From NCBI GenBank assembly GCA_963634865.1, contig CAVHDF010000001.1, positions 22,294 to 86,293 on the forward strand: a stretch of 64,000 nt of DNA. Direction: 5' to 3'. Positions 1-64,000 of the stretch are shown here, one piece after another. Each line of letters starts with the position of its first letter. Positions within the stretch are counted from its first letter, which is position 1. The stretch is from Eggerthellaceae bacterium (GTDB taxonomy: Bacteria > Elusimicrobiota > Elusimicrobia > Elusimicrobiales > Elusimicrobiaceae). The position numbers and the translations under genes are program-made. The notes beneath the pieces were generated by a model. The model saw nothing but the letters and a program-made list of their open reading frames with translations. It was not told where the DNA came from and ran no database searches.

Positions 1-608
1 TGAAGGACCCGGTGCATTTGGGCCATTTAGTGGCCGCCGCGGTAAAGGCGGTCAAGGTCCCCGTGACGCTTAAAACCCGCATTGCGCTCAAACGCGGGGT
101 GCTGCTGGGGGCGGAAATCGCCCGCGTGGCGGAAAGCGAGGGCGCAGCCGCCGTGGCCATGCATGCCCGTGCGGCGGAGGATGTGCACAGCGGGGAGCCG
201 GATTTGGAAGCGTTGGCCTACGTGTGCGCGGCGGTTAAAATCCCCGTGTTGGGCAATGGGGGTATTACGGACGGAGCCGTAGCGGAAAAATTTTTTAAGG
301 CCGGATGCGCAGGGCTGCTCATTGGCCGGGCCGCAGTGGGAAACCCATACATTTTCCGCGATATAGCCCAAGCGTTAAACGGGCAAATACCCGCCCCTAT
401 GGGCCCGGCGCGCCGGGTGCAGATTTATTTGGAGCTGATTGAAGAAAATGTGCTGCGCTACGGTGAAAAAATCGGCGTGGGACGCAGCAAAAAAACGGCG
501 GGCTATTGGCTGCGGGACTTCCCCAACGCGGCCGAAGTGCGTGGGCGGTTTGTGCGCTTGGAGCGCTTGGCCGATATTCGCGCGCTGTTTGCCGGGCTGA
601 CATTCTGA
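1..608 (+). CDS. dusB: tRNA-dihydrouridine synthase (DusB-like), 5'-truncated by window edge
   Basis: Motifs PVTLKTR, MHAR, IPVLGNGGI, LLIGRAAVGNPYIF; frame open from the window start. Confidence 0.85.
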   Translation, partial: KDPVHLGHLVAAAVKAVKVPVTLKTRIALKRGVLLGAEIARVAESEGAAAVAMHARAAEDVHSGEPDLEALAYVCAAVKIPVLGNGGITDGAVAEKFFKAGCAGLLIGRAAVGNPYIFRDIAQALNGQIPAPMGPARRVQIYLELIEENVLRYGEKIGVGRSKKTAGYWLRDFPNAAEVRGRFVRLERLADIRALFAGLTF

Positions 609-722
609 TTTTTCCTATACATCTTGCTTTTCTTTTGGTATAATATACAGGAAACCACGAGTCATTAATGCAGCGCCCACCACTGCGCTGCGCTTTAATA
701 ACAAAAGGTAGAAATAAAACTT

Positions 723-1148
723 ATGACGAAAACTTTTTTGCCTTCCGTCAAGGAAGTTGACACCGCCCGCAAATGGCACCACATTGATGCCACGGGCCAA
801 ACCCTGGGCAGACTGGCCACCCGCGTGGCCGTGCTGCTGATGGGCAAACACAAAAGAACCTACACCCCTCACATGGACTGCGGTGATTTTGTCGTCGTTA
901 CCAATACCAACAAAATCAAAGTAACCGGTAACAAGATGGATGAGAAAGTGTATTTCTCTCACTCCGGCTATGCCAAAGGCGCCAAAGAAACCCCGCTCAA
1001 ACGCCAGTTTGAAAAGGATTCCACCAAAGTGTTGGAATTGGCCGTTAAACGCATGTTGGACGTGAACCGCTTGCGCGCGCCGCGCATGAAACGCTTGCGC
1101 TTGTTCAGCGGTGAAGAACACGAATTCGCCGGCAGATTTGCCAAATAA
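723..1148 (+). CDS. rplM: 50S ribosomal protein L13
   Basis: WHHIDATGQTLGRLA, GKHKRTYTPHMDCGDFVVV. Confidence 0.98.
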   Translation: MTKTFLPSVKEVDTARKWHHIDATGQTLGRLATRVAVLLMGKHKRTYTPHMDCGDFVVVTNTNKIKVTGNKMDEKVYFSHSGYAKGAKETPLKRQFEKDSTKVLELAVKRMLDVNRLRAPRMKRLRLFSGEEHEFAGRFAK

Positions 1149-1162
1149 GAGGGATGAGTCTT

Positions 1163-1558
1163 ATGAACAATACCAAAGAAATTAAAACCGGCCGCCGCAA
1201 AACTTCCGTCGCTCAGGCCAAATTGGCCAAAGGCACCGGTGTCATTACCGTAAACGCCAAAGCGTTGGCGGACTATTTTAAAGGCCATGAAAAATACCAG
1301 GCCGTCGTCAAAGCTCCGCTGACGGTGACGAGCTTGGAAAAAGAATACGACGTTACTGCCAAAGTGCAGGGCGGCGGCATTTCTTCCCAGGCGGGTGCTT
1401 TGCGCCACGCCATTGCCCGCTCCGTGGCTGAAATCAGCGAAGAGCTCAAGAAGACCGTCAAGAAAGCCGGCTTCTTAACCCGCGACCCCCGCATGGTGGA
1501 AAGAAAGAAACCGGGTCAGCCGGGTGCCAGAAAACGCTTCCAGTTCTCCAAACGTTAA
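1163..1558 (+). CDS. rpsI: 30S ribosomal protein S9 (alternative start 1154)
   Basis: TGRRKTSVA, GGGISSQAGALRH, LTRDPRMVERKKPG, QFSKR; follows rplM. Confidence 0.98.
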   Translation: MNNTKEIKTGRRKTSVAQAKLAKGTGVITVNAKALADYFKGHEKYQAVVKAPLTVTSLEKEYDVTAKVQGGGISSQAGALRHAIARSVAEISEELKKTVKKAGFLTRDPRMVERKKPGQPGARKRFQFSKR

Positions 1559-1582
1559 GCGTTTCTTGCAAAAGTGTTTTAC

Positions 1583-1620
1583 AAAACCCCTTGGTGTTGT
1601 TTGCCAAGGGGTTTTTCTTT
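1583..1620 (+). terminator. Intrinsic terminator of rplM-rpsI
   Basis: aaaaccccttgg / ccaaggggtttt stem followed by T-rich tail. Confidence 0.8.
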
Positions 1621-1668
1621 GGTTGTTTTTTGGGGTTTTAATGTTTTTGGGGAGGGGGGAGCCTATTT

Positions 1669-2306
1669 CCCGCGAAGAATCCCTACTTTTCTCCAGGGCA
1701 GAAAAGTAGGCAAAAGACCCCACAATTTAATGTCCTTTTCTCCGGGGCAGAAAAGGACCAAAAGGCCCCGCGGGCCTGCGGAGCATAAAAAATAAAATTT
1801 TCTTATTCCGCCTTTAACTCGCCGCTAGGCAGCGGCTCAGACAAAAGGCGTATTTTTGTATGAAATTTTATTTTTTATAGACGCTCCGATGGCCGCTGTG
1901 TAAACGGCGAAAAGGCCTTTTATTTATGCCGTCATTCCCGAGGGTTGTAATCGGGAATCTCATCCTTATTGTCGTTGGTCTTTTGCTGTTAAATAAAACA
2001 GAGGTCATCCTGAAAGGTTGTAGTTCAGGATCTTCCATTTTTCTAGTAGTTGCCTTTATTAAACAAACAACGGGGAAAATGGAAGATGCTGAGCAGAGAC
2101 CCCTCAGCATGACCCTGATTTTTATTAACGGCGAAAGTGGTTGAGATCCCCGATAGAAGCATTCGGGGATGACGACGTTTTATGAAAGACATTATTTTTG
2201 TTTTGTCGTCGTAGAAGTTGGCAACCACCTCTAAAAAGCTTGCATAATGTTTTTTTTTTGATAAATTTTGCATATAGACAAAATTTATCAAAAAAGGAAG
2301 GCGAAT
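1669..2306. repeat. Composite palindromic repeat / pilin upstream cassette, copy 1
   Basis: Block-wise near-identical to 10509-11065: short hairpin units, long nested hairpin, REP-like palindromes, promoter block. Confidence 0.9.
2240..2295 (+). promoter_or_regulatory. Putative sigma70 pilin promoter with T10 spacer tract and overlapping 17-bp inverted repeat
   Basis: TTGCAT-16 bp-TAAATT with TG extension; ttttttgataaattttg-N8-caaaatttatcaaaaaa; same layout at 10999-11054. Confidence 0.6.
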
Positions 2307-2786
2307 ATGAAAAACTTCTCTACGGGCCGTTTAGGCGGCTTTACATTGATTGAATTGTTAGTCGTTGTTCTTATCATTGGCATATTGGCTGCCGTGGCTT
2401 TGCCCAAGTATGAGAAATCGGTAGAGCGGGCCCGCGCCGCCGAGGCCGAATCTGTGCTCAAAAGCATTGCCGCTGCACAAGATGTATATATGCTGACCAG
2501 TGAGGACGGATGTGCTACCTATGATTTTAGTTTGCTGGACATAGAAGTCCCGGAGTCAAAATACTGGAAATATAGTTTGTACGAATATATGGGGCCTAAT
2601 TCTTATGCGCTGGGGGCTGAGAGGGTCGGAAAAAATTATGACATTTTGTACTTTCGGGGATATGGCCCAGAGGATGGGAGCTTTTATTGCAGCGGTTGGG
2701 GAGATGATTCCACAGAAGATTGCTCCGTGTTTGGGGGCAAAGCTTTTAACCAAGAGTCTACCAATTGGAGCTTGGTCAAAATTTAA
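2307..2786 (+). CDS. Type IV pilin (PilE-like) with class III signal peptide
   Basis: MKNFSTGRLGG/FTLIELLVVVLIIGILAAVALPKY; AGGA before ATG 2307; C-terminal Cys pair. Confidence 0.92.
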   Translation: MKNFSTGRLGGFTLIELLVVVLIIGILAAVALPKYEKSVERARAAEAESVLKSIAAAQDVYMLTSEDGCATYDFSLLDIEVPESKYWKYSLYEYMGPNSYALGAERVGKNYDILYFRGYGPEDGSFYCSGWGDDSTEDCSVFGGKAFNQESTNWSLVKI

Positions 2787-2821
2787 AGAACCCCGGAGCC
2801 TTGGGCCCCGGGGCTTGTCTG

Positions 2822-3313
2822 TTAATCCTCAAAGTCGGTTTCTTCCTCTTCCAGTTGGCGGGCAAACTCGCCCCATTTTTCGCGCGGAGCCTCTATTTTT
2901 AAAGAGAGCCCCGTGTCGGAATATTCCGTATAGGGCTTGTCGGCCAAAATATTTTGGTCCAGTTTGATCTCCATAAAAAACGGCGTTTGGCCCGGCAACT
3001 CGCCGCGGCAGGCGCAGCCCAGTGCAGATTTAGGCGCCATAAAAATAGACACCTTGGGTTCTAACATAATCCAATTGTCCGGTTGGCCCGAGGCCAGCAC
3101 ATTCAAAATGAAGGTGGACAAGTGCGGGGCTTGTGCGTCTTTGAGCGCGACGAACTTTTCTGCAATCTCGTCGGAAAACAGCGGCGTGTCTTTAAAATAC
3201 AGGCCGATTTCATATTCCATGCAGGGCTCTTGGTCTTCCTCGTGGTCGTACCAGCGGGAAATGGGGCTGATGTCTAATTCCAAACCTTCTTTGCCATATT
3301 GAATGTGTGCCAT
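2822..3313 (-). CDS. Hypothetical acidic protein
   Basis: 163-aa ORF with GAGG upstream; no recognised motif. Confidence 0.7.
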   Translation of the reverse strand: MAHIQYGKEGLELDISPISRWYDHEEDQEPCMEYEIGLYFKDTPLFSDEIAEKFVALKDAQAPHLSTFILNVLASGQPDNWIMLEPKVSIFMAPKSALGCACRGELPGQTPFFMEIKLDQNILADKPYTEYSDTGLSLKIEAPREKWGEFARQLEEEETDFED

Positions 3314-3444
3314 AGGGACCTCTTTGTAGAAAATAGTACTCCCTCATTGTAGCAACTTTGCCGCCCGCTGCGCAGGGACTGTTTTATGGAATGCGGGATA
3401 AAATAAAGGCGAGAACACCGCGACAAGACAAAATAAGAAGTAAA

Positions 3445-3650
3445 ACGGAAGGGGAGGGATTCGCCCTGCATAAATTTCCTGACGGAAATTTTGCCCGGGC
3501 CCGCCCTCACTGTGTTCGCCTTTCGGCCCTTGGCCTCAAACTCACACCACGTTGCGGGCTTCGAATCCCTGCGGCATAAAGTCATTTATGCCGCACCTCA
3601 TATTTCCGTAGAAACAAAAAACCCTGCTCACGCAGGGTTTTCAATTTCTA
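3445..3650. repeat. Palindromic element built from copies of the tRNA-Ser 3' end
   Basis: acggaaggggagggattcg at 3445-3463 equals 3650-3668; interrupted inverted copy at 3560-3609. Confidence 0.7.
3616..3641 (-). terminator. Intrinsic terminator after tRNA-Ser
   Basis: On minus strand: aaaaccctgc-gtga-gcagggtttttt. Confidence 0.7.
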
Positions 3651-3735
3651 CGGAAGGGGAGGGATTCGAACCCTCGGTGGATCGCTCCACATCAGTTTTC
3701 AAGACTGACGCCTTAAACCACTCGGCCACCCTTCC
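3651..3735 (-). tRNA. tRNA-Ser (anticodon TGA), CCA not encoded
   Basis: Reverse complement GGAAGGGTGGCCGAGTGGTTTAAGGCG-TCAGT-CTTGAAA-ACTGA, long variable arm, GGTTCGAATCC, CCTTCCG. Confidence 0.95.
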
Positions 3736-3821
3736 CTATATACATTTTATTAAATTTCGCGGGGCCTGCCTACTCTCTTGCCCCGGGCGCGAAACTGCTA
3801 TAATAATAAAAGAGGTATTGT

Positions 3822-4457
3822 ATGTCAGAAGCAACTATCGTGTATCGTTTTAAAAACGGTTTGTACATTAATTTGACCAACCGCTGTCCCAATTTGTGCA
3901 CCTTTTGCATCAAGACCAAATGGCATATGCAGTTTGACGGGCACAATTTGGACTTGCAGGGCCAAGAGCCCACCGTGTCCCAGGTACTCTCTGCGCTAGA
4001 CAAAGAGCTGCGCGCCGCCCCCGTGCAAGAGGTGGTATTCTGCGGATTTGGCGAGCCGACCCTGCGCCTGGACGCCGTGCTGGCCATTGCCCACGCATTG
4101 AAGCAAGCCCAGGCGGACGGCACTTATCCGCCGTTTAAAATCCGTCTCAATACCAATGGCTTGGGCAATTTAATTCATCACCGCAACATCGTGCCCGAGC
4201 TCAAAAAAGATTTGGATATTATTTACGTCAGCCTCAATGCCGAAAACGAAACGCTTTGGCGGCAGTTGGTGCGTCCCGCCGCCGGGTACGAAAACGGTTA
4301 TGAGAGCGTAAAAGATTTTATCAAAACCTGCGCCGAAGCCGGGTTTGACCGCGTGGCCGCCAGCTGCGTGGAAAACACCGGGGCTGACCCCGCCGCTGTG
4401 AAGGCGTTGGCCTTGTCTTTGGGGGCGGAGTTTAATGATAGGGAGTATTTGAAATGA
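3822..4457 (+). CDS. Radical SAM protein (TatD-associated type)
   Basis: LYINLTNRCPNLCTFC (CxxxCxxC), EVVFCGFGEPT, RLNTNG. Confidence 0.85.
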   Translation: MSEATIVYRFKNGLYINLTNRCPNLCTFCIKTKWHMQFDGHNLDLQGQEPTVSQVLSALDKELRAAPVQEVVFCGFGEPTLRLDAVLAIAHALKQAQADGTYPPFKIRLNTNGLGNLIHHRNIVPELKKDLDIIYVSLNAENETLWRQLVRPAAGYENGYESVKDFIKTCAEAGFDRVAASCVENTGADPAAVKALALSLGAEFNDREYLK

Positions 4458-4909
4458 ACGCCAAAAAACCGGGTGCGCTGTTTGGGTTTTTTCTGTTGCT
4501 GGTTTGCGCGGCGCTGACGTGGTTTTTTGTCGTGGGAGAGGATTATTACGATTATACTTCCGGCTCTATAGAAAGCGCCGCACAATCTGCCACCTTGGAT
4601 AAAGAAGACCTGTCTGCGCTTTCCCGCCCCGCACGGGAAAAATACGATACGGAAATCAAATACCGCAATTTTTTTCTGACGGCGCCGGGAGCCAAAAGCG
4701 TGCAGCTGCAGGCGGATTTTAACGGTTGGGGCCGCACCCCGATAGAGCTCAAACCCTATGCCCGGGGATATTTTGAAACCTCGCTGGCGCTGGCCGCCGG
4801 GGAATACAAATACGTATTTGTGGTGGACGGTAAAGATTTTTTGGACCCGATGAATTTAGACCGCACGGTGGAAAACGGCCGTGAGGTGTGTATCAAAACG
4901 GTGAAATAA
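4454..4909 (+). CDS. Membrane-anchored glycogen-binding (CBM48/AMPK-beta-like) domain protein
   Basis: N-terminal hydrophobic helix; APGAKSVQLQADFNGW, GEYKYVFVVDG, DPMN. Confidence 0.8.
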   Translation: MNAKKPGALFGFFLLLVCAALTWFFVVGEDYYDYTSGSIESAAQSATLDKEDLSALSRPAREKYDTEIKYRNFFLTAPGAKSVQLQADFNGWGRTPIELKPYARGYFETSLALAAGEYKYVFVVDGKDFLDPMNLDRTVENGREVCIKTVK

Positions 4910-5385
4910 TGAAAAAATGGACTTTTATTTCTACTTCCGCCGAGCAAACCCGCCAATTGGCGCAACGGTTTGCGCACTTGCTGCGGGGCGGAGAGATTGT
5001 GTTTTTGCGCGGGCCGATCGGCGCGGGCAAGACGGTGTTTGTCAAAGGGGTGGCGGCGGCCTTGGGTCTGAAAAGTTCGCCCACCAGCGCCAGCTTTAGC
5101 TTGATGAAGCGTTACCAAAAAGGCCATACGACGCTGTTTCACATTGATTTGTTTCGCTTAAGCGAGGGGGAAGTGTTTAATTTGGGCTTTGAGGAAATGT
5201 TAGAGGACGAAAAAGCCGTCATTTTGGCCGAGTGGCCCGACCCGTTGGCCCGCATGTTGCCCCAGGACCATTTGGAAATGGACTTTGCCTTGCAAGAGGG
5301 CGACCGGCGGCAAATTACCATTTATGGCGCGGGGCCCGCGTCGGAAGTATTGGCGGAGGAACTATGCAAAACAACCGAAAAATAA
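4909..5385 (+). CDS. tsaE: t6A biosynthesis ATPase TsaE
   Basis: GPIGAGKT, SPTSASFSL, HIDLFRL, AEWP. Confidence 0.93.
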   Translation: MKKWTFISTSAEQTRQLAQRFAHLLRGGEIVFLRGPIGAGKTVFVKGVAAALGLKSSPTSASFSLMKRYQKGHTTLFHIDLFRLSEGEVFNLGFEEMLEDEKAVILAEWPDPLARMLPQDHLEMDFALQEGDRRQITIYGAGPASEVLAEELCKTTEK

Positions 5386-6053
5386 CTTTGGGGCTGGACA
5401 GCTCCGGGCCGTTGCTGTTGGTGTGTGCCGGCGACGGGGAAAAGATTTATTCCTTTCACAAAACAGGCATCAAGCAGGAGCAGTTGCTGCTGCCTCTTTT
5501 GGAGCGGACCCTGCAAAAGGCCGGGGCGGAAATGACGGACGTGAAACGGATTTTCTTTGTGCGGGGGCCGGGGCGTTTTACGGGCATACGCATTTCGCTG
5601 ACATTCGCTTCTATGCTCAAATATTTAAACGGTGCGCAGGTGCGCAGCGCGACGGTATTTGAAATTTTGCAACGCCAAGTGTTGGCGTCCCGCGCGTACC
5701 ACGTGTGGAAAGAAGCCAACCCCGAAGGCGTGGTGGCCGTGGTGCTGCATGCGTTTCGCGACGAGTATTTCTTGCAGATTTTTGACGGAAAGAACGAGCC
5801 GCCGCAATGGCTGTCTAAAGAGCAGTTGCTGATTACCTTGGCCGCGCGGCGCGAGCCGCTCTTTTGCGCCGGGGTGGATAAAGACGGCGCCTCTTTGGTG
5901 GCCTTGCTGGGCAACCAGTACCGCTTGGCCCCCATGGCCGACAGCCGGGTCCGTCCGCAAACGCTCATTGAAATGGCCGAAGAAGAACAATTTGAAAAAG
6001 ACGCGCTGGAACCGCTGTATTTAAAACCGGCCCGCTTTGAGTTGGGCCGATGA
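5364..6053 (+). CDS. tsaB: t6A biosynthesis protein TsaB
   Basis: LGLDSS, GPGRFTGIRI, LEPLYLK; lies between tsaE and rimI. Confidence 0.88.
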   Translation: MQNNRKITLGLDSSGPLLLVCAGDGEKIYSFHKTGIKQEQLLLPLLERTLQKAGAEMTDVKRIFFVRGPGRFTGIRISLTFASMLKYLNGAQVRSATVFEILQRQVLASRAYHVWKEANPEGVVAVVLHAFRDEYFLQIFDGKNEPPQWLSKEQLLITLAARREPLFCAGVDKDGASLVALLGNQYRLAPMADSRVRPQTLIEMAEEEQFEKDALEPLYLKPARFELGR

Positions 6054-6484
6054 AGGTGCGCCGGGCCTTGCCTGCCGACGCGGTCGCCCTGGCTGCCTTA
6101 GAGCGGCAGCAACCCCGTGCCGCTGGCTGGGGGGAAGACGGCTTTGTGGCGGAATTGGCCCAGCCTTGCGCTTGGATTTGGTGCGCCGAGCAACAGGGTG
6201 AAACCGTAGGCTTTTTGGCGCTGCGTTGCGCGGCGGGTTGCGCGGAAATACTCAATGTAGCCGTGGCCCCGCACCACACGCGGCAAGGCATCGGACGGGC
6301 GCTTTTGCAGCAGGCTTTGGCGGCGTTGCGCGCCCAAGCGGCGGAGCAGGTGAGTTTGGAAGTGGCGCAAGACAATGCCCCCGCGCAGGCCTTGTATGCT
6401 CGGGCGGGGTTGAAGCCGTTGGGACGGCGTAAGGATTTTTACGGCCCGGGTTGCGACGGGCTGATTTTAGGGATGAATTTGTGA
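6050..6484 (+). CDS. rimI: Ribosomal-protein-alanine N-acetyltransferase (GNAT)
   Basis: EILNVAV, RQGIGRALL, LEVAQDN, ALY, GRRKDFY. Confidence 0.85.
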   Translation: MKVRRALPADAVALAALERQQPRAAGWGEDGFVAELAQPCAWIWCAEQQGETVGFLALRCAAGCAEILNVAVAPHHTRQGIGRALLQQALAALRAQAAEQVSLEVAQDNAPAQALYARAGLKPLGRRKDFYGPGCDGLILGMNL

Positions 6485-8031
6485 AGAAAATAGGGGCTGT
6501 TTTTCTTTTGCTTTGTGCGGGTTTGGTACCGGGGCAAGCTTTGCCGCTCTCAGCGGCGGGTCGGGCGGAAGCGGCTTTGTATATGGACGTCGTCCGCGCT
6601 TTTTATGCCCAGCAGCAAAACGAAACGGCCGCTTGCGCTTATTATGAAAAGGCGTTGCGCCGCGCCCCGCAAAATACCTATTTAAAACGGCAAATGTTGG
6701 CCTGCCAGCTGGCGGCCGACCGCTTGGAAGCGGCTGACGCCTATGCCGACTATATCACCCAGCCGGACTTGGACGCAGAGGATTTGGCCGTCTATGCGCT
6801 GTACCGTTGGCGCAAAGGGGACTTAAAAAGCGCGCAGGACTACTACGAGCAAGCTTTGGCCCAAGCCCCCGACGACCCCCGCATTTTTTACCAATATGTA
6901 TTGCTGCTGAGCTTTTTGGATGTGGACCGCGCAGCACAGATTTTGCAACAGCGCAAGGCGGACTATCCGGCTTTTGCCCACGTGATTGATTATGAAACGG
7001 GCAATATTTACCGCAGCAAAAAAGACCTTCCGACCGCTTTAAAATATTACAACCAGGCCACCCAGCGCAACCCGGACTATGCCGAAGCCTATTTGGCCCG
7101 GGCGGAAGTATATGAAAAAACCTCACAACTTTTTTTGATGTTGCATGAGTTGGAAGAGTTGGAAAAAATAGGCTACCAAAGCGCGGCGATGTATTCGCGC
7201 ATGGCTTCGGTGTATGTCTTAGTTAAGGACCATGCCAAAGCCAAGGAATATTTTTTGAAGGCCAAGGGGCTGGACGCGGGGGACAATCCCGCCAATTATT
7301 TTTTGGCCCTGTATGCCGAAGAAGACGGGCAGTATGCCCAGGCGGCACAATACTTGCGTGAATCGGCCGATTTTGCCACACAGGCGGGCAAATGGCTGCA
7401 GGTGGCTTTTTATGAGCAGCGCAGCGGCAACAATGCCCAAGCTTTGCAGACCTTAAAACAGGCCTATGCCCGTTTTGACAAGAATGTGGAAGTGGGGTAT
7501 TTTTACGCCTTGGCTTTAATGGACGCGCAGGATAGCCGCCGGGCCGCCCGGGTGCTTGCGGGCGTGCTGCAGACCAACCCCAAGTATGAAAACGCCCGGT
7601 TGGCCTATGCTTTTGCCTTAGAGGATTTACACCGCTACCGCGCAATGGAAGAGCAGGTGCGGCAACTAATTGCGCAAAGCCCCAAAAACGCCGCCGCCTA
7701 CAATTTGCTGGGCTTTAGCTTGGCCGAGCGCAAGGTGCGTTTGGACGAAGCGCAAGAGCTGGTCACGCAGGCCTTGGCTTTGCGGCCCGACGATAGGGCG
7801 TTTGCCGATTCGTTGGCGTGGGTTTATTACCAGCAGGGCAAGTACGCCCAAGCCCTGGAACTGTTGCAAAGTTTGGATGAAGATTTCGTGCGGCAAAACC
7901 CCGAGGTCAGCTACCACTTGGGCGCAGCATACGTGCAAATGGGGCAGCCTGAGCAGGCGCGCCCTTGGCTGGAGCTGGCCGCCGCAGACATCCGCGCCGC
8001 CGCCAAGTTGCTTAAAAAATTAAAAAAATAA
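6481..8031 (+). CDS. Exported TPR-repeat protein
   Basis: Signal-peptide-like start at GTG 6481; multiple TPRs; YNLLGFSLAER and DSLAWVYY motifs. Confidence 0.85.
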   Translation: MKKIGAVFLLLCAGLVPGQALPLSAAGRAEAALYMDVVRAFYAQQQNETAACAYYEKALRRAPQNTYLKRQMLACQLAADRLEAADAYADYITQPDLDAEDLAVYALYRWRKGDLKSAQDYYEQALAQAPDDPRIFYQYVLLLSFLDVDRAAQILQQRKADYPAFAHVIDYETGNIYRSKKDLPTALKYYNQATQRNPDYAEAYLARAEVYEKTSQLFLMLHELEELEKIGYQSAAMYSRMASVYVLVKDHAKAKEYFLKAKGLDAGDNPANYFLALYAEEDGQYAQAAQYLRESADFATQAGKWLQVAFYEQRSGNNAQALQTLKQAYARFDKNVEVGYFYALALMDAQDSRRAARVLAGVLQTNPKYENARLAYAFALEDLHRYRAMEEQVRQLIAQSPKNAAAYNLLGFSLAERKVRLDEAQELVTQALALRPDDRAFADSLAWVYYQQGKYAQALELLQSLDEDFVRQNPEVSYHLGAAYVQMGQPEQARPWLELAAADIRAAAKLLKKLKK

Positions 8032-8084
8032 CCCTTTTCCCGTTTGCGGGGGCGAAAAAGATTTGATAGGATAAAAGTTCGGAT

Positions 8085-8552
8085 ATGGCTTTAGAAGAAA
8101 AAATAAAATTAAGCACGCTTTTGCCTGCGCAACGGATTTTCCTGCTTCGGGACCCGGCCAGTAAAGACGAGGTCCTGGAGCAACTTTTGCGGGTGCTCTG
8201 CCCGGCCGGCGGCGTATTGGACCGCCGTGAAGTGCAGCGTCAAATTGCCGAGCGTGAAAAAGGCATGTCCACCACCTTAGACACGGGCCTGGCTATTCCG
8301 CATGTGCGCCTGGAGGAGCTGGAGCAGTTTGAAGCGGCGTTGGCCGTATTGCCCCAAGGCTTGCCCGACCCGGCGGCGCACAAGGAAATCAAAGTTTTGT
8401 TTTTGTTGCTTTCTCCGGCGCGCCCGGCTTTCTTTCAAAAGCATTTGCAGGTGCTGGGGCTGCTGGCGCAGACCTTTACGCCGGAGCTGATGGCCCGGCT
8501 GGGCAGTTGCACCACCGCGGCTGAAGCGGCGCAGATTTTAGCAGATAAATAA
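8085..8552 (+). CDS. PTS EIIA (fructose/nitrogen-type) domain protein
   Basis: EREKGMSTTLDTGLAIPHVR, HLQVL. Confidence 0.88.
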   Translation: MALEEKIKLSTLLPAQRIFLLRDPASKDEVLEQLLRVLCPAGGVLDRREVQRQIAEREKGMSTTLDTGLAIPHVRLEELEQFEAALAVLPQGLPDPAAHKEIKVLFLLLSPARPAFFQKHLQVLGLLAQTFTPELMARLGSCTTAAEAAQILADK

Positions 8553-8566
8553 AAGGACCATACGCT

Positions 8567-9088
8567 ATGATTTATAAAGTAGTCAAATACGGGGACCCCA
8601 TTCTCCGCCAAAAACTAAAACCGACGGATTTTAAAACGCTGGAGCCTATTTTGCCCCAACTGATTAAGGATATGGAAGAGACCTGCCTGTCTGTGCACGG
8701 GGTGGGGTTGGCGGCCAACCAAATCGGTTTGAGTTACCGCATGGCGGTGATTTTGATTCCGTCTTCAGATAAAAAGAACGCCCCGCTCAAACGCGTGGTC
8801 ATTATCAACCCGGAGCTGGTGGAAAAACGCGGCGAAGTGGTGGAGGAAGAGGGATGTTTGTCTTTGCCGGGGCTGTGGGTGGAAATTCCGCGCGCCACGG
8901 ACGTGACCCTGGAATTTACCGACGAGACGGGCACGCGCCAACGGCTGCGCGCCCGCGGTTTGCTGGCCAAGGCGTTTCAGCATGAAATGGACCACTTGGA
9001 CGGGCAGCTGTTTATAGACCACGCCGACCCAGCCCTCAAGCCCGCCATCAAACGCGAAATTAAAAAGCTGCGAAAAGAGTGGAATTGA
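8567..9088 (+). CDS. def: Peptide deformylase
   Basis: GVGLAANQIG, EGCLSLPG, QHEMDHLDG. Confidence 0.97.
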   Translation: MIYKVVKYGDPILRQKLKPTDFKTLEPILPQLIKDMEETCLSVHGVGLAANQIGLSYRMAVILIPSSDKKNAPLKRVVIINPELVEKRGEVVEEEGCLSLPGLWVEIPRATDVTLEFTDETGTRQRLRARGLLAKAFQHEMDHLDGQLFIDHADPALKPAIKREIKKLRKEWN

Positions 9089-9111
9089 CGGCGCTATTTG
9101 CTTTTATATTC

Positions 9112-9140
9112 AAAGCCCCAGCCACTGGGGCTTTTGTTTT
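9112..9140 (+). terminator. Intrinsic terminator after def
   Basis: aaagccccag-cca-ctggggcttt plus T tail. Confidence 0.75.
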
Positions 9141-9226
9141 GCCCGGTCAAAAAACTTGCCAAGCGGGCCATAATAAGTTAAGGTAAAAAAGTAGGGTAGT
9201 TTAAACCAACAAGGAGAACATAGCTA

Positions 9227-10390
9227 ATGAAGAAACTACTGGGCTTGCTGCTGGTCATGACGATGGCTTGGCCTGTCAGCGCTGAAGTGTTCAAAGATGT
9301 GAATCTGGTCGGCGAGATACAAACCATCGCCTTTGACGCCCGCCACGACGGGAGCAACGAATTCGGTTCCGGCACCAAATACCGCGTGTTGGCGGGGGTG
9401 TCTGCCGAATTGGTAGAGGATGTGAGAGCCAATGTGTTGTTCCAATACAACAACGCTTGGAACGGCTCTACGGCTGGTGAAAACCTGCAACACTACTGGG
9501 ACAATGTAAAAGTGGCCGAGGCCAATGTGGTCTTGTCCAACTTGTTTGACTGCTTTGAGGCCACGGTCGGCCGCCAATTTTATGGCGATGAAGACAGCGC
9601 GGTCATGTATTTGGGTCCCAACCACTATGTGTTTAATATGAATGCGGCTCCGTCTTTAGACGCCGCCAAACTGACCTACAGCGACGATTTTAAAGCCGTC
9701 ACGGTGTTGGCTGGTAAAATCAAACGCCTCGTCTACGATTCCGACATTTACGGCGCGGACATGAAGATGAATTTAACCGACGCTTGGCAGCTGCAAGTGT
9801 ACGGCTACGACATTAAAAACAGCGAAGACAATGTAACCTATGACGGCAAACATTATGGGTTCTACGGCGCTAAAGCCACCTTTGCTCCGCAAGCCTTTGC
9901 CGTCAGCGCAGAGTACGCCCGCGGCTTTGAAGGCCACCGCTTGGTCAAAGAAGGCCATGACACGCCGTATATGGTCAAGGCGGATGCGGCTTTGTACTTG
10001 GAAGCCTTTACTCCCAGAGCTACTTTCTACTACGCCAAAGGGATCGTGTCTTCGTTTGGCAATTACTACCCGGGCTTGGCCGTCGGCCATTTGCTGGCGG
10101 GGATGAATATGCCTTTGAGCGATTACAGCGACGGCATCAGACTGTTCAATGTGGGCGTGGATTATGCCTGGAATAAGTTTGTGTTCTCTTTGGACGGCTT
10201 TTCCTTCCAAGACCGCACCGCGCAGCAATCCTCCACCTGGGAAGCGGATTTGGTGGCCAAATACAACCACAATGAATATGTGCAATTGTTTGCCGGTTTG
10301 GGCTATGCCAAATACAGCGCAGCCGACCAGCAAACGCAGTTTGCCAAAGATAACACGGTTGGCCAGTTGGGTATGTTGATTAAGTTCTAA
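9227..10390 (+). CDS. Outer-membrane beta-barrel / porin-like protein
   Basis: Signal peptide, amphipathic beta strands, TVGRQ motif, C-terminal LGMLIKF. Confidence 0.78.
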   Translation: MKKLLGLLLVMTMAWPVSAEVFKDVNLVGEIQTIAFDARHDGSNEFGSGTKYRVLAGVSAELVEDVRANVLFQYNNAWNGSTAGENLQHYWDNVKVAEANVVLSNLFDCFEATVGRQFYGDEDSAVMYLGPNHYVFNMNAAPSLDAAKLTYSDDFKAVTVLAGKIKRLVYDSDIYGADMKMNLTDAWQLQVYGYDIKNSEDNVTYDGKHYGFYGAKATFAPQAFAVSAEYARGFEGHRLVKEGHDTPYMVKADAALYLEAFTPRATFYYAKGIVSSFGNYYPGLAVGHLLAGMNMPLSDYSDGIRLFNVGVDYAWNKFVFSLDGFSFQDRTAQQSSTWEADLVAKYNHNEYVQLFAGLGYAKYSAADQQTQFAKDNTVGQLGMLIKF

Positions 10391-10436
10391 GCTTTTGCGG
10401 ATCACTTAATAAACCGTCCCGAACGGTTGATTTGCA

Positions 10437-10468
10437 GGGCCCCGCCTTTTGGGTGGGGCCCGCTTTTT
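10437..10468 (+). terminator. Intrinsic terminator after porin gene
   Basis: gggccccgcc / ggtggggccc stem then gcttttt. Confidence 0.7.
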
Positions 10469-10508
10469 GCTTTAGTGGGTTCAAAAGCAGGTAAAAGAGC
10501 CCAAGGGC

Positions 10509-11065
10509 CCCGCGAAGAAACCCTACTTTTCTCCAGGGCAGAGAAGTAGGCAAAAGACCCTTTTTATGTCCTTTTCTCTAGGGCAGAAAAGGACCAAAAG
10601 ACCACCGCGGAATATCTTACTTTTCTCCTGGGCAGAAAAGTAAGCAAAAGGCCCCGCGGGCCTGCGGAGCATAAAAAATAAAATTTTCTTTATTCCGCCT
10701 TTAACTCGCCGCTTATTAGCGGCTCAGACAAAAGGCGGATTTTTGTTGTAAATTTTATTTTTTATAAACGCTCCGATGGCCGCTGTGTAAACGGCGAACG
10801 GCAAAAGCGGCTGAGATCCCCGATAGAGACTCTCGGGGATGACGACGTTTTACAACGACTTTATACCCACTCTCTGTTGCCCTTGTCTTTATCTATGTCG
10901 TCATTCCCGAAGGTCGTAATCGGGAATCTCGGCCTTATTGTTTCTGCTGTTTATTTTTGTTTTGTCGTCGTAGAAGTTGGCAACTCTTTTTAAAACACTT
11001 GCACAATGTTTTTTTTTTGATAAATTTTGCGTATAGGCAAAATTTATCAAAAAAGGAACCCCATT
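10509..11065. repeat. Composite palindromic repeat / pilin upstream cassette, copy 2
   Basis: Aligns with 1669-2306; three hairpin units instead of two; REP-like block rearranged. Confidence 0.9.
10999..11054 (+). promoter_or_regulatory. Putative pilin promoter with T10 tract and inverted repeat, copy 2
   Basis: TTGCAC-16 bp-TAAATT; ttttttgataaattttgc / gcaaaatttatcaaaaaa. Confidence 0.6.
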
Positions 11066-11722
11066 ATGAAAAACTTCTCTACGGGCCGTTTAGGCCGGTT
11101 ATTCCTCAATGCCGTCACCCTGGAAAGTCGTAGTCCAGGGTCTGTTGTTACAAACAAGAGGAACACAACAGATGCTGGACTAAAACTTTCCAGCATGACC
11201 TTGTGTGATGAACGGAGAAGCGGCTTTACGCTCATTGAATTATTAGTCGTTGTGCTCATCATTGGCATACTTGCTGCCATTGCCTTGCCGAAGTATCAAG
11301 CGGCGGTGGCCCGCACCCGCTATCAGCAGTTGGTCATTGCGGGGACGGCCTTAAACAATGCCCAAAAACTGTTTTTTATGACCAATGGAGAATACCCCCA
11401 AAGTTTTGCAGAAATGGATATTTCTATGGGGGCTCCGCTTTCTGAGAAGTTGGTGCCGGTGGAAGGATACGGCAATCAGTTGGTTTTTAAGTGGAATTGG
11501 GGCAGTTGCGATTTGTCTCTGTACGGTGGCGGTGGCCGTACGCAGTGTCAAAGCAATTACTTTCCGGAGGTACCGGAGTTTACGGTGTACGCCGATGATG
11601 ATACTCGCCGCTATTGCCACGCCCAAATTGCCAGCTCTTTGGCCCAACAAGTGTGCCGGACGGAAACAGGGCGCAGCGAACCCTCCCACAAAGCGCCGAA
11701 TTTTTGGGAATACAAATATTAG
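11066..11722 (+). CDS. Type IV pilin (PilE-like) with leader extended by an in-frame palindromic insertion
   Basis: MKNFSTGRLG + 42 aa + G/FTLIELLVVVLIIGILAAIALPKY; four Cys in the globular part. Confidence 0.9.
   Translation: MKNFSTGRLGRLFLNAVTLESRSPGSVVTNKRNTTDAGLKLSSMTLCDERRSGFTLIELLVVVLIIGILAAIALPKYQAAVARTRYQQLVIAGTALNNAQKLFFMTNGEYPQSFAEMDISMGAPLSEKLVPVEGYGNQLVFKWNWGSCDLSLYGGGGRTQCQSNYFPEVPEFTVYADDDTRRYCHAQIASSLAQQVCRTETGRSEPSHKAPNFWEYKY
11096..11221. repeat. REP-like palindrome doublet inside the pilin leader
   Basis: gtcaccctggaaagtcgtagtccagggtctgttgt ... acaacagatgctggactaaaactttccagcatgac; 126 bp absent from the paralog at 2307. Confidence 0.85.
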
Positions 11723-11735
11723 TTGGCGCTAGCGG

Positions 11736-12482
11736 TTAATTCTTTTTGCCCTGATTGGCCACGGCGGCCATTTTACGTTTGATTTCCTCGGGGTCGCCCA
11801 GGAAATAGTCCTGGGTTAGCCGCAGCTGGTCATCAAATTCAAACACATACGGTGCGCCCGTGGGCAGGTTCAGCGCAGAAATATCCGCGTCCGAAATGCC
11901 CTTGAGGTATTTGATAATCCCGCGCAGACTATTGCCGTGCGCCGCCACCAGCAAGGTGTCCTCTTGCTCTAAGCGGGGGAAAATTTCCTCTTTCCAATAA
12001 GGCAAAATGCGCTCTATCGTGTCTTTGAGCGATTCGGTCAGCGGCAGGTATTGCGGCGGCACATTGTGGTAACGCGGGTCCAACCGCGGGTTGCGCGGGT
12101 CGGCCTCGGTCAAGGCCGGGGCGGGCACGTCATAACTGCGCCGCCAAATTTTCACTTGTTCCTCGCCGTATTTGGCAGCGGTTTCGCTCTTGTTGAGCCC
12201 TTGCAAGGCGCCGTAATGTTTTTCGTTTAAGCGCCACGATTTTTCCACCGGGATCCACTCCCGGTTGAGCTCCTCTAGCACCAAATCCAGCGTTTTGACC
12301 GCCCGGCGCAAATAAGAAGTAAACGCCCGCTGCGGCAAAATGTTTTGCTCTTTAAGCAGCCGCCCGGCTTGGCGGGCTTCCGCTATGCCTTGCTCGGTCA
12401 GCGGTACGTCCGTCCACCCCGTAAAACGGTTTTCCAAATTCCACGCGCTTTGCCCGTGGCGCAGTAAAATAATTTTTTTCAT
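11736..12482 (-). CDS. gpmA: 2,3-bisphosphoglycerate-dependent phosphoglycerate mutase
   Basis: [38 protein letters not shown]. Confidence 0.97.
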
Positions 12483-12566
12483 ACAAGCCCCCTTTGTCTA
12501 TAGTATAACTCTTTGCCGCGGCGGCGGCAGCAAAAATTTAGTTATAATAGTAATACAGGAGGAGTT

Positions 12567-13298
12567 ATGTCCCAACCCGTGTGCATTATGAAATTTGGCG
12601 GCAATACGCTGGCCAATAAGGCGAAACTTTTTATGGCGGCGGACTTGATTAAGTCCCGCTACGATAAGGGCTTTTTGCCCGTGATTGTGGCCTCGGCCAA
12701 CGGCAATTTGACCGATGTCTTGCTGGACCACGCCTACAGCATCAGCCGTAACCCGGACAAACGCGAGTTGGATATGCTCATCACCACCGGGGAGCGCGTC
12801 AGTGTGGCGCTGCTGTCTATTGCCTTGCGCGACCGGGGGGTGCCGTCGGTCTCGCTGACTGGCAGCCAAATTGGACTTATTACCACCTGCGCCCATACCG
12901 GGGCGGATATTTTAACGCTCAAGGGCGACCGTTTGAAAAAAGAGTTGGCGCAGGGGCACGTGCCCGTGGTGGCCGGCTTTCAGGGCATTGGGGAGAACAA
13001 AGAAATCACCACCCTAAAGCGCGGCGGCAGCGATGTATCTGCCGTGTTTTTGGCGGCGCAGTTGGGCGCGGACCATGTGGAAATGGTTAAGGATGTGGAC
13101 GGAGTGTACTCGGCCGACCCCAACAAGGACCAAAAGGCCCAAAAATACGAAGTGTTGGATTTTGACGAAATGTACAAACTGGCTTTGAATGGCGCCAGCG
13201 TGCTGCACCCCGACGCCGTGCGCCTGGCCAAGGAAAAGGGCGTAGAAATCCGCATCGTACATTACCAAACCGGGCAAACGGGTACGGTGATTAAATAA
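12567..13298 (+). CDS. Aspartate kinase-like protein, catalytic domain only
   Basis: MKFGG, RELDMLITTGE, VVAGFQG, TTLKRGGSD, DVDGVYSADP; GGAGG RBS before ATG 12567. Confidence 0.85.
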   Translation: MSQPVCIMKFGGNTLANKAKLFMAADLIKSRYDKGFLPVIVASANGNLTDVLLDHAYSISRNPDKRELDMLITTGERVSVALLSIALRDRGVPSVSLTGSQIGLITTCAHTGADILTLKGDRLKKELAQGHVPVVAGFQGIGENKEITTLKRGGSDVSAVFLAAQLGADHVEMVKDVDGVYSADPNKDQKAQKYEVLDFDEMYKLALNGASVLHPDAVRLAKEKGVEIRIVHYQTGQTGTVIK

Positions 13299-13317
13299 AA
13301 AGCTATTTAAATGGGTG

Positions 13318-13343
13318 GGGCCCCGCAAGCAGCGGGGCCCTTT
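13318..13343 (+). terminator. Probable terminator hairpin
   Basis: gggccccgc-aagca-gcggggccc-ttt. Confidence 0.6.
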
Positions 13344-13394
13344 GTATTGCCAAACGGGCGTGCCCGAACGCGCGATATTTAGTAGAATAGCATT

Positions 13395-14030
13395 ATGGAT
13401 TTGTTTCTGATTTTGCCGGTTTTGTTTTTCTCCATTGTGCTGCATGAGTTTGCGCACGGCTATGCCGCGTACAAAATGGGCGATGACACCGCCTACATCA
13501 TGGGGCGGCTGACGCTCAATCCGTTGCGCCACATTGACCCCATCGGCACCTTGGCGGTCCCGGCGATTTGTTACCTGTGCGGTCTGCCCTTGTTCGGCTG
13601 GGCCAAGCCCGTGCCGGTCAATGCCTTGCGCTTGCCGTCTCCGCGCCAAAGCATGGGCAAAGTGGCCTTGGCCGGACCGACGGCCAATTTATTGCTGGCG
13701 GTGGTGTGTGCGTTTTTGATTAAGTTGTTGTTGGTGTCGGCCTGGTTGAGCCCGGCGGCCACCGAGCAGCTGGTCCGGCTGTTTATATACGGCTTGCAAA
13801 TCAATGTGTTGCTGGCGGTGTTTAACTTAATGCCCATTACGCCGCTGGACGGCGGGCACATTGTAGAGGCGTTGCTGCCGCTGCGGGCGGCGTTGGCGTA
13901 TTCGCATTTCTTCAGCCGCTTTGGCATGTACGTGGTGCTGGGGCTGATTGTTACGGGGCTGTTTCGCTTTATTTTATATCCGCCGATGTATTTTATCGTC
14001 AGTTTGCTGGGCAAAATTTTTGGTATTTGA
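13395..14030 (+). CDS. Site-2 protease family (M50) membrane metalloprotease
   Basis: HEFAH, GRLTLNP, FGWAKPVPVN, NLMPITPLDGG. Confidence 0.93.
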   Translation: MDLFLILPVLFFSIVLHEFAHGYAAYKMGDDTAYIMGRLTLNPLRHIDPIGTLAVPAICYLCGLPLFGWAKPVPVNALRLPSPRQSMGKVALAGPTANLLLAVVCAFLIKLLLVSAWLSPAATEQLVRLFIYGLQINVLLAVFNLMPITPLDGGHIVEALLPLRAALAYSHFFSRFGMYVVLGLIVTGLFRFILYPPMYFIVSLLGKIFGI

Positions 14031-14036
14031 GGATTT

Positions 14037-14801
14037 ATGATCAACACCGCACCCATCAATGTGCATATCAATGTGTTTGAAGGCCCCATGGACCTGCTGC
14101 TGCACTTGATTAAAAAAGACAATTTGGACGTAACCGATGTGACGGTGTCTGAGATTACCAAGCAGTATTTGGACTATCTCAACGTGATGAAAGAACTGAA
14201 CCTGGAAATTGCCGGGGAGTTTTTAGTCATGGCCAGCACGCTCATGCAAATCAAGACCAAGAGTTTGCTGCCTTCCCAAGTGCCCACCAGCGAGAACGAA
14301 GGCCCCGATCCGGCCAAAGAATTAATCGCCAAATTGCTGGAGTATCAAAAATACAAAGAGGCCGGCAAATTTTTGGACGAAAAACTGGAAGAGAACAAAG
14401 ATAACTTTTATAAATCGGCTCCTATTTTTGACAATGGCGAAAAAGTGCTTAATTTGCAATTGTTTGACTTGCTTTCCGCCGTCAAACGTGCCTTTGACCG
14501 CTTGGATGAGCGCAAACGCATTGAGCTGCTGAAAATTGAAGAATTTCCCATTGAAACCAAAATGGAAAAAGTGGTGGATATGCTTAAGGCCCGCCCGTGG
14601 GTGCTGCTGGATGACATTTTTGTGGGCGAGACCAAAAAACGCGGCATCATTACGTGCTTTATGGCGGTGCTGGAGCTGATGAAGATTAAAAAATTATTGG
14701 CCCGCCAAGACGAACAAGACGGCCAAATCCGCATTTATTTAAACCCCGATAACAAAGACAAAGACTTCCGCGAACTCATGCACGGGGACGCGGCAGCCTA
14801 A
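14037..14801 (+). CDS. scpA: Segregation and condensation protein A
   Basis: FEGPMDLLLHLIKK, ITKQYL, EFLVMASTL, FMAVLEL. Confidence 0.93.
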   Translation: MINTAPINVHINVFEGPMDLLLHLIKKDNLDVTDVTVSEITKQYLDYLNVMKELNLEIAGEFLVMASTLMQIKTKSLLPSQVPTSENEGPDPAKELIAKLLEYQKYKEAGKFLDEKLEENKDNFYKSAPIFDNGEKVLNLQLFDLLSAVKRAFDRLDERKRIELLKIEEFPIETKMEKVVDMLKARPWVLLDDIFVGETKKRGIITCFMAVLELMKIKKLLARQDEQDGQIRIYLNPDNKDKDFRELMHGDAAA

Positions 14802-14811
14802 CGGAGAACTT

Positions 14812-15735
14812 ATGGAAGAAACTTTACATCCCGCTTCCCCCGAAAATACCCCGGATACCCCGCAGGCCCCGGCGCAGCCGGCCCAGCAACCCTTGCTGGA
14901 GGCCGATGACGCCAAGCAAATTGTGGAGAATTTACTTTTTATTACCGACCGTCCGCTCAAACCTTCTCGCATTGCCGAAGTGGTGGAGACGGTCAACGCC
15001 AAGCGCGTGCTGGAAATCATTCAGGAGCTGACCCGGGAATACGAAGACACGGGCCGCGCCATCCGCATTTTGGAAATCGGCGGCGGGTACCAGATGTGCA
15101 CCAAGCCCGAATATGGCCGCTGGGTGCGCCGCTTGTACAATGAAAAAATGACCACCCGCCTCTCCAACGCCGCTTTGGAAACGTTGGCCATTGTGGCCTA
15201 TAAGCAGCCTGTCACGCGTGCGGAAATGGAAATGATTCGCGGGGTGGATGTGGCCGCCCCGTTAGAGAAATTGTTAGAGCGCGGTTTGGTGCGGGTGCTG
15301 GGCAAGCGCGACACCATCGGCCGCCCCATGGTCTATGGCACCACGGATGAATTTTTGCGGTTGTTTGGACTAAATAAAATTTCCGAACTGCCGGATCTGC
15401 AGGTTTTTGCGGCCAAGCAGCTGCAAGAGAAACAAGAGGATTTGCCGTTTGACGAAAAGCTGCCCCCGCTGGGCGAACCGGCCATTTTGGCCTTGGAAGA
15501 AGAGACCGGCGACGCGGCAGATGCATTCTTTAAGCGGCCCAAGAATATGTTTGAGCCGGAGGAGGAACCGGCCCCGGCGCAGGAAACGGCTCCCGCCGCA
15601 TCCGAAGCCCCCGCTCAGACCCCCGATTTATCTACGTCCACCCCGGCGGAGCAGCCGGCGGACGCCGAGCCAGCGGCGCAACCCGCCGCCCCCGCCGAAG
15701 CAGCGGATTTAAACACCCAGGAGGAACCCAAATGA
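14812..15735 (+). CDS. scpB: Segregation and condensation protein B with long acidic Pro/Ala tail
   Basis: LSNAALETLAIVAYKQPVTRAE, GRPMVYGTTDEFL. Confidence 0.95.
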   Translation: MEETLHPASPENTPDTPQAPAQPAQQPLLEADDAKQIVENLLFITDRPLKPSRIAEVVETVNAKRVLEIIQELTREYEDTGRAIRILEIGGGYQMCTKPEYGRWVRRLYNEKMTTRLSNAALETLAIVAYKQPVTRAEMEMIRGVDVAAPLEKLLERGLVRVLGKRDTIGRPMVYGTTDEFLRLFGLNKISELPDLQVFAAKQLQEKQEDLPFDEKLPPLGEPAILALEEETGDAADAFFKRPKNMFEPEEEPAPAQETAPAASEAPAQTPDLSTSTPAEQPADAEPAAQPAAPAEAADLNTQEEPK

Positions 15736-17183
15736 ATATTGTCATGGCAGCCAGTGAAGCTTTTCCTTTTTGCAAAACCGGAGGTTTGGCCGATGTGGTC
15801 GGCGCGCTGAGCCAGCAGCTGGCCGGGCGCAAAGGCAATAAGGTGCTTTTGTTCCTGCCGCATTACCGCAATATCCGGCGCGTTTCGTCGCTCAAAGTGG
15901 TGCCGGGGGTGTTCTTAATCCCAATTGGCGGACGCATTGAGCAGGTGTCTTTGTCTTATATCAACTGGGGCAAGGTGCTGGTGTTTTTTGTGGGCAACCG
16001 CAAGTACTTTGACCGCCCGGATTTTTACCGCACCAAAACCGGTGATTATTTGGATAACGACGAACGCTTTATCTTATTTAGCCGCGCCGTGTTGGAAGGG
16101 TGCAAGTTTGTGGGGTTCCGCCCGGATTTAATCCACTGCCACGACTGGCAAAGCGCTTTGATTGCCGCTTACCTCAAAACCGTTTACAAATTGGACGCTT
16201 TTTACACCCGCACCCGCTGCCTGCTGACCATTCACAACATTGCTTATCAGGGGCATTTTCCGTATTCCAGCTTTGAAAAGGCGGGTTTCCACCCAGCCGA
16301 TTTTACGCCGGATAAATTTGAATACTACGGCGGAATCAGCTTTTTAAAGAGCGGTATTGTATTTGCCGATAATGTCAGCACCGTCAGCCCGCATTATGCG
16401 CAAGAGGTGCAGACGGACCCGTCTATGGGCTTTGGCTTGGAGGGGTTGCTCAAGTACCGCCGCAAAAATTTCTACGGTATCGTCAACGGCATTGATACGG
16501 AAATTTGGGACCCGGAAATTGATACGTTGCTGCCCATTGGCTATGATGCGGCGACCTTTGCCAAAAACAAACCCGTGTCTAAACAGCAGCTGCAGCAAGA
16601 GCTGAATTTGGAAGAGAACCCGACCAAACCGCTGGTGGGCATTGTCTCCCGCTTGGACTATCAAAAGGGGCTGGACGCCGCCCTGGGCGCTATAGAGCGT
16701 TTGCACGGCAAGGCCCAGTTTGTCATTTTGGGCTGTGGGGACCCGGTGTTGGAGAAACAATACCGCGCTTTGGCCAAAAAATATCCGGCCGATATTGCGT
16801 ACCAAGGCAAGCTGGATGAAGAACTGGCGCATCAAATTTACGCTGGGGCGGATTTGTTCTTAATGCCTTCTCGCTTTGAGCCGTGCGGATTGTCGCAGAT
16901 GATTTCTATGAAGTATGGCACGCTGCCCGTGGTCAGCAAAGTGGGCGGACTGGTGGACACCGTCGTCGGGTACAAAGACGGCAGCGACAATGCCGCCGCA
17001 ACGGGCTTTTTCATCGGCAACTTCAGCGAAAACGGCATTTACGCCGCGCTGGATAAGGCCTTGTCCTTATACCCGGACAAAAAACTGTGGAACAAGCTGG
17101 TTAAAAATGCCATGCTTAAGGACAATTCGTGGGATAAATCGGCCCAGGATTATATGGAGCTGTATAAAAAGACAGCCGCTTAG
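15732..17183 (+). CDS. glgA: Glycogen synthase
   Basis: KTGGLADV, HCHDWQ, TIHNIAYQG, MPSRFEPCGLSQ. Confidence 0.96.
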   Translation: MNIVMAASEAFPFCKTGGLADVVGALSQQLAGRKGNKVLLFLPHYRNIRRVSSLKVVPGVFLIPIGGRIEQVSLSYINWGKVLVFFVGNRKYFDRPDFYRTKTGDYLDNDERFILFSRAVLEGCKFVGFRPDLIHCHDWQSALIAAYLKTVYKLDAFYTRTRCLLTIHNIAYQGHFPYSSFEKAGFHPADFTPDKFEYYGGISFLKSGIVFADNVSTVSPHYAQEVQTDPSMGFGLEGLLKYRRKNFYGIVNGIDTEIWDPEIDTLLPIGYDAATFAKNKPVSKQQLQQELNLEENPTKPLVGIVSRLDYQKGLDAALGAIERLHGKAQFVILGCGDPVLEKQYRALAKKYPADIAYQGKLDEELAHQIYAGADLFLMPSRFEPCGLSQMISMKYGTLPVVSKVGGLVDTVVGYKDGSDNAAATGFFIGNFSENGIYAALDKALSLYPDKKLWNKLVKNAMLKDNSWDKSAQDYMELYKKTAA

Positions 17184-17192
17184 AGAGGATTT

Positions 17193-18554
17193 ATGATGAA
17201 GAAGTGGGCAGGATTGTTGCTTTGTTTGTTTGTGGCGTCGGGCGGCTTTGCCCAAGGGGCCAAAAACGTCATTTGGCTCATTGGCGACGGCATGGGCCCG
17301 GGCACGATGGGCTTGTTTATGGAGGGCGTGCGTAATACGCAGCTGCCCCAATACCCGGACAAACGTTCCACCTTGGAAAAATTTATCAATGCCTCTGTCA
17401 CGGGGATGTATTTCAACAATACCTATGACACGGTGGTGACGGACTCTGCCTGCGCAGCCACGCAAATGGCCGGCGGCGTGCTGTCCCGCCCGGACCGCGT
17501 AGGGGTGGATTTTGAGGGCCGCCCGACGGTCACTCTGCTGGAAGAGGCACTGAAACAAGGCAAATCCGTCGGCGTGATCACGGACGTATATGTCACTGAC
17601 GCCACCCCGGCCGGCTTTTTAACCCATACGCCAAGCCGTCGCCAAAAATATGAAATTGCCCGGCAGCTGGTGCAAAGCGGAGCGCAAGTGGTGTTGGGGG
17701 GCGGCTTGCAGTTCTTCAACCAAAAAGAAAATAAAAATTTACTCAAGCAAGCCAAAAAACAAGGTTGGCAAGTGGTCAAAAACAGCGCCGAGCTGGCCCG
17801 CGTGCAAAACGGACGCGTGCTGGGCTTGTTCTCCCCGGAGGCGATGCCTTTTTACGGGGATAAAGACCGCTACCCCGCTACGCCTACGCTGAAAGAAATG
17901 ACGCAGAAGGCCTTGGAACTGCTCAGCCAAAACGAAAAGGGCTTTGTGCTGATGGTGGAAGCGGGCAAGGTGGATTGGGCCCTGCACGACAACGAGGCCG
18001 GGCCGAGCTTGTGGGAAATGATGAATTTGGACGAGACCTTGGACACGCTGTGGACTTTTGCCCAGCGCCAGGGCAACACCTTGCTTTACCTCAACGCCGA
18101 CCATGAAACCGGGGTGCCTGTTTTTGAGTACCGCCACTTGGACGCCGATACCTTTCAACATAAATCCGCCCAGGGGGAAATGCTCTACGGCGGAAATACC
18201 GATTACGTCAATTATCCGTATTACCAAAATTTGTTTGCGCATAAACATTTGTTGTATTATGTGTATCCGGCTTTTAAAAATTTGCCCGCCAAAAAACAAA
18301 CTGCGGAAAAATTGCAGGAAATGGTCAACGAAGCCTTAGGCGTGCCGACGGATTTGAAGTTGGACGGCAAAATTCCTTCGTATGAGGAATTGATTGTAAA
18401 GCTCAACCAAGCCCAAGGGCTGCGCTGGGCCACGGGCAACCACTCCGGCGGCATGCTGCTGGGCGTGGCGTACGGCCCGGGGTCGGACGCGTTTGGCGGG
18501 GTGTATCATAACAGCGAGTTAAAGGCCAAGTTTGAAAAAGCTATGGGCTTTTAG
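17193..18554 (+). CDS. Alkaline phosphatase (PhoA family), exported
   Basis: KNVIWLIGDGMG, VTDSACAAT, DATPA, MVEAGKVDWALHDN, ADHETG. Confidence 0.9.
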   Translation: MMKKWAGLLLCLFVASGGFAQGAKNVIWLIGDGMGPGTMGLFMEGVRNTQLPQYPDKRSTLEKFINASVTGMYFNNTYDTVVTDSACAATQMAGGVLSRPDRVGVDFEGRPTVTLLEEALKQGKSVGVITDVYVTDATPAGFLTHTPSRRQKYEIARQLVQSGAQVVLGGGLQFFNQKENKNLLKQAKKQGWQVVKNSAELARVQNGRVLGLFSPEAMPFYGDKDRYPATPTLKEMTQKALELLSQNEKGFVLMVEAGKVDWALHDNEAGPSLWEMMNLDETLDTLWTFAQRQGNTLLYLNADHETGVPVFEYRHLDADTFQHKSAQGEMLYGGNTDYVNYPYYQNLFAHKHLLYYVYPAFKNLPAKKQTAEKLQEMVNEALGVPTDLKLDGKIPSYEELIVKLNQAQGLRWATGNHSGGMLLGVAYGPGSDAFGGVYHNSELKAKFEKAMGF

Positions 18555-18571
18555 CCTACGCGGAGAAGAGC

Positions 18572-19357
18572 ATGGAAGATTTTTTGCAAGATAAACCGAA
18601 AAAAAAGAAAACCAATAAAGTCGTTTTTCGCGGCTACCGGCGTTTGTTTGCCTTGGTGTTTGCCGTGGCGGTATTGTGGCAAACCGTCAGCTTTGTGCAG
18701 CTGCAACTCTCGCGCTATCATGATGCCCTGACGCAAGATTTTAAAGTGGTGCTGGCCTTGACCCGTTCCCAAAGCAATGAAGAGCTGACCGCCTTGGGCG
18801 AAAGCCTCAGCGCCAAAGAGGACATTTTGTCTGTCAAACTCTATTCCCCGCAGGACGGCTTGGCCGCTTTAAAGGCCCGCAATGCCCGTTTGGCGGAGGC
18901 CTTGGTGGCTTTGGGGCGGGAACAAATGCCGGCCTACTTTGAAGTAAAACTGGCCGACCGGGCCGTGAGCAATATCCGTCCCTTTACCCAAAATTTGGCC
19001 GCGGAATACCCGCAGCTTTCCATTAAATATTCCGCTGAAGAAGCCGACCTGGCTTTTTATTCGGGGGTATGTTTGCGCGCGGTTAATTTGGCCTGCGTGC
19101 TGGCCTTGGTGCTGTTTTTTGCGTTTATGTTTATGGTAGAGGCGTATCCTTCCCGCGGGCAAGCCCATTTGGGCGGCGGGGTGGTGTCTGCCTTGGTGGC
19201 GGCGGTATTGTCCGGGGCGGTGTGGTTTGCCTTGGTGTATCCCGCCGGGGTGCTGGTGCAGCCGCTGGAGCAATTTACCTCGCTGGAGCGGCAGCTGGGC
19301 ATTTGGGTGTTTTGCGGACTGTTGGGGTGGACGTTAAGCAAATGGCAAAAATTTTAG
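18572..19357 (+). CDS. FtsX-like permease
   Basis: TM, extracellular domain, further TMs; overlaps the envC-like gene. Confidence 0.6.
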   Translation: MEDFLQDKPKKKKTNKVVFRGYRRLFALVFAVAVLWQTVSFVQLQLSRYHDALTQDFKVVLALTRSQSNEELTALGESLSAKEDILSVKLYSPQDGLAALKARNARLAEALVALGREQMPAYFEVKLADRAVSNIRPFTQNLAAEYPQLSIKYSAEEADLAFYSGVCLRAVNLACVLALVLFFAFMFMVEAYPSRGQAHLGGGVVSALVAAVLSGAVWFALVYPAGVLVQPLEQFTSLERQLGIWVFCGLLGWTLSKWQKF

Positions 19358-20538
19358 CTTTGTTGTGCGTGGGACTTTGTTTTACTCCGGGCTTGTGGGC
19401 CGCCGGGGGCGAAGAGGCGCGCAAACAAGAGCTGCAACGCTTGAAACAGCAAGCGGCGCAAAAGCAAGAGGAACTCAAAAAATACCGCGCGCAGGAGCAG
19501 GCTATTTCCAAGGAAATGGCCGCGTTGGAAAGCCGCAAGGCTGAGGCGCAGCGGCAAAAGAATAAGCTGGAATCGGACATTAATTACGTAGAGCAGACCA
19601 TTTTGTCTACGGAAGACAAACGCGCCGCTTTAGAGCGCAGCCTGCCCATGTGGCGCGGGGTATTGGCCGAGGAATTGCAGCAATATTATTTGGCGCCGCG
19701 GTGTGTCTTTTGCCCCGGGGAAACCTTGCCGGAAGAGGAGCTGCTTTTGGAGCGCGCTTTGACCCATAAGGCGGAGTTTGCCGTAGGGCTGCAAGAGGGT
19801 AGCAAGGCCGCCAAGCAAAAGATTTACGATTTTGAAAAAAGAAATAAAAAACTCATGGCCCAAAGCAGCCAAATTGAGCAGCGCCAACAGGTCATTACGA
19901 CGAACTTTTTAAAGAAACAGCAAGACCTCAAGCTGACCAAACGCAAGGCCGAGGAAATCCGCAAGGAAATCAACGAGCTCAACAAATCCGCCCGCGCTTT
20001 GGATGATTTGTTGGCCAAGTTTGAGCGTCAGCGTAAGGCCGAGGCCGCCCGCAAACAGGCCAAGGCGGACGCCGCCGCCAAGAAAGCCGGGCAAACGGCG
20101 CAAAAGCAATCTTCTATCGCCAAGATAGACGTGCCGGCGCATTCTTTGCCGTGGCCGGTGCAGGGCAAGGTGATTAGCAAATTTGGCAAAGAGTACCGTG
20201 CGGATTTGAATACGTGGATTTTCCGCGACGGCATCAAAATTGCCGCGGCCGCGGGCCAAAACGTACGCAGTGTAGCGGCGGGGGATGTGATTTACGCCGG
20301 GCCGTTCCGCTCGTACGGTAATGTGGTCATTGTGGACCACGGCAAAGGATTTTTTAGCATCTATGGCTTTTTGCAGCGCATAGAGGCGACGGTCGGCGAA
20401 AAGCTGCCGCAGGGCGGCGTGCTGGGTACGGCCGGGTTGGACACGCAACAGAGCTCCGGCACGGGGCGGTATGCGGTTTACTTTGAAACGCGCCAAGGAA
20501 CGACGGCGGTGGATCCGCTGGATTGGCTGAAACAATAA
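19342..20538 (+). CDS. EnvC-like murein hydrolase activator (coiled coil + degenerate M23)
   Basis: Signal peptide, long coiled coil, LPWPVQG, YGNVVIVDHG, VDPLDWL; zinc-ligand His residues missing. Confidence 0.85.
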   Translation: MAKILALLCVGLCFTPGLWAAGGEEARKQELQRLKQQAAQKQEELKKYRAQEQAISKEMAALESRKAEAQRQKNKLESDINYVEQTILSTEDKRAALERSLPMWRGVLAEELQQYYLAPRCVFCPGETLPEEELLLERALTHKAEFAVGLQEGSKAAKQKIYDFEKRNKKLMAQSSQIEQRQQVITTNFLKKQQDLKLTKRKAEEIRKEINELNKSARALDDLLAKFERQRKAEAARKQAKADAAAKKAGQTAQKQSSIAKIDVPAHSLPWPVQGKVISKFGKEYRADLNTWIFRDGIKIAAAAGQNVRSVAAGDVIYAGPFRSYGNVVIVDHGKGFFSIYGFLQRIEATVGEKLPQGGVLGTAGLDTQQSSGTGRYAVYFETRQGTTAVDPLDWLKQ

Positions 20539-20567
20539 TAGGCGCGCCCGCGGGCGCGGAGGATTTT

Positions 20568-21959
20568 ATGAACAACAAACATACAACCAAATGGGTCGCT
20601 GTGGCAGCGGCGGTATTTTTTGTGGGGACGCTGTTTCCTTACGCCTACAGCGCGGCCGACAGCGGGCTGAAGAAACTGCGCACCTTTATTAATGTGCTGG
20701 AATATGTGAAAGAAAATTATGTAGAGTCCATGGACAGCGACACCCTGATTACCGGGGCCATTCGCGGCGTGGTGGATGAACTGGATGATTTCTCCCAGTA
20801 TTTGGAGCCCAAAGATTATAAGAATTTAAAGAACGATACCCGCGGTGATTTCGGCGGACTGGGGATTCGCTTGTCCAAGGTGGACGGCTTTGTGACCGTA
20901 ATGAGCCCCATGCCCAATACGCCGGCGTTTGCGGCCGGGGTCATGCCCGGGGACCGGGTGCTGCGGGTGGACGGCAAAGAAGTCTCGGAAATGGAACTGG
21001 ACGAAGCCGTGGAGTTGATGCGCGGGCCGGTGGGCAGCAAGGTCAATATCGTTATGAGTCGCAAAAACGCCAAAACGGGAAAATATGAAAATTTGCCTGA
21101 GTATCATTTCAAACGGCAGAAAATCGTGCCGGAAGTGGTATACTCCCGCATGTTGAAGGACAAAATCGGGTATATTTATTTGGTGGACTTCTCCGGCCAC
21201 AGCACTGAAGAAGTGCAAAAAGCGTTAAAACAATTGTCTAAACAAGGCATGAAGGCCTTGGTGTTGGATTTGCGTTTTAACCCCGGCGGATTGCTCAATG
21301 GCGCGGCGGATATTGCCAAGCTGTTTATGGGCAATCACCAAACGATTGTCTATACGCAGGGCCGCAAGCCGGAGTTTTACCAAGAGTTTAAAACCGACGC
21401 CACGGCGGCCTATCCGGATTTGCCGATGGCCGTGTTGATCAACCAAGGTTCCGCCAGCGCCAGCGAAATTGTTTCCGGCGCATTGCAAGACAATGACCGC
21501 GCGGTCATCGTTGGCCAGCGCAGCTTTGGCAAGGCCAGCGTGCAGCAGGTGATGCCCTTAGACGGCGGGGCGGGTTTGCGCTTGACCATTGCCAAGTATT
21601 ACACGCCCAAGGGCCGCCTCATCCAGCGCAATTACCGCGACAAGAGCAAAGAAAAAGAGGGGGGCATTTTCCCGGATGTGGAAGTAAAAGTGGACCCGCA
21701 AGAGGAAGCTAAAGTATTTATGCAGTACAATAATGTGGTCTATACCCCGGGCAAAGCAGAGCCCAAGGTGGAGTTTAAAGAAAAAGACCCGGTGTTGGAC
21801 AAAGCCGTGGAAATTTTAAAAGAAGGCCCCGAAAAAATCATAGCCAAAAAGGCCGAGCTGGAAAAAGCCGCCCATGAACAGGCCGAGCAAGAAGCCGGCG
21901 CGGCGCAACAAGCCAAGCAGGCGCAAGCGGCCAAACAAAACGGGACCAAGAGAAAATAG
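20568..21959 (+). CDS. Carboxyl-terminal processing protease (S41A, PDZ)
   Basis: FGGLGI, LDLRFNPGGLL, SASASEIVSGALQD, SFGKASVQ. Confidence 0.95.
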   Translation: MNNKHTTKWVAVAAAVFFVGTLFPYAYSAADSGLKKLRTFINVLEYVKENYVESMDSDTLITGAIRGVVDELDDFSQYLEPKDYKNLKNDTRGDFGGLGIRLSKVDGFVTVMSPMPNTPAFAAGVMPGDRVLRVDGKEVSEMELDEAVELMRGPVGSKVNIVMSRKNAKTGKYENLPEYHFKRQKIVPEVVYSRMLKDKIGYIYLVDFSGHSTEEVQKALKQLSKQGMKALVLDLRFNPGGLLNGAADIAKLFMGNHQTIVYTQGRKPEFYQEFKTDATAAYPDLPMAVLINQGSASASEIVSGALQDNDRAVIVGQRSFGKASVQQVMPLDGGAGLRLTIAKYYTPKGRLIQRNYRDKSKEKEGGIFPDVEVKVDPQEEAKVFMQYNNVVYTPGKAEPKVEFKEKDPVLDKAVEILKEGPEKIIAKKAELEKAAHEQAEQEAGAAQQAKQAQAAKQNGTKRK

Positions 21960-21961
21960 AT

Positions 21962-22984
21962 ATGAAAAAAGATTTTGCCATTTTAGGTATTGAAAGCACC
22001 TGCGACGAAACCTCCGCCGCGTTGCTGGTCGGCGGTAAAAAGCTGCTGAGCAATGTGATTTATTCGCAAATAGAGGAACATAAGAAATACCACGGCGTGG
22101 TGCCGGAATTGGCCAGCCGCGCGCACGCGGCTAAAATCGCCGCGGTGATAGACCAAGCCCTGGGCAAGCACGACATTGACTGCGTGGCTTTTGCCCACGG
22201 ACCGGGGTTGCCCGGGGGCCTGATGGTGGGGCGCGTGGCGGCGGAAACGCTTGCAAAATTTAAAAAAACGCCTATACTAGGTATTAACCACTTGGAAGGG
22301 CATTTGTTTGCTTGTGAATTTGAAAACGGCGAAGTGTCCCGCCCGCTGGAGTTCCCGCTGGTGGCTTTGATTGTATCCGGCGGACATACCGAGCTGTGGT
22401 ACGTCAAGGGCTATGGGGATTATAAAGTGCTGGGCCGCACGCGGGACGACGCCGCCGGCGAAGCGTTTGACAAAGTGGCCAAACTGCTCGGGCTGCCGTA
22501 TCCGGGCGGGCCGCAGGTGTCGGCGCAGGCCTTGCAAGGGCGGCGCGACGCCATTGATTTCCCGCGGCCGCTGTTGCCGGGCACGTGGGAGTTTTCCTTT
22601 AGTGGGATCAAGACGGCGGTCAGCTATTATTTGCGCGACCACCAGCAGGTCAGCGTGCCCGATGTGTGCGCCAGCTTTGAGCAAGCCGTTTGTGAGACTT
22701 TGGTCAAAAAAACCTTGTTGGCGGCGCAGAAGTATAAAGTCAAACACATTGCCGTGGGCGGCGGGGTGGCGGCCAACAGCTTGTTGCGGCAAATGCTGCA
22801 GGAGCAGGGCGCGCAAAAGGGCATGGACGTGCGCTTTGTGCAGCGGGGCATGTCTTCTGACAATGCGGCGATGATTGCCTTGGCGGCGTGGCGGCGGCTG
22901 GAAGCGGCCGGGCCGGATGCATTGAATAAAAAGTGGAATATTAACATTAACCCGAATTTAAAGGTAAAAAATTGGGAGAAATAA
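21962..22984 (+). CDS. tsaD: tRNA N6-adenosine threonylcarbamoyltransferase
   Basis: ILGIESTCDET, GVVPELASRAH, NHLEGH, SGGHT, DDAAGEAFDKVAK, DNAAMI. Confidence 0.97.
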   Translation: MKKDFAILGIESTCDETSAALLVGGKKLLSNVIYSQIEEHKKYHGVVPELASRAHAAKIAAVIDQALGKHDIDCVAFAHGPGLPGGLMVGRVAAETLAKFKKTPILGINHLEGHLFACEFENGEVSRPLEFPLVALIVSGGHTELWYVKGYGDYKVLGRTRDDAAGEAFDKVAKLLGLPYPGGPQVSAQALQGRRDAIDFPRPLLPGTWEFSFSGIKTAVSYYLRDHQQVSVPDVCASFEQAVCETLVKKTLLAAQKYKVKHIAVGGGVAANSLLRQMLQEQGAQKGMDVRFVQRGMSSDNAAMIALAAWRRLEAAGPDALNKKWNININPNLKVKNWEK

Positions 22985-22988
22985 ACGC

Positions 22989-24194
22989 ATGATTTTGTGG
23001 GTAATGCCGGACTGTGGCGCGCGGACTAAAGAAGTATATCATTTGCTTTCTCAGCGTTTTGAGCAAGAGCATCCGGGCGCACAGCTGACGGTGCAAGTGC
23101 TGACGCGCAATATTTTGTGGAAGAAGATTTTTACGCTCAAACACCCGGCCGACGGGGAAGTGATCCCCGATGTGGTGCAAATCCCGCATTATTGGACGGC
23201 GCTGCTGACCCGCGCGGGCGTGGCGGAGAATTTGTCTAAGTTGGACCCGGGGCTCTCGCTTTCTACGGTGCTTTTCCCACTCAAACCCCACTGCTGCAAA
23301 CCGGGCACCAAAGATTTATATTCCTATCCGTGGTGGTTTGACATGAGTGCGTTGCACTACCGCACGGACCACCTCAAAAAAGTAACCGCTCACCCGGAGC
23401 AAGACCTGGCCACTTGGCAAGGCTTGCTGGAGGTGTGCGCGCGCTTGGCCGATTATTTCAAGGACCAAGAGGGCTACTTCCCCATGCAAAACGGGGATTG
23501 GCGCGGCTCTTTGTCCACGCGCAGCACCTTTACTGAAATATGGGGGCGCGGGGCTGATTTGTTCACGCCGGATTTAAAGAATACCCAAATCGGCACGGAC
23601 GCATTTAAGCAAGGGGTGAAGGACTACATCACCTTGGCGCTGAAAAACTATATGCCCATTTTGCGTGAACGCGGCAGCCTGGGCACCATGATGTCGGGCA
23701 AAGCCAGTATGTTGCTCTCGCGCAAACAGGGGGTGGCCAGTTTTGAGGGCAAGAGCCGCGTGCGCGTAAGCACGGTGCCGGTGCCCCGCACGGGGGACCA
23801 GCCGCAGGCGTATCTGTCGGGCATGAACCTGATGATGAACGCCGCCGGCCAAGACAAAGAGACCGCCTTGGAATTTATTAAATGGTGCGCCCGGCCGGAC
23901 AACCAAATCCGCACCGCGGCGGACATGGAAGTATTCCCGGCGTTTGAAGAAAGCTTTGAACAGTTGATTTTTTCCTCTTCGCAGCGGTTGCAAACCTATG
24001 CGGGGATATTGGCCAGCGCCCGTACGCTGCCCAATATTACCATTACGGGTACCGTCGTAGAAATTTTAAACAAAGTGCTGGCCGTCAGCGCCACCCAAAT
24101 TGTGGAGGGGCGTTTTACGCAGGCCAGTTTGGATATAGAGTTGGAGCGCGCCGCCAAAGAAACGCAGTATTTGCTTTCGCTCTATGAGGGGTAA
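22989..24194 (+). CDS. Sugar-type solute-binding-protein-like protein lacking a signal peptide
   Basis: FEQEHPGAQLTVQ, PDVVQI, LYSYPWWFD, ALHYRTD, TWQGLLE, ALEFIKW resemble ABC family 1 binding proteins. Confidence 0.65.
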   Translation: MILWVMPDCGARTKEVYHLLSQRFEQEHPGAQLTVQVLTRNILWKKIFTLKHPADGEVIPDVVQIPHYWTALLTRAGVAENLSKLDPGLSLSTVLFPLKPHCCKPGTKDLYSYPWWFDMSALHYRTDHLKKVTAHPEQDLATWQGLLEVCARLADYFKDQEGYFPMQNGDWRGSLSTRSTFTEIWGRGADLFTPDLKNTQIGTDAFKQGVKDYITLALKNYMPILRERGSLGTMMSGKASMLLSRKQGVASFEGKSRVRVSTVPVPRTGDQPQAYLSGMNLMMNAAGQDKETALEFIKWCARPDNQIRTAADMEVFPAFEESFEQLIFSSSQRLQTYAGILASARTLPNITITGTVVEILNKVLAVSATQIVEGRFTQASLDIELERAAKETQYLLSLYEG

Positions 24195-24196
24195 TT

Positions 24197-25696
24197 ATGT
24201 TTGATAAAGAGGCTTTCACGCTCTTTCAATTCGGCAAAAAATTAAACCAGTCTTTTCAAAACCGCCGCGAACTGTTGGACTGCGCGCTGCCGGCCTTGCG
24301 GGATTTGTTTAAGTTGGACCGGGTGTACTTTTTTAACTGGCAGCAGGAGCGCGCGTTGCTCTCGTTAAATATGATGTGCAAAAAAGAGTACTGCATGGAT
24401 ATGCAAGAGGACATCTCGGTACTCAACGAGCCGGAATTTTTAAAAAAATTATTACAAGACGGCATTGCCGATTCTACGGATTTAAATTACCCCGCGGTGT
24501 ATGTGCTGCTCAAGTGGCAGCGCCCCAGCATGGTGTTGCAGGGCGAAGACATTAAAACCGTTATCAAAGAAAGCGTCGGCGTGTTGCGCCTGGAACGGCT
24601 GCGCAAAAACCGCGTTTTTACTCCGGCGGAAAAGCGTTTGATTAAGGCTGTGGCGGCGGAAATTTCACACAATTTGACCAATACCGAAATTGACCAAGCC
24701 AAAAACCAGCGCCTCAGCGTGGCCACTGCGCTCAACGATTTGGCCACCGTGTTTGCCTCTTCGTTGCGTTTGTCTGACGGGCTGGAACTGATTTTGCAGG
24801 GCGTGCAAAAATATTTCCGCTTTGACCGCGTGCGCCTGTATCAAACCAATTACGACGGCACCAAAATCAAAACCATTTTGGGGGTGGATATCTCCGGCGA
24901 GGTGACGCGCCAAACCGGCGAGGACTTGCCCGAGGACGAGCGCACGCTGTTGGGTGAAATTTTTAACTCCGGCGCGGCCTACCGCACCATTCACAATGTG
25001 GTGTATATTCCGCTGAAAGTGCAGCGCAACAAGGTGGGTTTTTTAACCTTTGACAATTTGCTTTCCCGCCGGCGCATTGATTATTTGGATTTTGTTTCTT
25101 TAAAGCAGTTCTCTTCTCAAATTGCCCTGGCGATTGACAACGCCGCTTTGTTTGAACGCGTGCAAGAGCTGTCTAATTACGATGAGCTGACCAAACTGCC
25201 GGTGCGCCGTTTCTTTAACGAAAAATTCGCCGAGGAAATTTACCGCTCCAAACGGTTTGATTTGATTATGTCGGTTATCGTGTTAGACATTGACCTGTTC
25301 AAACAAATCAACGATACCTACGGCCACCAAATTGGCGACTGGGCGCTCAAAGAAGTCAGCCGCGTCATCCGCACCAGCCTGCGCCAGACGGATTTCCCGT
25401 GCCGCTACGGCGGGGACGAAATGGTGATTATGCTGCCGCGCACCAACGACGAAGAAGCCAAAATCATCGCCAAGCGCCTCAAGGACCGCATTAACGCTAT
25501 TACCATCCCGGACCGTTACACCGACGGGAAAAAGGTGCCGCTGAGCATCAGCCAAGGGATTTCTTCTTTCCCGCAAGACGGGCAAAACGCTACGGAATTA
25601 TTTGAAAAGGCCGACCGCGCGCTGTACTGGGTCAAGGACGGCCGCCGCGGCACCTTCGCCGTCTACCGCGAAGTGTCGGACGAAGTGGAAAAATAG
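24197..25696 (+). CDS. GAF-containing diguanylate cyclase
   Basis: IALAIDNAALFE, DELTKLP, DIDLFKQINDTYGH, RQTD I-site, RYGGDEM, ADRALY. Confidence 0.92.
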   Translation: MFDKEAFTLFQFGKKLNQSFQNRRELLDCALPALRDLFKLDRVYFFNWQQERALLSLNMMCKKEYCMDMQEDISVLNEPEFLKKLLQDGIADSTDLNYPAVYVLLKWQRPSMVLQGEDIKTVIKESVGVLRLERLRKNRVFTPAEKRLIKAVAAEISHNLTNTEIDQAKNQRLSVATALNDLATVFASSLRLSDGLELILQGVQKYFRFDRVRLYQTNYDGTKIKTILGVDISGEVTRQTGEDLPEDERTLLGEIFNSGAAYRTIHNVVYIPLKVQRNKVGFLTFDNLLSRRRIDYLDFVSLKQFSSQIALAIDNAALFERVQELSNYDELTKLPVRRFFNEKFAEEIYRSKRFDLIMSVIVLDIDLFKQINDTYGHQIGDWALKEVSRVIRTSLRQTDFPCRYGGDEMVIMLPRTNDEEAKIIAKRLKDRINAITIPDRYTDGKKVPLSISQGISSFPQDGQNATELFEKADRALYWVKDGRRGTFAVYREVSDEVEK

Positions 25697-25712
25697 TCTT
25701 TTGCATTTTACT

Positions 25713-26000
25713 TTATGGGTAAATCTCATTGTATAAATCTTTCCAATGTGGGTTTAATTGTTTGATTAGGTGCTCTTTCCAGGACCGATTCCATCTTTTT
25801 AATTGTTTTTCTCTTTCAATAGCATAGGCTATGTCAGTAAACTGCTCGTAATAAACAAGTTTATCCACCTTATACTTTTTTGAAAAACCTTCTTGCACTT
25901 TTTGTTTATGTTCGTATACGCGGCGAATTAAATTATTGGTAATTCCAATATATAGTGTGGTATGGCTTTTGTTGGTGAGGATATAGACGAAAGATTGCAT
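25713..26000 (-). CDS. Standalone GIY-YIG nuclease family protein
   Basis: FVYILTN, LYIGITNNL, RRVYEHK, LVYYE, AIEREKQLKRW, NPHWKDL; visibly AT-rich. Confidence 0.93.
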   Translation of the reverse strand: MQSFVYILTNKSHTTLYIGITNNLIRRVYEHKQKVQEGFSKKYKVDKLVYYEQFTDIAYAIEREKQLKRWNRSWKEHLIKQLNPHWKDLYNEIYP

Positions 26001-26040
26001 AATTTTAGTATAACAAGTTTGAAAATAAAAAACTTATAAG

Positions 26041-26293
26041 GCTGAGATCCCCGATAGAGACCCTCGGGGATGACGACATTTTACAACGGCCTGGCTATTC
26101 CGCCCATGCTGTCATTGCTGCAAAAGGTGGTAGTGCAACGGCGAAAGCGACTGAGATCCCCGAACGCTGCGCGCCGCTAGCCCCTCGGGAATGACATTTT
26201 GTTTGATAACAGCTTGGCTGTTCCGTCTATGCCGTCATTCCCGAAGGTTGTAATCGGGAATCTCAACCTTATTGTCTTTTGGTCGTTGCTTTT
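26041..26293. repeat. Cluster of REP-like palindromes, same family as in the pilin cassettes
   Basis: gagatccccgatagagaccctcggggatgacgac 26044-26077; partial unit 26111-26137; 26153-26195; gccgtcattcccgaaggttgtaatcgggaatctc 26231-26264. Confidence 0.9.
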
Positions 26294-26360
26294 GGAGGAT
26301 GTTTCTGGACGTATTTGTTGTTTAAAAAACCCCTTCTCCTCCCCTTATAAAAGGGGGGTT

Positions 26361-26390
26361 TTGACCAAGGGCAAAGAGAAGTGCTATATT
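26361..26390 (+). promoter_or_regulatory. Putative sigma70 promoter of the surface-protein/Tad operon
   Basis: TTGACC-18 bp-TATATT with TG extension; a second TTGACA at 26441. Confidence 0.45.
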
Positions 26391-26585
26391 ATTGTAAGGA
26401 TTTATTTTGATGTATGGACGGACAAAACTGCATAAAACAGTTGACAAGTCCGTTAAAAGTTGCAAAAATTTAAGAGTAAGCATGCCGCGCACTTTTTTGT
26501 ATTAGTTAAAAATACAGGGGTGAGTGCGGTGTTTGGTCGTATAAAGATTTTTAAATAATTCTAAAACGGGATACTACAAACGAAT

Positions 26586-29500
26586 ATGACACTTAGAAAT
26601 TTAAGAAAGTTTTTCTCTGGCAAAACGGTCTTGGCGGCTGTTTTGCCGTTGTTATGTTTAGCGGCGGCGCTGCCCGCCTTTTCCCAGACGGCAGAGATTC
26701 GCGCGGCCGGCGTGTATTATAAGGACGGCGCCAACGATATCAACAGCGTGTACTGCAATTGGGACAGCGCAGATATCGTCTCTGACGCAAATTACAGAGG
26801 GGCTGTCACCAATGTGGGGAAGCACCAGACCAATGACCCGTGGGATACCTCGGCCTTGATTGAATACGACCAGCCCTATCCTTCTCCGAAGGATCCGAAC
26901 AGCTATCCGAACCACTGCTTGGCAATGTGCTTTGACGTATACTGCACCAACAAACCGGCCGGGCAGAGCACCTATTCCATCGCTTTCCCGATTCAGCGCA
27001 TTCGCTTTGATATTGCCCGTTATTATGGCTCTAAAGACATTGTCAACCCGGATACCAACCCGGCCATTCGCACAATTAATATGTCCATTATGGACAACAA
27101 AATTAACGGACAGGGCGACCCCTTGGATGTGAAGAATTTTATGTGTGGGTCTTATCACTGTTATGGTGCAGATCCGAATTTTGATGAAACAACCACTTGC
27201 CCTGCACCAAAGTACTATTGTTACGGTGATTCGGATGATTCTGATTGTGTCACGCTGGATGGAAAGACCTCCGCGAAAGTTGTAGACGTTTGTGTAAAAA
27301 GAAAAGCACACGGAACCATGAAGGATACAAGCACCACTTCCAATTGCGTTGTTTTTGACAATAACGGAGCTGCGTATGGAGAACCGATGCGTTTCTGCAC
27401 CTCGTGGGACGGCTCGTATGAAATCATGGGCGAGTTCGGCAAGACCAACGGCCAGTTTGGCTTCCGCGCCAATGTTCACACCGATTTCCCGGGCGACGGG
27501 GACGCTATTGAATCCATTACCATTGATGATACATTCCTCTACCCCGGCGATGCCCAGTATCCTATCCAGGTAGACGTCACCAACGTGCACACGGTACGCG
27601 CCACCGCCACGGTGGTGGGGGTGCTTACCCCGGTACAGGCCACGCCGTACTCTATTGCTTATCGCCTCAGCAAGGACGCTGATGTACGGATGCAGGTGTT
27701 TGACGCTTCGGCCCAGATCCCGTGGACGGGCAGCGACGGCAATGCCACGGGTACTTTCCCAGGGGCCTCGGACAACAGTGCTGCCAATTTGATTTTGGAA
27801 CAGGGCTCCGTGGTACGCCACGTCATTGACTGGCAGCCGCGCTTGGGCGAGGGAATGAAAGGCTCCGACAATGACAAATATATTGTGGAGTCCGAGCAAT
27901 GGGACGGCCGCGATGATAACGGTCGCTTGTTGCCCGCCAACAACTATTTGATTTCTATCCAGGCCAAGAGCCAAGACGAATGGCCGGGCACGGACTTCTC
28001 CCGCGCCGTTACGCGCCAAATTTCGTTGGATCCGCTCAAGCTGACCGACATCCGCGTGCAAGGGCTGAACAAACAGTCCACGGCGTATGCCACTGTGCGC
28101 TATATTCCCACGGAAGGCTCCAAAGTATATTTTGAAGTCTATTCCCCGGGCACCACGTTTGACAGCACTTATACCAAAGGCTATGAAGCCACGGGCACGG
28201 CCCCGGCCGTCAAGACCGGCACGGGCGTGTTGGTGTACCGCAGCGAACAGCAGCGGGCCCGCGCTTTGGACTACCCCGACAAATGGGACGGTCTGTGCCA
28301 CAACGCCAGCGGCTGCGACATCCCGTATGCCGAAGGCACCAAATTGCCGATTTCGGGCACGATTTTTGACGGAACGACCTGCACGGACGGGACCGTTACC
28401 AATCGCAACTGCGTAGTTTCCTATGCCAATGGCGCTCCGTTGCCGGACGGCGACTATGTCTACGTCCTGTGGGCGGAAGTGCCGTACACGGATACCTATT
28501 ATAATGGCGCCGCGTGCTACCCCAATCCGGCGGGTTGCACCACTCCCCGCACGGATGATACGACGACGGCGCAAAACGGCACCTTTACGGGCGTAAAAAC
28601 CCAGCGCTATTACACGGGCGTCTTGCCGGTGGAACGCGGCGTGGTGGACATCACCATTCAGCCGGTCAGCTATTCCACCATTGGCTCCAGCCCGACGGCG
28701 TACGGTTTGGATCCGTTCATCTTTAAATACTCTATCGCCCGTGAGGCCGTGGTCAATGCTTATGTAAAGAACACCGCCGGCCTGACGGTTAAAACTTTGA
28801 CGGACGAGGGGGGTAACACCAATGTCGCCCAGCAAATGAACACCTTGTCTTGGGACGGGCGCGACGACCAGGGTCGCATGGTAGGCCCCGGCACCTATCT
28901 GTTTGTGGTGGAAACCTCGGACCCGATGTTCCCCAACAGCGTCAAAACGCAAGCGTCGGCGATTTTCCCGGTGGACCTCTACCGCGTGGTGGACGTAAGC
29001 ACCACCGACGTGTATGGCGACAGCGAAGCCAAGGCCACGATAAGCTATTCCTTGTCTAAGGCCATGGCGGTGCAGGTCAACGTATATAATAAGGACGTTG
29101 TCATTCCGGCTCCCAAAGCCACGGGCAATGTGGAAACGGAGTCTTGGGGTACGGTGCCTGCGGCGGTGATCAATAAACTGGGCGCCCAACTGCCCGGTTT
29201 AGCGGCCAGCACGGCAATTCCGGCGACGGTCACCTCCACCTTTGTGACGGGGGACACCTTAGGGTATAAGTACTTGTATACCACCCCGGACTTTGACAAT
29301 ACCACAAAAACCTATACCTACTACCGCGTGCGCAAAAATGTAACCGCTGTGGACGAAGCCGCCAATACCGAAACCTATGTGGTGGATGAAGTCTTGACCT
29401 ACACGGTAACGGTGGAACAATGGCCGCCGCGCGTGTGCGATTTAACCACGGACGGCGCTGCGGGGAACAAATTCTTCCACGCCAACGGCTATGTGGACCC

Positions 29501-31307
29501 GGCCACGAACCCGACTTGTATTTATGTAAACGACAAGACCTTTAAAAACTATCCGGCCAATGCCAACGCCGCCAAGTATAACTATACCGAAGGCGCCGCG
29601 CAAACGCTGGACGTGCGCTTGCAACCGGTCAAAACCTTTAACCGCTCGGCCAACCGCGCGGGCGACGGCGTGCGCATTACCGAGGAATGGGACGCGCAAT
29701 ATTTCTATAACCCGACCCCGGTGTCTATCTTGGACGGTGGCAAAAACTCCGTAGAGGCCGTCAACGCCTGCAAAAACGCGACGGACCTGACTAAATGCCC
29801 CTATGAAATGGTGCCCGACGGCCAGTATCCGTTCTACATTGCCGCGCAGACTGACGAAGCGGTGGACTTGTATTACGACCGCACCACGGCCGCTCCGTTC
29901 CGCGATACGGACGACGTGATTCGCCAGACCGGCTTGTACGCCACGGATAAACCCGTTTACCGCGTCAATGTCACCCGCGGCCCGGTGTACTTCTTGGACG
30001 GCACGGTGGCGGTCTACCCCAATGCCCCGCAGTTGTTCAACACTTCGTCCGGCCCGGTGTTTGTGCCGCCGTACGAAATCAACTTTGCTATCTCCCGCGC
30101 CGCTACGGTGGAAGTGGCTATCGTCGCACTGGAAAACAACCTCTGCACCACCACGACCACGCCGGGCGCCACGGGCACCAATGTGCAGTATGCCAAAGCC
30201 GGGGACGTGTGCAAATACTTAAGCACTATGACCATTGTCAACAGCCCCAACTTTGACCCTAATGTGACGCGCAAAATCTATTGGGACGGCACCGATAACA
30301 ACGGCTACTACGTGCGCAACGGCAATTACGAAATCCGCCTGACCGCCAAGAACTACCCCGACGCGGGCTTGTATCAGCCGACCGTCAAGCAAATCACGCA
30401 GAATGTGGACTTGCTCAAGGTGTATGACTTGCCGGAGACGGAGGCCTATGCCATTAACAAACGCGGCACCGATATGAAGATTTCTTACCAAATCTCCGTG
30501 CCGATGAAAGTGGCCATCCAAATCTTTAAACCGGGTACCACCATTTATGACTATCAAAAAGGTACCCTGCGCGACCCGGCCACGGGCAAAGAAGTGACCG
30601 ATATCAATGACGTTTTGGTGCGCAGCATTGTGGGCATTCGCCCGTCCACCACGCTGATTGAAGAAGTGTGGGACGGCACCGACTATGCCCAACAAGACGT
30701 GCCGGACGGCACCTATCCGTTCCGCTTTGTCACGGCGCTGGAATCGGCCGATATTGACACCATCACCGGCGAGATCATCCCCGGCGACGACGCCACCACC
30801 GGCGCAGACCGCAACTGGAAGATTGACCACGTGGCCGATACCTTCCAATATGTCAACCTGCACCGCGCCACAGTGGCCATCGGCGACGGAGAGTTCGTCT
30901 GCGAGGATTGGGAAAAGACGGTCTTCTTCTACCCCAACCCGTTCAAGACGCCCACCGGCACCATGGAAATTACCAAGCTGCCTGTGCCCGGCAAGATGTC
31001 CATTAAGCTGTATAACTTGGCCGGCGACTTGGTGCGCGAGGGCGGTTACCAGTGCGTGGACGCCAACAATATGACGGTCACCATGGGCAACAGCATTGAC
31101 CTCAGCCCGGATAACACCGTCAGCAACACGGTCTACAACGGCACGATGCCCACCCTGCGCAATGCGGCCCTGCGCTGCTTCTGGGACCGCACCAACGACC
31201 ACGGCAAAAAAGTGGCCCGCGGCGTGTACTTTGGCTTGGTGGACTTTAGAGCCCAAAACGGCAGACAACACTGCCAAAAAGTAGTGAAGATTTTGATTCC
31301 CAGATAA
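26586..31307 (+). CDS. Giant exported protein with repeated FlgD-Ig-like modules and T9SS-like C-terminal domain
   Basis: Signal peptide; about eight WDG-type motifs (e.g. WDGRDDQGRMVGPGTY); ends FYPNPF..IKLYNLAGDLVR..WDRTNDHGKKVARGVYF..KILIPR. Confidence 0.85.
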   Translation: MTLRNLRKFFSGKTVLAAVLPLLCLAAALPAFSQTAEIRAAGVYYKDGANDINSVYCNWDSADIVSDANYRGAVTNVGKHQTNDPWDTSALIEYDQPYPSPKDPNSYPNHCLAMCFDVYCTNKPAGQSTYSIAFPIQRIRFDIARYYGSKDIVNPDTNPAIRTINMSIMDNKINGQGDPLDVKNFMCGSYHCYGADPNFDETTTCPAPKYYCYGDSDDSDCVTLDGKTSAKVVDVCVKRKAHGTMKDTSTTSNCVVFDNNGAAYGEPMRFCTSWDGSYEIMGEFGKTNGQFGFRANVHTDFPGDGDAIESITIDDTFLYPGDAQYPIQVDVTNVHTVRATATVVGVLTPVQATPYSIAYRLSKDADVRMQVFDASAQIPWTGSDGNATGTFPGASDNSAANLILEQGSVVRHVIDWQPRLGEGMKGSDNDKYIVESEQWDGRDDNGRLLPANNYLISIQAKSQDEWPGTDFSRAVTRQISLDPLKLTDIRVQGLNKQSTAYATVRYIPTEGSKVYFEVYSPGTTFDSTYTKGYEATGTAPAVKTGTGVLVYRSEQQRARALDYPDKWDGLCHNASGCDIPYAEGTKLPISGTIFDGTTCTDGTVTNRNCVVSYANGAPLPDGDYVYVLWAEVPYTDTYYNGAACYPNPAGCTTPRTDDTTTAQNGTFTGVKTQRYYTGVLPVERGVVDITIQPVSYSTIGSSPTAYGLDPFIFKYSIAREAVVNAYVKNTAGLTVKTLTDEGGNTNVAQQMNTLSWDGRDDQGRMVGPGTYLFVVETSDPMFPNSVKTQASAIFPVDLYRVVDVSTTDVYGDSEAKATISYSLSKAMAVQVNVYNKDVVIPAPKATGNVETESWGTVPAAVINKLGAQLPGLAASTAIPATVTSTFVTGDTLGYKYLYTTPDFDNTTKTYTYYRVRKNVTAVDEAANTETYVVDEVLTYTVTVEQWPPRVCDLTTDGAAGNKFFHANGYVDPATNPTCIYVNDKTFKNYPANANAAKYNYTEGAAQTLDVRLQPVKTFNRSANRAGDGVRITEEWDAQYFYNPTPVSILDGGKNSVEAVNACKNATDLTKCPYEMVPDGQYPFYIAAQTDEAVDLYYDRTTAAPFRDTDDVIRQTGLYATDKPVYRVNVTRGPVYFLDGTVAVYPNAPQLFNTSSGPVFVPPYEINFAISRAATVEVAIVALENNLCTTTTTPGATGTNVQYAKAGDVCKYLSTMTIVNSPNFDPNVTRKIYWDGTDNNGYYVRNGNYEIRLTAKNYPDAGLYQPTVKQITQNVDLLKVYDLPETEAYAINKRGTDMKISYQISVPMKVAIQIFKPGTTIYDYQKGTLRDPATGKEVTDINDVLVRSIVGIRPSTTLIEEVWDGTDYAQQDVPDGTYPFRFVTALESADIDTITGEIIPGDDATTGADRNWKIDHVADTFQYVNLHRATVAIGDGEFVCEDWEKTVFFYPNPFKTPTGTMEITKLPVPGKMSIKLYNLAGDLVREGGYQCVDANNMTVTMGNSIDLSPDNTVSNTVYNGTMPTLRNAALRCFWDRTNDHGKKVARGVYFGLVDFRAQNGRQHCQKVVKILIPR

Positions 31308-31319
31308 AAATAGGAATTT

Positions 31320-32288
31320 ATGAAGATGAAAAAATCATTTCTGTTTGCTTGTTTAACCTTGGCCTTGGCGGCTCCGTCCGCCTGGGCCGACAGCTATGCC
31401 GATGCCGGTACCAGCGCGAGCGCGTTTTTGAAAATTAACGCCGGCTCGCCCCGGGCGCAGGCCTTGGGCAATGCCTATGTGTCTATTGCCGACGGGCCGG
31501 AAGCTTTGTTTTGGAACCCGGCCGGCGCGGCCTCTGCCACCACCAAAGAAATCCAGTTTGCTTATTTGGACTATTTGCAAGGCTATAAGGCCCGCACCTT
31601 GGCGTATTTGCAGCCCATGGGCAAAACCATTATCGGCGTAACGGCCAACTACATGGATATGGACGGCTTTGACTACCGCGACGAATCGGGCCGTGCCCAG
31701 CCGGTGGTCGGCAAACCGGTGCAAAACTTTGTAGGCAGCCTGTCTTTGGCGCGCGGGTTCTTTAACCAGGGCTTGCAGCTGGGGGCGACGGCCAAGTACA
31801 TCAACGAAAAATTGGATACCTACCGCTATACCAACGTCGGTTTTGACGTCGGCGCCAAGGCCCGCCCGTGGAAATGGCTGGGCTTGGGCGGTGCGATGGT
31901 CAACATTGGCGACAAAGACGAAATGCCGCGCGGCTGGCGCGTGGGGGCCGATATTGACACCAAATATTGGACCTTGTCGGGTGAATATATGAAATACCGC
32001 GACGACAAAGGCCGCTACGGGATTGGCTTGGAAGTGCACATTCCCGAGGACTTGCTGCAGGTGGCCCGTTTTGACTTGCGCGTCGGCTATTACGACCGCG
32101 AAAGTACCGGCTACAGCGACAGCGAAAACTTAAAGAGCCTGGGGTTGGACTCCACCTCTAAAGTTTCCTTTGGTTTTGGTATTTACAGCTCCGAACTGTT
32201 TGGGTATGGCGCCAGCATTGATTACGCCGTGACCCCGTTCGGTGCGTTGGGCACCTCGCAGCAGATTGCGGTGTCCGTGCAGTTTTAA
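31320..32288 (+). CDS. PorV/PorQ-like (FadL-type) outer-membrane barrel
   Basis: FLKINAGSPRAQALGNAYVSIADGPEALFWNPAG; DYAVTPFGALG; C-terminal Phe. Confidence 0.85.
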   Translation: MKMKKSFLFACLTLALAAPSAWADSYADAGTSASAFLKINAGSPRAQALGNAYVSIADGPEALFWNPAGAASATTKEIQFAYLDYLQGYKARTLAYLQPMGKTIIGVTANYMDMDGFDYRDESGRAQPVVGKPVQNFVGSLSLARGFFNQGLQLGATAKYINEKLDTYRYTNVGFDVGAKARPWKWLGLGGAMVNIGDKDEMPRGWRVGADIDTKYWTLSGEYMKYRDDKGRYGIGLEVHIPEDLLQVARFDLRVGYYDRESTGYSDSENLKSLGLDSTSKVSFGFGIYSSELFGYGASIDYAVTPFGALGTSQQIAVSVQF

Positions 32289-32323
32289 GGCGTAGGGCCG
32301 CCTAAGCGGCGGCGGGAATACAA

Positions 32324-32518
32324 GTGAAAAAACAAAGCGGCGTTTTGCAACGCGTTACACGCGGTAAAAAAGGCCAAACCGCCATAGAGTATGTCATTAC
32401 GGCGGGCGCTTTGTTTGGTGCGTTTTTAGCGTTTTATGCCTTGTATTCCAACTTGGTCCCGCAGCAGTTTGACCAAGGCGCCAAAGTGATTTTGTCGGTA
32501 TACGATACAGGTAATTAA
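32324..32518 (+). CDS. Flp-type pilin
   Basis: KKG/QTAIEY followed by hydrophobic helix. Confidence 0.8.
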   Translation: MKKQSGVLQRVTRGKKGQTAIEYVITAGALFGAFLAFYALYSNLVPQQFDQGAKVILSVYDTGN

Positions 32519-32541
32519 TTTTAAAAAATCAGGAGGAGTTT

Positions 32542-32766
32542 ATGAAGTTTATCATTGCCATGCAAAACAGATTAAACGCCGTAAAACAAGCCGCGTTTAA
32601 TTGCGTCAAAAAACAAGAAGGTCAGAACACGATTGAATACATCATCATGCTCGGCGTGGTGGTGGGTATCGCCTTGCTGGTGGGTACGCTGGTTAAAAAT
32701 ATGATGCCGGAACTCTTTGAAAACATCAAGAGCAAAATCATCGGCGGCATTAACTCCGGCGACTAA
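32542..32766 (+). CDS. Flp-type pilin (probable major pilin)
   Basis: EG/QNTIEYIIMLGVVVGIALLV; strong AGGAGGAG RBS. Confidence 0.88.
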   Translation: MKFIIAMQNRLNAVKQAAFNCVKKQEGQNTIEYIIMLGVVVGIALLVGTLVKNMMPELFENIKSKIIGGINSGD

Positions 32767-32777
32767 TTCGTAAGAAT

Positions 32778-33266
32778 ATGAAACTCTTTCGTAGGGGGCG
32801 TGCGGGGCAGGTGACGGTGGAATTGATGCTCATTCTGCCGGTGCTGATGTTGATGATATTCTTTATTTTGGAATACGGCAACATCGCCTACCACACGATT
32901 ATCGCCAACCACGCCTCCTATGAATTTGCCCGCATCGGCGCGCTGACCGGGGTCAAAAAACCCAGTGGCCGCCCCAATGTGAGCACGATGTTAACTAAAA
33001 TTAACGCAGCCAAACAAAAGGTGTTCGGCGCCGACGCGCAGCGCATTACCGTGCGCGTCAAGGTGCAGTCCACCGGCCGGGACCCGTTGTATTCCCGGCA
33101 TACCCATGAAGATGTTATTGTGACGGTGACGTATCCGGTGCGCTTGGCGTTCCCGGGGACCAGTTGGCTTTTGGCCAGCGACCCGAAAAAAGAAGGCATC
33201 CGCAAAATAGAAGCCACTACGCGCATGCCGCTGGAAAAGGTGTACGCCAGCTCAGACCAAAAATAA
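32778..33266 (+). CDS. TadE-like pseudopilin
   Basis: RAG/QVTVELMLILPVLMLMIFFILEYG, ARIGA, VTVTYP. Confidence 0.88.
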   Translation: MKLFRRGRAGQVTVELMLILPVLMLMIFFILEYGNIAYHTIIANHASYEFARIGALTGVKKPSGRPNVSTMLTKINAAKQKVFGADAQRITVRVKVQSTGRDPLYSRHTHEDVIVTVTYPVRLAFPGTSWLLASDPKKEGIRKIEATTRMPLEKVYASSDQK

Positions 33267-33313
33267 GTGGCGAAAATTTGTTTTTATTATACTGGGAGTA
33301 ACTAGGAGAAAAG

Positions 33314-34066
33314 ATGAAAAAAGGAATTATGCTTCCGTTGGTGTTGGCAATACTTGCCGCCCTCGTTTATGCCGTGATTGTGCATAGCGCTGAAAAGAAA
33401 TTGCAGGCTTCTAAGAGCATCAAAACGGTGCTGGTGCCCGTGCGCGATATCAAAGAGCGCGAGGTCATCAAGCGCGACTATTTAAAACGCGTGCAAGTGC
33501 CGGCCGCCTACGTGCAAAAGGATGCTTTTACGTGGACGACAGATGCGGACTTTGCCAAAATTGACAATGCCATTGCGCGGGTGCAAATCCCCAAAGGAAA
33601 CCAAATTTCCAAATATGCCGTGACCTCGCTTTCTCCCGAGGCCGGGCTGTCCAGCAAAATCCCAGTGCAGATGAGAGGCTTTGTTATTACGGTAGATTCC
33701 AACATGGCCAGCATGATTAAACCCGACGACAACGTGGATATCTTGTTGACCTTTGAAGCCGTCATGAAGAGCGGCGCCCGCCAAAAAGTGACGGTGACGC
33801 TGCTGCAAAACGTTAAGGTGTTGGGCGTAGGCTCAGACTTGGGCCAAGGCTTAGACGCCAAGGGCGCGGCTGCCATGAAGAGCAAGGAAGAGGACGCCTC
33901 CGCCTATACCGACACCAGCGCACTGAGCTTGGCGCTTTCTCCGCGCGATGCGCAGTATTTGGCTTTGGCCAAAGACGAAGGCACCCTGACGGTCATCTTG
34001 CGCTCGCACGGCGACGTGACCAATTACTTGATGGAGATTGCCACCTTTGAAAAATTATTTCAATAA
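33314..34066 (+). CDS. cpaB: Flp pilus assembly protein CpaB/RcpC
   Basis: N-terminal TM, SAF-like VLVPVRDI, IKPDDNVDILL, LLQNVKVLGVG, LTVILR. Confidence 0.88.
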   Translation: MKKGIMLPLVLAILAALVYAVIVHSAEKKLQASKSIKTVLVPVRDIKEREVIKRDYLKRVQVPAAYVQKDAFTWTTDADFAKIDNAIARVQIPKGNQISKYAVTSLSPEAGLSSKIPVQMRGFVITVDSNMASMIKPDDNVDILLTFEAVMKSGARQKVTVTLLQNVKVLGVGSDLGQGLDAKGAAAMKSKEEDASAYTDTSALSLALSPRDAQYLALAKDEGTLTVILRSHGDVTNYLMEIATFEKLFQ

Positions 34067-34072
34067 ACAGGA

Positions 34073-34819
34073 ATGACTAAACTTATGAAATTTACAACGA
34101 AAATTACACTGTTTGTTTTGCTTTTCTCTCTGGCGTGTCCGGCCGCGTTTGCCAAAAAGACGCGTCTGGTGGCCGTCAGCGCCGACGTGGTGGAAATCAG
34201 CGGTACCATGACCACAGCCAAAGGTTTTGAGTGGAACCAAATCTTTGACTTTGAAGAGGCCAATATCCCGGGCATTTTGTCCTTGGGTGAGTTTGAGCGT
34301 AAAACGGCCGTCATTACGCGTTTGCGCTTGTCTGAGACCGAAGGGCGCGCCCAGGTGCTCTCCAACCCCAAGATTGTCACCAGCTCCGGCAACAGCGCCA
34401 AAATTACCGTCGGCGGTAAAGTGCCTATACCGGTGGTCAACAACCAAGGCGTAGGTTCCCAGCTGGAAGAATACGGCATTTTGCTGAACGTGCTTCCCAC
34501 CATCATCCCGGAGCGCGGCAACATCATTGATTTGCAGGTGCAGCTGTCGGTATCGTCGGTGGACTATTCCCGCACCGTGTCCGTGGGTACGGCTACGGCT
34601 CCGTCTTTCACCAACCGTGACGTAGAAACCCATGTGGAGCTCAACAGCGGAGAAACCTTGGTCATCGGCGGTCTTAAAAGCAGCGCCCGCAACGTCAGCG
34701 AAACGCGCGTGCCGTTCTTGGGCCGCATTCCGTTGATCGGCATGTTCTTTAAATACAAAGACGTAACCGAAGAGCAACGCTCGCTCTTCTTGTTCATTAC
34801 CGTAGAAGTGGTAGAGTAA
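34073..34819 (+). CDS. Minimal secretin (secretin core domain only)
   Basis: AQVLSNPKIVTSSG, EYGILLNVLP, GETLVIGGL, RVPFLGRIPLIGMFFK, LFLFIT. Confidence 0.88.
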   Translation: MTKLMKFTTKITLFVLLFSLACPAAFAKKTRLVAVSADVVEISGTMTTAKGFEWNQIFDFEEANIPGILSLGEFERKTAVITRLRLSETEGRAQVLSNPKIVTSSGNSAKITVGGKVPIPVVNNQGVGSQLEEYGILLNVLPTIIPERGNIIDLQVQLSVSSVDYSRTVSVGTATAPSFTNRDVETHVELNSGETLVIGGLKSSARNVSETRVPFLGRIPLIGMFFKYKDVTEEQRSLFLFITVEVVE

Positions 34820-34829
34820 ACTTAATTTT

Positions 34830-37097
<2,268 letters not shown>

Positions 37098-37098
37098 C

Positions 37099-38727
37099 AT
37101 GATGAAAAAGACCCTTTTACTTGTACTGGGATTGGTTTTCGGTTGGAGCTTGCTGGCTCCGCAGGCCGCGTCGGCCCGCGGGTTGGACCAGCGCGATAAA
37201 CGCCGGATAGAGTGCGCCATGTTTAAAATGCAGGTTTTGGCCAACTATTTTGACGTGAACAAACCCGCCGAAAGCAAAACCTATGAATATCCGGCCGTGT
37301 GCGGGAGCAACTTGGCAGGCAAAAAAATCAAATTGCCCGACTGGTTCCCCGCCGAATTGGAACGGATGGACAAAGTCAAAGTGGTCTACATTGAAAAGGA
37401 AGGCACCTTGAGTGAGGCGACGCTGTGGTTCCGCACCTTTTCTAACGTTTATACCTTTTTGGACCGGGCCAACAATGCCTTAGACCCCAGCCAGCCCGTG
37501 GTGCTGGAGCAGCTTTCCCGCGGCTACGTCAGCAACCGCATCCGCTTGGTGGGCAACTTAGACCGCCTCAACAAAGAGTTGGTGCGCGGCAAAGAGGTCT
37601 TTAGCATGAAAGACAGCATGCAGGGCCGCGCCCGCGCCATGCTGGCCACCTTGGAATTTATGAACCGGGAATTTTACAGCACGGTGGAATCTTTCACCAG
37701 CCCGGCGGCGCAAAAAGAAGACAAGTACCGCCAATCCGTCATGGCGGTGGTGGTGCTGGCCAATGAGTTGTGGAGCGAGTTCCGCGCCGCGCCCATTCCC
37801 ATGAATCCGCCCGATTCTCGGGTTTTTAAGGTGACCGAAGGCGAACGTTTGTGGAACACGTTGCTGTTGGTTTTGGGCGCCGTGTTGGCGGGGTATGCGG
37901 TGTATTTGTTGCTGGAAAATAAGAGAGAGCCCCTTATGGACGCGTGGGACCGCTACCGCGAAAAGAGCGTCATGTGGGCCGATGATTTTAACCGCCAGTT
38001 TTTGACCATTGACGTCAAATACATTGTGTTTGGCACCTTGGGCGTATTTGCCTTGTTTGGGTTGATGATGGGGTTTTCCATGGGCGGCTTTGGCGGGGTA
38101 TTTGTGTTCCTGCTGGTGGTGGCGTTGGGCGCGGTGGTGTCTATCCGCATGCCGGCCATTGTGCTGGACAAACTCAAAAAGAGCCGCGGGCGCAAAATTA
38201 ACGCCCAACTGATGGATTCTTTGATTTTGCTGTCTAACTCTTTGCGCTCGGGTATGGACATTGTGCAGGGGTTTGAAATGGTGGCGCATGATTTGCAGCC
38301 GCCTATTGCCGATGAATTTGGGCTGGTGGTGAAGAACTACCGCTTGGGTACGCCGTTTGAAAAAGCCTTGGAAGGGTTGGATGAACGCGTGGAAAGCCGC
38401 ATGCTTTCCTACATTATCAAGGCCATTATCATCCAGCGCCAGGTGGGTGGTAACTTGACGGTCATTTTTGCCCGCTTGGTGGAGAACATCCGCGAAGAAA
38501 GCAAACTGGAAGAAAAGCTGGACGCTATGACCGCCCAGCAGAAAATCCAGGCCATCGTGGTCGGTATTATGCCGGTGGTGATGTTGGGCGTAATGTTTAT
38601 GTTCCGCCCGGGTGAAATGCTGGCTTTTTACAGCACGGCAGTGGGCTTGTTTGTCTTGTTCTTCTGCTTTGTGTGGATTATGATTGGTATGAAGCTAATC
38701 CAAAAACTTGGGGATGTAAAGGTGTAA
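37099..38727 (+). CDS. TadB-like platform protein with large N-terminal exported domain
   Basis: C-terminal QLMDSLILLSNSLRSG, PPIADEF, IQRQVGGNL, AMTAQ; N-terminal signal peptide plus ~230-aa soluble domain. Confidence 0.85.
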   Translation: MMKKTLLLVLGLVFGWSLLAPQAASARGLDQRDKRRIECAMFKMQVLANYFDVNKPAESKTYEYPAVCGSNLAGKKIKLPDWFPAELERMDKVKVVYIEKEGTLSEATLWFRTFSNVYTFLDRANNALDPSQPVVLEQLSRGYVSNRIRLVGNLDRLNKELVRGKEVFSMKDSMQGRARAMLATLEFMNREFYSTVESFTSPAAQKEDKYRQSVMAVVVLANELWSEFRAAPIPMNPPDSRVFKVTEGERLWNTLLLVLGAVLAGYAVYLLLENKREPLMDAWDRYREKSVMWADDFNRQFLTIDVKYIVFGTLGVFALFGLMMGFSMGGFGGVFVFLLVVALGAVVSIRMPAIVLDKLKKSRGRKINAQLMDSLILLSNSLRSGMDIVQGFEMVAHDLQPPIADEFGLVVKNYRLGTPFEKALEGLDERVESRMLSYIIKAIIIQRQVGGNLTVIFARLVENIREESKLEEKLDAMTAQQKIQAIVVGIMPVVMLGVMFMFRPGEMLAFYSTAVGLFVLFFCFVWIMIGMKLIQKLGDVKV

Positions 38728-38730
38728 ACC

Positions 38731-39621
38731 ATGAACGATGCCATGCTCTATTTGATACTGAACTTTATTTTGGCCATCGGTGCGTTTTCCCTGTTTGTGG
38801 CGGTATTTTCCGTTTTGGCGCCCAAACGTGAAAAAGAGCAAATCGTGGACGTGGCCGCGCAGCGGTTTAAATCCTCTTCCAGCTTTGCCAGCTTGCAGCC
38901 GGAAAATAAGTGGATGGACCGCTTGGCGGTGTTTTGCTTAAACGCTTTTCATTTGGAAAAACCGCTGGAGCAAATGCACATGCAGTTGGGCAGCCCCGAC
39001 AAACCCCAGCCGGTGGAAATTTTGTACACCAAGATTATTTACGCCTTGGTGCTGCCTGTGGTGATTATGTTGCTGTTCCAGACCATGTGGGGGCTGTTGT
39101 TCGTGCCGGTGGGTTTTTACTTGCCCGATATGATGCTCAAAAGCCGCATCCAAAAAAGACAGGCGGAAATCTTGGGCAATTTCTCTACGACGGTAGACTT
39201 GGCGGCCTTGGTCATTGAATCCGGCTTGGACTATTTGACCGCGTTTGAAAGAATTATCAGCATTGCCAAGAAGAAAACGATTTTGGAAGAAGAGCTGGAA
39301 AAGACGCTCAATGAAATTAAACTGGGCTACTCCCGCCGCGAGGCGTTGGAGCGTTTTGCCAACCGCACGGGCGTGCAGGAAGTGCGCTCTTTGGTGGGGT
39401 TGATTATTCAGTCGGATGAATTGGGTACCAGCTTGGTGGACCTGCTGCGCAACTTCTCTACGGATTTGCGCTCCCGCCGTATGAGCCGCGCCGAAAAATT
39501 GGCGGCCCAGGCCAGCACCAAGATGTTGTTCCCGCTCTTTATTTTCATCTTCCCGACGATTTTTATTTTGATATTGTCTCCGATGATTAAAGGGCTGCTC
39601 TCGCAAGGGCTCAGCTTTTAG
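38731..39621 (+). CDS. TadC-like platform protein
   Basis: DLAALVIESGL, GYSRREAL, IQSDELGTSL, AEKLAAQASTKMLFPL. Confidence 0.9.
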   Translation: MNDAMLYLILNFILAIGAFSLFVAVFSVLAPKREKEQIVDVAAQRFKSSSSFASLQPENKWMDRLAVFCLNAFHLEKPLEQMHMQLGSPDKPQPVEILYTKIIYALVLPVVIMLLFQTMWGLLFVPVGFYLPDMMLKSRIQKRQAEILGNFSTTVDLAALVIESGLDYLTAFERIISIAKKKTILEEELEKTLNEIKLGYSRREALERFANRTGVQEVRSLVGLIIQSDELGTSLVDLLRNFSTDLRSRRMSRAEKLAAQASTKMLFPLFIFIFPTIFILILSPMIKGLLSQGLSF

Positions 39622-39635
39622 AGAGGATAAAATTT

Positions 39636-41009
39636 ATGAAAAAACAACTTTTCGCCGTCTTAGCCGTTTGTACCGCCTTAGGGGTGGTGGCCGCGCCGTT
39701 GCGCCAGCCCAACCCCATTCGCCAGCATGGTAAAGAAGAAGGCATGCTGCTAGATTTGAACAAAATCACCTTGGGCACGCTCAACGATGTAGAAGAGAAG
39801 AAACAGTATCTGTCCACCGTCCAGCTGGAAAAGCAGCGCATTCAAAATTACATGTTGCGCCAAGTGTATGAAAACGCGTACACCCTCTATAAGCGGGGGG
39901 ACTACCAACGCGCCCAAGAAATGGCGCAGACCATTTTGAGCATTGACCCCAATTTTACCCAAGCCTCCACCTTGGCCAAACAGGCCGGGCACATGGGCGC
40001 CTATGGCACCACCTCTGAGGCGGAAGTGATTGAGGCCAAATTCCAAGAGGCCAACCGGATGTATGATTCCGGCCGCTTGGTGGAAGCCAATGAAAAATTA
40101 GACGAGATTTTGACCATCCAGCCGCACAACGGCAAGGCGCTGTCTTGGAAGAAACGCATAGATAAGGACATCGCCCAAGAATACAGCCGCCGCGGCAACG
40201 TGGCCTATGAAAAGCAAAACTACCAGGTGGCTTTGGACAACTGGTACAATGCCTTGCTGATTCGCAAAGACGACCCGGCCTTGGTCAACAAAATTGCCCA
40301 GACCGAAAACCTGCTGCGCAAACAACAGGTGCAAGAGGCCATGGAACAGGCCATGGATTTTTACAACAAGGGCCAGTATTTGGAATCCTACTCTGTGTTT
40401 GAACGGATTACCAAAATCCAGCCGGGGGACCAGCGCGTGCAAAAATACATGACGCAGCTGAAGGACGAAATTGCGTCCAGCTATTATACCGCGGGGAATA
40501 AATCCTACGGCGCCCAAAAATTTGACAGTGCCATTAATTACTGGACCAACGCCAAAAAATGGGGGGCGGATTCCTCTAATATGGACCGTCTGATCAAAAA
40601 GGCGCGCAACGCCAAAGAAGACGCCATCCGCCGCAAACAAGAGGCGGTGCGCAAGGCTGCCGAAGCCGCTGAGGAGAAAGCCAAAGCCGCCGAGGAAGAA
40701 CCGGCCAAGGAAGAGGAACCCATTGAAACCGTGACGGTGGAAGGCAATGGCTTGAGCCCGTTGGCGCCGGAAGCGGCGGCGGACCCCAACAATGTGGCCG
40801 CGGGAATTGGCGGTGCGACGGGTGGGCGTGTATCGGCGGAAGCCAGTGCGGCCTCTCACCAGAAATATTTGGAAGGGTTGGACGCGTATAACCAAGACGA
40901 TTACGAACGCGCCCGTGCGGCGTGGATTGCGGCCAAGCAGCTGGACCCGGGCAACACCGATGCCGATTCCGGTCTGCGCCGTGTGGAAGAGTTGACGGGC
41001 ATCCGCTAA
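39636..41009 (+). CDS. Exported TPR protein (possible TadD-like pilotin role)
   Basis: Signal peptide, repeated TPR-like helices, position directly after tadC. Confidence 0.7.
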   Translation: MKKQLFAVLAVCTALGVVAAPLRQPNPIRQHGKEEGMLLDLNKITLGTLNDVEEKKQYLSTVQLEKQRIQNYMLRQVYENAYTLYKRGDYQRAQEMAQTILSIDPNFTQASTLAKQAGHMGAYGTTSEAEVIEAKFQEANRMYDSGRLVEANEKLDEILTIQPHNGKALSWKKRIDKDIAQEYSRRGNVAYEKQNYQVALDNWYNALLIRKDDPALVNKIAQTENLLRKQQVQEAMEQAMDFYNKGQYLESYSVFERITKIQPGDQRVQKYMTQLKDEIASSYYTAGNKSYGAQKFDSAINYWTNAKKWGADSSNMDRLIKKARNAKEDAIRRKQEAVRKAAEAAEEKAKAAEEEPAKEEEPIETVTVEGNGLSPLAPEAAADPNNVAAGIGGATGGRVSAEASAASHQKYLEGLDAYNQDDYERARAAWIAAKQLDPGNTDADSGLRRVEELTGIR

Positions 41010-41021
41010 ACGGGGAACAAT

Positions 41022-42137
41022 ATGAAACTGACATCCAAGTGGACTTTATGGTTTGTGCTGGTGTCGCTCTATGCGGCCATTATCGGCGGGTTGTTTTATT
41101 ACAACTTGTTTAAGTTCGTCTTTGACAAAAAATTGCAAAACGAAATGGTGGAAATGGTGCGTTTCCGCGCGCCGCTGCTGGTGTCCAGTCTCTCGGCCCG
41201 GCCCCGCAGTGACGCCACCTTCCGCGAAGCCGAAGTGATGAAGGCGTGGAAAAAGAATGACGACCGCATTAAAGATTTGGTGTACTTTAACGATGACGGC
41301 TCCGTCCGCTGGCACGAAAACACGCGCTTTTTAAAGATTTCTTATACCGATTACGGCAACGAGATCGGCGGGTTCAACAGCGCGGTGGTGCCGCAAGCCA
41401 TTCGCGACCGGGTGCCCAAAGCCCTGATGTTTGACGACGGGGAATATTACGATATGGCGATCCCCGTGTTGGCCAAAGATACGGTGGCCGGGGTGGTCAA
41501 TTTGACGGTGTCGCGCGCATCGGCCAAGTCCCTTATCCGCCAGTCCATGGTGCGTTATGGGGTGGGCGCGTTTATTATGATTTTGCTTATCGGCGGGGTG
41601 CTGTATTTGTTCCTGCTGCTTAAGATTATTCGCCCGCTGGAAACGTTAAAAGACGCGGTGGACGCCGTGTCGCTCAACCGTTTGGAGCTGCCTTTTACGC
41701 CGCGCGCAGACGAAATCGGCGCCGTGGCGGGGGCCATTGTGGCCATGTTGGGCAAAATTAAAGAAGAAGTAAAGAGCCTGGAAAATGTGGAAATTTTGTC
41801 CATTGAAAAGGAACAAAAATGGTGGAAGACCATTTTGGCCGTGACGGTGCCGCGCGGTTCGCGCGCGCTGGTCATTGATGAGAATAACAATATTCTCTAT
41901 ACCAATTTTGAAATGAACATCACCAAAAAGGGGCCGGTGCATTTGCTGGATATTTTTGACGGACGCCAGCAGAACATCATCCAGGTGGTGGGCGAAGCGT
42001 TGGAAAACCCCGGTAAAGTATTGCGCGGCAGCGTGGTCAACAAGAACGTTAAATGCACGGTCAAAGCCGTGCAGCTGCCTGACGACGCGGGCAAAAACCG
42101 CGTGGTGCTTGTGCTGGAGCCTGAAAAATCTTTATAA
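41022..42137 (+). CDS. Membrane sensor-like protein (TM-periplasmic-TM-HAMP, no catalytic output)
   Basis: IIRPLETLKDAV..RADEIGAVA HAMP pattern; PAS-like LVIDENNNILYTN. Confidence 0.7.
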   Translation: MKLTSKWTLWFVLVSLYAAIIGGLFYYNLFKFVFDKKLQNEMVEMVRFRAPLLVSSLSARPRSDATFREAEVMKAWKKNDDRIKDLVYFNDDGSVRWHENTRFLKISYTDYGNEIGGFNSAVVPQAIRDRVPKALMFDDGEYYDMAIPVLAKDTVAGVVNLTVSRASAKSLIRQSMVRYGVGAFIMILLIGGVLYLFLLLKIIRPLETLKDAVDAVSLNRLELPFTPRADEIGAVAGAIVAMLGKIKEEVKSLENVEILSIEKEQKWWKTILAVTVPRGSRALVIDENNNILYTNFEMNITKKGPVHLLDIFDGRQQNIIQVVGEALENPGKVLRGSVVNKNVKCTVKAVQLPDDAGKNRVVLVLEPEKSL

Positions 42138-42170
42138 TGAAAGGAAGGGGTTTTGCCCCTGGGAGAGAGT

Positions 42171-42443
42171 ATGAAAGTAGAAATTAAAAAAATCGGCATT
42201 TTGAATGTTATTTTTTCCGTATTCCCGGTGGCTGTATTTGTGGTCATGCTCATCGGCGGCATCATGAATATGTTCAACCCGGAGGTCTCTTTGAATATGG
42301 CCTTTGTGGTCAATATGATCATGTCTGCCATTGTGAACACGTTGCTGTTCTTGGTGTTTACCGTTTTCTTTTTGTTGGCCTATAACTTGCTGTGCGGCGT
42401 GGGTATCCGCGGGGTAAGCGTAGTGCTGGAAGACAAAGAATAA
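42171..42443 (+). CDS. Small two-TM membrane protein
   Basis: Two hydrophobic helices; GGAGAG upstream. Confidence 0.7.
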   Translation: MKVEIKKIGILNVIFSVFPVAVFVVMLIGGIMNMFNPEVSLNMAFVVNMIMSAIVNTLLFLVFTVFFLLAYNLLCGVGIRGVSVVLEDKE

Positions 42444-42467
42444 ATTAACAAGAGAGGAGAATCAGGG

Positions 42468-43430
42468 ATGAAGAAATTATTGATTTTAGCCGTAGCCTGC
42501 GGTTTGACTTTGTCTGCGCAAGCCGCCAATACGTCGGCCAAAGGGGCCAAAACCGCCAAGAAACCGGCCGCTAAACCGGTGGTGGAATTTGTGGTGGTGG
42601 AAGCGCCGGACTATGCCTCCGGCAAGCACGACCCGCAGATCACGACGGGCTTGGCCAACTTTTTGGAAGGCGAAGCCAAAGTGACCACGATGGACGCCAA
42701 CCAAGCCAAACAAGAGGCAGAACTAGCCAATGTGGACTATCACTTTTTGCCCGTTTACCTGGTGGCCAAAACGCCAAAAGCCATGGAAAAATTTGAGCAG
42801 CCCATTAAAAATGGCTACATCAAAGAAACCGGTAAATATTTGATTTTGCCGCAAATGGGCCGCACGGGCGTGTACCAAGACAAAATTGCCCAACCGGGCG
42901 TGTTGGAAGTATTTGTGATGTCTCAGTGCCCCTATGGCGCCATGGCGGAAAACCTGATCATCCAAGCGCAAAAAGACGGCAAAATCCCCGCCGACAAAAC
43001 CATTAAGGTGCGCTATATCGTCAACTACAATAAAGACACCCAAGAGTTCCAAAGCTTGCACGGCTCGGCCGAGTGGGAAGAGAACATCCGCCAGTTGCTT
43101 ATCGCCAAATATTATCCCACCAAATTTTGGAAATATTTGGAAATCCGCAACCAAGACTACCGCTCCAGCCGCTGGGACAAAGCCATGCAAGAGGCCGGCA
43201 TCAACCCCAACAAAATTATGAAGAAGTTTGACACCGAAGGGGTGGAATTGCTCAAGGCCGAGGCCGCTTACGCCGATGAATACGGCATGAATGCCTCTCC
43301 GAGCTTCTTGTGGGAAGGCAAAGAACAGTTGGATTTCGGCAGCGTTTCCCAAAAGCCCGGTTTGGAATTTTTGAACCCGGCCAATGCCCGTCAGCAAGGC
43401 GGCAAGGCCGCTCCGGCGGGCAGCTGCTAA
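42468..43430 (+). CDS. Exported thioredoxin/DsbA-fold-like protein
   Basis: LEVFVMSQCPYG, SLHGSAE, YGMNASPSF cis-Pro loop; signal peptide. Confidence 0.7.
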   Translation: MKKLLILAVACGLTLSAQAANTSAKGAKTAKKPAAKPVVEFVVVEAPDYASGKHDPQITTGLANFLEGEAKVTTMDANQAKQEAELANVDYHFLPVYLVAKTPKAMEKFEQPIKNGYIKETGKYLILPQMGRTGVYQDKIAQPGVLEVFVMSQCPYGAMAENLIIQAQKDGKIPADKTIKVRYIVNYNKDTQEFQSLHGSAEWEENIRQLLIAKYYPTKFWKYLEIRNQDYRSSRWDKAMQEAGINPNKIMKKFDTEGVELLKAEAAYADEYGMNASPSFLWEGKEQLDFGSVSQKPGLEFLNPANARQQGGKAAPAGSC

Positions 43431-43519
43431 ACGCAGTGTCCAATATAGGGATTTAGACAGCGGGGGCTTGGGAGCGATCCCGGCCCCCGCCTGCAATAAA
43501 CGGATTTTTCAAAGTAACC

Positions 43520-45403
43520 ATGAGCCAAAAAACAGGACGTCTTTTTTCCAGAGCCATTTTAGCCTTAAGCGTGGTGTCTGCTTTGCCGGTGCTGCTCATC
43601 GGCTGGCATGTGCTGCGCGTGGACAACCGCGTCCTGCAAAATGAAATTTTAGACAAGCAACGCACCGTGGCCGGGCAAATTGCTTCCGTCTTGTCCGAAG
43701 AAGTCAGCCGCAAGGCGCAGTTCTTTTCCGTCTTTACCGATTTACATACCGATTTCGGCGGTCACCCTTTTATCAACAAAGAAGACATTGACTATTTGCG
43801 CACCAAAAACCCCGAAATCACGCATATTTCCGTTTTAAACAACAAGGGCCGCCAGCTGTTTTATTCCAGCGAGGAAAGCAGCCGCTTTAGCTACGCCTCG
43901 GAGCTGGACAATATTTTGCACACCTGTGTGGAGCAGGGGCAAGATTATGTCGGTTCGGTCAACCGGGTTAACGGGAAGCTGTACGCCTTGATGGCGTTCC
44001 CGTTGCGCCGGCATTTAAGAGACGCCAAAATCACGGGCGTGCTGGTGGCGGAGATGAATTTGGCCGCCTTGGGCAGCGCTTTGCAAGAGAGCTACCCGGA
44101 GGATTTGTTCGTTGCCGTGACCAGTGCCGACGGACGCTTGATTTCTTACAGCGGGGCCGAGGGCGGTTTGGCCTTAGAAGAGGATTTGCCCTTGCGCGCG
44201 CGGCTGCAGCGGTGGGAGCAGGCTTTGGGCACGCGCAGCGGGGCCCGGGTGGAGCTGTCGGACGGACAGTCCGTGTTGGTTTCCCAGACGCAAGTCCCCG
44301 TGATGCGTTGGACGGTGTATGTGCAACAACCGGCTGACACCATTCGCCGTTTGCTGCTGGAGAGCACCTTTCACTCTTTGTGGGATGTTTTGGTGATTTT
44401 GTTGGTGATGATGGCCTTTGTGCTGCTGACGGGATATTTCGTCATCAGTCCCATTGTCCGCCCCGTGCGCCGCTTGCAAGAGGCCGCTGTCAAGCTGGAG
44501 CAGGAAGACGACTATATGCCCCAAGAGCAAGATTTAATCATCCCCAGCAATGAAATTGGCCAGTTGGCGCGGGTCTTTTTGCATATGGCGCAGGTCCTGC
44601 GTGAGCGCAAAAACGCCGTGGTCTCTGCACAGCAGGAATTGGCCGGGATGAACAAAGAATTGGAACTGCGCGTACAGCAGCGCACGGCCGAACTGAAAAC
44701 CGCCACCGACGAGCTGGTCAAAACCGAGCGTTTGGCCGCTATCGGGCAAATGGCCTCTATCATCAGCCACGAAATCCGCAACCCGTTGGCGGTGATCAGC
44801 AATGCCACGCGCTTGATTAAAACCATAGAGCCGCCCAAAGACGCCAAGCTCATCAAACAATTTTCCATCATTGAGGCGGAAATCAAACAGGCCAACAGCA
44901 TCATCAGCGAGGTGCTGGGCTTTGCCCGCAGCCGCGATATGATTTTAAGCACCATTGACTTAAACAGCTATTTGCATGACCTACTGCTCTCTTTCCCGGC
45001 GTCCAGCGGGATTCACTTGCAGGAAGAGCTGGACCCGGAGAGCGTGCGCCTGAAAATAGACGCCGAGGAAATGAAACAGGCCGTGCGCAATTTAATTTCC
45101 AACGCGTGCGAAGCCATGCAGGGCCAGGGCACCGTTACCTTGGGCACCCGCGTGGGCAAAAAGGTGGTCTGCATTTACGTGGCCGATGAAGGCCCCGGCG
45201 TGCCGGACGAATTAAAGGAAAAAATCTTCTCGCCGTTCTTTACCACCAAGGCCCGCGGCACGGGGCTGGGGTTGGCCGTGGTGCGCAAAGCCGTCGGCCG
45301 CCACAAAGGCAAAATGTTTATACACAACCGCGCCACGGGCGGAGCTATTTTTGAAATTTATTTGGCAATTTATCGTAAAACCGGAGATACCCGCTATGGA
45401 TAA
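43520..45403 (+). CDS. Membrane sensor histidine kinase (NtrB-like, HAMP)
   Basis: [44 protein letters not shown]. Confidence 0.95.
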
Positions 45404-46517
45404 ACAAGTAAAAATTTTAGTCGTAGACGATGACAACAACCTGCGCGAAACGCTGGCGGACTTGCTGGAGATTGAAGGCTACAAGGTCTATCAAGCCGCC
45501 GACGGCAAAGAGTGCATGGATTTGGTGTCTTCTGAATTTTTTAACGTGATTTTAATGGACTATAACTTGCCCGATGAAACGGGCTTGGACCTCATCCGCA
45601 AAATCCGCTCCTTCAACCAAGACAGCCAAATTTTGATGATCACGGCGTACGCTTCGCTCAACTCTATTATGGAAGCGATGAAAGAATCGGTATATGACTT
45701 TTTGATTAAGCCGGTGGATTTTGATTATTTAAAACGCGCCATCAACCGCGCCTTGGACAAATATTTCTTGGAACAAAGCAACAAGGAATTGCTCGCCCAG
45801 TTGAAGGTGCGAAATGCGGATTTGGACCGCTTGAACAATATGAAGTCCAAATTCTTTTCCATTGTGTCGCATGACTTGTCTAACTCTTTGATGACTTTAA
45901 AGATGAGCTTTGATATGCTCAAAAAGAAGATGACCCCCAACGAGGACCAAGCCAAAAAGATGTCTTATATGGATGAATCCGTGGCGCAAATTGAGCACCT
46001 GATTAAAGACTTGGTGGACTGGGCCGCCATTGAAAAAGGCAAGCTGCGCATTGAAAAAAGCAACTTTGAATTGACGGGCAGCCTGAAAAAGACCGCAGAA
46101 ATTTTTAAGGACAAAGCCAGCAAGCGCGGCATAGACGTGACCTTTGAAAGCGCGGGGGAAATCCCGGTGTTTGCCGACGAGAAACGCATCCGCCAAGTGA
46201 TCTCTAATATTTTGGAAAACGCCGTGCGCCACACGCCTGACGGCGGCCGCATTGCCGTGAAGGTCAGCAAACTGGATGAAAAAAATGCTAAAGTGTCGGT
46301 AACGGACTCTGGCGACGGCATTGACCCAAAGCAAGCGCCCGAGCTGTTTACCAGCTTTACCCAAGTGGGCGACAAAAGCCGTGTGGGCCGCCTGGGCTTG
46401 GGGCTGTCTATCGCCAAAGATATCGTAACCAATCACGGCGGGCGCATTTGGGCGCAGAGCGATGGCTTGGGCAAAGGCGCCAGTTTTAACTTTACCTTGC
46501 CGGTGAGCGGCAACTGA
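45396..46517 (+). CDS. Receiver + histidine kinase hybrid
   Basis: ILVVDDD, MDYNLPD, DFLIKP; SHDL, NILENAVRHT, DSGDGI, GLGLSIAK. Confidence 0.92.
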   Translation: MDKQVKILVVDDDNNLRETLADLLEIEGYKVYQAADGKECMDLVSSEFFNVILMDYNLPDETGLDLIRKIRSFNQDSQILMITAYASLNSIMEAMKESVYDFLIKPVDFDYLKRAINRALDKYFLEQSNKELLAQLKVRNADLDRLNNMKSKFFSIVSHDLSNSLMTLKMSFDMLKKKMTPNEDQAKKMSYMDESVAQIEHLIKDLVDWAAIEKGKLRIEKSNFELTGSLKKTAEIFKDKASKRGIDVTFESAGEIPVFADEKRIRQVISNILENAVRHTPDGGRIAVKVSKLDEKNAKVSVTDSGDGIDPKQAPELFTSFTQVGDKSRVGRLGLGLSIAKDIVTNHGGRIWAQSDGLGKGASFNFTLPVSGN

Positions 46518-46546
46518 TTTTGACTCTGTACGGGAGCGAACAACAC

Positions 46547-47233
46547 ATGAATAAGAAGAAAAAAGTCAAAGTGCTTATTGCAGATGACCAAACCCTCTTC
46601 CGCGAGGGCATCAAAGATGTGCTGACCGGAGAGAAATGGATAGAAGTAGTCGGCGAGGCGGCCGACGGCCTGCAGGCGGTGGCCTTGGCCAAAAAACTCA
46701 AGCCCGATGTGGTGCTGATGGACATCAAGCTGCCCAAATTGGATGGCATTGCCGCCACCAAGCAAATCCGCCAGACCGCGCCAGAAGTGAATGTGCTGAT
46801 GTTGTCTTCGTTTGAAGACGAAGCGCACGTTTTAGACGCCATTCAAGCCGGGGCCAACGGGTATTTGTCTAAAATGTTGCCGGCGGCGGAGCTGGTCAAC
46901 TCCATTAAAACTTTTACGGCGGAAGGGTTGATGATTCCGCAGCAGCTGATGGGCAAACTCTTGCACGGGTTGCGCCGCATGGGCGAGGGCGGTATGCCCA
47001 GCCAAGCCACGCTGACCAAGACGGAAATCAAAGTCATGGACTTTTTGGGCAAGGGCTTAAGCAATAAAGAGCTGGCCAAAGAGTTGGGTTGCAGCGTAAA
47101 GACCATTAAGAATCATTTAAACAGCGCGTTCCACAAACTGGGCGTCAGCAGCCGCACCGAGGCCGTGGTCAAGGCCATTGAAAAGGGGCTGATTTCCTCG
47201 GAAGGGACGAAATTTACCGAAGACGAAGAGTAA
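46547..47233 (+). CDS. NarL/LuxR family response regulator
   Basis: VLIADDQTLFREG, PDVVLMDI, GLSNKELA, VKTIKNH, KLGVSSRTEAV. Confidence 0.95.
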   Translation: MNKKKKVKVLIADDQTLFREGIKDVLTGEKWIEVVGEAADGLQAVALAKKLKPDVVLMDIKLPKLDGIAATKQIRQTAPEVNVLMLSSFEDEAHVLDAIQAGANGYLSKMLPAAELVNSIKTFTAEGLMIPQQLMGKLLHGLRRMGEGGMPSQATLTKTEIKVMDFLGKGLSNKELAKELGCSVKTIKNHLNSAFHKLGVSSRTEAVVKAIEKGLISSEGTKFTEDEE

Positions 47234-47237
47234 GTCT

Positions 47238-47417
47238 ATGCGCAGAATAAAAGCAGCTTGGCACCGGCTCCGCCGCAACCGCCGCGGGCAGGCCTCTATT
47301 GAATATATGCTGATGTTAGGCAGCATATTGGTCATCTTGTCTGCTTTTATTACCGCGTTTCATAATGATATTGTCCGCTGGATGTTTGCCTTTGTCGGGC
47401 AACTGTTGCCAAAATGA
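47238..47417 (+). CDS. Flp-type pilin (59 aa, absent from the supplied ORF track)
   Basis: Manual translation MRRIKAAWHRLRRNRRG/QASIEYMLMLGSILVILSAFITAF...LLPK; ATGA overlap with next gene. Confidence 0.85.
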   Translation: MRRIKAAWHRLRRNRRGQASIEYMLMLGSILVILSAFITAFHNDIVRWMFAFVGQLLPK

Positions 47418-48529
47418 ATAGGTTTACGCGTGTTGTGCTCTCCACTTGCCGCAGCCGCCGGGCGCAGATTTTGCTGCCCGCGGTGATGCTTGCGCCTATT
47501 TTTATTTTGGTAATTTATCTGCTGTTTGAAACCTCCAAGCTGTCTATGACCAAGGTCCGCCAGCAGTTTGCCTTAGACAATGCCGCCTATTCAGCCATGT
47601 CCGCTACCAGCGGTTATTTAAACGCCTTGGCGCAGATCAATGGTCCGCTTCCTTACAGAGTCATGAAGACCATGAGCTACACCATTCCGCCCAAAGCCAC
47701 GGCGGAAAACCCGCGCAATGATTTGACCGTGTTTGATGTTTTTTACAGCGCGGGGGCTTTCCCGGCGATTGGCCCCAGCCATGAGTTGGGCCGCGGGGGC
47801 GCCATTGCCAACAAAATTCCGGCGGCCACGTCAGACGATTGGAATGTGCAGTACTATAAGGGCAAACGCAGCGGTTGGATGAAGGAAGACCCGCAAAATA
47901 AACCCGATGAAGAAGGCTATTATGTCATGACGGACAAGACCTTGGCGGACAATTACTTCTTCGGTGCGACGGGTATTGCCTTGCAGACCATTAAAGAATA
48001 CGCCACTGTTTTTGTACGTACGGGCAGTGTGTACGCTTCCCAGACGTATTCATATAAAGATACGGTCAAAAATGCGCGTATGTTCCGTGAGAGCTACGCT
48101 TTAAACACCAATGACTGCAGCAAAACCGAATGCGGCAAGCAGTCCGGCGCCACCTTGGACCGCTTTGAGCTGGAGGCCAAACCCTTTGAAATTGACAAGG
48201 CCCGCTTTTACGTGACGGCGGACTTCCAGGGTTCTACGGCGCACTCCGGGGCGTATCCGTTGGATTTGGACATGAAGAGCATTATTAAATCCGACCTCTT
48301 TCAATTTGCCTATTTGACCCCGTCCAGCCGCACCCGCCTGCGCCAGTTGGCCCGCGGGGTGGTGCTCAAACAAAAGTTTTCGCTGCCGGCCAACCGCTTT
48401 AATATCAACGTTACCCAGCGCTATGAGCCGTACGTGCGTAATACGGTGTCGGTCTCTTGCCCGCGCTCTAACAACAACTGCGTGTGGCCCAACCCCATTC
48501 CCAAATATAGCGTGAGGTTGGCCCCATGA
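47414..48529 (+). CDS. TadG-like pseudopilin
   Basis: RRA/QILLPAVMLAPIFILVIYLLFE, QQFALDNAAYSA. Confidence 0.75.
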   Translation: MNRFTRVVLSTCRSRRAQILLPAVMLAPIFILVIYLLFETSKLSMTKVRQQFALDNAAYSAMSATSGYLNALAQINGPLPYRVMKTMSYTIPPKATAENPRNDLTVFDVFYSAGAFPAIGPSHELGRGGAIANKIPAATSDDWNVQYYKGKRSGWMKEDPQNKPDEEGYYVMTDKTLADNYFFGATGIALQTIKEYATVFVRTGSVYASQTYSYKDTVKNARMFRESYALNTNDCSKTECGKQSGATLDRFELEAKPFEIDKARFYVTADFQGSTAHSGAYPLDLDMKSIIKSDLFQFAYLTPSSRTRLRQLARGVVLKQKFSLPANRFNINVTQRYEPYVRNTVSVSCPRSNNNCVWPNPIPKYSVRLAP

Positions 48530-49056
48530 TGCGTCTTTTTTCATCCCGCCGCGGGCAGGCCACTACGGAAACGGTATTGCTGTTTCCGGTATTGGTGATT
48601 TTTATTTTGTTCATCATTAAAATTTTTGGCTTGTTGGTGTTGGCGCAAAAGTTGGAAATTGCGGGCTTTTACGCCGCGCGCCGTTACCAGCTGCAGAGCC
48701 ACACCACCACCTATTTGCAACGTTGGGACCGCCGCTACCTGCAAAAGGACATAGAGAAAAAGGTGCGTGAATATTTGGGCTTTGACAACCCGGGCATGTT
48801 GCGCTTTTTGAGCCTGCGGGACCTCAAGCTCACCATCAACACCTCCGGCACGTGGACGAAGGTCACCATGACGGTGTTTACCGCGCCGCCGCGGATTAAT
48901 TTTTTGTGCAGATACGACAAATTGCAGCTGTGCCAAGGGGACGAGAACTGCTTAAAAGGGTATAACTTTTTATGTGAAACCGGAGGGCAGTTGGAAGTGA
49001 TCAAATACGTCGGCCCGAATGAGCGCGTGCTGCCGTTTGTCCGCCCGGAAGGCTAA
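48526..49056 (+). CDS. TadE-like pseudopilin
   Basis: RRG/QATTETVLLFPVLVIFILFI, AGFYAARR; Cys-rich C-terminus. Confidence 0.85.
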   Translation: MMRLFSSRRGQATTETVLLFPVLVIFILFIIKIFGLLVLAQKLEIAGFYAARRYQLQSHTTTYLQRWDRRYLQKDIEKKVREYLGFDNPGMLRFLSLRDLKLTINTSGTWTKVTMTVFTAPPRINFLCRYDKLQLCQGDENCLKGYNFLCETGGQLEVIKYVGPNERVLPFVRPEG

Positions 49057-49076
49057 CCGCTGCAGCGGTGGCGGGC

Positions 49077-49105
49077 TTGACAAAACGCTCAAATCCGTTT
49101 ATACT
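49077..49105 (+). promoter_or_regulatory. Near-consensus sigma70 promoter for the downstream array
   Basis: TTGACA-17 bp-TATACT. Confidence 0.75.
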
Positions 49106-49216
49106 GTTAGTAGCGCCAGGGGCGCTAAAGATTTAAACTCTGTGTTTGAGCGTATGAGTCGTCTTCTTACGGGTCAACAAGAGTGATTTTTTATATTTAT
49201 GTAAAGGGAGCCTATT

Positions 49217-50749
49217 ATGTTCAACCTGTTTAACAAAGGGTCCAAGGTCAAAGCGGGCAAACAGAATAACCAAGAAAAACCCGCCGCGGCCGCCCTCAAC
49301 GCCTCCGGCAAAAAGCCCGCCCCCAAAGGGAGCGTGCTGAGCAATGCCTTTAAGAAGTTAAACTCCATGGACCGCCGCCAGGCCTATACCTACGGCGCGG
49401 TGGTGGTAGTGGCCTTGGTGGCGCTGCTGACATTGGGCAGCGTGGCGGGCTCGTCTGACAAAGAAGATTTTTCTGATTTTGAAACCCGTGGGTATGATTT
49501 GGCCAATATGCCCTTTTCTACCGATGAGGCGGAGCAATACCTCTTGGCCTCTAAATACCCGGATATGAAGGATAAAGGCGCCCCCGGCCTCTACAGCGCC
49601 AGCGACAAAGCCGCCCGCCAAGCCGAGGATGCCGAGGCCGCCGAAGAGGCCGCCAGTGAGCTGGACACTTCCGCCACGTCCCAAGGCAGCGCTTATGTGC
49701 CGGGGCGGTATTATGGCGGCGGAGCCGGTGGCCGCGGGAGTGGGGCCCGCACGCAAGTGGGCAGCTTAAACAGCGCCAGCTTGAAAGGGGCCAGCGGCAC
49801 CGGGATGAGCGGCACCTTTGGGCCGCGGGGGGACTTTTCTAACTTCCGCAGCCAAGAAAAAGGCAGCGACCGCTTTACCCCGCAAGGCCCGGGCAGCGGG
49901 GATGCGCGCAAAGCTTTGTATCAAACGGCCATGGGCAGTCGAGCAGCGGCGGGTTTAAAAGACGGCAAGTTGCTCAATGCCAAAAAGGCCATGATGGGCG
50001 GCAATATTAAGGGCAGCGGAGCTTTTATGGACGACAGCGGCGGCGTCAAGTTAGATAAGCTGGGCGGTTTGCAGCTGGATACCAACGCTCCCGCCAGCAG
50101 CGCCGACCTGAGTGGTTTGGATGAGGGCGTGAATGACGCCAATAAAAAAGCCCAAGAGCAGGCCCAGGAAGAAGATAAAAACAGAATTTGGCGGGAAATG
50201 CTTTCCCAGATACTTCAAAAAGTGGTAGATTTTGGGCTCAATGTCGCACAGCAATATGTGGGGGCTAAGATTTCCCAAGCGCAGCAGGTCAATGCCTCTG
50301 TCAATGCTCAAACAGCCAATGCCGTTAAAGCGGATTATGCCCTGGTAAAAAGTTCGGAAAGTGCCCAAGGGCAGTTGGGCTCTACGCTGAACTACAATGA
50401 TTTAGTTAACATGAACCCTTCAGAATTGAAGGGATTGGGTATTACTAAGACTACGGCAAATGGTTCTACCACTTTTTCTATGGGGGAGAGCAGTGTAACT
50501 ACGGGCTCTAATGCTACGCTTGTTTTAGGGGACTCGCAGCAAAAACCTTTGTCTAAAATAAATAATGCCCGCTGGGATGCGTATTATTCCAGCTGGGAGG
50601 ATAGTCATAAGGCTCAAATTAAAACTTGGAAACAGGAAGCGAAGTTGAACTATGTGTCTAACCAGTCTGGTTATACGGGGCGTCAGTTTGACCCCACTAC
50701 CGGCAAATGGTATCGCGTTGTAAACGGACAGTTAATTTGGGAAAAATAG
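49217..50749 (+). CDS. Single-pass membrane protein, Gly/Ser/Ala-rich linker, divergent C-terminus
   Basis: Basic N-terminus, TM YGAVVVVALVALLTLGSV, low-complexity middle. Confidence 0.8.
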   Translation: MFNLFNKGSKVKAGKQNNQEKPAAAALNASGKKPAPKGSVLSNAFKKLNSMDRRQAYTYGAVVVVALVALLTLGSVAGSSDKEDFSDFETRGYDLANMPFSTDEAEQYLLASKYPDMKDKGAPGLYSASDKAARQAEDAEAAEEAASELDTSATSQGSAYVPGRYYGGGAGGRGSGARTQVGSLNSASLKGASGTGMSGTFGPRGDFSNFRSQEKGSDRFTPQGPGSGDARKALYQTAMGSRAAAGLKDGKLLNAKKAMMGGNIKGSGAFMDDSGGVKLDKLGGLQLDTNAPASSADLSGLDEGVNDANKKAQEQAQEEDKNRIWREMLSQILQKVVDFGLNVAQQYVGAKISQAQQVNASVNAQTANAVKADYALVKSSESAQGQLGSTLNYNDLVNMNPSELKGLGITKTTANGSTTFSMGESSVTTGSNATLVLGDSQQKPLSKINNARWDAYYSSWEDSHKAQIKTWKQEAKLNYVSNQSGYTGRQFDPTTGKWYRVVNGQLIWEK

Positions 50750-50759
50750 GAGCTAACAT

Positions 50760-52223
50760 ATGAAAATCTTAACATGGATCTTGGATAAATCGGGCAAAAT
50801 GGCCCTTTCCGGCCTGCAAGCGGTGGGTTTATCCGCCGCGGTGGGATTGGCCGGCATCGGGGCGTGGCAACTGCTCAGCGCACCGGAAGACGTCAACCCG
50901 AATACGGCTTTTTCATCCGGTGCCGATGATGAAGTGGTGTTCGTGGCGGGTGGCGCTGCGGGCGGCGCTTACAGCGGCGTAGGCTATGGCGAAGGGGGCG
51001 AAGTACGCTCCGGCATTCGCGCCACGCTGTCTAAGGATATGCAGCTGATGAACAGCGATTTGCAACGCGTGCAAATCCCGGATACGCCGCAGGTCATCCA
51101 AGACGAGCAGAAAATCCAAGCTTTTAAAATGGACGGCGCCACCGAGGGCCTGGGCTTAGGGGCCAATGGCGCTTCTGCCTTGGGCGCAGGGCCCAACGGA
51201 GCTATGGGTTCTTTGCAGGATAAAATTGCCGCGTTAGAGGCCAATGCCAAAGAGCAAGCCGCTAAAGCGCAGGCGGCTGCCGGCGGGAAAGACGCCGTGG
51301 CTGCCGCGGCGGCGGCCTTAAATAAATCCGCGGCGGGCAAATACGGCATGAATGCCGGCATGGCCCGTGCGGGTGGACACAATTTAAACTCTACCCCCTT
51401 GCAGGCTTCCACGGGGATGGAAGGCGAAAGCTTGCGCGGCGGTGTGCTGGGCGGTAACCAAGCCAATCAGCGTTTGGCCGCGGCCAATAGCCCGGTGGCT
51501 GCCTTTCAGGGCGGGCGTGACGCTACGGTCTTAGACGGTCGCCGCTTTAGCGGAATGAACTCCTTAGAGGGCTTGCGCAAACAGTCGGCCGAAGTGGCCG
51601 CCAACCGCAACCGCTCCGTCAACGAGGGTACCCGCGTCTTTATGGGTGGGGAAAAACTCTCCGGCGGCATCCAGCTGGTGGGGGAGAACGTGACCACCGG
51701 CGGCGGGGCCAGCTCGGAAGATTTTAAAGACGTCGCTATGCCCAATTTGAGCGGGGTGCAGTCGGACGCAGAAAGTTACGAGGCTGCGCGTGAATCGCTG
51801 CGCCGCGACATCCGGGACTTTGTAAAGAGCTGCAACAACTGGTCTTGGGTTCCCATATATTTGGATATAGGCACTCGTGCGGCGTGGAAAGTAAAAGCCC
51901 GCAATGAACTCAATAAAAAGATTGATAATTTTAGAAATATGTGGGGAAAGTCTAGCTATGAGAAAAACAATAGCCAGGGCGAATACTCCGATATGGCCAG
52001 CAAAGTGGTCAAGAAAATGTTAGGCGCCATGTATACCCCGGGCAGACCTAAGAAGTTGGCCCAGGACTACAGCGTGAGATACTTTGCTGTGGACGGGGCT
52101 TTTTGGAAGAAAAATTGGGATACGCCGACGGACCAAGAAAAGGCGGATTTCAACAAAAAGTATTCCAATAGCTATCAATACAGTGGTGCGTTAAGAGACC
52201 ACTATGCCAACGAAATAAAATAA
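50760..52223 (+). CDS. Gly/Ala-rich membrane-anchored protein, paralog of 52251
   Basis: N-terminal hydrophobic helix; shared QS..VAANR.RS.NE...VFMGGE.LSGGIQ motif. Confidence 0.8.
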   Translation: MKILTWILDKSGKMALSGLQAVGLSAAVGLAGIGAWQLLSAPEDVNPNTAFSSGADDEVVFVAGGAAGGAYSGVGYGEGGEVRSGIRATLSKDMQLMNSDLQRVQIPDTPQVIQDEQKIQAFKMDGATEGLGLGANGASALGAGPNGAMGSLQDKIAALEANAKEQAAKAQAAAGGKDAVAAAAAALNKSAAGKYGMNAGMARAGGHNLNSTPLQASTGMEGESLRGGVLGGNQANQRLAAANSPVAAFQGGRDATVLDGRRFSGMNSLEGLRKQSAEVAANRNRSVNEGTRVFMGGEKLSGGIQLVGENVTTGGGASSEDFKDVAMPNLSGVQSDAESYEAARESLRRDIRDFVKSCNNWSWVPIYLDIGTRAAWKVKARNELNKKIDNFRNMWGKSSYEKNNSQGEYSDMASKVVKKMLGAMYTPGRPKKLAQDYSVRYFAVDGAFWKKNWDTPTDQEKADFNKKYSNSYQYSGALRDHYANEIK

Positions 52224-52250
52224 GTTTATTTTTAAGGAGCCGGAGGAATT

Positions 52251-53708
52251 ATGAAAGTCTTACAAATCTTAAAAAGCCGCATAGGCAACGTCAGCAAGGC
52301 GGGCCTGTTGGGCTTGGGCGTAACGGCCGGGTTGGTGGGCCTGAACCTGTACAATTACGCGACGGAAGGCCCCGCGGCCCAAGAGCAGAAAATCCGCTCT
52401 CTGTCGCAGATTATCGCCTCCGGCGACGCGGTGCCAGCGGAATACTCCGGCATCAATATCAGCCGGGGCCAAAACGAGTTTGCCACCGCCGAGGAAGTCT
52501 CCGCCCGCGAAGGCCGTATGTTTGACGGCGGAGAGGGCGCTGTGGCTGCTTTGAGCGGGATTTCCGTGCGGGGCACGGCTTTAGGGCAGGGCGAAGGCGG
52601 TTTGGGCATGGGTGAAAATGCTGCCACCGCCATTGCCGGCTCCCGCGCAGCGGCGGGTGCGGCTGCACCGGACGGCTCGGCCATTGCGGCTGCCGCGGCG
52701 GAAAAAGCCAAAGGCACCCAAATTAACAAATTGGGCGAAGAAAGAGCGGGCGGCTTGCAGCGTGCCGCCATTACCCGCGCTTCGGGCTCTAGCTTAAGCA
52801 CGGGTGGCCAAGGGTTCGGTGCGTCCGCTACGTCGTCCACTCGCAGCGCAGCCCGCAGTGAGGCGGCCTCCCGGATAGGGGCCTCTTCTATCAGCGGAGC
52901 CATGCCCGAAGGCAGCACCTTGGTGGCCTCTAACGGCAGTTTCCGCGGGGCGGCTTCGTCCTCTTTCACCCCGGCGGGGCGCAATGCCCGCGTGGGCAAA
53001 GGTTTGAACTCCAAAGAAGGGCGCGACTTGCGCTCCATTGCCGTGCAGTCGGGCAAAGTGGCCGCCAACCGGCACCGCTCCGATAACGAAGCGGCCCAGG
53101 TCTTTATGGGTGGGGAGCGTCTCTCCGGCGGTATCCAAACCACGGACGGCAGCGTAACCACCGGCGGTACGGCCAGTACGGAAGATTTTGAAGGAGATTT
53201 GCAAGCCAAGCAGGCCAATTTGGACAACAGCATCAGCGAAATTGACACCACGGAGCAAGAGCGTGCCGCTAAACGCAGCCAGTTGGGCAAAAAATTGATT
53301 GCGCTGTTGTTTGCCACAATTGCGGCGATGATTGCCATTTCTACTTTGAGAAACATGAGCCCGTGGGGCACCGTGGCGGCTGCGGTGGTTACGGCGGCAA
53401 TGGCCCTTTCCTTAGTTTTGTTCTTAGTTGACTGTGGTAAGTACATGGATAAATACCATTCGGATGCTGCCAGTATTTCATTTATGGTTTGCGGCGTCTT
53501 GCTTATGGCGGCTGTGGGTATTGCGTGGGTCAAGCCTGTATCCAAGTGGATTAGCAAAATTGTCGGCAAAGTCGGCAAGGGCTTGGGATTAGGCGAAGGC
53601 TTTGTGGCAAACGCAGGGTCCTCTGCTATGGGCAAAGCGGTTAGCCAAGCAAAGACAGACGTGGTTGAGGCCGTCTCAGAGGACGGCAGTGGCTTAAGTA
53701 ACGGCTGA
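52251..53708 (+). CDS. Gly/Ala/Ser-rich membrane-anchored protein with C-terminal hydrophobic helices
   Basis: Same shared motif as 50760; three hydrophobic segments near the C-terminus. Confidence 0.8.
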   Translation: MKVLQILKSRIGNVSKAGLLGLGVTAGLVGLNLYNYATEGPAAQEQKIRSLSQIIASGDAVPAEYSGINISRGQNEFATAEEVSAREGRMFDGGEGAVAALSGISVRGTALGQGEGGLGMGENAATAIAGSRAAAGAAAPDGSAIAAAAAEKAKGTQINKLGEERAGGLQRAAITRASGSSLSTGGQGFGASATSSTRSAARSEAASRIGASSISGAMPEGSTLVASNGSFRGAASSSFTPAGRNARVGKGLNSKEGRDLRSIAVQSGKVAANRHRSDNEAAQVFMGGERLSGGIQTTDGSVTTGGTASTEDFEGDLQAKQANLDNSISEIDTTEQERAAKRSQLGKKLIALLFATIAAMIAISTLRNMSPWGTVAAAVVTAAMALSLVLFLVDCGKYMDKYHSDAASISFMVCGVLLMAAVGIAWVKPVSKWISKIVGKVGKGLGLGEGFVANAGSSAMGKAVSQAKTDVVEAVSEDGSGLSNG

Positions 53709-53716
53709 GGTAAACT

Positions 53717-54010
53717 ATGGCAAAGGTAGATCAAGTGTTGAAGCGTATTTTTGCTTGGGCCGTGCTACTGATTATCGTGGCTGGCGGGGTGGTGGCGTAT
53801 GCGCATTTTAATATGCAGTACCGCCAAGCCCAGCGGGAATTGATTTACATCAAAGCCCGTGAGCAGGTCGCACAAGAAAAGGCCCAGCGCCAGCGCGACT
53901 ATCAAAAGCGCCTGCGCGAACGGGAGCTGCGCCAGCAGTTTAACCGCGGCCGCGTGGTGGACATCAGCGGACGGGCCGCCCTGCCCACCGGGTCCGGCCC
54001 GACCAAGTAG
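53717..54010 (+). CDS. Small TM + basic coiled-coil protein
   Basis: GAGG RBS; IFAWAVLLIIVAGGVVAY; Arg/Gln/Glu-rich helix. Confidence 0.75.
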   Translation: MAKVDQVLKRIFAWAVLLIIVAGGVVAYAHFNMQYRQAQRELIYIKAREQVAQEKAQRQRDYQKRLRERELRQQFNRGRVVDISGRAALPTGSGPTK

Positions 54011-54054
54011 CTATTTGACCTGGGCCGCCGCACTCCGGCGGCCCGGAGGAATAT

Positions 54055-55587
54055 ATGAAACAGGAAAAAAACAATTTCCCGCCCGCAGAAGAGCCGCATT
54101 TGGCTCCGCTGACGGTGCGCCAACCTCTCACGCCACCCCCGGCTGCCCGGCCGTCTTTTGAAAAGCGCTGGCAGCGCAAGCGGTATTTGGCCGGGGCGGC
54201 CCTTGTTTTTTTCTTGTTTGCGATTATATTTATAATACCGGTGGGACATTTGCCGGGGCTGCGCCATTTGGCGTGGATGATGGGTTTTAGTGTGCAAGAT
54301 ACCCAAACCATCAGCTTTGCCAAAGCTTTGCTGACGTGGGTGGGCGATGGGGAACGCATAACTGCCGCTCGGGCTGAGACGGCGGGTGCGTTATCGGTCT
54401 TTGACAGAAATGTGCAAGAGGGCTTTAACGCCGCGGGGCCGCGCTCGGGGTTGTTTGACCTGGCGGCGGTGAACGCTTCGCGTCGCGCGCGTGGGTTGCG
54501 CGCGGACGGGCTGTCCGGCGCGTACGAGGCTTTGGACGGGGAAGAAGGCCCCGCCGCCATGACCCGCCGCGTCAACGGTTGGAGCCAAGAGGCCCGCCAA
54601 GCAGACGCCGCCAAAAACCGCACCGAAGTATACTTTGGCCAAGACGCTGATGTAATGGCCCGCACCGCGGCGGAGAACCGCCGCACGCGCGGCTCTTCAG
54701 ACACTATTGCCTTGTTGCCCAAGGCTCAGGTGGCGGGGAGCGTTCCATTCAACTGGTTTGGCGAAGCGGTGGAAAAAGCCACCATGCAAAGCTTAAGCGG
54801 GCTGGATGATTCGCTCGGGCAAAAAAGCCGCACGGGCAGCACCGCGCTGAGCCGCTCCGGCGGGAACCTGACCGCCGGGCAAAAGGCCCAGCAGGATTTA
54901 GCCCGCGTGTGGCTGATGAGCAGCGCGTCGGAACGGGCCAAACAGCTGATGCTCAAAAAGCAGCTGGCCTTGGCGGGGTATGTTTCTATGGAGATGCCCA
55001 AAAAGGTGTTTGACTCCATGGGCATGGGCTCGGGGGTGCGTTTGCAGGGCGATGAAATGGTCGGCCAGTTTGAAGACGCCAACCGCCGTTTGCTTAATGA
55101 CGAGCAATGCCGCAAACTGGGCGAAAGCGCCAACGTGACCGTGAACAACAATTTAGAGAAATCCCGCGAGCTCATCCGGCAGGTGCGTGCCTCAGTGCCC
55201 AAGAGCTGCGGGGCCGTGCAAGGGTGGCGCGGCAATTTGACCGCCGTGCAGACCCAATGCAAAGAAGTGGGGGACACCTTTTCTAATATGAGCACCGCTT
55301 GCGGCGTGCAATTAAAGTCCAAGGGCCGCTGCGAGACGACGTATTTGAATTCGTACGCGGATGATTTAGACGCCGCTTGTGAGGCCTTGGCCGCGGCAGA
55401 AGCGGCTGACCCGCAAGACGAAGAGGCCTTAAAAGAGGCCCAAGATTTGGTCAAACGGACCATTAACGGATTTGACGAAAAACAGCTGGACAATACGTTT
55501 AACATCGGCGTAGACAAGCTGCCCGCGGGGGAGAATGACTTCTTCCCGGTCATGGAAGGCAGCACCGGGTGGATCAACCCGGGTTGA
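54055..55587 (+). CDS. Single-pass membrane protein with Cys-containing helical C-terminus
   Basis: GGAGG RBS; TM YLAGAALVFFLFAIIFIIPV; six C-terminal Cys. Confidence 0.8.
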   Translation: MKQEKNNFPPAEEPHLAPLTVRQPLTPPPAARPSFEKRWQRKRYLAGAALVFFLFAIIFIIPVGHLPGLRHLAWMMGFSVQDTQTISFAKALLTWVGDGERITAARAETAGALSVFDRNVQEGFNAAGPRSGLFDLAAVNASRRARGLRADGLSGAYEALDGEEGPAAMTRRVNGWSQEARQADAAKNRTEVYFGQDADVMARTAAENRRTRGSSDTIALLPKAQVAGSVPFNWFGEAVEKATMQSLSGLDDSLGQKSRTGSTALSRSGGNLTAGQKAQQDLARVWLMSSASERAKQLMLKKQLALAGYVSMEMPKKVFDSMGMGSGVRLQGDEMVGQFEDANRRLLNDEQCRKLGESANVTVNNNLEKSRELIRQVRASVPKSCGAVQGWRGNLTAVQTQCKEVGDTFSNMSTACGVQLKSKGRCETTYLNSYADDLDAACEALAAAEAADPQDEEALKEAQDLVKRTINGFDEKQLDNTFNIGVDKLPAGENDFFPVMEGSTGWINPG

Positions 55588-55739
55588 CACAGGGGCCGAA
55601 TATAGCTTAAATGTAAGTATCGGCTCTACCGATTTAGTAATGCAGTACCCGGCCTTAACGCGCCCAGGCGGCCGTTAAGACCCAGCAGTACCCGCAGAAG
55701 CTTTGCGGGAATACGGCAGTTATCTCTAAGGAGACTGTT

Positions 55740-58700
55740 ATGGCTGAGAATAAGAAGGATTCCTTCACGTTCAGCGATAAGATTAAAAACAGCAAGCCTG
55801 CTTTTAATCCGTTCTCTAAACGTGTTTCCTCCAAAATCGGCAGCAACGGAAAGCCCAAAAAGACCCTTTTTGAGCGCACCCGCCGCGACGCGCCTTTCTT
55901 CGTCGCTGCAGCTGCTGCCTTGCTGATGCTCCCGTTCCTGTATAAATACAGCGGCAGCATCAACGAAGGAGTGATTGTACCTCCGGGCTCGGAGGACTCC
56001 GTTTTTGACCCCGAACGCTATGGGTTTAGCCCCAGCAACGAGGACCCGAACGGACAGATTGCACAAATGGCCGGGCGCGACCCCTTGAGCCTGATCAAAG
56101 GTTGGGGCTCTGCCGAACCGGAAGAAGACCCCCAGATGTACGACGTGGACCGCCGCGACGGTTTGGACGATACGTATACGCCCTCTGCCCCGACGGCCAA
56201 CGATTCGCCCCGGGCGTATGCTCCGGCGGCTACGCGCGCCGCGTTCCAACGCAACCCGACCAAGATTAAAGAGTTGGGTTCTGCCTCTATGAACCTGCGC
56301 GGCGGCGGCGGTGGGTTTGGCCGCTTTGGCGGTGCCAACCTCAAACGCGCGGCGAACCAAAACTCGGCCGGCGCCCCCAAACAGGGCACCAAGCCGGTGT
56401 CTTTACAACCGTTGCGCGCGGCGGATAAACCGTCCCGCTCTTACTTTGGGCAAAGCAGCGCCGCTCAGGCCCGCGCTTCGCGCGACGCCATGGGCAAGGC
56501 CGACGCTAAAACCGCTCTGCGCGATGCTATGTTTAAACCCGTGGAAAACGGCCGCTTAGGCGGTTTGGGCACGGGCGACTTCGCCTCTGGCGGCGGCTCG
56601 GGCAAGTTAGACATCACCCACGATTACAAAGGCATCACCCCGTGGTGGTGGGACATGATGAAAGAACGCGCCCAAAAGAAATGGGAGTGGAAATACTTCC
56701 TGTGGAGAAAGAACTTGCTTGAACCCTTGATCAAGGACGTCTTAGCCACGGGGTTGACTCATCTCTTGAACTGTGCCATTTGGGGTAACGCTGATGGGGA
56801 CATGGACTATTTCCTCGGAGGGGCTCCTGGAACAAGTAAAGAGGGGTTTTGTCAGGGCATTAAAGAATCTGAATGGGACGAAGCTGTTGCCCGAGCCAAA
56901 GCAGAGGGTAAGGATAGACCGTGGGGCTCTTTCCCCAATTCGGAGGCTAATTGCCGCCGCAACATGAACCTCGGAGACGACGTGAAAGTGAAGTTTGAAA
57001 AAGGCAGCTCTGTCGTGGGCGGAAAAGGTGTCATCGGAGCGAGATTGTCTTGCTTGGGTGGTGTGTGGCGAGGTGGTAAAAATGCAGGAGCCACCCTGGT
57101 AGATGATCGCCTCTCTTGCCGGGCTGTAGATACGACGCATAACTTTGAATTGCAGACCAGTGGTAAGGCCGCCAGCTGGCGTTATAAATACCACGTCATA
57201 GTAGCTAAAAACTATGTGCCGTTTGACAATGCCGGTACGCACTACCTCTGCGGTATGGGCAATAAAAATGCCAATAAACAGAGTGTGGCGGCGGTAGAGA
57301 ATGCCCAGGGCGCCGAAAGCGATATTAGAAAGAAAGACGCCACCAAAAAGACATATAGCCGTTACGCCGCGGATAATTATGACGGCTTGCAGCGTGGCGA
57401 TGTTAACGACGCGTGCGTCATCTATGTGGCGCAAGGACCTGCCTTGAAATGGCAAGACTTCAAAGCCAAAACCATGACGCTGTTGGAGCAATTGGGGCTG
57501 AAGAAAAACGGAAGAGCTGTTTCCGGAGAAGAAGCCTTCAATGCTTTGCAGCTGTACTTTATTGAGGGCTATGCTTTCAAGCACCCGATGTCTAAAGGCG
57601 GCAATGAAACCAAGGCCATCAATGACAATGGCAAAATGGTGAAAGTGAGAAACATGCCGGTGGATGTCTTGCCCATGGCATATGTAGACTTTGAGAGCTA
57701 CTATGTCTTGCGCCGCAAGAATGACTCTAAAGAAGACTCTGCCAAGCTCAATGATAAGTGGCGTGTGTATGAGGGGAATTTCACGCATGTGGACGGATCA
57801 CCCCGCACCACTTTGGCTGGAGCTAACCAAAGAGTGGATTCTGCCCGTGTGGTTTGCCCGTTCGCTAACTTCCAAATCAAAGCGCAAGCGATAGATTCCT
57901 TGAGCAGCTTGGTCGCGGACTTGACCTTTAACCCGAAAGTGCACGGCACTACGGGGGGCGGCATCAAGGTAACCCTGGACGTGCCGGAAGCCGGCTTGAA
58001 CGGCATCCCGGTGAAGGGGGCTATGGAAGGCGGAGAGGACAACAAGACGGTGGCTACGCATCGCTTTGAGCCGAATGCCGCGCAGATGAAAGCCTTAAAT
58101 GACGCTTTGGCCCAAAACGGGCAGATTACCGCCAAGTGGACGGCAAGACGTGGGGACAAGTTGTCCCAAGATACGGCCGATTATGCCGGCAATGAGCTGT
58201 TCGTAGAGCAACCGGAAGAAACCGCCTCTTGCCAAGACGGCGAAACAATGCAGTCTACGGACGAGCAAAATTGCACTTGGACGGGCACCTGCAAGGCCGG
58301 TCAGTGGAGCATTGTTAAGGATGATCCCAACTGCGGGCAAGCTGGTTCCAACGGTGGCAATGGAAATGGCAATGGGAATGGTACCGATGTACAAGGAATG
58401 AGACCGTCCCAACCCGTAAGCTTTTTCCAAGGGTTCAACTCAATTCCTGCCAGTGCGGCGGACCGCTTGAACGCCGATGTGAGAAAAGCGGGTGAGAAGA
58501 ACACCGCCGCCAAGCAATGGGGCCAGTGCAAAATAGACATGGACATCGCCACCAAGAAATTGTCTTATGTGGACGATTCCGTTAAAGCGCTGTTGGCCGC
58601 GGCGAAGGCGAAATACGATGCGGCCAATAAAGAAAACGGCACGTACTTGGACTACGATGAAGCCAATGTAACCGTAGCCAACCTGCTGGATGCTATGTTG

Positions 58701-59354
58701 ATTACCGAGCAGAAAGCCGTGTCTAAAAACGCAGTATGTATGTTGGCTAAGAGCATTGCCGTGAACACGAAAGACCCCAGCGTTCCGTCCGCGGGCAACA
58801 ATATGTTCGGTGCCTTTGCGGCCTTTATGGGCAATGACTCTTCTTTCTTCCCGGCGCACTGGGTCAGAGTGAACGGCACGAAAACGCAGGATTTGCGCTT
58901 TACGGGGTGTCTGAATGGCAAAGATATAGAAGCGACTAAGCCGTACCACTACGGGCACTATAACTGGAACCACCATCGCTTGGGTGATGATTCCCAGCAA
59001 AATGACCGCGCTCCGTATGAGCAAGTCTTGGCCAGCGGCATGTGGAGACAGGCTCCGTTGAAGGCCTTGGCGGAAGGAAAAGATTTCCGCCGTGCAACGA
59101 GCATTGGGCAGTTGTCCTCCAGCAACGATACGTTGGATGACGCCAACAGAAAGCTCTATCACGCTGCGTACAGAGACCTGTTCCAAACCTCCGGTTCTTG
59201 TAACTACAGGAATTCGGACACGATGTCTACCGCCGATGCTATGGCGTACATCCAAGCTTTGTGCGACAACGGCACGAACCTTAAACCGGAAAACGGTAGT
59301 AAGTTAGCGTGCGGTGCCAGATACAGAGCTTCCCAATTCGCCGTAGGCGAATAA
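55740..59354 (+). CDS. Large single-pass surface protein, Gly-rich linker then long Cys-rich region
   Basis: AAGGAG RBS; TM FFVAAAAALLMLPFLY; ITPWWWDMM; GNGNGNGNG tract. Confidence 0.82.
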   Translation: MAENKKDSFTFSDKIKNSKPAFNPFSKRVSSKIGSNGKPKKTLFERTRRDAPFFVAAAAALLMLPFLYKYSGSINEGVIVPPGSEDSVFDPERYGFSPSNEDPNGQIAQMAGRDPLSLIKGWGSAEPEEDPQMYDVDRRDGLDDTYTPSAPTANDSPRAYAPAATRAAFQRNPTKIKELGSASMNLRGGGGGFGRFGGANLKRAANQNSAGAPKQGTKPVSLQPLRAADKPSRSYFGQSSAAQARASRDAMGKADAKTALRDAMFKPVENGRLGGLGTGDFASGGGSGKLDITHDYKGITPWWWDMMKERAQKKWEWKYFLWRKNLLEPLIKDVLATGLTHLLNCAIWGNADGDMDYFLGGAPGTSKEGFCQGIKESEWDEAVARAKAEGKDRPWGSFPNSEANCRRNMNLGDDVKVKFEKGSSVVGGKGVIGARLSCLGGVWRGGKNAGATLVDDRLSCRAVDTTHNFELQTSGKAASWRYKYHVIVAKNYVPFDNAGTHYLCGMGNKNANKQSVAAVENAQGAESDIRKKDATKKTYSRYAADNYDGLQRGDVNDACVIYVAQGPALKWQDFKAKTMTLLEQLGLKKNGRAVSGEEAFNALQLYFIEGYAFKHPMSKGGNETKAINDNGKMVKVRNMPVDVLPMAYVDFESYYVLRRKNDSKEDSAKLNDKWRVYEGNFTHVDGSPRTTLAGANQRVDSARVVCPFANFQIKAQAIDSLSSLVADLTFNPKVHGTTGGGIKVTLDVPEAGLNGIPVKGAMEGGEDNKTVATHRFEPNAAQMKALNDALAQNGQITAKWTARRGDKLSQDTADYAGNELFVEQPEETASCQDGETMQSTDEQNCTWTGTCKAGQWSIVKDDPNCGQAGSNGGNGNGNGNGTDVQGMRPSQPVSFFQGFNSIPASAADRLNADVRKAGEKNTAAKQWGQCKIDMDIATKKLSYVDDSVKALLAAAKAKYDAANKENGTYLDYDEANVTVANLLDAMLITEQKAVSKNAVCMLAKSIAVNTKDPSVPSAGNNMFGAFAAFMGNDSSFFPAHWVRVNGTKTQDLRFTGCLNGKDIEATKPYHYGHYNWNHHRLGDDSQQNDRAPYEQVLASGMWRQAPLKALAEGKDFRRATSIGQLSSSNDTLDDANRKLYHAAYRDLFQTSGSCNYRNSDTMSTADAMAYIQALCDNGTNLKPENGSKLACGARYRASQFAVGE

Positions 59355-59371
59355 TAAGCCGTAAGTTTTAC

Positions 59372-59404
59372 ACCCCGGGGACGAAATAAGCCCCGGGGTT
59401 TTTA
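59372..59404 (+). terminator. Intrinsic terminator ending the array
   Basis: accccgggg..ccccggggt followed by T run. Confidence 0.7.
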
Positions 59405-59481
59405 TATGTAGGTGCCCGGCGGGGGTAAATACTCCTGTTTTTTCGTTCCCCGTGGGTGCGCAATATTGCTACAATAATTCT

Positions 59482-61167
59482 ATGTCCAACCACCGCCGGG
59501 GCTTGGCCCTGCTCCTTTTTGGTTTGTTTCTCGCCGCGCAGCCCGCGCAGGCGTTCTTCCCGTTTTCTATCGGCAAAAAAGAAATTAAGACCGACTATTC
59601 CCAAACGGTGTGGGACCGCATGATGTTGGACCAGTCCGTCTCAGATATGCGCCGGGGCATGAACGAAATGTCCGCCACGCGCTACAATGCCGCCGCCAAT
59701 TCCTTTGCCAAGGCTATCATCAAAAACCCGCAAGATGCGCTGCCGCATTTGCTGTACGGGGCCTCTTTGTACTGGGCTGGCCGGGTGGACGCGGCCATGA
59801 CCGAATACCGCGAGGGTTTGCGCTTGGACCCGCAAAACGCCATGGCCTATCAGCTGCTGGGCATTGCCTGGGGTTGGAAAGGGGACCTGGACCAGGCGCA
59901 GACGCATTTTTTGCAGGCCAATCAAATCAACCCCAACAAGGCTGATACACACATGAACTTAGGCTCCACCTACGCCGCGCAAAAGAAGTATGAGCCCGCC
60001 CTGGACCATTACCGCCAGGCGGTGGAGCTGGCCCCGCGCGAGCCGCTTTATCAATATCAACTGGGCACGCTCTATGACCTCATGGGGCGTGATACGCAGG
60101 CCGAGGCCGCCTATAAAAAAGCCTTGCGTTTATTCTCTGCGTATGAGGACGCGCAGCTGGCTTTGGCCGCCTTGTACGAAAAGCGGGAGAATTATCCCGC
60201 CGCCTTGAAATATTACAAAAAGGCCGTCAAAACCAAACCCGGCGACTTTGTGGCCCGCCTGCGCTACGCCTATTTGCTCTTGCGCCAAAACCAAACGGCG
60301 CAAGCACGGGAAGTGCTGGAGGGGGCCTTTTCCATTGCTCCGTTTAAAGAGGGGGGCTTGGCGCTGAACGCCGTGTACCGCGCCAGCGGCCGCTCCCCCG
60401 AGGCCTTTGAAAAACAAATAGAAAAATTTAAAGAAAATTTGCTCAAGGTCCCCGCCGCCAAAGACATTCAGGTGGAAGCGGCGCTAAATTATGAGCCCGC
60501 ATCCGCGCCCGCCACGTCAACGGGCCCAAGCCGCTTTGCTGAGGCGTATGAAACCTTGCGCTCCAGTTCATCGGCCGGGGCGGAGGGAGCGTCCTCTTTG
60601 TCCTTTAAGCGCAACTTTGTTTTAAACGCCGCAGACCCGCAGACCCGCGCCCGCCAAGTGCAAGAGCTGGCCGCCGAATTGGGCCGGGCCGTGGCCGCCG
60701 CGGCGGACCGTTACGACGTGAGTATGACGCTGCAGGGGCGCACGTTAGATTATGCCTCGCCCGCGGCGCTGGGCCAAAACCGCACCACCGCCCCCAAGGC
60801 CGTGTATGACCCGCGCATTGTGGGCAATGACATGGGCCTGTGGCTCATGGGCAAAACCTGGGTGCGTTACGTGCAGGAAATTCAAACGGATTTAGAGGAA
60901 CTGGCCCGGCAGCGCCCGTCAAACGAGTATTTGATTTTGCAAGGGCTGGCCGCGCTGCTTAACGGGGAAGCGGGGGCGGCCGAGGAGGCTTTTACCGCTG
61001 CGCAAGCGCAAAATCCACAGGATATTTTGCCCGGGTTGGGGTTGGGCACGGCGGCTGTCATCGCCGGAGATGACGCGCAAGCCGCAGCGCAGTACCGGGC
61101 CGTGCTGCAGCTAAGCCCGGAGAATAGAACCGCCCGGCGCAATTTAAAAATTTTGGAGGAGCCGTGA
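59482..61167 (+). CDS. Exported TPR-repeat protein
   Basis: Signal peptide ending AQA-FF; canonical TPRs (ADTHMNLGSTY, YQYQLGTLY). Confidence 0.85.
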   Translation: MSNHRRGLALLLFGLFLAAQPAQAFFPFSIGKKEIKTDYSQTVWDRMMLDQSVSDMRRGMNEMSATRYNAAANSFAKAIIKNPQDALPHLLYGASLYWAGRVDAAMTEYREGLRLDPQNAMAYQLLGIAWGWKGDLDQAQTHFLQANQINPNKADTHMNLGSTYAAQKKYEPALDHYRQAVELAPREPLYQYQLGTLYDLMGRDTQAEAAYKKALRLFSAYEDAQLALAALYEKRENYPAALKYYKKAVKTKPGDFVARLRYAYLLLRQNQTAQAREVLEGAFSIAPFKEGGLALNAVYRASGRSPEAFEKQIEKFKENLLKVPAAKDIQVEAALNYEPASAPATSTGPSRFAEAYETLRSSSSAGAEGASSLSFKRNFVLNAADPQTRARQVQELAAELGRAVAAAADRYDVSMTLQGRTLDYASPAALGQNRTTAPKAVYDPRIVGNDMGLWLMGKTWVRYVQEIQTDLEELARQRPSNEYLILQGLAALLNGEAGAAEEAFTAAQAQNPQDILPGLGLGTAAVIAGDDAQAAAQYRAVLQLSPENRTARRNLKILEEP

Positions 61168-61934
61168 GAAAGTACGGACAGCATTTTTTAATCAATGAGC
61201 GCGTGATAGAAGGTATCGTCGCCGCCGTGCCACCGCAGGCGCGGCAGGTGGTGGAAATCGGCCCCGGGCAGGGGGCGCTGACGCAAAAGCTGCTGCTTAA
61301 AAATTTAGCGCAGTTGACCTTGGTGGAGATTGACCCGCAAATGCAGGCGTACTTGCTGGCGCATTGGCCCGCGTTGGCGGGGCGCATTGTGCTGGCGGAT
61401 TTTTTGAAATTTGATTTGGCCCATTTGCCCGCCGAGCCGACCTTTTTCGTGAGCAATTTGCCCTACATAGACGCGGCGGAAATTTTAGACAAGGTGCTTT
61501 CTTGGCCATACTTTGACGGCGCAGTGTTTATGTTTCAAAAGGAGCAGGCCCAACGCATTTTGGCTCCGGCCGGGGCGGAGGGCTATGGGCCGCTAAGTAT
61601 TTTAAGCCAGCTGCGCGCCGAAGTCAAACCGTTGCTCAAGGTGGGCAAGGCGTGCTTTAATCCGCCGCCGAAAGTGGAGAGCATGGTGCTGACTTTTGCC
61701 AAAAAGCAAACGCCTTTTGCCACGGCTGCGGAGTACCGGCGTTTTGCGCGGCTGGTGCACGCGGCTTTTGCGCACAAACGCAAAACGCTTTACAATTCTT
61801 TGGTGTTAAGCGGGTATGAGAAAGCGGCGGTAACGGCGGCCCTGCAGGCGGCACAACTGGCCCCGCAGGTGCGGGCGGAAACGGTGCCGCTGGATGCTTT
61901 TTTGCAGCTTAATACGCAGTTAGTCCAGCCTTAA
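61164..61934 (+). CDS. rsmA: 16S rRNA m6,2A dimethyltransferase KsgA
   Basis: KYGQHFL, VEIGPGQGALT, VEID, SNLPY, MFQKE, FNPPPKVES. Confidence 0.95.
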   Translation: MRKYGQHFLINERVIEGIVAAVPPQARQVVEIGPGQGALTQKLLLKNLAQLTLVEIDPQMQAYLLAHWPALAGRIVLADFLKFDLAHLPAEPTFFVSNLPYIDAAEILDKVLSWPYFDGAVFMFQKEQAQRILAPAGAEGYGPLSILSQLRAEVKPLLKVGKACFNPPPKVESMVLTFAKKQTPFATAAEYRRFARLVHAAFAHKRKTLYNSLVLSGYEKAAVTAALQAAQLAPQVRAETVPLDAFLQLNTQLVQP

Positions 61935-62877
61935 TTTCCAAGATTTGCTCTTTGGGGTCAAAGGGTTTTACTTCATTTAAATTCAGCCCGTTGGCGGCGG
62001 CTTTCAATAAGGCGCGTGGGGAATTTTCCGTCGGCGCATAGTGTCGCCCGGCTTGCAACAAGGCCTGTAGCGGGGCCAGCCCCACCAGCTCGCACCCCGT
62101 GGCTTGCAAACCCAGTTGCGCGGCGTAGCGTTGGCAAGTTTCAAACACCCGGGCCAGCGGCGCGGCGTGAAAATCAGTAATATTGCAAGACACCTGCGCC
62201 CGGCGGAAATTTTCCATATACCACCCGATGGCCTTCACGCCTTTTAAGCCGCCGTTGCTTTCGCGCAGGCGGGCGGCGATGGCTTGCGCGGGGAGCGCGT
62301 CTGTGGTGTTTAAATTGATGTTAAAGGCAATTAAAATGGGCCGCGCGCCGATGACCGTAGCACCTGTTTTTTGAACGGACGGCGTGAGCGTGTGTGGGCC
62401 GAAATCCGGCGGCAGCCTTTGCAATTTATCGGCCAAATCTTCATATTCTCCGCGGCGCAGAAAAGCCAAGTTTTTTCGCTCCGGCGCCGTGGCGGCCGCC
62501 TCATACAAATAGACGGGGATGCCCAGCTCTTGCCCCACGCGTTGCCCCAAGGCGCGCGCATAGGCGGCGGCCTGTGGCAGAGAAATCCCTTGCAGCGGCA
62601 CCAGCGGGCAAACGTCCACCGCACCCAGCCGCGGGTGCGCCCCATGATGTCCGCGCATATCCAGCAGCCGTGCCGCTTGTGCAAACAGGTCAAACAGGGC
62701 CTCTAGCAGTGCGTCCGGCTCGCCCAACAGTGTAAACACCGTGCGGTTGGCGCATGGGTTAGCGTCCAGCCCCAGCAGGCGCACATGCGGCGTTTGCTGC
62801 AGTTGCTGGCCCAGGCAGTGCAGGAGGGGGAGGTCGCGTCCTTGGGAAAGGTTGGGTACGGCTTCTAATAAGGGCAT
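61909..62877 (-). CDS. ftcD: Glutamate formimidoyltransferase
   Basis: EAVPNLSQGR, NRTVFT, HHGAHPRLGAVDVCP, LRRGEYE, GARPILIAFNINL. Confidence 0.92.
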   Translation of the reverse strand: MPLLEAVPNLSQGRDLPLLHCLGQQLQQTPHVRLLGLDANPCANRTVFTLLGEPDALLEALFDLFAQAARLLDMRGHHGAHPRLGAVDVCPLVPLQGISLPQAAAYARALGQRVGQELGIPVYLYEAAATAPERKNLAFLRRGEYEDLADKLQRLPPDFGPHTLTPSVQKTGATVIGARPILIAFNINLNTTDALPAQAIAARLRESNGGLKGVKAIGWYMENFRRAQVSCNITDFHAAPLARVFETCQRYAAQLGLQATGCELVGLAPLQALLQAGRHYAPTENSPRALLKAAANGLNLNEVKPFDPKEQILEIKAGLTAY

Positions 62878-63011
62878 AGCATTACTATAGCAAAAAAGAA
62901 GATAAAAAAATAAAATCCCGTGTTAAAAATGAAAAGTTATGCTATAATACTTATAGATACCTATTAAGTTTAGGTATCCGAAATAAATAATACAAGGAAG
63001 TAAAAAGTAAA

Positions 63012-63215
63012 ATGGCAAACGGAAAAGTGAAGTGGTTTAACGACCAGAAAGGTTATGGTTTCATCACGCCCGAAGACGGTTCTAAAGATCTCTTTGTGCA
63101 CTACCAAGAAATTCAGGGCGATGGTTTTAAAACCTTAGCCGAAGGCCAAGAAGTGGAATTCGAAATCGTCGAATCCGAAAAAGGCCCGAAAGCCGTGAAA
63201 GTCGTTAAAAAATAA
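63012..63215 (+). CDS. Cold-shock protein (CspA family)
   Basis: [26 protein letters not shown]. Confidence 0.97.
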
Positions 63216-63235
63216 CTCTATTTTTTAGACTTTAC

Positions 63236-63265
63236 AAACCCGCGCTTCAGGGCGCGGGTTTTTTT
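63236..63265 (+). terminator. Intrinsic terminator after csp
   Basis: aaacccgcgc-ttcagg-gcgcgggttttttt. Confidence 0.85.
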
Positions 63266-63285
63266 AATGGATATAGGAGTAAAAA

Positions 63286-64000
63286 TTGAAACAAATGCAG
63301 GTTTATCCGCAAGCGTCTTTGCGGGAATTATGGTTCTTGTCTTACCCGCTGATTGTGACGATGGCCGCGCAGGTCATCATGCAATTTGCGGACCGGATGT
63401 TCTTGTCTTGGTTTAGCCATGACGCGTTGGCCGCGTGCGTGCCCGGCGGCGTGCTGGCCATGACGTTTGCTGCTCTGTTTATGGGGCTGGCCAGTTATAC
63501 CAGCGTGTTTATCTCGCAGTATTATGCGCGCAAAAAAAAGGCCTCGGTGACGATTTCTCTGTGGCAGGGCGTGTGGTTGGCGATTATTTCCTCACTTATT
63601 TTGGCCGCCCTGACCCCCGCGGGCAATGCCATTATCAATTTGTTTAAACACGGCGCGGAAGTAACGCCGCTGGAAATAAAATACTTTACCATTTTAAACT
63701 TGTTTGCCGGGTTTCCCGTGGTGAACAGCGCTTTGGCCAGCTTTTTCAGCGGCCGCGGCAACACCAAAGTGCCCATGTATGCGGCCCTGTGCGGTAATGT
63801 GGTCAACATTGGCCTGGACTATGTGATGATCTTTGGTAAGCTGGGTTTTGCGCCCATGGGTATAGACGGCGCGGCCTGGGCCACGGTCATCGGCTCTATG
63901 GTGATGACGGCCATTTATGGCACGCTGATTTTTGGCACGCGCACGCGCAAGAATTTTAAAGTGGCGCAGCTGGCGGGTTTTTATAAGCCGGTGTTTGCGC
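63286..64000 (+). CDS. MATE family efflux transporter, 3'-truncated by window edge (start TTG 63286 or ATG 63295)
   Basis: Manual translation: LWFLSYPLIV, FADRMFLS, FFSGRGNTKVPM, NIGLDYVMIFG, MGIDGAAWAT. Confidence 0.9.
   Translation, partial: MKQMQVYPQASLRELWFLSYPLIVTMAAQVIMQFADRMFLSWFSHDALAACVPGGVLAMTFAALFMGLASYTSVFISQYYARKKKASVTISLWQGVWLAIISSLILAALTPAGNAIINLFKHGAEVTPLEIKYFTILNLFAGFPVVNSALASFFSGRGNTKVPMYAALCGNVVNIGLDYVMIFGKLGFAPMGIDGAAWATVIGSMVMTAIYGTLIFGTRTRKNFKVAQLAGFYKPVFA

Follow-up and report, generated by a model that had tools for sequence, protein, structure and literature searches.

Two type IV pilin genes in the window (the whole stretch of 64,000 nucleotides that was analysed) are preceded by hairpin-rich DNA that is largely the same in both, and the locus raises the question of how such a front end came to stand before more than one gene and how it is kept alike. 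In the preliminary description, repeat array, promoter and pilin 5' end were taken as one unit that is copied around the chromosome, and this copying was offered as the cause of pilin expansions. Our main reading, to which we assign a probability of about 0.65, is that copy A (1669-2411) and copy B (10509-11296) each form the front end of one pilin gene in a family of 106, and that they share a module which is kept near-identical by gene conversion and is not a mobile cassette that seeds genes.

The draft genome that contains the window (G000; 1.46 Mb, 94% complete) belongs to the gut Elusimicrobia, and its nearest named relatives are Candidatus Avelusimicrobium. A pilin motif search of G000 yielded 118 matches, 106 of which have FTLIELL[VIA]V[VI]LIIG. 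These paralogs, 106 type IV pilins with FTLIELLVVVLIIG as their N-terminus, are scattered over the genome at approximately one per 14 kb; pilins account for about 4% of the genome, and repeat-built front ends for a further 1.75%. Pilins A and B were matched by PF07963 (N_methyl; 27.3 and 33.7 bits, cut-off 21.2) and by TIGR02532 (27.5 and 33.3 bits, cut-off 16.3), and have a class III signal peptide, i.e. a short basic leader ending with Gly, Phe at +1, Glu at +5 and a hydrophobic helix of about 20 residues. A prepilin peptidase (PilD; Peptidase_A24) is encoded at C15:24293. The assembly machinery of G000 comprises four T2SSE ATPases, two secretins and platform proteins (T2SSF at two loci, C9 and C1), with one set of machinery genes within the window at ~34.3-39.6 kb. 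The pilin expansion is family-wide (Elusimicrobiaceae): pattern searches gave 20-195 copies per genome in the genus, and in three further genera the counts ran from the tens to above 100. An expansion of the same sort, of PilE-like genes, has reportedly been found in Elusimicrobium minutum, which belongs to the same bacterial family.

The following features were assigned to cassette A, pilin A and their surroundings:

1154 to 1558: rpsI gene, the upstream neighbour of cassette A
1583 to 1615, + strand: intrinsic terminator of rpsI with a 14-pair stem and a T run, just upstream of cassette A
1669 to 1765, + strand: two H units with a period of ~50 nt (hairpins 1681-1710 and ~1736-1765; fold z -4.2)
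1762 to 1907, + strand: L block, a long composite hairpin (1780-1887) with a terminator-like GC core (-33.2 kcal/mol, z -7.0)
1930 to 2174, + strand: composite palindromic element bounded by the hairpin units unit(+) 1930-1961 and unit(-) 2143-2174, with a nested 113-nt element at 2004-2116
2194 to 2306, + strand: promoter/5'UTR module P, copy A, with a predicted -35 TTGCAT (2240-2245), T10 (2250-2259), a predicted extended -10 TGATAAATT (2259-2267), a palindrome (2260-2289) and the RBS AAGGAA (~2294-2299)
2307 to 2339, + strand: prepilin leader MKNFSTGRLGG, short form without insertion
2340 to 2786, + strand: mature pilin A, 148 aa plus stop codon, which follows the leader directly with the N-terminus FTLIELLVVVLIIGIL
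2789 to 2815: terminator hairpin separating pilin A from the convergent gene at 2822-3313

For cassette B and pilin B, the corresponding features are:

9227 to 10390: porin gene, the upstream neighbour of cassette B
10437 to 10470, + strand: terminator-like hairpin and T run past the porin gene, read by eye from the sequence
10509 to 10651, + strand: three H units, two of the hairpins at 10521-10550 and 10615-10644
10648 to 10794, + strand: L block with a hairpin at 10666-10774
10813 to 10930, + strand: two facing REP-like hairpin units, unit(-) 10813-10844 and then unit(+) 10899-10930
10953 to 11065, + strand: promoter/5'UTR module P, copy B, with a predicted -35 (10999-11004), T10 (11009-11018), a predicted -10 (11021-11026) and a palindrome (11019-11048)
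11066 to 11095, + strand: first 10 leader codons, MKNFSTGRLG
11096 to 11221, + strand: 126-nt in-frame palindromic insertion of type II (42 codons) at the leader/mature junction, with a hairpin element at 11114-11199 (z -5.6)
11222 to 11722, + strand: Gly(-1), mature pilin B (165 aa) and stop codon

The proposed duplication is real. With BLASTN, copies A and B align over the H units and long hairpin (87.8% over 229 nt), over promoter and leader (90.3% over 145 nt) and over the N-terminal helix (84.4% over 77 nt). Both copies begin just past an intrinsic terminator, as had been stated, that of rpsI being recovered by a scan and that of the porin gene by eye. The claim of a common upstream order was borne out for the presence of the duplicated blocks, but the REP-like blocks are ordered differently in A and B. 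The number of H units is two in copy A and three in copy B. An Rfam search of 1500-2500 in E-value mode gave sub-threshold hairpin-like matches only (top 29 bits, gathering score 249).

A BLASTN search of the genome with the two cassettes returned 811 HSPs, far above chance. The cassette is indeed duplicated, but its modules occur in far more than two copies, and repeat counts in G000 were 86 for H, 37 for L, 133 for R1, 63 for R2 and 64 for P. As had been anticipated, nearly all of these lie upstream of pilins and in the orientation of the pilin: outside pilin upstream regions and contig ends, only 1/86 H, 2/37 L, 5/133 R1, 2/63 R2 and 2/64 P were found, and all 74 H, L and P matches upstream of a pilin have the orientation of that pilin. 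The hairpins are more stable than shuffled sequences, with fold z-scores of -4.2 to -8.3. Many pilins have the promoter-leader module only, and H-L is present at 12 loci among those with enough upstream sequence. The L block and the composite at 1930-2174 have ends resembling terminal inverted repeats. A difficulty for gene conversion is that it requires homologous sequence to the left and to the right, whereas the H-L arrays border directly on unique genes.

Genome-wide, 37 arrays begin directly where an unrelated upstream gene ends, past its stop codon or its terminator. Such placement would suit a mobile expression cassette, composed of array, promoter and pilin 5' end or including the whole gene, which hops behind terminators and so builds the family. 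Sites in relatives also fit it, since empty or differently filled sites were found as predicted: the rpsI flank is pilin-free in the eight closest relatives, def and gpmA adjoin without porin or pilin in four relatives, and a contig of a strain ~97% identical in rpsI diverges from the window at 1641. Solo promoter-leader remnants, located before a different pilin-like gene (C2:56764) and before a non-pilin gene (C3:27690), point the same way. At three syntenic loci, G001, the genome of the sister species, carries non-orthologous pilins with unrelated bodies, one of which is 78% identical to a G000 pilin elsewhere; front-end conversion alone does not account for these.

The structure of the arrays argues against such a cassette. 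The sequence cccgcgaagaa, which had been taken as the common starting point of both copies, is the spacer of the H unit and not a fixed end; the 37 arrays open with 1-4 H units, the outer ones being degenerate, and the cassette as a whole has neither a fixed 5' end nor terminal repeats. Its content ranges from a promoter alone to H3-L-many R. The parts are also of unequal age. The promoter core was found in 18/18 genomes of the genus, whereas H-L was matched in only 4/40 other genus genomes, with a strong match in G001 only, and full-length H-L arrays and composite repeats occur only in the species of G000 and its sister. None of the profiles for Y1_Tnp, rve, DDE_Tnp_1 and resolvase matched in G000. 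This genome is 94% complete, and IS elements are frequently lost in assembly. Finally, the pilin bodies are too diverged for recent duplication. C-terminal parts were alignable in 580/5565 pairs, with a median identity of 28.6% and no pair at or above 80%. In the N-terminal helix, agreement at third codon positions was only 0.32-0.65 (31 copies), whereas leader and promoter reached 0.9-1.0. On this evidence the bodies are old and the synonymous sites of the helix saturated. A mobile cassette is accordingly considered unlikely. What stands of the earlier proposal is that a 5' part is copied between loci; with variable composition, parts of different age, ancient bodies and four transposase families not found, it is not supported that array, promoter and 5' end form one unit whose copying caused the expansion.

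The part common to nearly all of the 106 genes is a module of ~145 nt, spanning positions -112 to +33 with the ATG as reference, which each gene has as its own. It contains TTGCAY, a 16-nt spacer that is mostly a T run, TGnTAAATT, a 13+13 palindrome, the RBS and the leader MKNxSTGRLGG, and is followed by a deeply diverged pilin body. Within the genome, modules are 84-98% identical. TTGCAY-16-TGnTAAATT would constitute an extended -10 promoter, and the palindrome over it a putative operator. The proposed promoter was not listed in a simple sigma-70 consensus scan because its -35 matches 3/6 positions. A sigma-54 reading of TTGGCA...TTGCA was rejected, GG and GC being 22 nt apart and not 11-12 as judged by eye. 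Provided that the -10 is correctly predicted, the palindrome is unlikely to act as an RNA hairpin, since the -10 is overlapped by the left arm of the palindrome.

Constraint on this module is evident and might by itself seem sufficient, if every copy needed the same regulatory and leader sequence and nothing were copied between loci. Promoter core and leader are conserved across the genus. The 16-nt spacing is constant despite unequal T-run lengths (T10+4 in G000, T12+2 in G033 and G038), and pairing in the palindrome is kept at one position by three pair types (AT 32, GC 15, CG 13 of 72). Purifying selection alone does not explain, however, that variants are species-specific and common to many paralogs: the RBS-ATG spacer GAACCCCAYT is present in 39/72 copies in G000 and 0/21 in G001, and GAGCCCTTTT in 5/21 copies in G001 and 0/72 in G000. 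Nor does it explain that paralogs of the same genome are more alike than orthologs. For the four syntenic pairs with the promoter in view, taken from draft MAGs with 21 copies sampled in G001, module identity between positional orthologs of G000 and G001 was only 80.8-85.4%, ranking 6th to 40th of 51, whereas the best same-genome paralogs reached 93.1-98.5% in 7/8 cases and 83.8% in the eighth (C4_p37185). Equally at odds with it are a 97% block that borders sharply on 71% sequence, namely module and leader of copy B compared with C33:11647 (97.2% over 142 nt, ending exactly at the leader end, then 71%), and non-functional-looking upstream repeats that are 87-92% identical at many loci and missing from other species. 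As a complete explanation, purifying selection is therefore quite improbable; strong purifying selection does contribute too, and is not fully separable from conversion.

Paralogs that are closer than positional orthologs, together with species-specific variants, point to concerted evolution by gene conversion. There are clear signs in these alignments that the front ends, and not the coding bodies, are the part homogenised by recombination. Since the bodies are ancient and the helix synonymous sites saturated, the copying would overwrite the front ends of existing genes and make no new ones. Conversion tracts would tend to stop at the leader/mature junction. We predict that the H-L and REP-like repeats, as selfish or insulating DNA, spread along with the module.

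The same junction harbours the palindromic insertion seen in copy B, a feature that is absent from the preliminary description. An insertion exactly at this site was found in ~54/98 canonical pilins of G000, and all 32 complete insertions, in eight length classes, are in frame with the upstream ATG. No stop occurs in the pilin frame in any of the 32 type I elements, which measure 83, 92, 95 or 104 nt. In G001, 12/12 of the insertion-bearing complete leaders listed are in frame, and in G038 9/13 canonical leaders have an in-frame insertion. The insertion is flanked by an imperfect direct repeat (match of at least 5/7 nt in 24/32 copies). An internal start within the insertion was rejected: in type II, an in-frame ATG lies 10 codons ahead of Gly(-1) but lacks an RBS, and type I has no in-frame ATG near the element end. 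Because the reading frame is conserved, read-through is favoured, and the resulting long leaders of 50-60 residues are predicted to be translated and then removed by the prepilin peptidase. Insertions at the pilin leader junction are a new observation; the hairpin repeat would be cleaved off with the leader.

Junction and T run could also serve programmed variation, in which the palindromic elements are recombination sites that re-join expression modules and bodies, or the T run is a slippage switch, so that the pilins made are altered. Identity blocks stop exactly at the junction, insertion presence differs in 5/13 syntenic G000/G001 pairs and the loop variant in two more, and synteny breaks coincide with pilin loci. 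Of four tyrosine recombinases in G000, two adjoin family pilins, but at one pilin per 14 kb this adjacency was judged to be within chance. T-run lengths vary in G001 (T8 in 1 copy, T9 in 4, T10 in 11, T11 in 1), but T10 is nearly invariant in G000 (53/56 copies with a run of at least nine T; T9 in two, T11 in one). Module P has the orientation of the pilin at 46/46 loci, on which ground an invertible promoter was also rejected. Promoter module, RBS and ATG are present in 51/51 copies with at least 100 nt upstream in view, and with these in each copy, expression does not require re-joining. Programmed variation is therefore regarded as very unlikely.

Of 152 contig ends, 126 are no more than 250 nt away from a cassette module, so some junctions could be assembly chimeras, and for some G001 pilins the upstream flank maps to one G000 contig and the downstream flank to another. 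An assembly artefact, with repeats collapsed or chimeric in a metagenome bin, is nevertheless an extremely improbable source of the pattern as a whole. Copies A and B are on one 109-kb contig with unique flanks, and the same modules are present in the independent assembly G001 and in Logan contigs of three other runs. Among the sequencing runs, compared as contigs only, the best ones share 0.13-0.17 of the sampled words; one RNA run had matches, to rpsI contigs only.

Among known systems, Neisseria pilE/pilS is similar in having many pilin copies and non-reciprocal recombination between them, and NIME, dRS3 and Correia elements in being small palindromic repeats of the ATTCCC...GGGAAT type clustered around pilin genes. 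Neisseria expresses a single locus, pilE; its silent copies lack a promoter and are truncated at the 5' end, and what is copied into pilE are variable 3' parts. Here, in contrast, promoter, RBS, ATG and leader are present in each copy, the homogenised part is the 5' module, and a single expression locus with truncated silent copies was not found among the 51 copies. Large families with near-identical promoter, 5'UTR and export signal before divergent bodies are also represented by Mycoplasma vlp/vsp/vsa and Plasmodium var ups, and the promoter spacer of vlp has a homopolymer tract, as the spacer here has; the products here are type IV pilins and not lipoproteins, and neither a single expression site nor invertase sites as in variant surface-protein families were found in G000.

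Rickettsia palindromic elements (RPE) are said to be inserted in frame in protein genes, and the leader insertions resemble them as stop-free, tolerated palindromic repeat DNA within coding sequence, translation being predicted here. RPEs occupy many unrelated genes, at differing sites. The insertions described here differ in using one fixed site, in a leader predicted to be cleaved and in one paralog family, as well as in their frame-preserving lengths (83, 92, 95 and 104 nt) and quick turnover between sister species. Of 35 distinct two-hairpin elements, 32 are at the pilin leader junction and three elsewhere. The short imperfect palindromes, forming intergenic mosaics of R1 units, composites and arrays, are like REP/BIME; the ends of the L block and the 250-nt composite, similar to terminal inverted repeats, and the imperfect direct repeat flanking the leader insertion recall REP/BIME and MITEs. 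Unlike these, the elements occur in front of one gene family only, in fixed orientation. RAYT (Y1, PF01797) had no match in G000 (94% complete; control positive in 6/14 genomes), and in a profile search of G000 no DDE transposase was found, nor was a clear target-site duplication at elements other than the leader insertion.

In the literature searched, no description was found of a shared promoter-leader module, its concerted evolution, the repeat arrays or in-frame leader insertions; passages of PMC11257099, PMC8809381, PMC7446861 and bioRxiv 765248 describe neither the cassette nor the leader insertions.

The conversion reading leaves some room for a bolder and rather doubtful one, that module and junction palindrome form a recombination system by which a reduced gut bacterium re-deals one front end over more than 100 pilin bodies and swaps bodies between loci. 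If true, surface variation would be achieved here in another way than by Neisseria pilE/pilS, and the crossover boundary would consist of hairpin repeats that are translated as part of a disposable leader. The repeats explain why such genomes assemble poorly. Selfish-looking hairpin DNA is placed in frame inside a leader that would be discarded, and such a leader may be a general safe harbour for repeats. With one conserved promoter and a palindrome as putative operator in every copy, a single regulator would be predicted to control all copies. The share of the genome devoted to pilins and their expansion across several genera of Elusimicrobiaceae suggest that pilins are probably central to how these gut symbionts deal with hosts, phages or neighbours.

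The genome under study (G000), a bin of 76 contigs with 1,461,331 bases and 52.7% G+C, had Candidatus Avelusimicrobium MAGs as its closest named records (RpsI identity 93-95%). A six-frame motif search yielded 118 prepilin-like N-termini, 106 of them with the motif FTLIELL[VIA]V[VI]LIIG; matches to Pfam N_methyl and TIGR02532 scored over the cut-offs. A complete canonical leader MKNxSTGRLG was present in 75 and other leaders, e.g. MKKG, in 8, and the remaining 23 were cut by contig ends. The pilus machinery comprised a prepilin peptidase (PilD), two secretins, four T2SSE ATPases and platform proteins, and a second set of pilus/secretion genes with its own minor pilins was located on contig C9. 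The following features of the window, which corresponds to C1:22294-86293 of this bin, were used.

1583-1615: rpsI terminator, upstream of copy A
1669-2411: copy A, pilin front-end cassette
2822-3313: gene downstream of pilin A
9227-10390: porin gene, lying between def and gpmA, with a terminator-like hairpin at its 3' side (by reading of the sequence) upstream of copy B
10509-11296: copy B, pilin front-end cassette
11096-11221: 126 additional in-frame bases within the leader codons of copy B
26043-26265: same-family REP-like hairpin units in front of a gene for a non-pilin secreted protein, among the few copies away from pilins
34334-39576: type IV pilus/type II secretion cluster with a secretin (ca. 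34334-34816), a T2SSE ATPase (ca. 35973-36812) and two T2SSF matches (ca. 38227-39576)

The likeness of the two cassettes was borne out by BLASTN, which aligned the hairpin (H) units plus long hairpin (L) over 229 nt at 87.8%, promoter plus leader over 145 nt at 90.3%, and the N-terminal helix over 77 nt at 84.4% identity. All cassette hairpins folded far more stably than shuffled sequence (z = -4.2, -7.0, -8.3 and -5.6). Four details depart from the preliminary description: the REP-like units are arranged differently in the two copies; copy B has three H units and copy A two; the string cccgcgaagaa, taken for a common start point, is the spacer of an H unit; and copy B carries the 126 in-frame bases listed above.

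A BLASTN search of both cassettes against the whole genome returned 811 HSPs, and their modules were found almost only near family pilins or contig ends. Modules were classified as lying at most 1.5 kb upstream of a family pilin, at most 1.5 kb from a contig end, or elsewhere; the last class held 1 of 86 H units, 2 of 37 L blocks, 5 of 133 and 2 of 63 REP-like repeats (R1 and R2, respectively), and 2 of 64 promoter/5'UTR modules (P). Wherever a pilin was in view, the orientation of H, L and P was that of the pilin (H, 16; L, 12; P, 46). A module was present within 250 nt of 126 of the 152 contig ends. Modules accounted for 1.75% and family pilin coding sequence for 3.93% of the assembly.

Column conservation was measured on an alignment of 31 insertion-free copies. 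The conserved stretch extended from about -112 to -1, with nearly 100% agreement at -73 to -37, and column agreement in the leader codons was 93-96%, even at synonymous sites. The first and second positions of the helix codons were invariant, and the third agreed in only 0.32-0.65 of the copies. The C-terminal parts could be aligned in 580 of 5565 pairs, with a median identity of 28.6% and no pair at 80% or more; the pilin genes are therefore old, as judged by divergence.

The front ends were compared with those of the sister species (G001). The last 10 nt before ATG read GAACCCCAYT in 39 of 72 copies of G000 and in none of 21 copies of G001, and GAGCCCTTTT in 5 of 21 copies of G001 and in none of 72 in G000. 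Thirteen G001 pilins were syntenic with G000 pilins by their downstream flank, and four of these pairs, with the promoter in view, were used for an ortholog-versus-paralog test over 130 nt. Ortholog identities were 80.8-85.4%, ranking 40th, 28th, 6th and 22nd of 51, versus 93.1-98.5% for the best same-genome paralogs, with a single exception at 83.8%. Mean front-end identity was 84.3% within G000, 86.7% within G001 and 80.9% between them. The promoter-leader block of copy B matched C33:11647 over 142 nt at 97.2%; the edge of this block coincided exactly with the end of the leader codons, and identity over the following 175 nt was 71%. Species-specific variants, paralogs closer than orthologs, the sharp edge and the saturated downstream synonymous sites together indicate, on sequence comparison, that the front end has repeatedly been copied non-reciprocally between old pilin genes. 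Purifying selection acts in addition.

Promoter core plus leader (query positions 58-219) was found in 18 of 18 other genus genomes, and the promoter module stood alone in front of many pilins. Matches to the H-L block occurred in 4 of 40 genus genomes and were strong only in G001. Full-length matches to the 250-nt composite were confined to G000 and G001, and its terminal hairpin unit (30-45 nt) was found in 22 of 40. The 37 H-L arrays, with one to four H units each and degenerate outer units, started directly behind unrelated genes, past their stop codon or terminator. Since the parts differ in spread across the genus and in module content, the 'cassette' is a composite of an old regulatory core and young, lineage-specific repeats. 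At C50:5400-5700, outside the window, a tRNA-3'-end-like stretch, GGGCGGAATCGAACTCCTAACCC, occurred in two direct copies just upstream of an H-L array, and may be an integration scar.

The conserved core TTGCAY-16 nt-TGnTAAATT is predicted to be an extended -10 promoter. It was absent from the listing of a consensus promoter scan because its -35 matches only three of six positions. The T run was T10 in 53 copies, T9 in two and T11 in one; in two other genomes of the genus (G033 and G038) the 16-nt spacing was kept, the T run being T12 and the flanking bases two fewer. This constancy was counted as support for the promoter reading. A 13+13 palindrome has its left end inside the -10 and its right end at the A run that precedes the RBS, and at one position three compensating pair types were found (AT 32, GC 15, CG 13 of 72). 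It is preferably read as a putative operator of a dimeric regulator, the alternatives being a structural role or palindrome-templated mutation. At loci L053-L082 of G033 and G038, an ATG in the loop of the palindrome was in frame with the pilin (…MSKIYQK…). The G033 leaders had no ATG after it, so the species appear to differ in start codon and in the length of the leader.

No insertion was present in 43 of the 75 complete leaders, and the other 32 carried one of 13, 39, 40, 42, 43, 46, 48 or 52 codons between GRLG and the last leader residue, Gly(-1), always in frame. The insertion end was visible in 22 of the 23 leaders cut by contig ends, with the frame open up to the contig end, so that about 54 of 98 canonical genes bear insertions. 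No out-of-frame leader was detected among copies with a promoter. Type I insertions (24 complete copies and one 13-codon remnant) consist of two REP-like hairpins whose loops are each short or long, giving elements of 83, 92, 95 or 104 nt that differ by multiples of three; all 32 type I elements in G000 were stop-free in the pilin frame. Type II, a distinct hairpin element, was found in seven complete copies including copy B. In G001, all 12 listed insertion-bearing complete leaders were in frame, 19-20-codon remnants among them; in G038, 9 of 13 canonical leaders had a related insertion with one hairpin and 23-30 codons at the same site, and none of 17 leaders of G033 had an insertion. Among the 13 syntenic pairs, six shared the same state, two differed in loop variant and five in presence. 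That the frame is retained in spite of so many changes in length argues for translation of the long leaders from the upstream ATG; PilD is predicted to remove them. In 24 of 32 copies, the final 7 nt of the insertion matched the 7 nt preceding it at five or more positions, which may reflect a target duplication or, instead, selection for x-L/I/V-G-G ahead of the cleavage site.

Searches of G000 for Y1_Tnp, rve, DDE_Tnp_1 and resolvase gave no match. Two of its four tyrosine recombinase genes (C17:20563-21072 and C4:19905-20375, outside the window) directly adjoined family pilins, which is compatible with chance because there is one pilin per 14 kb. Two solo promoter-leader remnants with mutated ATG were found outside the window, one (C3:27690-27796) before a TPR-like non-pilin gene and one (C2:56764-56869) fused before a pilin-like gene of 372 aa that has a leader of its own, MRKKRLLKRA/FTLTELL (slash, cleavage site). 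Illegitimate or one-sided recombination and transposition fit these remnants equally.

Empty orthologous sites, expected in the preliminary description, were found in part. No pilin was located within 1.5 kb downstream of rpsI in the eight closest relatives (9 of 29 relatives' loci overall had one nearby, some of these loci being short), and def adjoined gpmA, with porin and pilin both absent, in four genus genomes; G001 had a pilin B ortholog at gpmA (protein identity 77% vs 95% for GpmA), and G038 and G041 held a different pilin there. About 170-225 nt past rpsI, G001 has a helicase 3' end, the helicase gene being located on contig C31 in G000. Gene 2822-3313 was 92% identical in G001 and also adjoined a pilin, which had a weak promoter module, no repeats, another upstream flank (like G000 contig C52) and a body unrelated to pilin A past the N-terminal stretch; in Logan contigs from other gut runs, a pilin N-terminus was joined to the counterpart of this gene through a non-matching body. 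Two further G001 pilins were on flanks with a non-orthologous pilin in G000. The pilin loci are therefore regarded as hot spots at which pilins are gained, lost or replaced, with drafts possibly chimeric at repeats. Another H-L array, at C27:21038, was preceded by a porin 3' end similar to that of the window porin.

The literature search returned no description of a shared promoter-leader module homogenised between paralogs, of lineage-specific repeat arrays tied to such a module, or of translated palindromic insertions in a pilin leader. A PilE-like expansion was reportedly noted earlier for E. minutum. By pattern search (control pattern, 0 matches), genomes of this genus contained 20-195 pilin copies and other genera of the family 0 to 142, with only 1-5 in the larger genomes (2.2-2.9 Mb). 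On these counts, the pilin expansion is family-wide.

Follow-up and report, generated by a model that had tools for sequence, protein, structure and literature searches.

Introduction

The element described here has its closest known relatives in two groups of bacterial repeats. The first is the superfamily of CGTC REPs (Di Nocera et al. 2013, PMC3733652), which includes dRS3/CGTC-1 of Neisseria and RPE-4 and RPE-6 of Rickettsia. As defined there, a monomer carries a terminal CGTC (or TGTC/CCTC) ahead of an 8–9 bp stem, a loop of 4–5 nt and a CCA-like tail, with other loop sizes allowed in some families. RPE-1, one of the Rickettsia palindromic elements referred to in the same paper, is translated in frame, and RPE peptides remain in the mature proteins of many unrelated genes. 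The second group comprises the NTS/SRM repeats (Chenal et al. 2025, PMC11893778), hairpins with oriented flanks that cluster at pilin genes and flank the gene for a single-domain GIY-YIG protein of 95 aa, Ssn (family cd10448). In N. meningitidis this protein, SsnA, lowers the integration of NTS-bearing DNA. The only row for Elusimicrobiota found in that report, E. minutum, lists no ssnA homolog, and the part of the text available to us does not discuss intragenic copies (0 matches for 'intragenic').

Prepilins have class III leaders, which stay in the cytoplasm, differ in length and are cut off after a Gly or Ala residue (PMC10191384). Here we describe a repeat inside such a leader, found in a 64,000-nt stretch of an Elusimicrobiaceae genome (the window), and compare it with the whole source genome (G000; 1.46 Mb in 76 contigs, 94% complete), with two related species (G001 and G066), with the genus and with other phyla.

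A repeat dimer lies in frame in a prepilin leader

The gene at 11066–11722 (+ strand) encodes a 53-aa leader (11066–11224) followed by a predicted mature pilin of 165 aa that begins FTLIELL (11225–11722). The leader is hydrophilic, its last residue ahead of the predicted cleavage by prepilin peptidase is Gly (...ERRSG|FTLIELLVVVLIIGILAAIALP), a hydrophobic stretch and Glu5 follow, and TIGR02532 matches residues 51–74 with 33.3 bits against a cut-off of 16.3. A sequence-only reading of the window had pointed to a 126-bp in-frame insertion just before G|FTLIE, and we reproduced it exactly: compared with the 11-aa leader (MKNFSTGRLGG) of the paralogous pilin at 2307–2786 (+ strand), the leader is longer by 126 bp, or 42 codons free of stops, at 11096–11221, with a junction position that is ambiguous by 2 nt. 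The insert is a class B head-to-head CGTC-REP/SRM dimer with ~18 and ~22 nt of flank. Its left monomer (11114–11143, + strand) is a GTCA-tagged stem-loop, and its right monomer (11170–11199, − strand) is inverted and places an internal ATG on the + strand. The predicted fold has a free energy of −50.9 kcal/mol (z −5.92), and none of 200 shuffled sequences was equally stable.

Further monomers of the repeat lie in mosaic arrays upstream of both pilin genes, two of them at 10814–10843 (− strand) and 10900–10929 (+ strand), and a class C dimer at 2004–2113 ahead of the paralog. The same reading had placed the insert in the palindrome family of 2003–2114. Its arms do align to the 2004–2113 dimer, so that the two fall into one superfamily on sequence, but as separate subclasses: the nearest relatives of the insert are class B dimers (86/98 bp), found in 6 other leaders and ~14 intergenic copies of the same genome. 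Class C dimers measure 110–119 bp, often bear stops and were found in none of the leaders of G000; the class A spacer was not found outside leaders. A second palindromic family, ~52 nt long with a CTTTTCTCC..GGGCAGAAAAG core, also occurs in the upstream arrays (window 1669–1769 and 10509–10654).

G000 contains 205 strict monomers, many of them as inverted pairs. In the insert, the left arm reads GTC-ACCCTGGA...TCCAGGGT and has a C just before it, and the right arm is tagged GGTC. In common with CGTC REPs (PMC3733652), the repeats have the tag, an AT/AC stem start, a short unpaired tail, head-to-head dimers, many copies, big mosaic clusters and some in-frame genic copies. They differ in monomer length (30–42 nt), in their CT/CC tail and in loops of 10–22 nt instead of 4–5, and they are not CGTC-1 to -4 by the definitions in that paper. 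Coding copies are also distributed differently, being confined here to one type of site, the prepilin leader, and present in half a gene family; the list of intragenic REPs in PMC3733652, as available to us, contains no pilin or prepilin gene. The hairpin, the oriented flanks and the clustering at pilin genes resemble NTS/SRM repeats (PMC11893778). As with RPE-1, the palindrome would be translated in frame, yet its peptide is restricted to prepilin leaders and predicted to be cut away. Membership in the REPIN/RAYT group was considered and rejected, the repeats being of CGTC type and not GTAG-tagged, and a search for the Y1/RAYT transposase gave no PF01797 match in the 94%-complete G000.

Leaders keep their reading frame and not their peptide

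Leader starts were located first and the Phe site was then sought in any frame. Every complete long leader proved to be a multiple of three in length and free of stops (32/32 in G000, 20/20 in G001 and 24/24 in G066, thus 76/76 in three species), with 20 different lengths between 72 and 249 nt; six further long leaders of G000 were excluded as interrupted by contig ends. Among 235 distinct one-base variants, 75 were synonymous against 68 expected under neutrality, and stops were absent where 4.9 were expected (Poisson P ~0.008). The frame is therefore kept while the peptide is not. Part of this pattern is built into the element, since 9/11 intergenic class B dimers preserve frame as well.

The location of the repeats was also restricted. 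Prepilin leaders contain 79 of the 205 monomers and the arrays ahead of pilin genes another 79; 42 lie less than 1 kb from contig ends and 5 in other intergenic positions, so that 158 of the 163 placeable ones lie within or just upstream of pilin genes. None of the 205 was found in other coding sequence, taken as ~1181 further, roughly predicted genes of G000. The earlier proposal that class III leaders act as safe harbours for this repeat is thus supported by frame-only conservation, absence from other coding sequences and recurrence across species and phyla at unrelated junctions, the cleavage itself being predicted.

The repeat is not always harmless, and its price is visible in four pilin genes that have lost their start at a junction within the repeat (C18:5394 in G000; L203, L206 and L218 in G066) and in L056, where a stop is present and no start was found. 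These four genes, in which the deletion took the promoter or the start, are possible silent copies. In G001, the leader of L026 (1 of 30 starts in that genome) runs into a stop after 27 codons and precedes a lipoprotein-like gene, with no pilin.

The genomes are fragmented assemblies that break within these repeats. Contigs assembled independently from four public runs, belonging to ~91%-identical relatives, carry these modules too, as well as the 93-nt deletion form. The elements themselves are thus unlikely to be assembly artefacts, although this does not vouch for each linkage; none of these contigs spans the stretch of the 11066 locus.

Translation appears to start upstream of the repeat

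A stable hairpin near a start codon invites other explanations, both of them raised by the sequence-only reading, one as a suggestion (tuning of translation by the hairpin) and one as an objection to its own proposal (a start at the internal ATG). The hairpin may be kept as an RNA control element for translation or mRNA stability, as its very high stability would allow; or translation may begin at the internal ATG and leave the repeat untranslated, as the arm does supply an in-frame ATG in one of the two frames used genus-wide and, as Di Nocera et al. caution, REPs that seem to be N-terminal are in many cases actually extragenic (PMC3733652). However, the repeat arm offers no in-frame ATG in any of the 47 class A leaders of G000, this ATG is missing from 3/29 class B leaders, and it is from the upstream ATG that frame is conserved. 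The region of the internal ATG is also predicted to be less open (0.26–0.57) than the upstream start (0.56–0.60). Openness at that upstream start is about equal with and without an insert (0.56 in 54 short leaders, 0.60 in 23 of class A and 0.58 in 24 of class B), which gives no support to tuning of initiation, and genes tolerate the in-frame loss of hairpin sequence, with leaders of 72, 90, 93 and 111 nt left. We consider both of these explanations very unlikely.

A large pilin family shares a common 5' module

G000 encodes 123 prepilin N-termini, 99 of which form one family with a common promoter-plus-leader module at the 5' end, as well as a PilD-type prepilin peptidase (C15:24014). The leaders of this family are short in 44 members, of class A in 47 and of class B in 7, and one is a start-less chimera, giving 55/99 insert-bearing pilins. 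In consensus, the module combines a TTGCAN box with a spacer of 16 bp that includes ten consecutive Ts (T10), the ribosome site AGGA and the residues MKNxSTGRL. Ahead of the gene studied here the module occupies 10999–11068 (+ strand) and reads TTGCAC, a 16-bp spacer with the T10 run at 11009–11018, TAAATT, the AGGA ribosome site and the ATG at 11066; judging from these motifs it probably functions as a promoter. A consensus promoter scan did not report this poly-T promoter.

The T run is a regular part of the module. T10 was found in 46/50 scored copies and a few had 9 or 11, and 72/77 T-runs of at least 9 nt in G000 lie within a pilin module by rule, 4 of the remaining 5 being in a like context. 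The motif is present in 92/96 genomes of the genus, in numbers that track pilin number (rho 0.68). The T10 spacer (window 10999–11026 and 2240–2267) is a candidate phase-variation switch. An inverted repeat overlaps the −10 box and the ribosome site (window 11008–11059 and 2249–2295); it is conserved among paralogs, its two arms changing in step, and may represent an operator. Pilin number itself is highly variable, ranging from 5 to 217 N-terminal motifs per ~1.5 Mb genome in the genus of G000, and in the contigs of G066 the forward strand carries 55/65 motifs. The genome of E. minutum reportedly also contains many pilE-like genes.

Leaders turn over between sister species

The ortholog of the 11066 gene in G066 is 82% identical past residue 30 and lies in a block that is syntenic from the upstream gene through a phosphoglycerate mutase-like gene. 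Its insert is also 126 bp long, and of class A. Across 39 loci that are syntenic on the 3' side between G000 and G066, the leader state was equal in 13, against a shuffle mean of 10.6 (P 0.22); it differed in 26/39, and 15/39 were swaps between A and B. Unique synteny on both sides holds for only 9 of the 39 pairs, of which 5 differ in state. Overall, G066 is rich in class B (6 A, 21 B and 20 short) and G000 in class A. No genome other than G000, G001 and G066 was found to have this leader, and each of the three contains every state of it.

Signs of recombination were found in the leaders themselves. The two class A loop variants occur in all four pairings (11, 11, 10 and 5), and L225, L028 and L029 are A/B chimeras. 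Array copies between genes match the class B inserts at 78–94% over 66–116 nt, often into the flanks. Concerted evolution of the 5' module by gene conversion appears to be the best reading of this exchange.

The short leader of the 2307–2786 paralog had earlier been taken for an apparent empty site that suggests recent mobility; every insert would then have arrived in an empty leader recently and by a transposition of its own. Short and long alleles do coexist, and direct repeats, which a MITE or other recent transposable insert could leave as a target-site duplication, exist at some junctions: 11–13 nt at both junctions of some copies (C2:54078), and a duplicated Gly-Phe site around the repeat in L123 and L256. 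Junctions also vary among distant species and phyla, which implies many entries at that scale. Within G000, however, the long leaders share one common junction in 55 paralogs and have leader-specific flanks, and the class A spacer, as noted, was found in leaders only. States are exchanged between loci, swaps from A to B at 15 of them are impossible by simple insertion, and the genome, as noted, yielded no Y1/RAYT transposase. The claim of an empty site fares no better: the G066 ortholog is of class A, state is independent of locus in the 39 pairs and, because in-frame hairpin deletions show that loss occurs too, a short leader does not prove an ancestral empty site. Independent transposition, which we rate as highly improbable, is thus largely refuted within this clade, and gene conversion of the module remains the preferred reading.

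Pilin bodies are replaced and Ssn-type genes adjoin the repeats

Exchange is not limited to leaders. At 12 of the 39 G000/G066 loci, the pilin body is unrelated past the first 70–100 nt and the downstream DNA is 88–97% identical; the 3' breakpoints lie close to the stop codon. For example, the locus of the 2307–2786 gene holds an unrelated body in G066 (L194). For several replaced bodies, a similar one (61–75% identity) is present at another locus of G000.

The window also contains a single-domain GIY-YIG gene of 95 aa (25713–26000, − strand; PF01541, E 5.5e-16) with three repeat monomers directly upstream (26045–26263). With Y6, Y17 and E64, numbered as in N. meningitidis SsnA, its product is a putative Ssn-type nuclease; no PDB match to a solved structure was found. 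It resembles the Ssn/NTS system (PMC11893778) in size, domain content and adjoining repeats, and its activity is predicted. G000 has two such genes, the window copy with repeats on one side and the copy on C4 with repeats on both. A repeat lies less than 400 bp from 30/31 Ssn-type genes (23 on both sides), as compared to 18/600 random windows of G000, and repeats are present in 41/43 genomes of the genus with an Ssn-type gene versus 11/53 without; as related genomes are not independent, these statistics are associations. In G066 and G001, the locus of the window gene (25713–26263 with its repeats) also carries an Ssn-type gene (L264, L261), but in inverted orientation and only 66–70% identical, within flanks that are 86–94% identical.

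These observations raise the possibility that the repeats serve recombination: Ssn would nick hairpins in single-stranded DNA at pilin 5' modules, and repair would swap leaders or bodies between loci or strains, resulting in antigenic variation from a 100-gene repertoire. The near-confinement of monomers to pilin genes, the 12 replaced bodies ahead of well-conserved downstream DNA, the inverted and divergent Ssn-type locus and a median of 87 pilins in genomes with an Ssn-type gene against 38 in those without are all consistent with it, as is the presence of Neisseria pilE among NTS-flanked genes (PMC11893778, supplement). On the other hand, six genomes with 71–206 pilin motifs contain no repeat by the strict pattern, so pilin expansion can occur without the repeat; N. 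meningitidis SsnA lowers, and does not raise, integration of NTS-bearing DNA (PMC11893778); and no common repeat was seen by eye 3' of the pilin genes among the matches listed. We consider this role of Ssn doubtful.

A parallel is found in the prochlorosin genes associated with TnpA-REP (Laurenceau et al., bioRxiv 10.1101/2020.03.09.984088), likewise a large family with constant leaders and variable bodies, which is linked to an enzyme directed to single-strand hairpins and for which diversifying recombination was proposed. That enzyme is an HUH transposase and not a GIY-YIG protein, no leader-internal repeats are reported in the part of the preprint available to us, and its authors see no strong evidence for causation. 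In its fullest form, the model of Ssn-driven exchange would amount to a new type of pilin shuffling in gut Elusimicrobiaceae, in which ~100 dispersed genes carry a poly-T switch and Ssn-target hairpins, nicking drives the exchange of 5' modules and whole variable domains, and the cleaved leader hosts the recombination signal at no cost to the pilin. This extended form strikes us as rather unlikely. Gene conversion of modules that carry the repeat along is our preferred account.

Repeats in leaders recur across the genus and other phyla

A repeat arm 6–45 nt ahead of FTLIEL was detected in 31/96 genomes of the genus, which are not independent samples. Among the 150 matches listed of 264 genus-wide, none has the arm in the frame that reads TGA (123 and 27 are in the others), and 22 distinct lengths occur. 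By an automatic rule, the repeat falls within a leader that has an ATG and a ribosome site of its own in 64 of 86 distinct FTLIELL cases, and ahead of a separate ATG in 8; of the others, 11 are truncated and 3 lack a start. A left-hand duplicate of the Gly/Ala-Phe site, the scar expected of insertion, was found by automatic rule in 9/64 leaders.

A scan of all genome representatives returned at least 108 stretches, of which 80 were examined. Beyond Elusimicrobiota, leaders with in-frame repeat dimers include at least those of gspG in four sphingomonads, and further ones in two Rickettsiales, one planctomycete-titled record and one Parcubacteria record. Twelve stretches were dropped as chance or non-pilin matches (L088, L090, L094, L103, L112, L118, L128, L135, L137, L138, L142 and L149); in L106 the repeat lies upstream of the gene's own ATG, and L254 and L257 have no repeat dimer. 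In the genus of G120 the arrangement is rare, with 5 matches in 251 genomes and a real dimer in 3. Since junctions differ between species, the repeat entered leaders several times.

Two of these genes have unusual structures. In a Rickettsiales pilin-like gene (L123:1–1040), a cluster of repeats has a copy of the first 12 mature codons on either side, so that the cleavage site is regenerated. The leader of L143 comprises three tandem 14-codon units derived from a repeat arm, and beyond ~18 residues its body no longer follows the pilin pattern.

Discussion

The insert at 11096–11221 is a head-to-head dimer of CGTC-REP/NTS type. In our judgement it is probably translated, only to be removed by prepilin peptidase, and probably spread among ~100 paralogs through gene conversion of the 5' module. 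The identity of the repeat, its open frame, the neutral peptide, its absence from other coding sequences, the swapping of leaders at orthologous loci and the chimeras were observed directly. We propose that the repeat entered the Gly-Phe junction once or a few times long ago, in an ancestor of G000, G001 and G066. Class B dimers may then have been copied into leaders from upstream arrays via arm homology, conversion of the common module would spread leaders among paralogs, and deletion of the hairpin would account for in-frame loss. The repeat peptide is predicted to be discarded with the leader, and Ssn may be the enzyme acting on the repeats, which are best explained as tolerated passengers of the module and not as needed parts of it.

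In-frame REPs were already known (PMC3733652). New are the copies in prepilin leaders and the turnover of the module: we found no report of repeats in prepilin leaders in the literature, including the supplements of PMC3733652 and PMC11893778 as far as these were available.

Our results suggest a general rule: in class III leaders, which are cytoplasmic and cleaved off, selection on the coding sequence maintains only the frame, and selfish repeats collect there for this reason. The rule would cover Elusimicrobiota as well as the single-copy gspG of sphingomonads. It would follow that prepilin peptidase accepts leaders of 50–80 residues whatever their sequence, and that the start sites of long-leader genes are likely mis-annotated. 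These Elusimicrobiaceae would also be a second lineage in which Ssn-type nucleases occur with repeats concentrated at pilin genes, and the measurable turnover between sister species (26/39 leaders, 12/39 bodies) offers a handle on how CGTC repeats spread.

Follow-up and report, generated by a model that had tools for sequence, protein, structure and literature searches.

Does a 33-kb run of co-oriented genes built around recognizable Tad pilus components encode a single apparatus, or is it made of more than one unit? The run occupies positions 26586-59354 of a 64,000-nucleotide stretch of DNA (the window), and a preliminary description had read it as a candidate undescribed Tad-based system that displays or delivers variable proteins for adhesion, host contact or antagonism. 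The inventory behind that reading was accurate: the giant protein, the barrel, six pilin-like genes, the machine, a signalling block and six unknowns are all present, and every gene named for the run lies on the + strand at the coordinates given in Table 1. Judged from sequence comparison, the run is more than one unit, consisting of a conserved core (26586-49056), which we identify as a Tad/Flp (type IVc) pilus cluster of a gut Elusimicrobiota genome, and a downstream array (49217-59354).

Table 1. Genes of the run and its flanks, in order along the window, with the basis for each assignment.
Feature	Position	Strand	Basis or remarks
SBP gene	22989-24194		Upstream neighbour of GAF-GGDEF gene
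GAF-GGDEF diguanylate cyclase	24197..25696	+	PF00990 147 bits plus GAF domain; directly 5' of giant
Giant surface protein, 1573 aa	26586..31307	+	Signal peptide, FlgD-Ig-like modules, T9SS type-A-like CTD at about residues 1447-1573
PorV/PorQ-family outer-membrane beta-barrel	31320..32288	+	Signal peptide, C-terminal ...QF; NF033709
Flp prepilin 1 (flp64), 64 aa	32324..32518	+	G/QTAIEY motif, then hydrophobic helix; conserved in relatives
Flp prepilin 2 (flp74), 74 aa	32542..32766	+	G/QNTIEY; PF16982 and PF04021 weak; conserved across order
TadE-like minor pilin (tadE162), 162 aa	32778..33266	+	PF07811 45.7 bits, over cut-off
CpaB/RcpC	33314..34066	+	TIGR03177 114.4 bits, cut-off 71
Minimal secretin, 248 aa	34073..34819	+	Signal peptide and secretin domain only; PF00263 142.8 bits
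TadZ-TadA fusion (tadZA), 755 aa	34830..37097	+	ParA-like plus T2SSE
TadB, 542 aa	37099..38727	+	Predicted N-terminal periplasmic extension of ~250 aa; PF00482 at residues 377-500
TadC	38731..39621	+	PF00482 57.7 bits, one stretch
TPR protein (TPR457), TadD position	39636..41009	+	Signal peptide; TPR matches; conserved across order
HAMP protein without kinase domain	41022..42137	+	Two transmembrane helices; PF00672 26 bits
96-aa protein	42153..42443	+	Three transmembrane helices; conserved within family
Lipoprotein-like 320-aa protein, possibly DsbA-like	42468..43430	+	DSBA E = 0.048; conserved across order
Sensor histidine kinase	43520..45403	+	dCache-HAMP-HisKA-HATPase
Hybrid receiver-histidine kinase	45351..46517	+	
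LuxR/GerE-type response regulator	46520..47233	+	
Third Flp prepilin, 59 aa	47238..47417	+	G/QASIEY; PF04021 30.1 bits, cut-off 23.7
TadG-like protein, 371 aa	47414..48529	+	PF13400 17.4 bits, under cut-off
Second TadE-like minor pilin (tadE176), 176 aa	48526..49056	+	PF07811 19.9 bits, under cut-off; G/QATTE motif
u510a	49217..50749	+	N-in anchored, mostly disordered; first gene of array
u487	50760..52223	+	Gly/Ala/Ser-rich membrane protein, u485 paralogue; no Pfam match
u485	52251..53708	+	Gly/Ala/Ser-rich; three C-terminal transmembrane helices
u97	53717..54010	+	Small, N-anchored, rich in charged residues
u510b	54055..55587	+	N-in anchored; Cys-containing ectodomain
u1204, 1204 aa	55740..59354	+	N-in anchored; variable Cys-rich ectodomain
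TPR571	59452..61167	+	Companion of array, not of tad

That the core is a real, modified Tad cluster, as originally proposed, is borne out by family searches that identified the Tad parts. The six pilin or pseudopilin genes prove to be three Flp prepilins, two TadE-like proteins and one TadG-like protein (28-31% identity across the order Elusimicrobiales); all six have either a G/xxxxE(Y) processing motif or an N-terminus like that of TadE or TadG. Flp prepilins are defined by a G/xxxxEY motif; the Flp Pfam models stayed under cut-off for flp64 and flp74, and the third prepilin fell below the 80-aa floor of our first ORF listing. In this motif, the TadE- and TadG-like proteins, CpaB/RcpC, the RcpA-like secretin, TadZ, TadA, TadB, TadC and the TPR protein, the core resembles the Aggregatibacter flp-tad-rcp, Caulobacter cpa and Pseudomonas RcpA-TadD systems. 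Unlike them, it has TadZ and TadA as one polypeptide, with a TadZ part at residues 14-230 (PF01656, 32.5 bits, cut-off 25.4) and a TadA-type ATPase at residues 382-661 (PF00437, 211.6 bits, cut-off 24.9); the fusion scores 333 bits against TIGR03819, under the equivalog cut-off of 373, and is a single stop-free open frame in relatives across the order. The secretin also departs from the known systems in having no N-terminal domains at all, a short length that is conserved across the order; its best solved relative is RcpA (8odn), to which the secretin domain alone aligns (query residues 87-247 against chain residues 210-370). So does TadB, whose extended form has a signal-like N-terminus, matches PF00482 in one stretch (63.5 bits) and aligns over its full length in other families. 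The TPR protein and the secretin match the N-terminal TPR part and the C-terminal part, respectively, of Akkermansia Amuc_1098 (NF042912; 27.6 and 66.3 bits, far short of its 750-bit cut-off), but here they are two genes, five genes apart. A further difference from described Tad loci is that no TadV/CpaA prepilin peptidase lies within the window, the genome's only PF01478 peptidase being a 278-aa open frame on another contig (C15). TadV/CpaA within the locus is an accessory feature, and one peptidase can serve several systems (Denise et al. 2019, PMC6668835).

Also unlike the known Tad/Flp clusters, the core embeds HAMP, kinase and LuxR genes, of which the HAMP protein is 36-37% identical across the order and the LuxR/GerE-type regulator 70-72% identical in other families. 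The GAF-GGDEF enzyme upstream of the giant is likely to provide a c-di-GMP input; the SBP gene and this enzyme also precede the giant at same-genus loci and lie directly 5' of it in G046, a third-genus genome that is complete (44% and 56% identity). The gene at 42468-43430, earlier called a redox protein, is present, but its redox identity is tentative, given a DSBA score of 13.9 bits that falls under cut-off; the protein has no sequence match in the PDB.

Spacing between genes throughout the core is 89 nt or less, and its arrangement is not down to chance, to judge from the gene order kept in relatives. All 41 genomes of the order yielded tadZA, each with a single best copy, and the order from giant to tadE176 is colinear in three same-genus genomes (G021, G020 and G012), in three from another family (G029, G025 and G037) and in G046, where colinearity is complete and takes in the upstream SBP and GGDEF genes. 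A contig end cuts the locus after tadZA in G026, and G027 is rearranged past the TPR gene. tadE176 is the final core gene, and the core stops there in G046 and G041. We also surveyed 9 tad loci titled Elusimicrobia or Elusimicrobiota and 71 titled with other phyla or no phylum. The giant and barrel lie beside tad at all seven Elusimicrobia loci with enough flank (L016, L017, L018, L020, L022, L024 and L047); at L021, where the contig ends, the barrel alone is present, and L019 is without upstream flank. Neither gene adjoins tad at any of the 71 loci titled otherwise (0/71), which sets the present locus, headed by this pair, apart from described Tad clusters. The proposed linkage of the giant and PorV-like genes to tad thus holds throughout the order and extends to more distant Elusimicrobiota.

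What the pair might do is suggested by its relatives. The described role of PorV and PorQ is to bind C-terminal domains (CTDs) of type IX cargo. The barrel scores 83.6 bits against the PorV/PorQ family model NF033709, just below the cut-off of 90, with 68 bits against PorQ (NF033711, cut-off 220) and 18.6 bits against the PorV model (cut-off 250), and the only PDB match of its profile (A5) was PorV (6h3i_F, E = 6.7e-5). The giant matches FlgD_ig (PF13860, 68.4 bits over 2 stretches), and by eye we counted the motif WDGxDxxG...GxY about five times; BLASTP of the protein against itself returned no internal repeats, so the "Ig-repeat" label given to it previously applies only at the level of this motif. 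Its C-terminus gives weak NCBIfam matches (PorZ C-terminus, E = 4e-5; TIGR04183, 18 bits, cut-off 23) and has PNP, G-x-Y and K-x-x-K style motifs, which we take to be those of type-A CTDs. The stretches YPNP, YNLAGDLV, W.RTN..GK.VA.GVYF and KILIP are conserved in 15/15 orthologues (alignment A6), and the A6 profile matches the CTD of PorU (6za2, E = 0.024). The giant is the sole match to this profile in its own genome and in G021; three larger genomes have 14-21 matches, among which the tad-linked CTD is far the best (137-165 bits vs ≤40) and forms its own orthologous group.

Elsewhere in the genome, a 1794-aa ORF on contig C3 resembles SprA/Sov (TIGR04189, 124.7 bits, cut-off 200). It is single-copy in the 41/41 genomes of the order searched, lies among LPS genes (lptF, waaA) and is unlinked to the tad locus. 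The SprA model PF14349 gave no match in a search whose control was also silent; nor did GldM (TIGR03517), for which the control was silent in every genome (the present genome, G000, is 94% complete). The PorU sortase model NF033707 hit only the giant's own Ig module (15.7 bits). The likeness to type IX attachment parts such as the PorV shuttle, the PorQ-PorZ pair and type-A CTD cargo lies in a barrel related at family level, a type-A-style CTD and an SprA/Sov-like ORF, whereas GldM (its control silent) and PorU were not detected and this genome has one CTD protein only. Barrel, CTD and SprA-like ORF are all under the curated NCBIfam cut-offs, and their family membership rests on profiles and motifs. 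The phylum is not known as one with a T9SS, and our literature search turned up no publication that credits Elusimicrobia with such a system.

The downstream array is of a different character. Its proteins are fast-evolving, N-anchored, largely disordered and found only in Elusimicrobiaceae; all six have an N-proximal hydrophobic helix, and identity to G021 is 38-49% for the array genes vs 94% for tadZA. None of the 214 homologues of u510a carries a Pfam domain, and the few named ones are labelled Elusimicrobiaceae or Elusimicrobia; only 125 cluster representatives were found in 1.84 billion proteins, and its AF2 model has a mean pLDDT of 56, with 287/510 residues below 50. Paralogues u487 and u485 share 48% identity over 95 aa. 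The 605 homologues of u1204 are likewise without Pfam domains, the few named ones bearing the label Elusimicrobiaceae or Ca. Avelusimicrobium. Residues 301-1204 of u1204 are modelled by AF2 at pLDDT 75, with only one Ig-like sandwich that has PDB matches (Z 8.2). In alignment A2 the protein hardly varies along its cytoplasmic tail and transmembrane helix, whereas its ectodomain is variable.

Could array and core nevertheless form one Tad-derived, T2SS-like apparatus that pushes the giant and the variable proteins out through the short secretin? Every gene points the same way and the gaps are short. In this genus (g1) and part of a second one the array follows tadE176, and its distance from tadZA is a constant 18-21 kb in 9/9 same-contig cases of g1 and 4/4 of g15. 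The u1204 tail and helix, invariant next to a changing ectodomain, would fit a recognition signal, and Cys-rich ectodomains would go with a possible DsbA-like gene in the core. Linkage of the array to tad, on which the preliminary reading depends, nonetheless breaks down in other genomes. In g14, homologues on the same contig lie 230-970 kb from tadZA (u1204 in 4/4 genomes, u510a in 3/3 same-contig cases) and are also apart from each other; in G041 the tad cluster stops at tadE176 and is followed by unrelated genes, with the array on another contig beside TPR571-ksgA, two genes that adjoin the u1204 homologue in G020 as well. The Tad core is retained in all 16 genomes of the other families, yet none of the 16 yielded a u1204 homologue, and a profile comparison of u510a with their one positional analogue showed no similarity (hhalign probability 0.5%). 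A promoter-like site (TTGACA-17-TATACT, 49077-49105) precedes u510a, and a terminator-like hairpin lies at 59418-59439. Both are consensus matches; sites of the promoter class occur about as often as in shuffled sequence, and those of the terminator class exceed shuffled expectation by ~3 sd between 25500 and 45400 and by 1.6 sd between 45000 and 64000. Finally, we found no evidence that the Tad machine delivers the array proteins, whose anchors are uncleaved and N-in rather than prepilin or Sec-cleavable signals. A single apparatus is thus very unlikely. Because related genera have the array far from the pilus genes, it is likely to be a fast-evolving Elusimicrobiaceae envelope module in its own right, adjoining tad in some genera only; given the constant spacing in g1 and g15 and the near-invariant u1204 tail, some functional tie to the Tad machine may exist.

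The pair at the head of the core invites two other explanations. The barrel could be an outer-membrane part of the Tad machine, standing in for RcpB or for the secretin's N-domains, with the giant docked on it as a pilus-associated adhesin. The pair's position directly 5' of the flp genes (the barrel starts 12 nt past the giant, and flp64 35 nt past the barrel) at every Elusimicrobia locus with enough flank, its absence from the 71 loci with other titles, a secretin stripped of its N-terminal domains and the separate orthology of the tad-linked CTD all point this way. Against it, the barrel's only homology is to PorV/PorQ, proteins associated with CTD binding, and the periplasmic parts could already come from CpaB and the extended TadB; we regard this assignment as unlikely. 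Somewhat better placed, though still doubtful, is the idea of a reduced type-IX-like export route, built on the SprA-like protein and functionally independent of Tad, with the giant as cargo and the barrel as shuttle; adjacency to tad would then reflect no more than shared regulation of two adhesive organelles. The SprA-like ORF, single-copy in all 41 genomes, the conserved CTD motifs and the weaker CTD-like matches elsewhere in the larger genomes speak for it; the failure to find PorU or GldM (with the silent control for the latter) does not, the SprA-like protein is under cut-off and, among LPS genes, may serve another role, and adjacency to tad across the whole order argues for something beyond chance. 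The reading we prefer, and consider probable, is that the core encodes a complete Tad/Flp machine with its own two-component regulators and an order-wide giant/barrel surface module, the array being separate.

Antagonism had also been suggested by analogy with Kil. The Myxococcus Kil system is Tad-like, mediates contact-dependent prey killing and, like the present locus, is built from Tad-family parts. Nothing we found ties the locus to such a function: Pfam and NCBIfam searches returned no toxin-like domain in any gene of the run and no Kil-named family. The only evidence of expression comes from a single RNA library, in the form of short contigs from relatives.

If the preferred reading of a pilus machine with an attached surface module is correct, the tadZA ATPase would polymerise Flp via the TadB/TadC platform, the CpaB ring and the short secretin, with the TPR protein acting for the secretin as TadD does for RcpA. 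Expression would be set by the sensor kinase, the hybrid kinase and the LuxR-type regulator together with the upstream GAF-GGDEF enzyme. The giant would be exported by Sec, after which the SprA/Sov-like protein would probably carry it across the outer membrane. Given that searches gave neither a PorU sortase nor, with a silent control, a GldM motor, we suspect that the giant's anchoring is non-covalent, as in the case of PorZ held by PorQ. The locus had been put forward as undescribed, and this is so for its additions only: Denise et al. 2019 (PMC6668835) already mention Tad systems in Elusimicrobia, whereas we found nothing published on a PorV/Q-CTD addition to Tad. What appears to be new is thus a PorV/Q-like barrel and a CTD-bearing giant on a Tad cluster, with binding of the type-IX-style CTD by the adjacent barrel as the predicted means by which the giant would be held on the outer membrane.

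All sizeable genes between window positions 26586 and 59354 lie on the plus strand in the ORF listing, and Pfam and NCBIfam searches, supplemented by inspection of short ORFs, gave the gene order in the table below for G000, the source genome (a 1.46-Mb MAG, 94% complete, in which the window is G000:C1:22294-86293). The gene content of this co-oriented run is thus as the preliminary description had it. Neighbouring genes from 26586 to 49056, the stretch from the giant gene to the last TadE-like gene (tadE176), are spaced by 89 nt or less. The seemingly empty 180 nt separating the LuxR-type regulator from the TadG-like gene contain a third Flp prepilin, which escapes ORF lists whose minimum length exceeds 59 aa (our first listing used 80 aa); the earlier count of six pilin-like genes is correct provided this ORF is included. 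The gene called a redox protein is present, and its redox identity amounts to one DSBA match at E = 0.048. G000 has a single prepilin peptidase, encoded on a contig other than the window's. Close relatives of the window's proteins are labelled uncultured Elusimicrobium, Elusimicrobiales or Candidatus Avelusimicrobium.

Features of the co-oriented run, in gene order, followed by other features discussed in the text (window coordinates unless a locus is named)
Order	Feature	Coordinates	Strand
1	Giant FlgD-Ig protein, 1573 aa	26586-31307	+
2	PorV/PorQ-family barrel	31320-32288	+
3	Flp, Flp, TadE-like		+
4	CpaB		+
5	Secretin, 248 aa		+
6	TadZ-TadA fusion		+
7	TadB with 250-aa N-terminal extension, then TadC		+
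8	TPR protein		+
9	HAMP membrane protein; 96-aa protein with three transmembrane helices; 320-aa lipoprotein-like protein		+
10	Sensor kinase, hybrid receiver-kinase, LuxR-type regulator		+
11	Third Flp, 59 aa	47238-47417	+
12	TadG-like, then TadE-like		+
13	Six family-less proteins u510a, u487, u485, u97, u510b, u1204	49217-59354	+
	Type IV pilin-like ORF, 231 aa	11027-11722	+
	CtpA-like S41 peptidase	20523-21959	+
	Solute-binding protein and GAF-GGDEF diguanylate cyclase	22989-25696	+
	GIY-YIG nuclease-domain ORF, 94 aa	25713-26000	-
	SprA/Sov-like ORF, 1794 aa (locus L096)	G000:C3:7406-12787	-
	Two conserved genes preceding the giant in another family	G029 L007 13824-19979	
	Secretin/PilB-like ATPase/PilC-like/pseudopilin cluster and solitary u1204 homologue	G046 L103 291-9731	

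The stretch from the giant to tadE176 behaves as a conserved core. The TadZ-TadA fusion finds a best match in every one of 41 genomes sampled across the order; identities are 85-98% for genomes of its own genus and 55-59% for those of two other families, and its frame is open and free of stops wherever contigs permit. We mapped all window proteins by tblastn onto the surroundings of eight relatives and found the order from giant, barrel and flp through to LuxR, tadG and tadE176 to be identical in three genomes of the same genus and in three of another family (G029, G025 and G037). The entire run is also colinear in G046, a single-contig genome from a third genus, including the solute-binding protein and GAF-GGDEF genes upstream. 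Among the others, the contig edge of G026 comes after tadZA, and G027 is rearranged beyond the TPR gene. In DNA run X1, labelled pig gut metagenome, a relative is represented by contigs of up to 8.4 kb spread across 26409-45999, mostly at less than 95% likeness, with 4 of 27 pieces at 95-99%. In RNA library X17 each of the 30 bins of 26000-45999 is touched by short contigs from relatives (mostly at 85-95% likeness), which does not demonstrate transcription.

A TadZA profile search returned 80 public loci, nine of them titled Elusimicrobia or Elusimicrobiota. Both giant and barrel lie upstream of tad in seven of these nine; of the remaining two, L021 has the barrel at the contig end and L019 has no flank. 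Neither gene appears in any of the remaining 71, which are titled with another phylum or with none. A match to both halves of TadZ-TadA, as a fusion or as neighbouring genes, occurs in at least 13 of the loci not titled Elusimicrobia. Since giant and barrel stand beside tad in the Elusimicrobia loci, the linkage of both genes to tad, the point on which the earlier proposal could have fallen, holds in related genomes.

The solute-binding protein and the diguanylate cyclase are directly upstream of the giant in G000 and likewise in G046, and because they recur there in a third genus they may take part in regulating the Tad cluster. The GIY-YIG ORF (PF01541, 59 bits) is the lone minus-strand gene in the 889 nt that separate the GGDEF gene from the giant. 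An Rfam search of 25650-26650 at E <= 1 for a riboswitch, such as one for c-di-GMP, gave only a chance miRNA match. In other families (G029, with equivalents in G025, G026, G037 and G027) the giant is preceded by two more conserved genes; one encodes ~230-450 aa, the other ~560-600 aa including a coiled-coil-like region, and G000 has no homologue of either. At the other end of the cluster, after tadE176, another family (L008, L010, L013) carries an S41/PDZ-like lipoprotein of ~370 aa, the sole G000 homologue of which is the CtpA-like peptidase, located 4.6 kb before the giant gene.

The preliminary description had taken the whole run to be one Tad-based system. What stands is a modified Tad machine with its head pair and embedded regulators; the 10-kb array of six family-less proteins is better left out of it. 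In the source genus, nine genomes have u1204 and tadZA on one contig, and all nine place u1204 18-21 kb downstream, on tadZA's strand; the two are on separate contigs in 14 more, and one lacks a u1204 match. A second Elusimicrobiaceae genus, g15, shows the same linkage in four of four same-contig cases and separate contigs in four others. In one of its members, G041 (probably identical with G078), tadE176 closes the tad cluster and unrelated genes on the opposite strand come next, with the array on another contig, directly ahead of TPR571, a TPR gene, and ksgA. The distance is far greater in genus g14, where 230-970 kb separate tadZA from u1204 on one contig in four of four genomes and the u510a homologue occupies a third site. 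We take the array to be an envelope module that can be separated from tad. A functional tie to the Tad machine is possible, since the array adjoins tad in two genera and the u1204 tail is invariant. Past tadE176 and ahead of u510a there is a TTGACA-17-TATACT element, and u1204 is followed by a hairpin with a T-run; both are consensus matches only. Adjacency alone gives no ground for assigning these ~10 kb of genes to the Tad system, and we found nothing in favour of the delivery of variable proteins or Kil-like antagonism previously suggested.

The distribution of the array proteins is narrow. Within Elusimicrobiaceae, u1204 occurs in 109 of 121 genomes and five of ten genera; in G046 its homologue is solitary, ~4.5 kb downstream of a separate cluster of secretin, PilB-like ATPase, PilC-like and pseudopilin genes, from which four opposite-strand genes divide it, and this proximity may be chance. 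The u1204 query found nothing in 16 of 16 genomes of other families, which have one N-anchored Gly/Ala/Ser-rich protein after tadE176. No kinship of u510a with these positional analogues was detected (profile comparison probability 0.5%; BLASTP of distant u510a relatives null). Homologues number 605 for u1204 and 214 for u510a, none of them with a Pfam domain and the few named ones carrying the labels Elusimicrobiaceae, Elusimicrobia or Ca. Avelusimicrobium, and the u510a profile drew only 125 cluster representatives from 1.84 billion proteins.

A hydrophobic helix near the N-terminus is common to all six array proteins; long Gly/Ala/Ser-rich stretches occur in several of them, and u487 is a paralogue of u485. 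They diverge much faster than the Tad core, with 38-49% identity to the relative G021 against 94% for tadZA. Within u1204, a near-invariant cytoplasmic tail and transmembrane helix are joined to a variable, Cys-rich ectodomain. An AlphaFold2 model of residues 301-1204 (mean pLDDT 75, pTM 0.44) matched nothing in Foldseek at E <= 0.001, and a VIA-wide search found only a generic Ig-like sandwich over model residues 410-518 (Z 8.2, a range the tool calls common), with the other domains barely covered. The ESM Atlas held no usable match for u1204, and a PDB sequence search gave none for u1204 or the 320-aa lipoprotein-like protein. The u510a model is mostly disordered and unsuited to fold search.

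The identity of the head pair rests on family profiles and motifs. The barrel scores 83.6 bits against the PorV/PorQ family model, below its cut-off of 90, and is nearer PorQ (68 bits) than PorV (18.6 bits). As a single sequence it has no match in the PDB sequence search; a profile of 16 orthologues has one, PorV 6h3i (E = 6.7e-5). The final ~130 residues of the giant keep an invariant PNP ... G ... W..N..G ... G ... Q...K.L.P pattern in 15 orthologues, and the profile of this C-terminal domain (CTD) aligns with that of PorU (6za2) at E = 0.024, in the register expected of a type-A CTD; the NCBIfam CTD model gives only 18 bits, with a cut-off of 23. Only the giant matches the CTD profile in G000 and G021, and the tad-linked match stands far above the 14-21 weaker ones of three larger relatives. 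This conserved addition of a PorV/Q barrel and a CTD giant to a Tad machine is apparently unreported: among the papers found, no title or abstract dealt with these accessory genes, in passages of papers naming both Elusimicrobia and type IX secretion the latter occurs only in reference lists, and the TXSScan paper was the only one to bring up both Tad pili and PorV. Tad systems of Elusimicrobia as such are mentioned by Denise et al. (2019).

The Tad machine is itself modified. Its secretin, whose 248-aa length is kept among relatives, aligns with RcpA (8odn) over the pore domain only (residues 87-247 versus 210-370), and the periplasmic part must therefore be supplied by other proteins. We infer that CpaB and the TadB extension are candidates for this role. 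The TPR protein and the secretin weakly match opposite ends of a fused Amuc_1098-type protein. Distant from the cluster, the 231-aa ORF carries an N-terminal methylation motif (PF07963, 33.6 bits).

Judging from these sequence features, the giant would be a Sec-exported, adhesin-like protein, with its CTD seated on the PorQ/V-like barrel; because of this proposed seating it would be retained at the cell surface, much as PorZ is held by PorQ. A bolder reading is a hybrid organelle in which the Tad machine joins a type IX PorQ/PorZ-style anchor pair, and the ATPase, the CpaB ring or the short secretin would serve the export, positioning or energizing of the giant. Elusimicrobiota genomes keep a SprA-like translocon: an ORF flanked by comF/waaA/heptosyltransferase genes and by lptF, present once in each of the 41 Elusimicrobiales genomes searched and scoring 124.7 bits with TIGR04189 (cut-off 200). 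The SprA_N model PF14349 and the GldM motor model gave no match in searches whose controls were also silent, and the genome search for the PorU sortase returned none save the giant's own Ig module. We regard the hybrid organelle as distinctly unlikely; if true, type IX parts would here for the first time be seen to cooperate with a type IV filament machine.

Type IX parts are regarded as a speciality of Bacteroidota and the FCB group, and Tad pili are major colonisation organelles, so that it is unusual to find Tad operons headed, across an order, by a PorV/Q-like barrel together with a CTD giant. In gut species with genomes of 1.1-1.9 Mb the giant is the sole CTD protein of its kind (G000, G021). 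The findings suggest that CTD-barrel anchoring can operate without a full type IX system. These small gut bacteria probably rely chiefly on the head pair for adhesion, and it offers a compact system in which to study a CTD and a PorV-family barrel without motor and sortase.

Follow-up and report, generated by a model that had tools for sequence, protein, structure and literature searches.

Bitopic envelope proteins of the TolA/TonB type consist of an N-in anchor, a long low-complexity linker and a folded distal domain. The type III secretion translocators SctE and SctB (YopB/YopD class) are encoded in one operon and pair an amphipathic protein with one in which a hydrophobic hairpin comes after a coiled coil. 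In Myxococcus (PMC12428579, PMC12075869) and Bdellovibrio (bioRxiv 10.64898/2026.07.08.737194) the available text of the reports connects Tad systems with cell contact and killing. The Kil system of Myxococcus is described there as carrying interchangeable Tips, which are minor pilins (PMC12075869, PMC12428579), and the Bdellovibrio report calls its TadZ-TadA fusion ATPase atypical. Polymorphic toxins, for which we took the criteria from the available part of PMC3482391, combine a constant N-terminal delivery part with an exchanged C-terminal toxin domain and a cognate immunity gene. Tad systems in Elusimicrobia are covered by PMC6668835, which gives no function for them in the available text, and the corresponding part of bioRxiv 10.1101/2023.11.21.568195 contains nothing on Tad. 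We found no description of the gene array presented below in the literature searched; new here are the class-wide range of the array, its link to an FtsH and the strain-level swaps of its outer ends.

The array lies within a stretch of 64,000 nucleotides, called the window, from an Elusimicrobia genome of 1.46 Mb that is 94% complete. D and the TadG-like protein of this DNA share 90% clusters with proteins named Candidatus Avelusimicrobium facis, and related loci carry the label Elusimicrobiales or Avelusimicrobium. Its six genes are named A, B, C, s (97 aa), D and E. The features are the following:

32324..47233, + strand: Tad locus with two Flp-like pilins (assigned from the prepilin pattern), TadE, RcpC/CpaB, a short secretin, a TadZ-TadA fusion, TadB and TadC (assigned from position and likeness), further with genes for a TPR protein, a HAMP protein, a DsbA-like protein, two kinases and a LuxR-type regulator
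47238..49056, + strand: block directly upstream of the array, made up of the next three genes
47238-47417, + strand: Flp-like pilin
47414-48529, + strand: TadG-like pseudopilin
48526-49056, + strand: TadE-like pseudopilin
49077..49105, + strand: sigma-70-type promoter TTGACA-17-TATACT
49136..49184, + strand: conserved RNA hairpin in the leader of gene A, downstream of the promoter
49217..50749, + strand: gene A, 510 aa; an anchor helix leads into a low-complexity linker, a helical motif, an acidic coiled coil and a pair of amphipathic helices
from about 50162, + strand: hypervariable tail of A
50760..52223, + strand: gene B, 487 aa; paralogue of C
52251..53708, + strand: gene C, 485 aa; an N-terminal helix rich in Gly precedes a disordered stretch of about 300 residues, a coiled coil and three hydrophobic helices
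about 53286-53531, + strand: the three hydrophobic helices of C, present in 35/41 orthologues
53717..54010, + strand: small gene s, 97 aa; conserved, one membrane helix and a coiled coil
54055..55587, + strand: gene D, 510 aa; anchor, linker and Cys-patterned helical domain, stable within the species group
55740..59354, + strand: gene E, 1204 aa; the N-terminal 325 aa are highly conserved and are followed by an amphipathic helix rich in Trp and by exchangeable segments rich in Cys
about 56715-57029 and 57897 to the end, + strand: exchangeable Cys-rich segments of E
about 57864-58190, + strand: Ig-like domain of E, predicted from a structure model
59373..59403, + strand: terminator-like inverted repeat, rich in GC, with a run of T after it

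The five large ORFs described by an earlier sequence-only reading of this DNA are real, and the ORF of 97 aa is present as well. The layout of N-terminal TM, low-complexity linker and helical motif proposed for them holds: an N-terminal hydrophobic helix was called in 38/38 orthologues of A, 39/41 of B, 30/41 of C, 34/40 of D and 34/34 of E, basic residues precede it, and Gly, Ala and Ser together account for 32–49% of residues 100–300. The N-terminal helices of B and C are rich in Gly and on a crude scale only marginally hydrophobic, which sets them apart from those of A and D. The motif is followed by a membrane-affine helical element, which is amphipathic in A and E and in C and most B proteins consists of a coiled coil, a hydrophobic hairpin and a third helix. 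In the clade of the window the C-terminal hairpin of B is soluble, whereas the sister clade and environmental relatives have a hydrophobic one; some environmental D orthologues have an added glycine-zipper-like hairpin. A prepilin cleavage site was found in 33/34 and 33/35 of the two pseudopilins, compared with 0/38 (A), 0/39 (B), 0/30 (C), 0/34 (D) and 2/34 (E) for the array proteins. Lacking the class III prepilin site (0–2 of 30–39 orthologues per gene), the array proteins are unlike the Kil Tips as the available reports describe them. Cys is nearly confined to the part distal to the linker (7.4 vs 0.2 in D, 22.1 vs 0.1 in E), which together with the DsbA-like gene of the Tad locus, itself a weak match, points to export.

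A near-consensus promoter had also been claimed, and TTGACA-17-TATACT indeed agrees with the consensus at 11/12 positions and recurs as a pattern 5’ of gene A in 38/38 loci. The leader hairpin shows compensatory changes: in 35 sequences 97.7% of the compared cells are paired, and 9/18 pairs are changed on both sides. It is present as a single copy in the genome and matched no family in Rfam.

We then asked how widely the array occurs and how closely it follows the Tad locus. It is found in eight families of the class Elusimicrobia, usually just downstream of the Tad locus. B was matched in 34/36 other genomes of the genus, and the N-terminus of E in 60/61 genomes of the genus and 83/87 of the family. 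Starting from weak matches in family f2 we found arrays that are built alike, and a profile made from these f2 proteins found matches in 19/22 genomes of f2, 21/27 of f8, 4/4 of f6 and 1/1 of f12. Families outside the class gave no match with this profile, including 0/89 genomes of f15 despite an RcpC gene in 60/89 of them, and the two f15 Tad loci inspected contained no array. The profile of E matched 59/79 genomes from eight families, nine of the 59 having supplied rows to the profile. A TadE-like subtype was present in 62/79 genomes; 56 genomes had both the subtype and E, and 14 genomes from five families had neither. An E-type gene thus accompanies the subtype in 56/62 genomes and occurs in 3/17 genomes lacking it, kin among these genomes not being independent.

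The order Tad core, kinases, regulator, TadG-like, TadE-like, (FtsH), A, B (1 to 5 copies), D, E is conserved in families f1, f6 and f8. In f6 and f8 it reads Tad core, TPR, HAMP protein, kinases, regulator, TadG-like, TadE-like, FtsH, A, B, D, E, and genome G273 of f1 has the same order with FtsH absent and B-type genes on both sides of A. The TadE-like gene is located within about 700 bp upstream of A in 36/38 gut loci, and TadE-like and B-type genes share one contig within about 12 kb in 17/26 genomes of f6, f8 and f12. Exceptions to this linkage and co-occurrence are f2, where the TadE-like gene and the B-type genes sit on separate contigs in 19/19 genomes, and G121, where the A/B genes, E and the Tad locus occupy three separate places; the array is broken up in G121, G291, G100 and G231. 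The tie to the Tad machine suggested by the sequence-only reading is supported, at the level of gene order, in several families, but two genome sets have the array away from Tad.

Outside the gut family the pseudopilin genes usually have a dedicated FtsH gene behind them: an FtsH paralogue is located at most 2 kb downstream of the TadE-like gene in 21/25 loci surveyed, and an array gene follows downstream in 16/25, two of them at weak scores. The linked protein has two membrane helices, AAA motifs and an M41 zinc motif, with all five tested motifs in 17/21. It passes the Pfam cut-offs for AAA and Peptidase_M41 and, at 460 of 600 bits, falls short of the equivalog cut-off of NCBIfam, and it is a second FtsH in 5/5 genomes checked. 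It was found neither in the genome of the window nor in 5/5 other f1 genomes (two of these six are single-contig), so the paralogue is dispensable in f1. In comparison with the predator Tad loci (Kil, Bdellovibrio), Tad core genes near TPR and kinase genes and variable distal parts are shared features, whereas the available texts name no such array or dedicated FtsH. The TadZ-TadA fusion of the Bdellovibrio machine is likewise present here and across the Elusimicrobia class.

Regarding the origin of the array proteins, B and C are paralogues along their whole length. HHalign detects homology of their C-termini at 96.8%, and at 99.5% when B of the hydrophobic type is set against C, and the exchanged segments of E keep their Cys, Trp and Tyr positions. 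The earlier statement that the C-termini are unrelated was thus not confirmed. Single-gene profiles from gut species detected homology only between B and C; wider kinship was seen only with class-level alignments. With these, A is homologous to B/C (96.4%, via the helical motif) and to E (94.6%), and D is weakly linked to the family through its N-terminus (85%). Shuffled controls for seven profile pairs including A-B/C scored at most 18, compared with 81 for A-B/C, and a comparison of environmental with gut E profiles was left out as circular because of shared rows. A, B/C and E have a common ancestry, and given also the weak link of D the array is probably one old protein family. A profile search with A collected 129 relatives before a sharp drop-off, the environmental forms being out of its reach.

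Library searches did not assign the proteins to a described family. Scans of six window proteins against Pfam, NCBIfam and PADLOC, and of 32 environmental B/C proteins against PHROGs, gave no family over cut-off, and searching PDB sequences with five profiles returned weak or coiled-coil matches only. AlphaFold left residues 1–310 of C mostly unmodelled and was confident only for helices 311–444. The model of E (pLDDT 79) has a well folded distal part holding an Ig-like domain, whose best Z score of 8.2 (rmsd 3.0 over 89 residues) is within the range that common folds give. Foldseek found nothing at E≤0.001 for the models of C and E, and a wide structural search retrieved generic three-helix bundles with C and, with E, where it covered mainly the Ig-like domain, sandwiches of the Ig-like type. 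The nearest clusters in the ESM Atlas are unnamed Elusimicrobiota proteins.

We also analyzed how the array proteins differ between strains. Compared with the window, the identity of A and E falls sharply at about residue 320, and E proteins that are 94–100% identical in the N-part form mosaic alleles. P0228 and P0230 are identical at residues 1–300 and nearly so from 720 to the end, and are 25–30% alike at 360–420; P0229 is 95–100% identical to both in the N-part and 17–38% alike after 720. Among the listed cluster members, an uneven sample of at most 15 per cluster, 26 distinct close E sequences differ on average by 0–7% before residue 300, 63% at 361–420 and 31–51% after 720, and 20 close A sequences by 0–6% before residue 320 and 19–29% after. 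In the corresponding sets the difference peaks at 16% for B (around 361–400) and at 14% for C, and stays below 10% for D. The variable C-terminus expected by the sequence-only reading is therefore observed as exchange between close strains for E and A, is weak for B and C, and does not apply to D. The swapped segments of E are homologous alleles; a genuine change of domain is seen only from genus to genus, some E orthologues carrying an OmpA-like peptidoglycan-binding domain at their end (below curated cut-offs).

Synonymous divergence climbs together with protein divergence: between the window and locus L001, dS of E is 0.09–0.15 in the N-part and 1.5 to saturated in most distal segments. For A, L006 and L008 show dS of 1.1–1.4 in the N-part and 0.4–0.7 in the C-part, and in one species pair the C-terminus of A is closer than the N-terminus. 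In the three closest pairs dN/dS is below 1 in every segment with measurable dS. Distances in distal E do not follow those of the TadG-like gene in the clade of the window (Spearman 0.16 to -0.23) and follow them partly in the sister clade (0.51–0.69). Assembly chimeras are an unlikely source of the E mosaics, since several records share these alleles (clusters of 6, 61, 2 and 4 members).

The C-terminal parts of four ORFs had further been said to shift towards A/T codon endings. The GC counts quoted for this (18/60 at 51901-51960, 40/60 at 51241-51300) are exact. After correction for amino-acid content the GC3 break is strong in A (Z=5.8, a best-split score reached by 4/601 genome ORFs), moderate in C (Z=3.4, 17/601) and E (Z=3.1, 20/601), and weak in B (Z=1.7, 96/601), where it is within the genome background and not beyond chance; D has no break. 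Four-fold GC is lower in the C-part of 36/37 A, 35/41 B, 36/41 C and 29/34 E orthologues, compared with 20/40 for D, 10/34 for the TadG-like gene and 13/21 for the TPR gene. Because the shift is shared by the majority of A, B, C and E orthologues, one recent import was rejected as its cause. Three PilE-type pilin genes of the same genome are among the top eight ORFs for such a GC3 break, a finding that suits a general mark of exchanged variable ends.

With the order beside Tad conserved and the distal parts of E and A exchanged, we tentatively read the array as a Tad-associated, tethered cell-contact apparatus with exchangeable outer ends. Of the accounts weighed here it is the most likely, possible although short of probable, and its binding, surface exposure and target are inferred. 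According to the charge pattern, the N-terminal helix would anchor each protein in the inner membrane with its basic tail in the cytoplasm, and charges and Cys distribution suggest that the distal parts are exported. The disordered linker of about 250–300 residues would be long enough to span the envelope, and the likely exit is the Tad secretin, as the operon has no other. E could act as a variable adhesin; the earlier adhesin reading fits this protein only, since hydrophobic hairpins form the ends of B and C, and D does not vary. The hairpins of B/C and the amphipathic helices of A and E may interact with a membrane where contact is made. FtsH acts on membrane proteins via their cytoplasmic tails, and the dedicated environmental FtsH might for this reason pull on or degrade the anchored ends, so that the complex is released or reset. 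The exchange of the ends suggests exposure to something that varies outside the cell, and selection from a partner cell or phage may drive it.

Several observations fit a contact apparatus less well: the operon has its own promoter, B and the TadE-like gene are on different contigs in f2 and the genes are scattered in G121, the array proteins lack prepilin sites by which Tad might handle them, the charges of C fit a four-pass protein, the OmpA-like ends of some E orthologues may bind the cell’s own wall, the FtsH paralogue is dispensable in f1, the Z score of the Ig-like domain is ordinary, and dN/dS is below 1. An operon of about 10 kb that is kept even in gut genomes of 1.2–1.5 Mb serves a purpose that Elusimicrobia cannot do without, and there is pressure on its outer ends to change. 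The array is thus a concrete, testable candidate for how a poorly known class touches other cells, and it would add a non-pilin, FtsH-linked accessory module to the known uses of Tad machines. The exchanged segments of E and A represent ready-made markers of strain-level specificity.

Of the alternatives, an internal TolA/TonB-like envelope scaffold survives best, although we regard it as rather unlikely. Its proteins would support or position Tad and stay in their own envelope, with B/C crossing the inner membrane several times, E extending to the peptidoglycan, FtsH as a quality-control protease and distal ends that vary because phages use them as second receptors. The array shares the N-in anchor, the long low-complexity linker and a folded distal domain with TolA/TonB, but it lacks a sequence or fold match to them and differs in its distal hydrophobic hairpins, its paralogues and its strain-level exchange. 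The charges flanking the three C-terminal helices of C match those of an ordinary four-pass inner-membrane protein, a pattern that is also the default outcome of Sec insertion, and on a crude scale these helices are about as hydrophobic as those of TadC. The number of C-terminal hydrophobic helices is labile across the array, unlike a fixed anchor: B has none in 13/41 orthologues, environmental B/C have 1–4 and environmental D 0–2. One clade of B has lost all distal membrane helices and still keeps the helix register (a weak match, 12.6%). Single copy and near-universal presence in the genus (E in 60/61) as well as the OmpA-like ends in some E orthologues, which may bind the cell’s own wall, would suit a scaffold, whereas B varies from 1 to 5 copies and the Ig-like, Cys-rich, mosaic E resembles a surface protein.

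We are more doubtful of a bolder form of the contact apparatus, a new contact machine in which a tethered, translocon-like, membrane-inserting set would be deployed via the Tad secretin, powered or reset by its own FtsH, and used to attach to other cells and breach them. If true, it would indicate that a class known chiefly through metagenomes lives by predatory or parasitic contact. Protein sizes, the coiled coil and hairpin of B/C, the amphipathic partner A and the joint encoding resemble SctE/SctB. AopB is the only solved structure matched by the environmental B/C profile, but this weak match (E=0.044) covers the N-terminal Gly-rich helix and not the hairpin. Translocator Pfam families gave no match among 60 array members, no type III secretion apparatus is present among the ORFs of the window, and the array proteins, unlike SctE/SctB, have long tethers and adjoin Tad genes.

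It is also unlikely, and slightly more so, that the array is a Tad-independent variable surface coat or adhesin set and merely an old neighbor of the Tad genes. The conserved promoter and leader hairpin of its own and the separation from Tad in f2 and G121 would agree with this, but adjacency is kept in three families, the operon contains no other outer-membrane exit gene, and the array co-occurs with one TadE subtype, both being absent from six genomes (f5, f11) with another RcpC-type Tad.

The polymorphic effector proposed by the sequence-only reading is very improbable: recombination swaps distal parts of E and A while the N-terminus stays, as in the systems of PMC3482391, and the hydrophobic hairpins and the weak glycine-zipper match of an environmental D (E about 0.005–0.009) could be pore-forming, but, unlike those systems as described in the available text, the array has no recognised toxin domain, spare cassettes or linked immunity protein, and the exchanged segments are homologous alleles. 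Pfam and NCBIfam gave no toxin family over cut-off and fold searches no specific match, though an unknown toxin fold may have escaped them; each C-part matches only itself in the 94% complete genome, which holds no stand-alone cassettes. The ORF at 53717-54010, put forward as a possible immunity gene, is not immunity-like and instead encodes the conserved one-helix, coiled-coil protein s; it shifts position, some species having it between C and D and others between B and C, follows neither A nor E, and stays constant while the C-termini change. In single copy, with fixed gene order and without recognised toxin domain or spare cassettes, the array is very probably not a polymorphic toxin locus.

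At the end of the operon, the terminator-like repeat at 59373-59403 was read directly from the sequence, its loop exceeding the length permitted by the hairpin scan. For a second conserved hairpin upstream of E, 34 sequences gave no single consensus structure; two clade-specific motifs are visible there.

Side observations on the Tad locus upstream of the array concern three of its proteins:

window 34073-34819, secretin of only 248 aa, comprising the secretin domain and little besides
window 34830-37097, TadZ-TadA fusion ATPase
window 37099-38727, TadB with an additional N-terminal domain of about 230 aa that belongs to no known family

Every full Tad locus that we examined in the class Elusimicrobia encodes the TadZ-TadA fusion, and, judged by length and likeness, so do two loci of a family outside this class (f15). 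A preprint on the Bdellovibrio Tad machine terms this form atypical (bioRxiv 10.64898/2026.07.08.737194).

Further features lie around the Tad locus and the array genes, in the window or in relatives, for which L numbers denote individual loci or contigs:

window 26586-32288, immediately 5' of the Tad locus, a protein of 1573 aa that contains FlgD-type Ig domains, together with a UPF0164-like outer-membrane protein
window 55590-55739 and the corresponding region in relatives, 5' of gene E, clade-specific conserved motifs resembling hairpins
L116:3052-14275 and L113:5-5567, downstream of E at environmental loci, large proteins of 880-2526 aa without a clear family
L113:17267-18973, minus strand, a second, dedicated FtsH

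Upstream of the Tad locus, homologues hold the same position in other families. The hairpin-like motifs of two clades are unlike each other. The dedicated FtsH, found likewise at 20 further loci, has a very short loop joining its two membrane helices, and its gene directly follows the TadE-like gene even at loci whose array sits elsewhere.

Lineage-specific duplications were observed at L030, which carries a second C together with the small gene, and in the relative G189 (L117), where B-type genes occur five times in tandem. Since the genes of L002 are 83-99% identical to those of the window, its record title, Duodenibacillus sp., is probably wrong.

Across the whole genome containing the window, the PilE-type pilin start pattern occurs in 109 reading frames, several of which combine a constant start with an A/T-rich end showing the same break as gene A. 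The second strongest GC3 break of this genome lies in another gene:

contig C11:10743-12860, encoding a protein of 705 aa that carries an extra A/T-rich domain at its C-terminus

This protein may resemble a phage portal or head protein.
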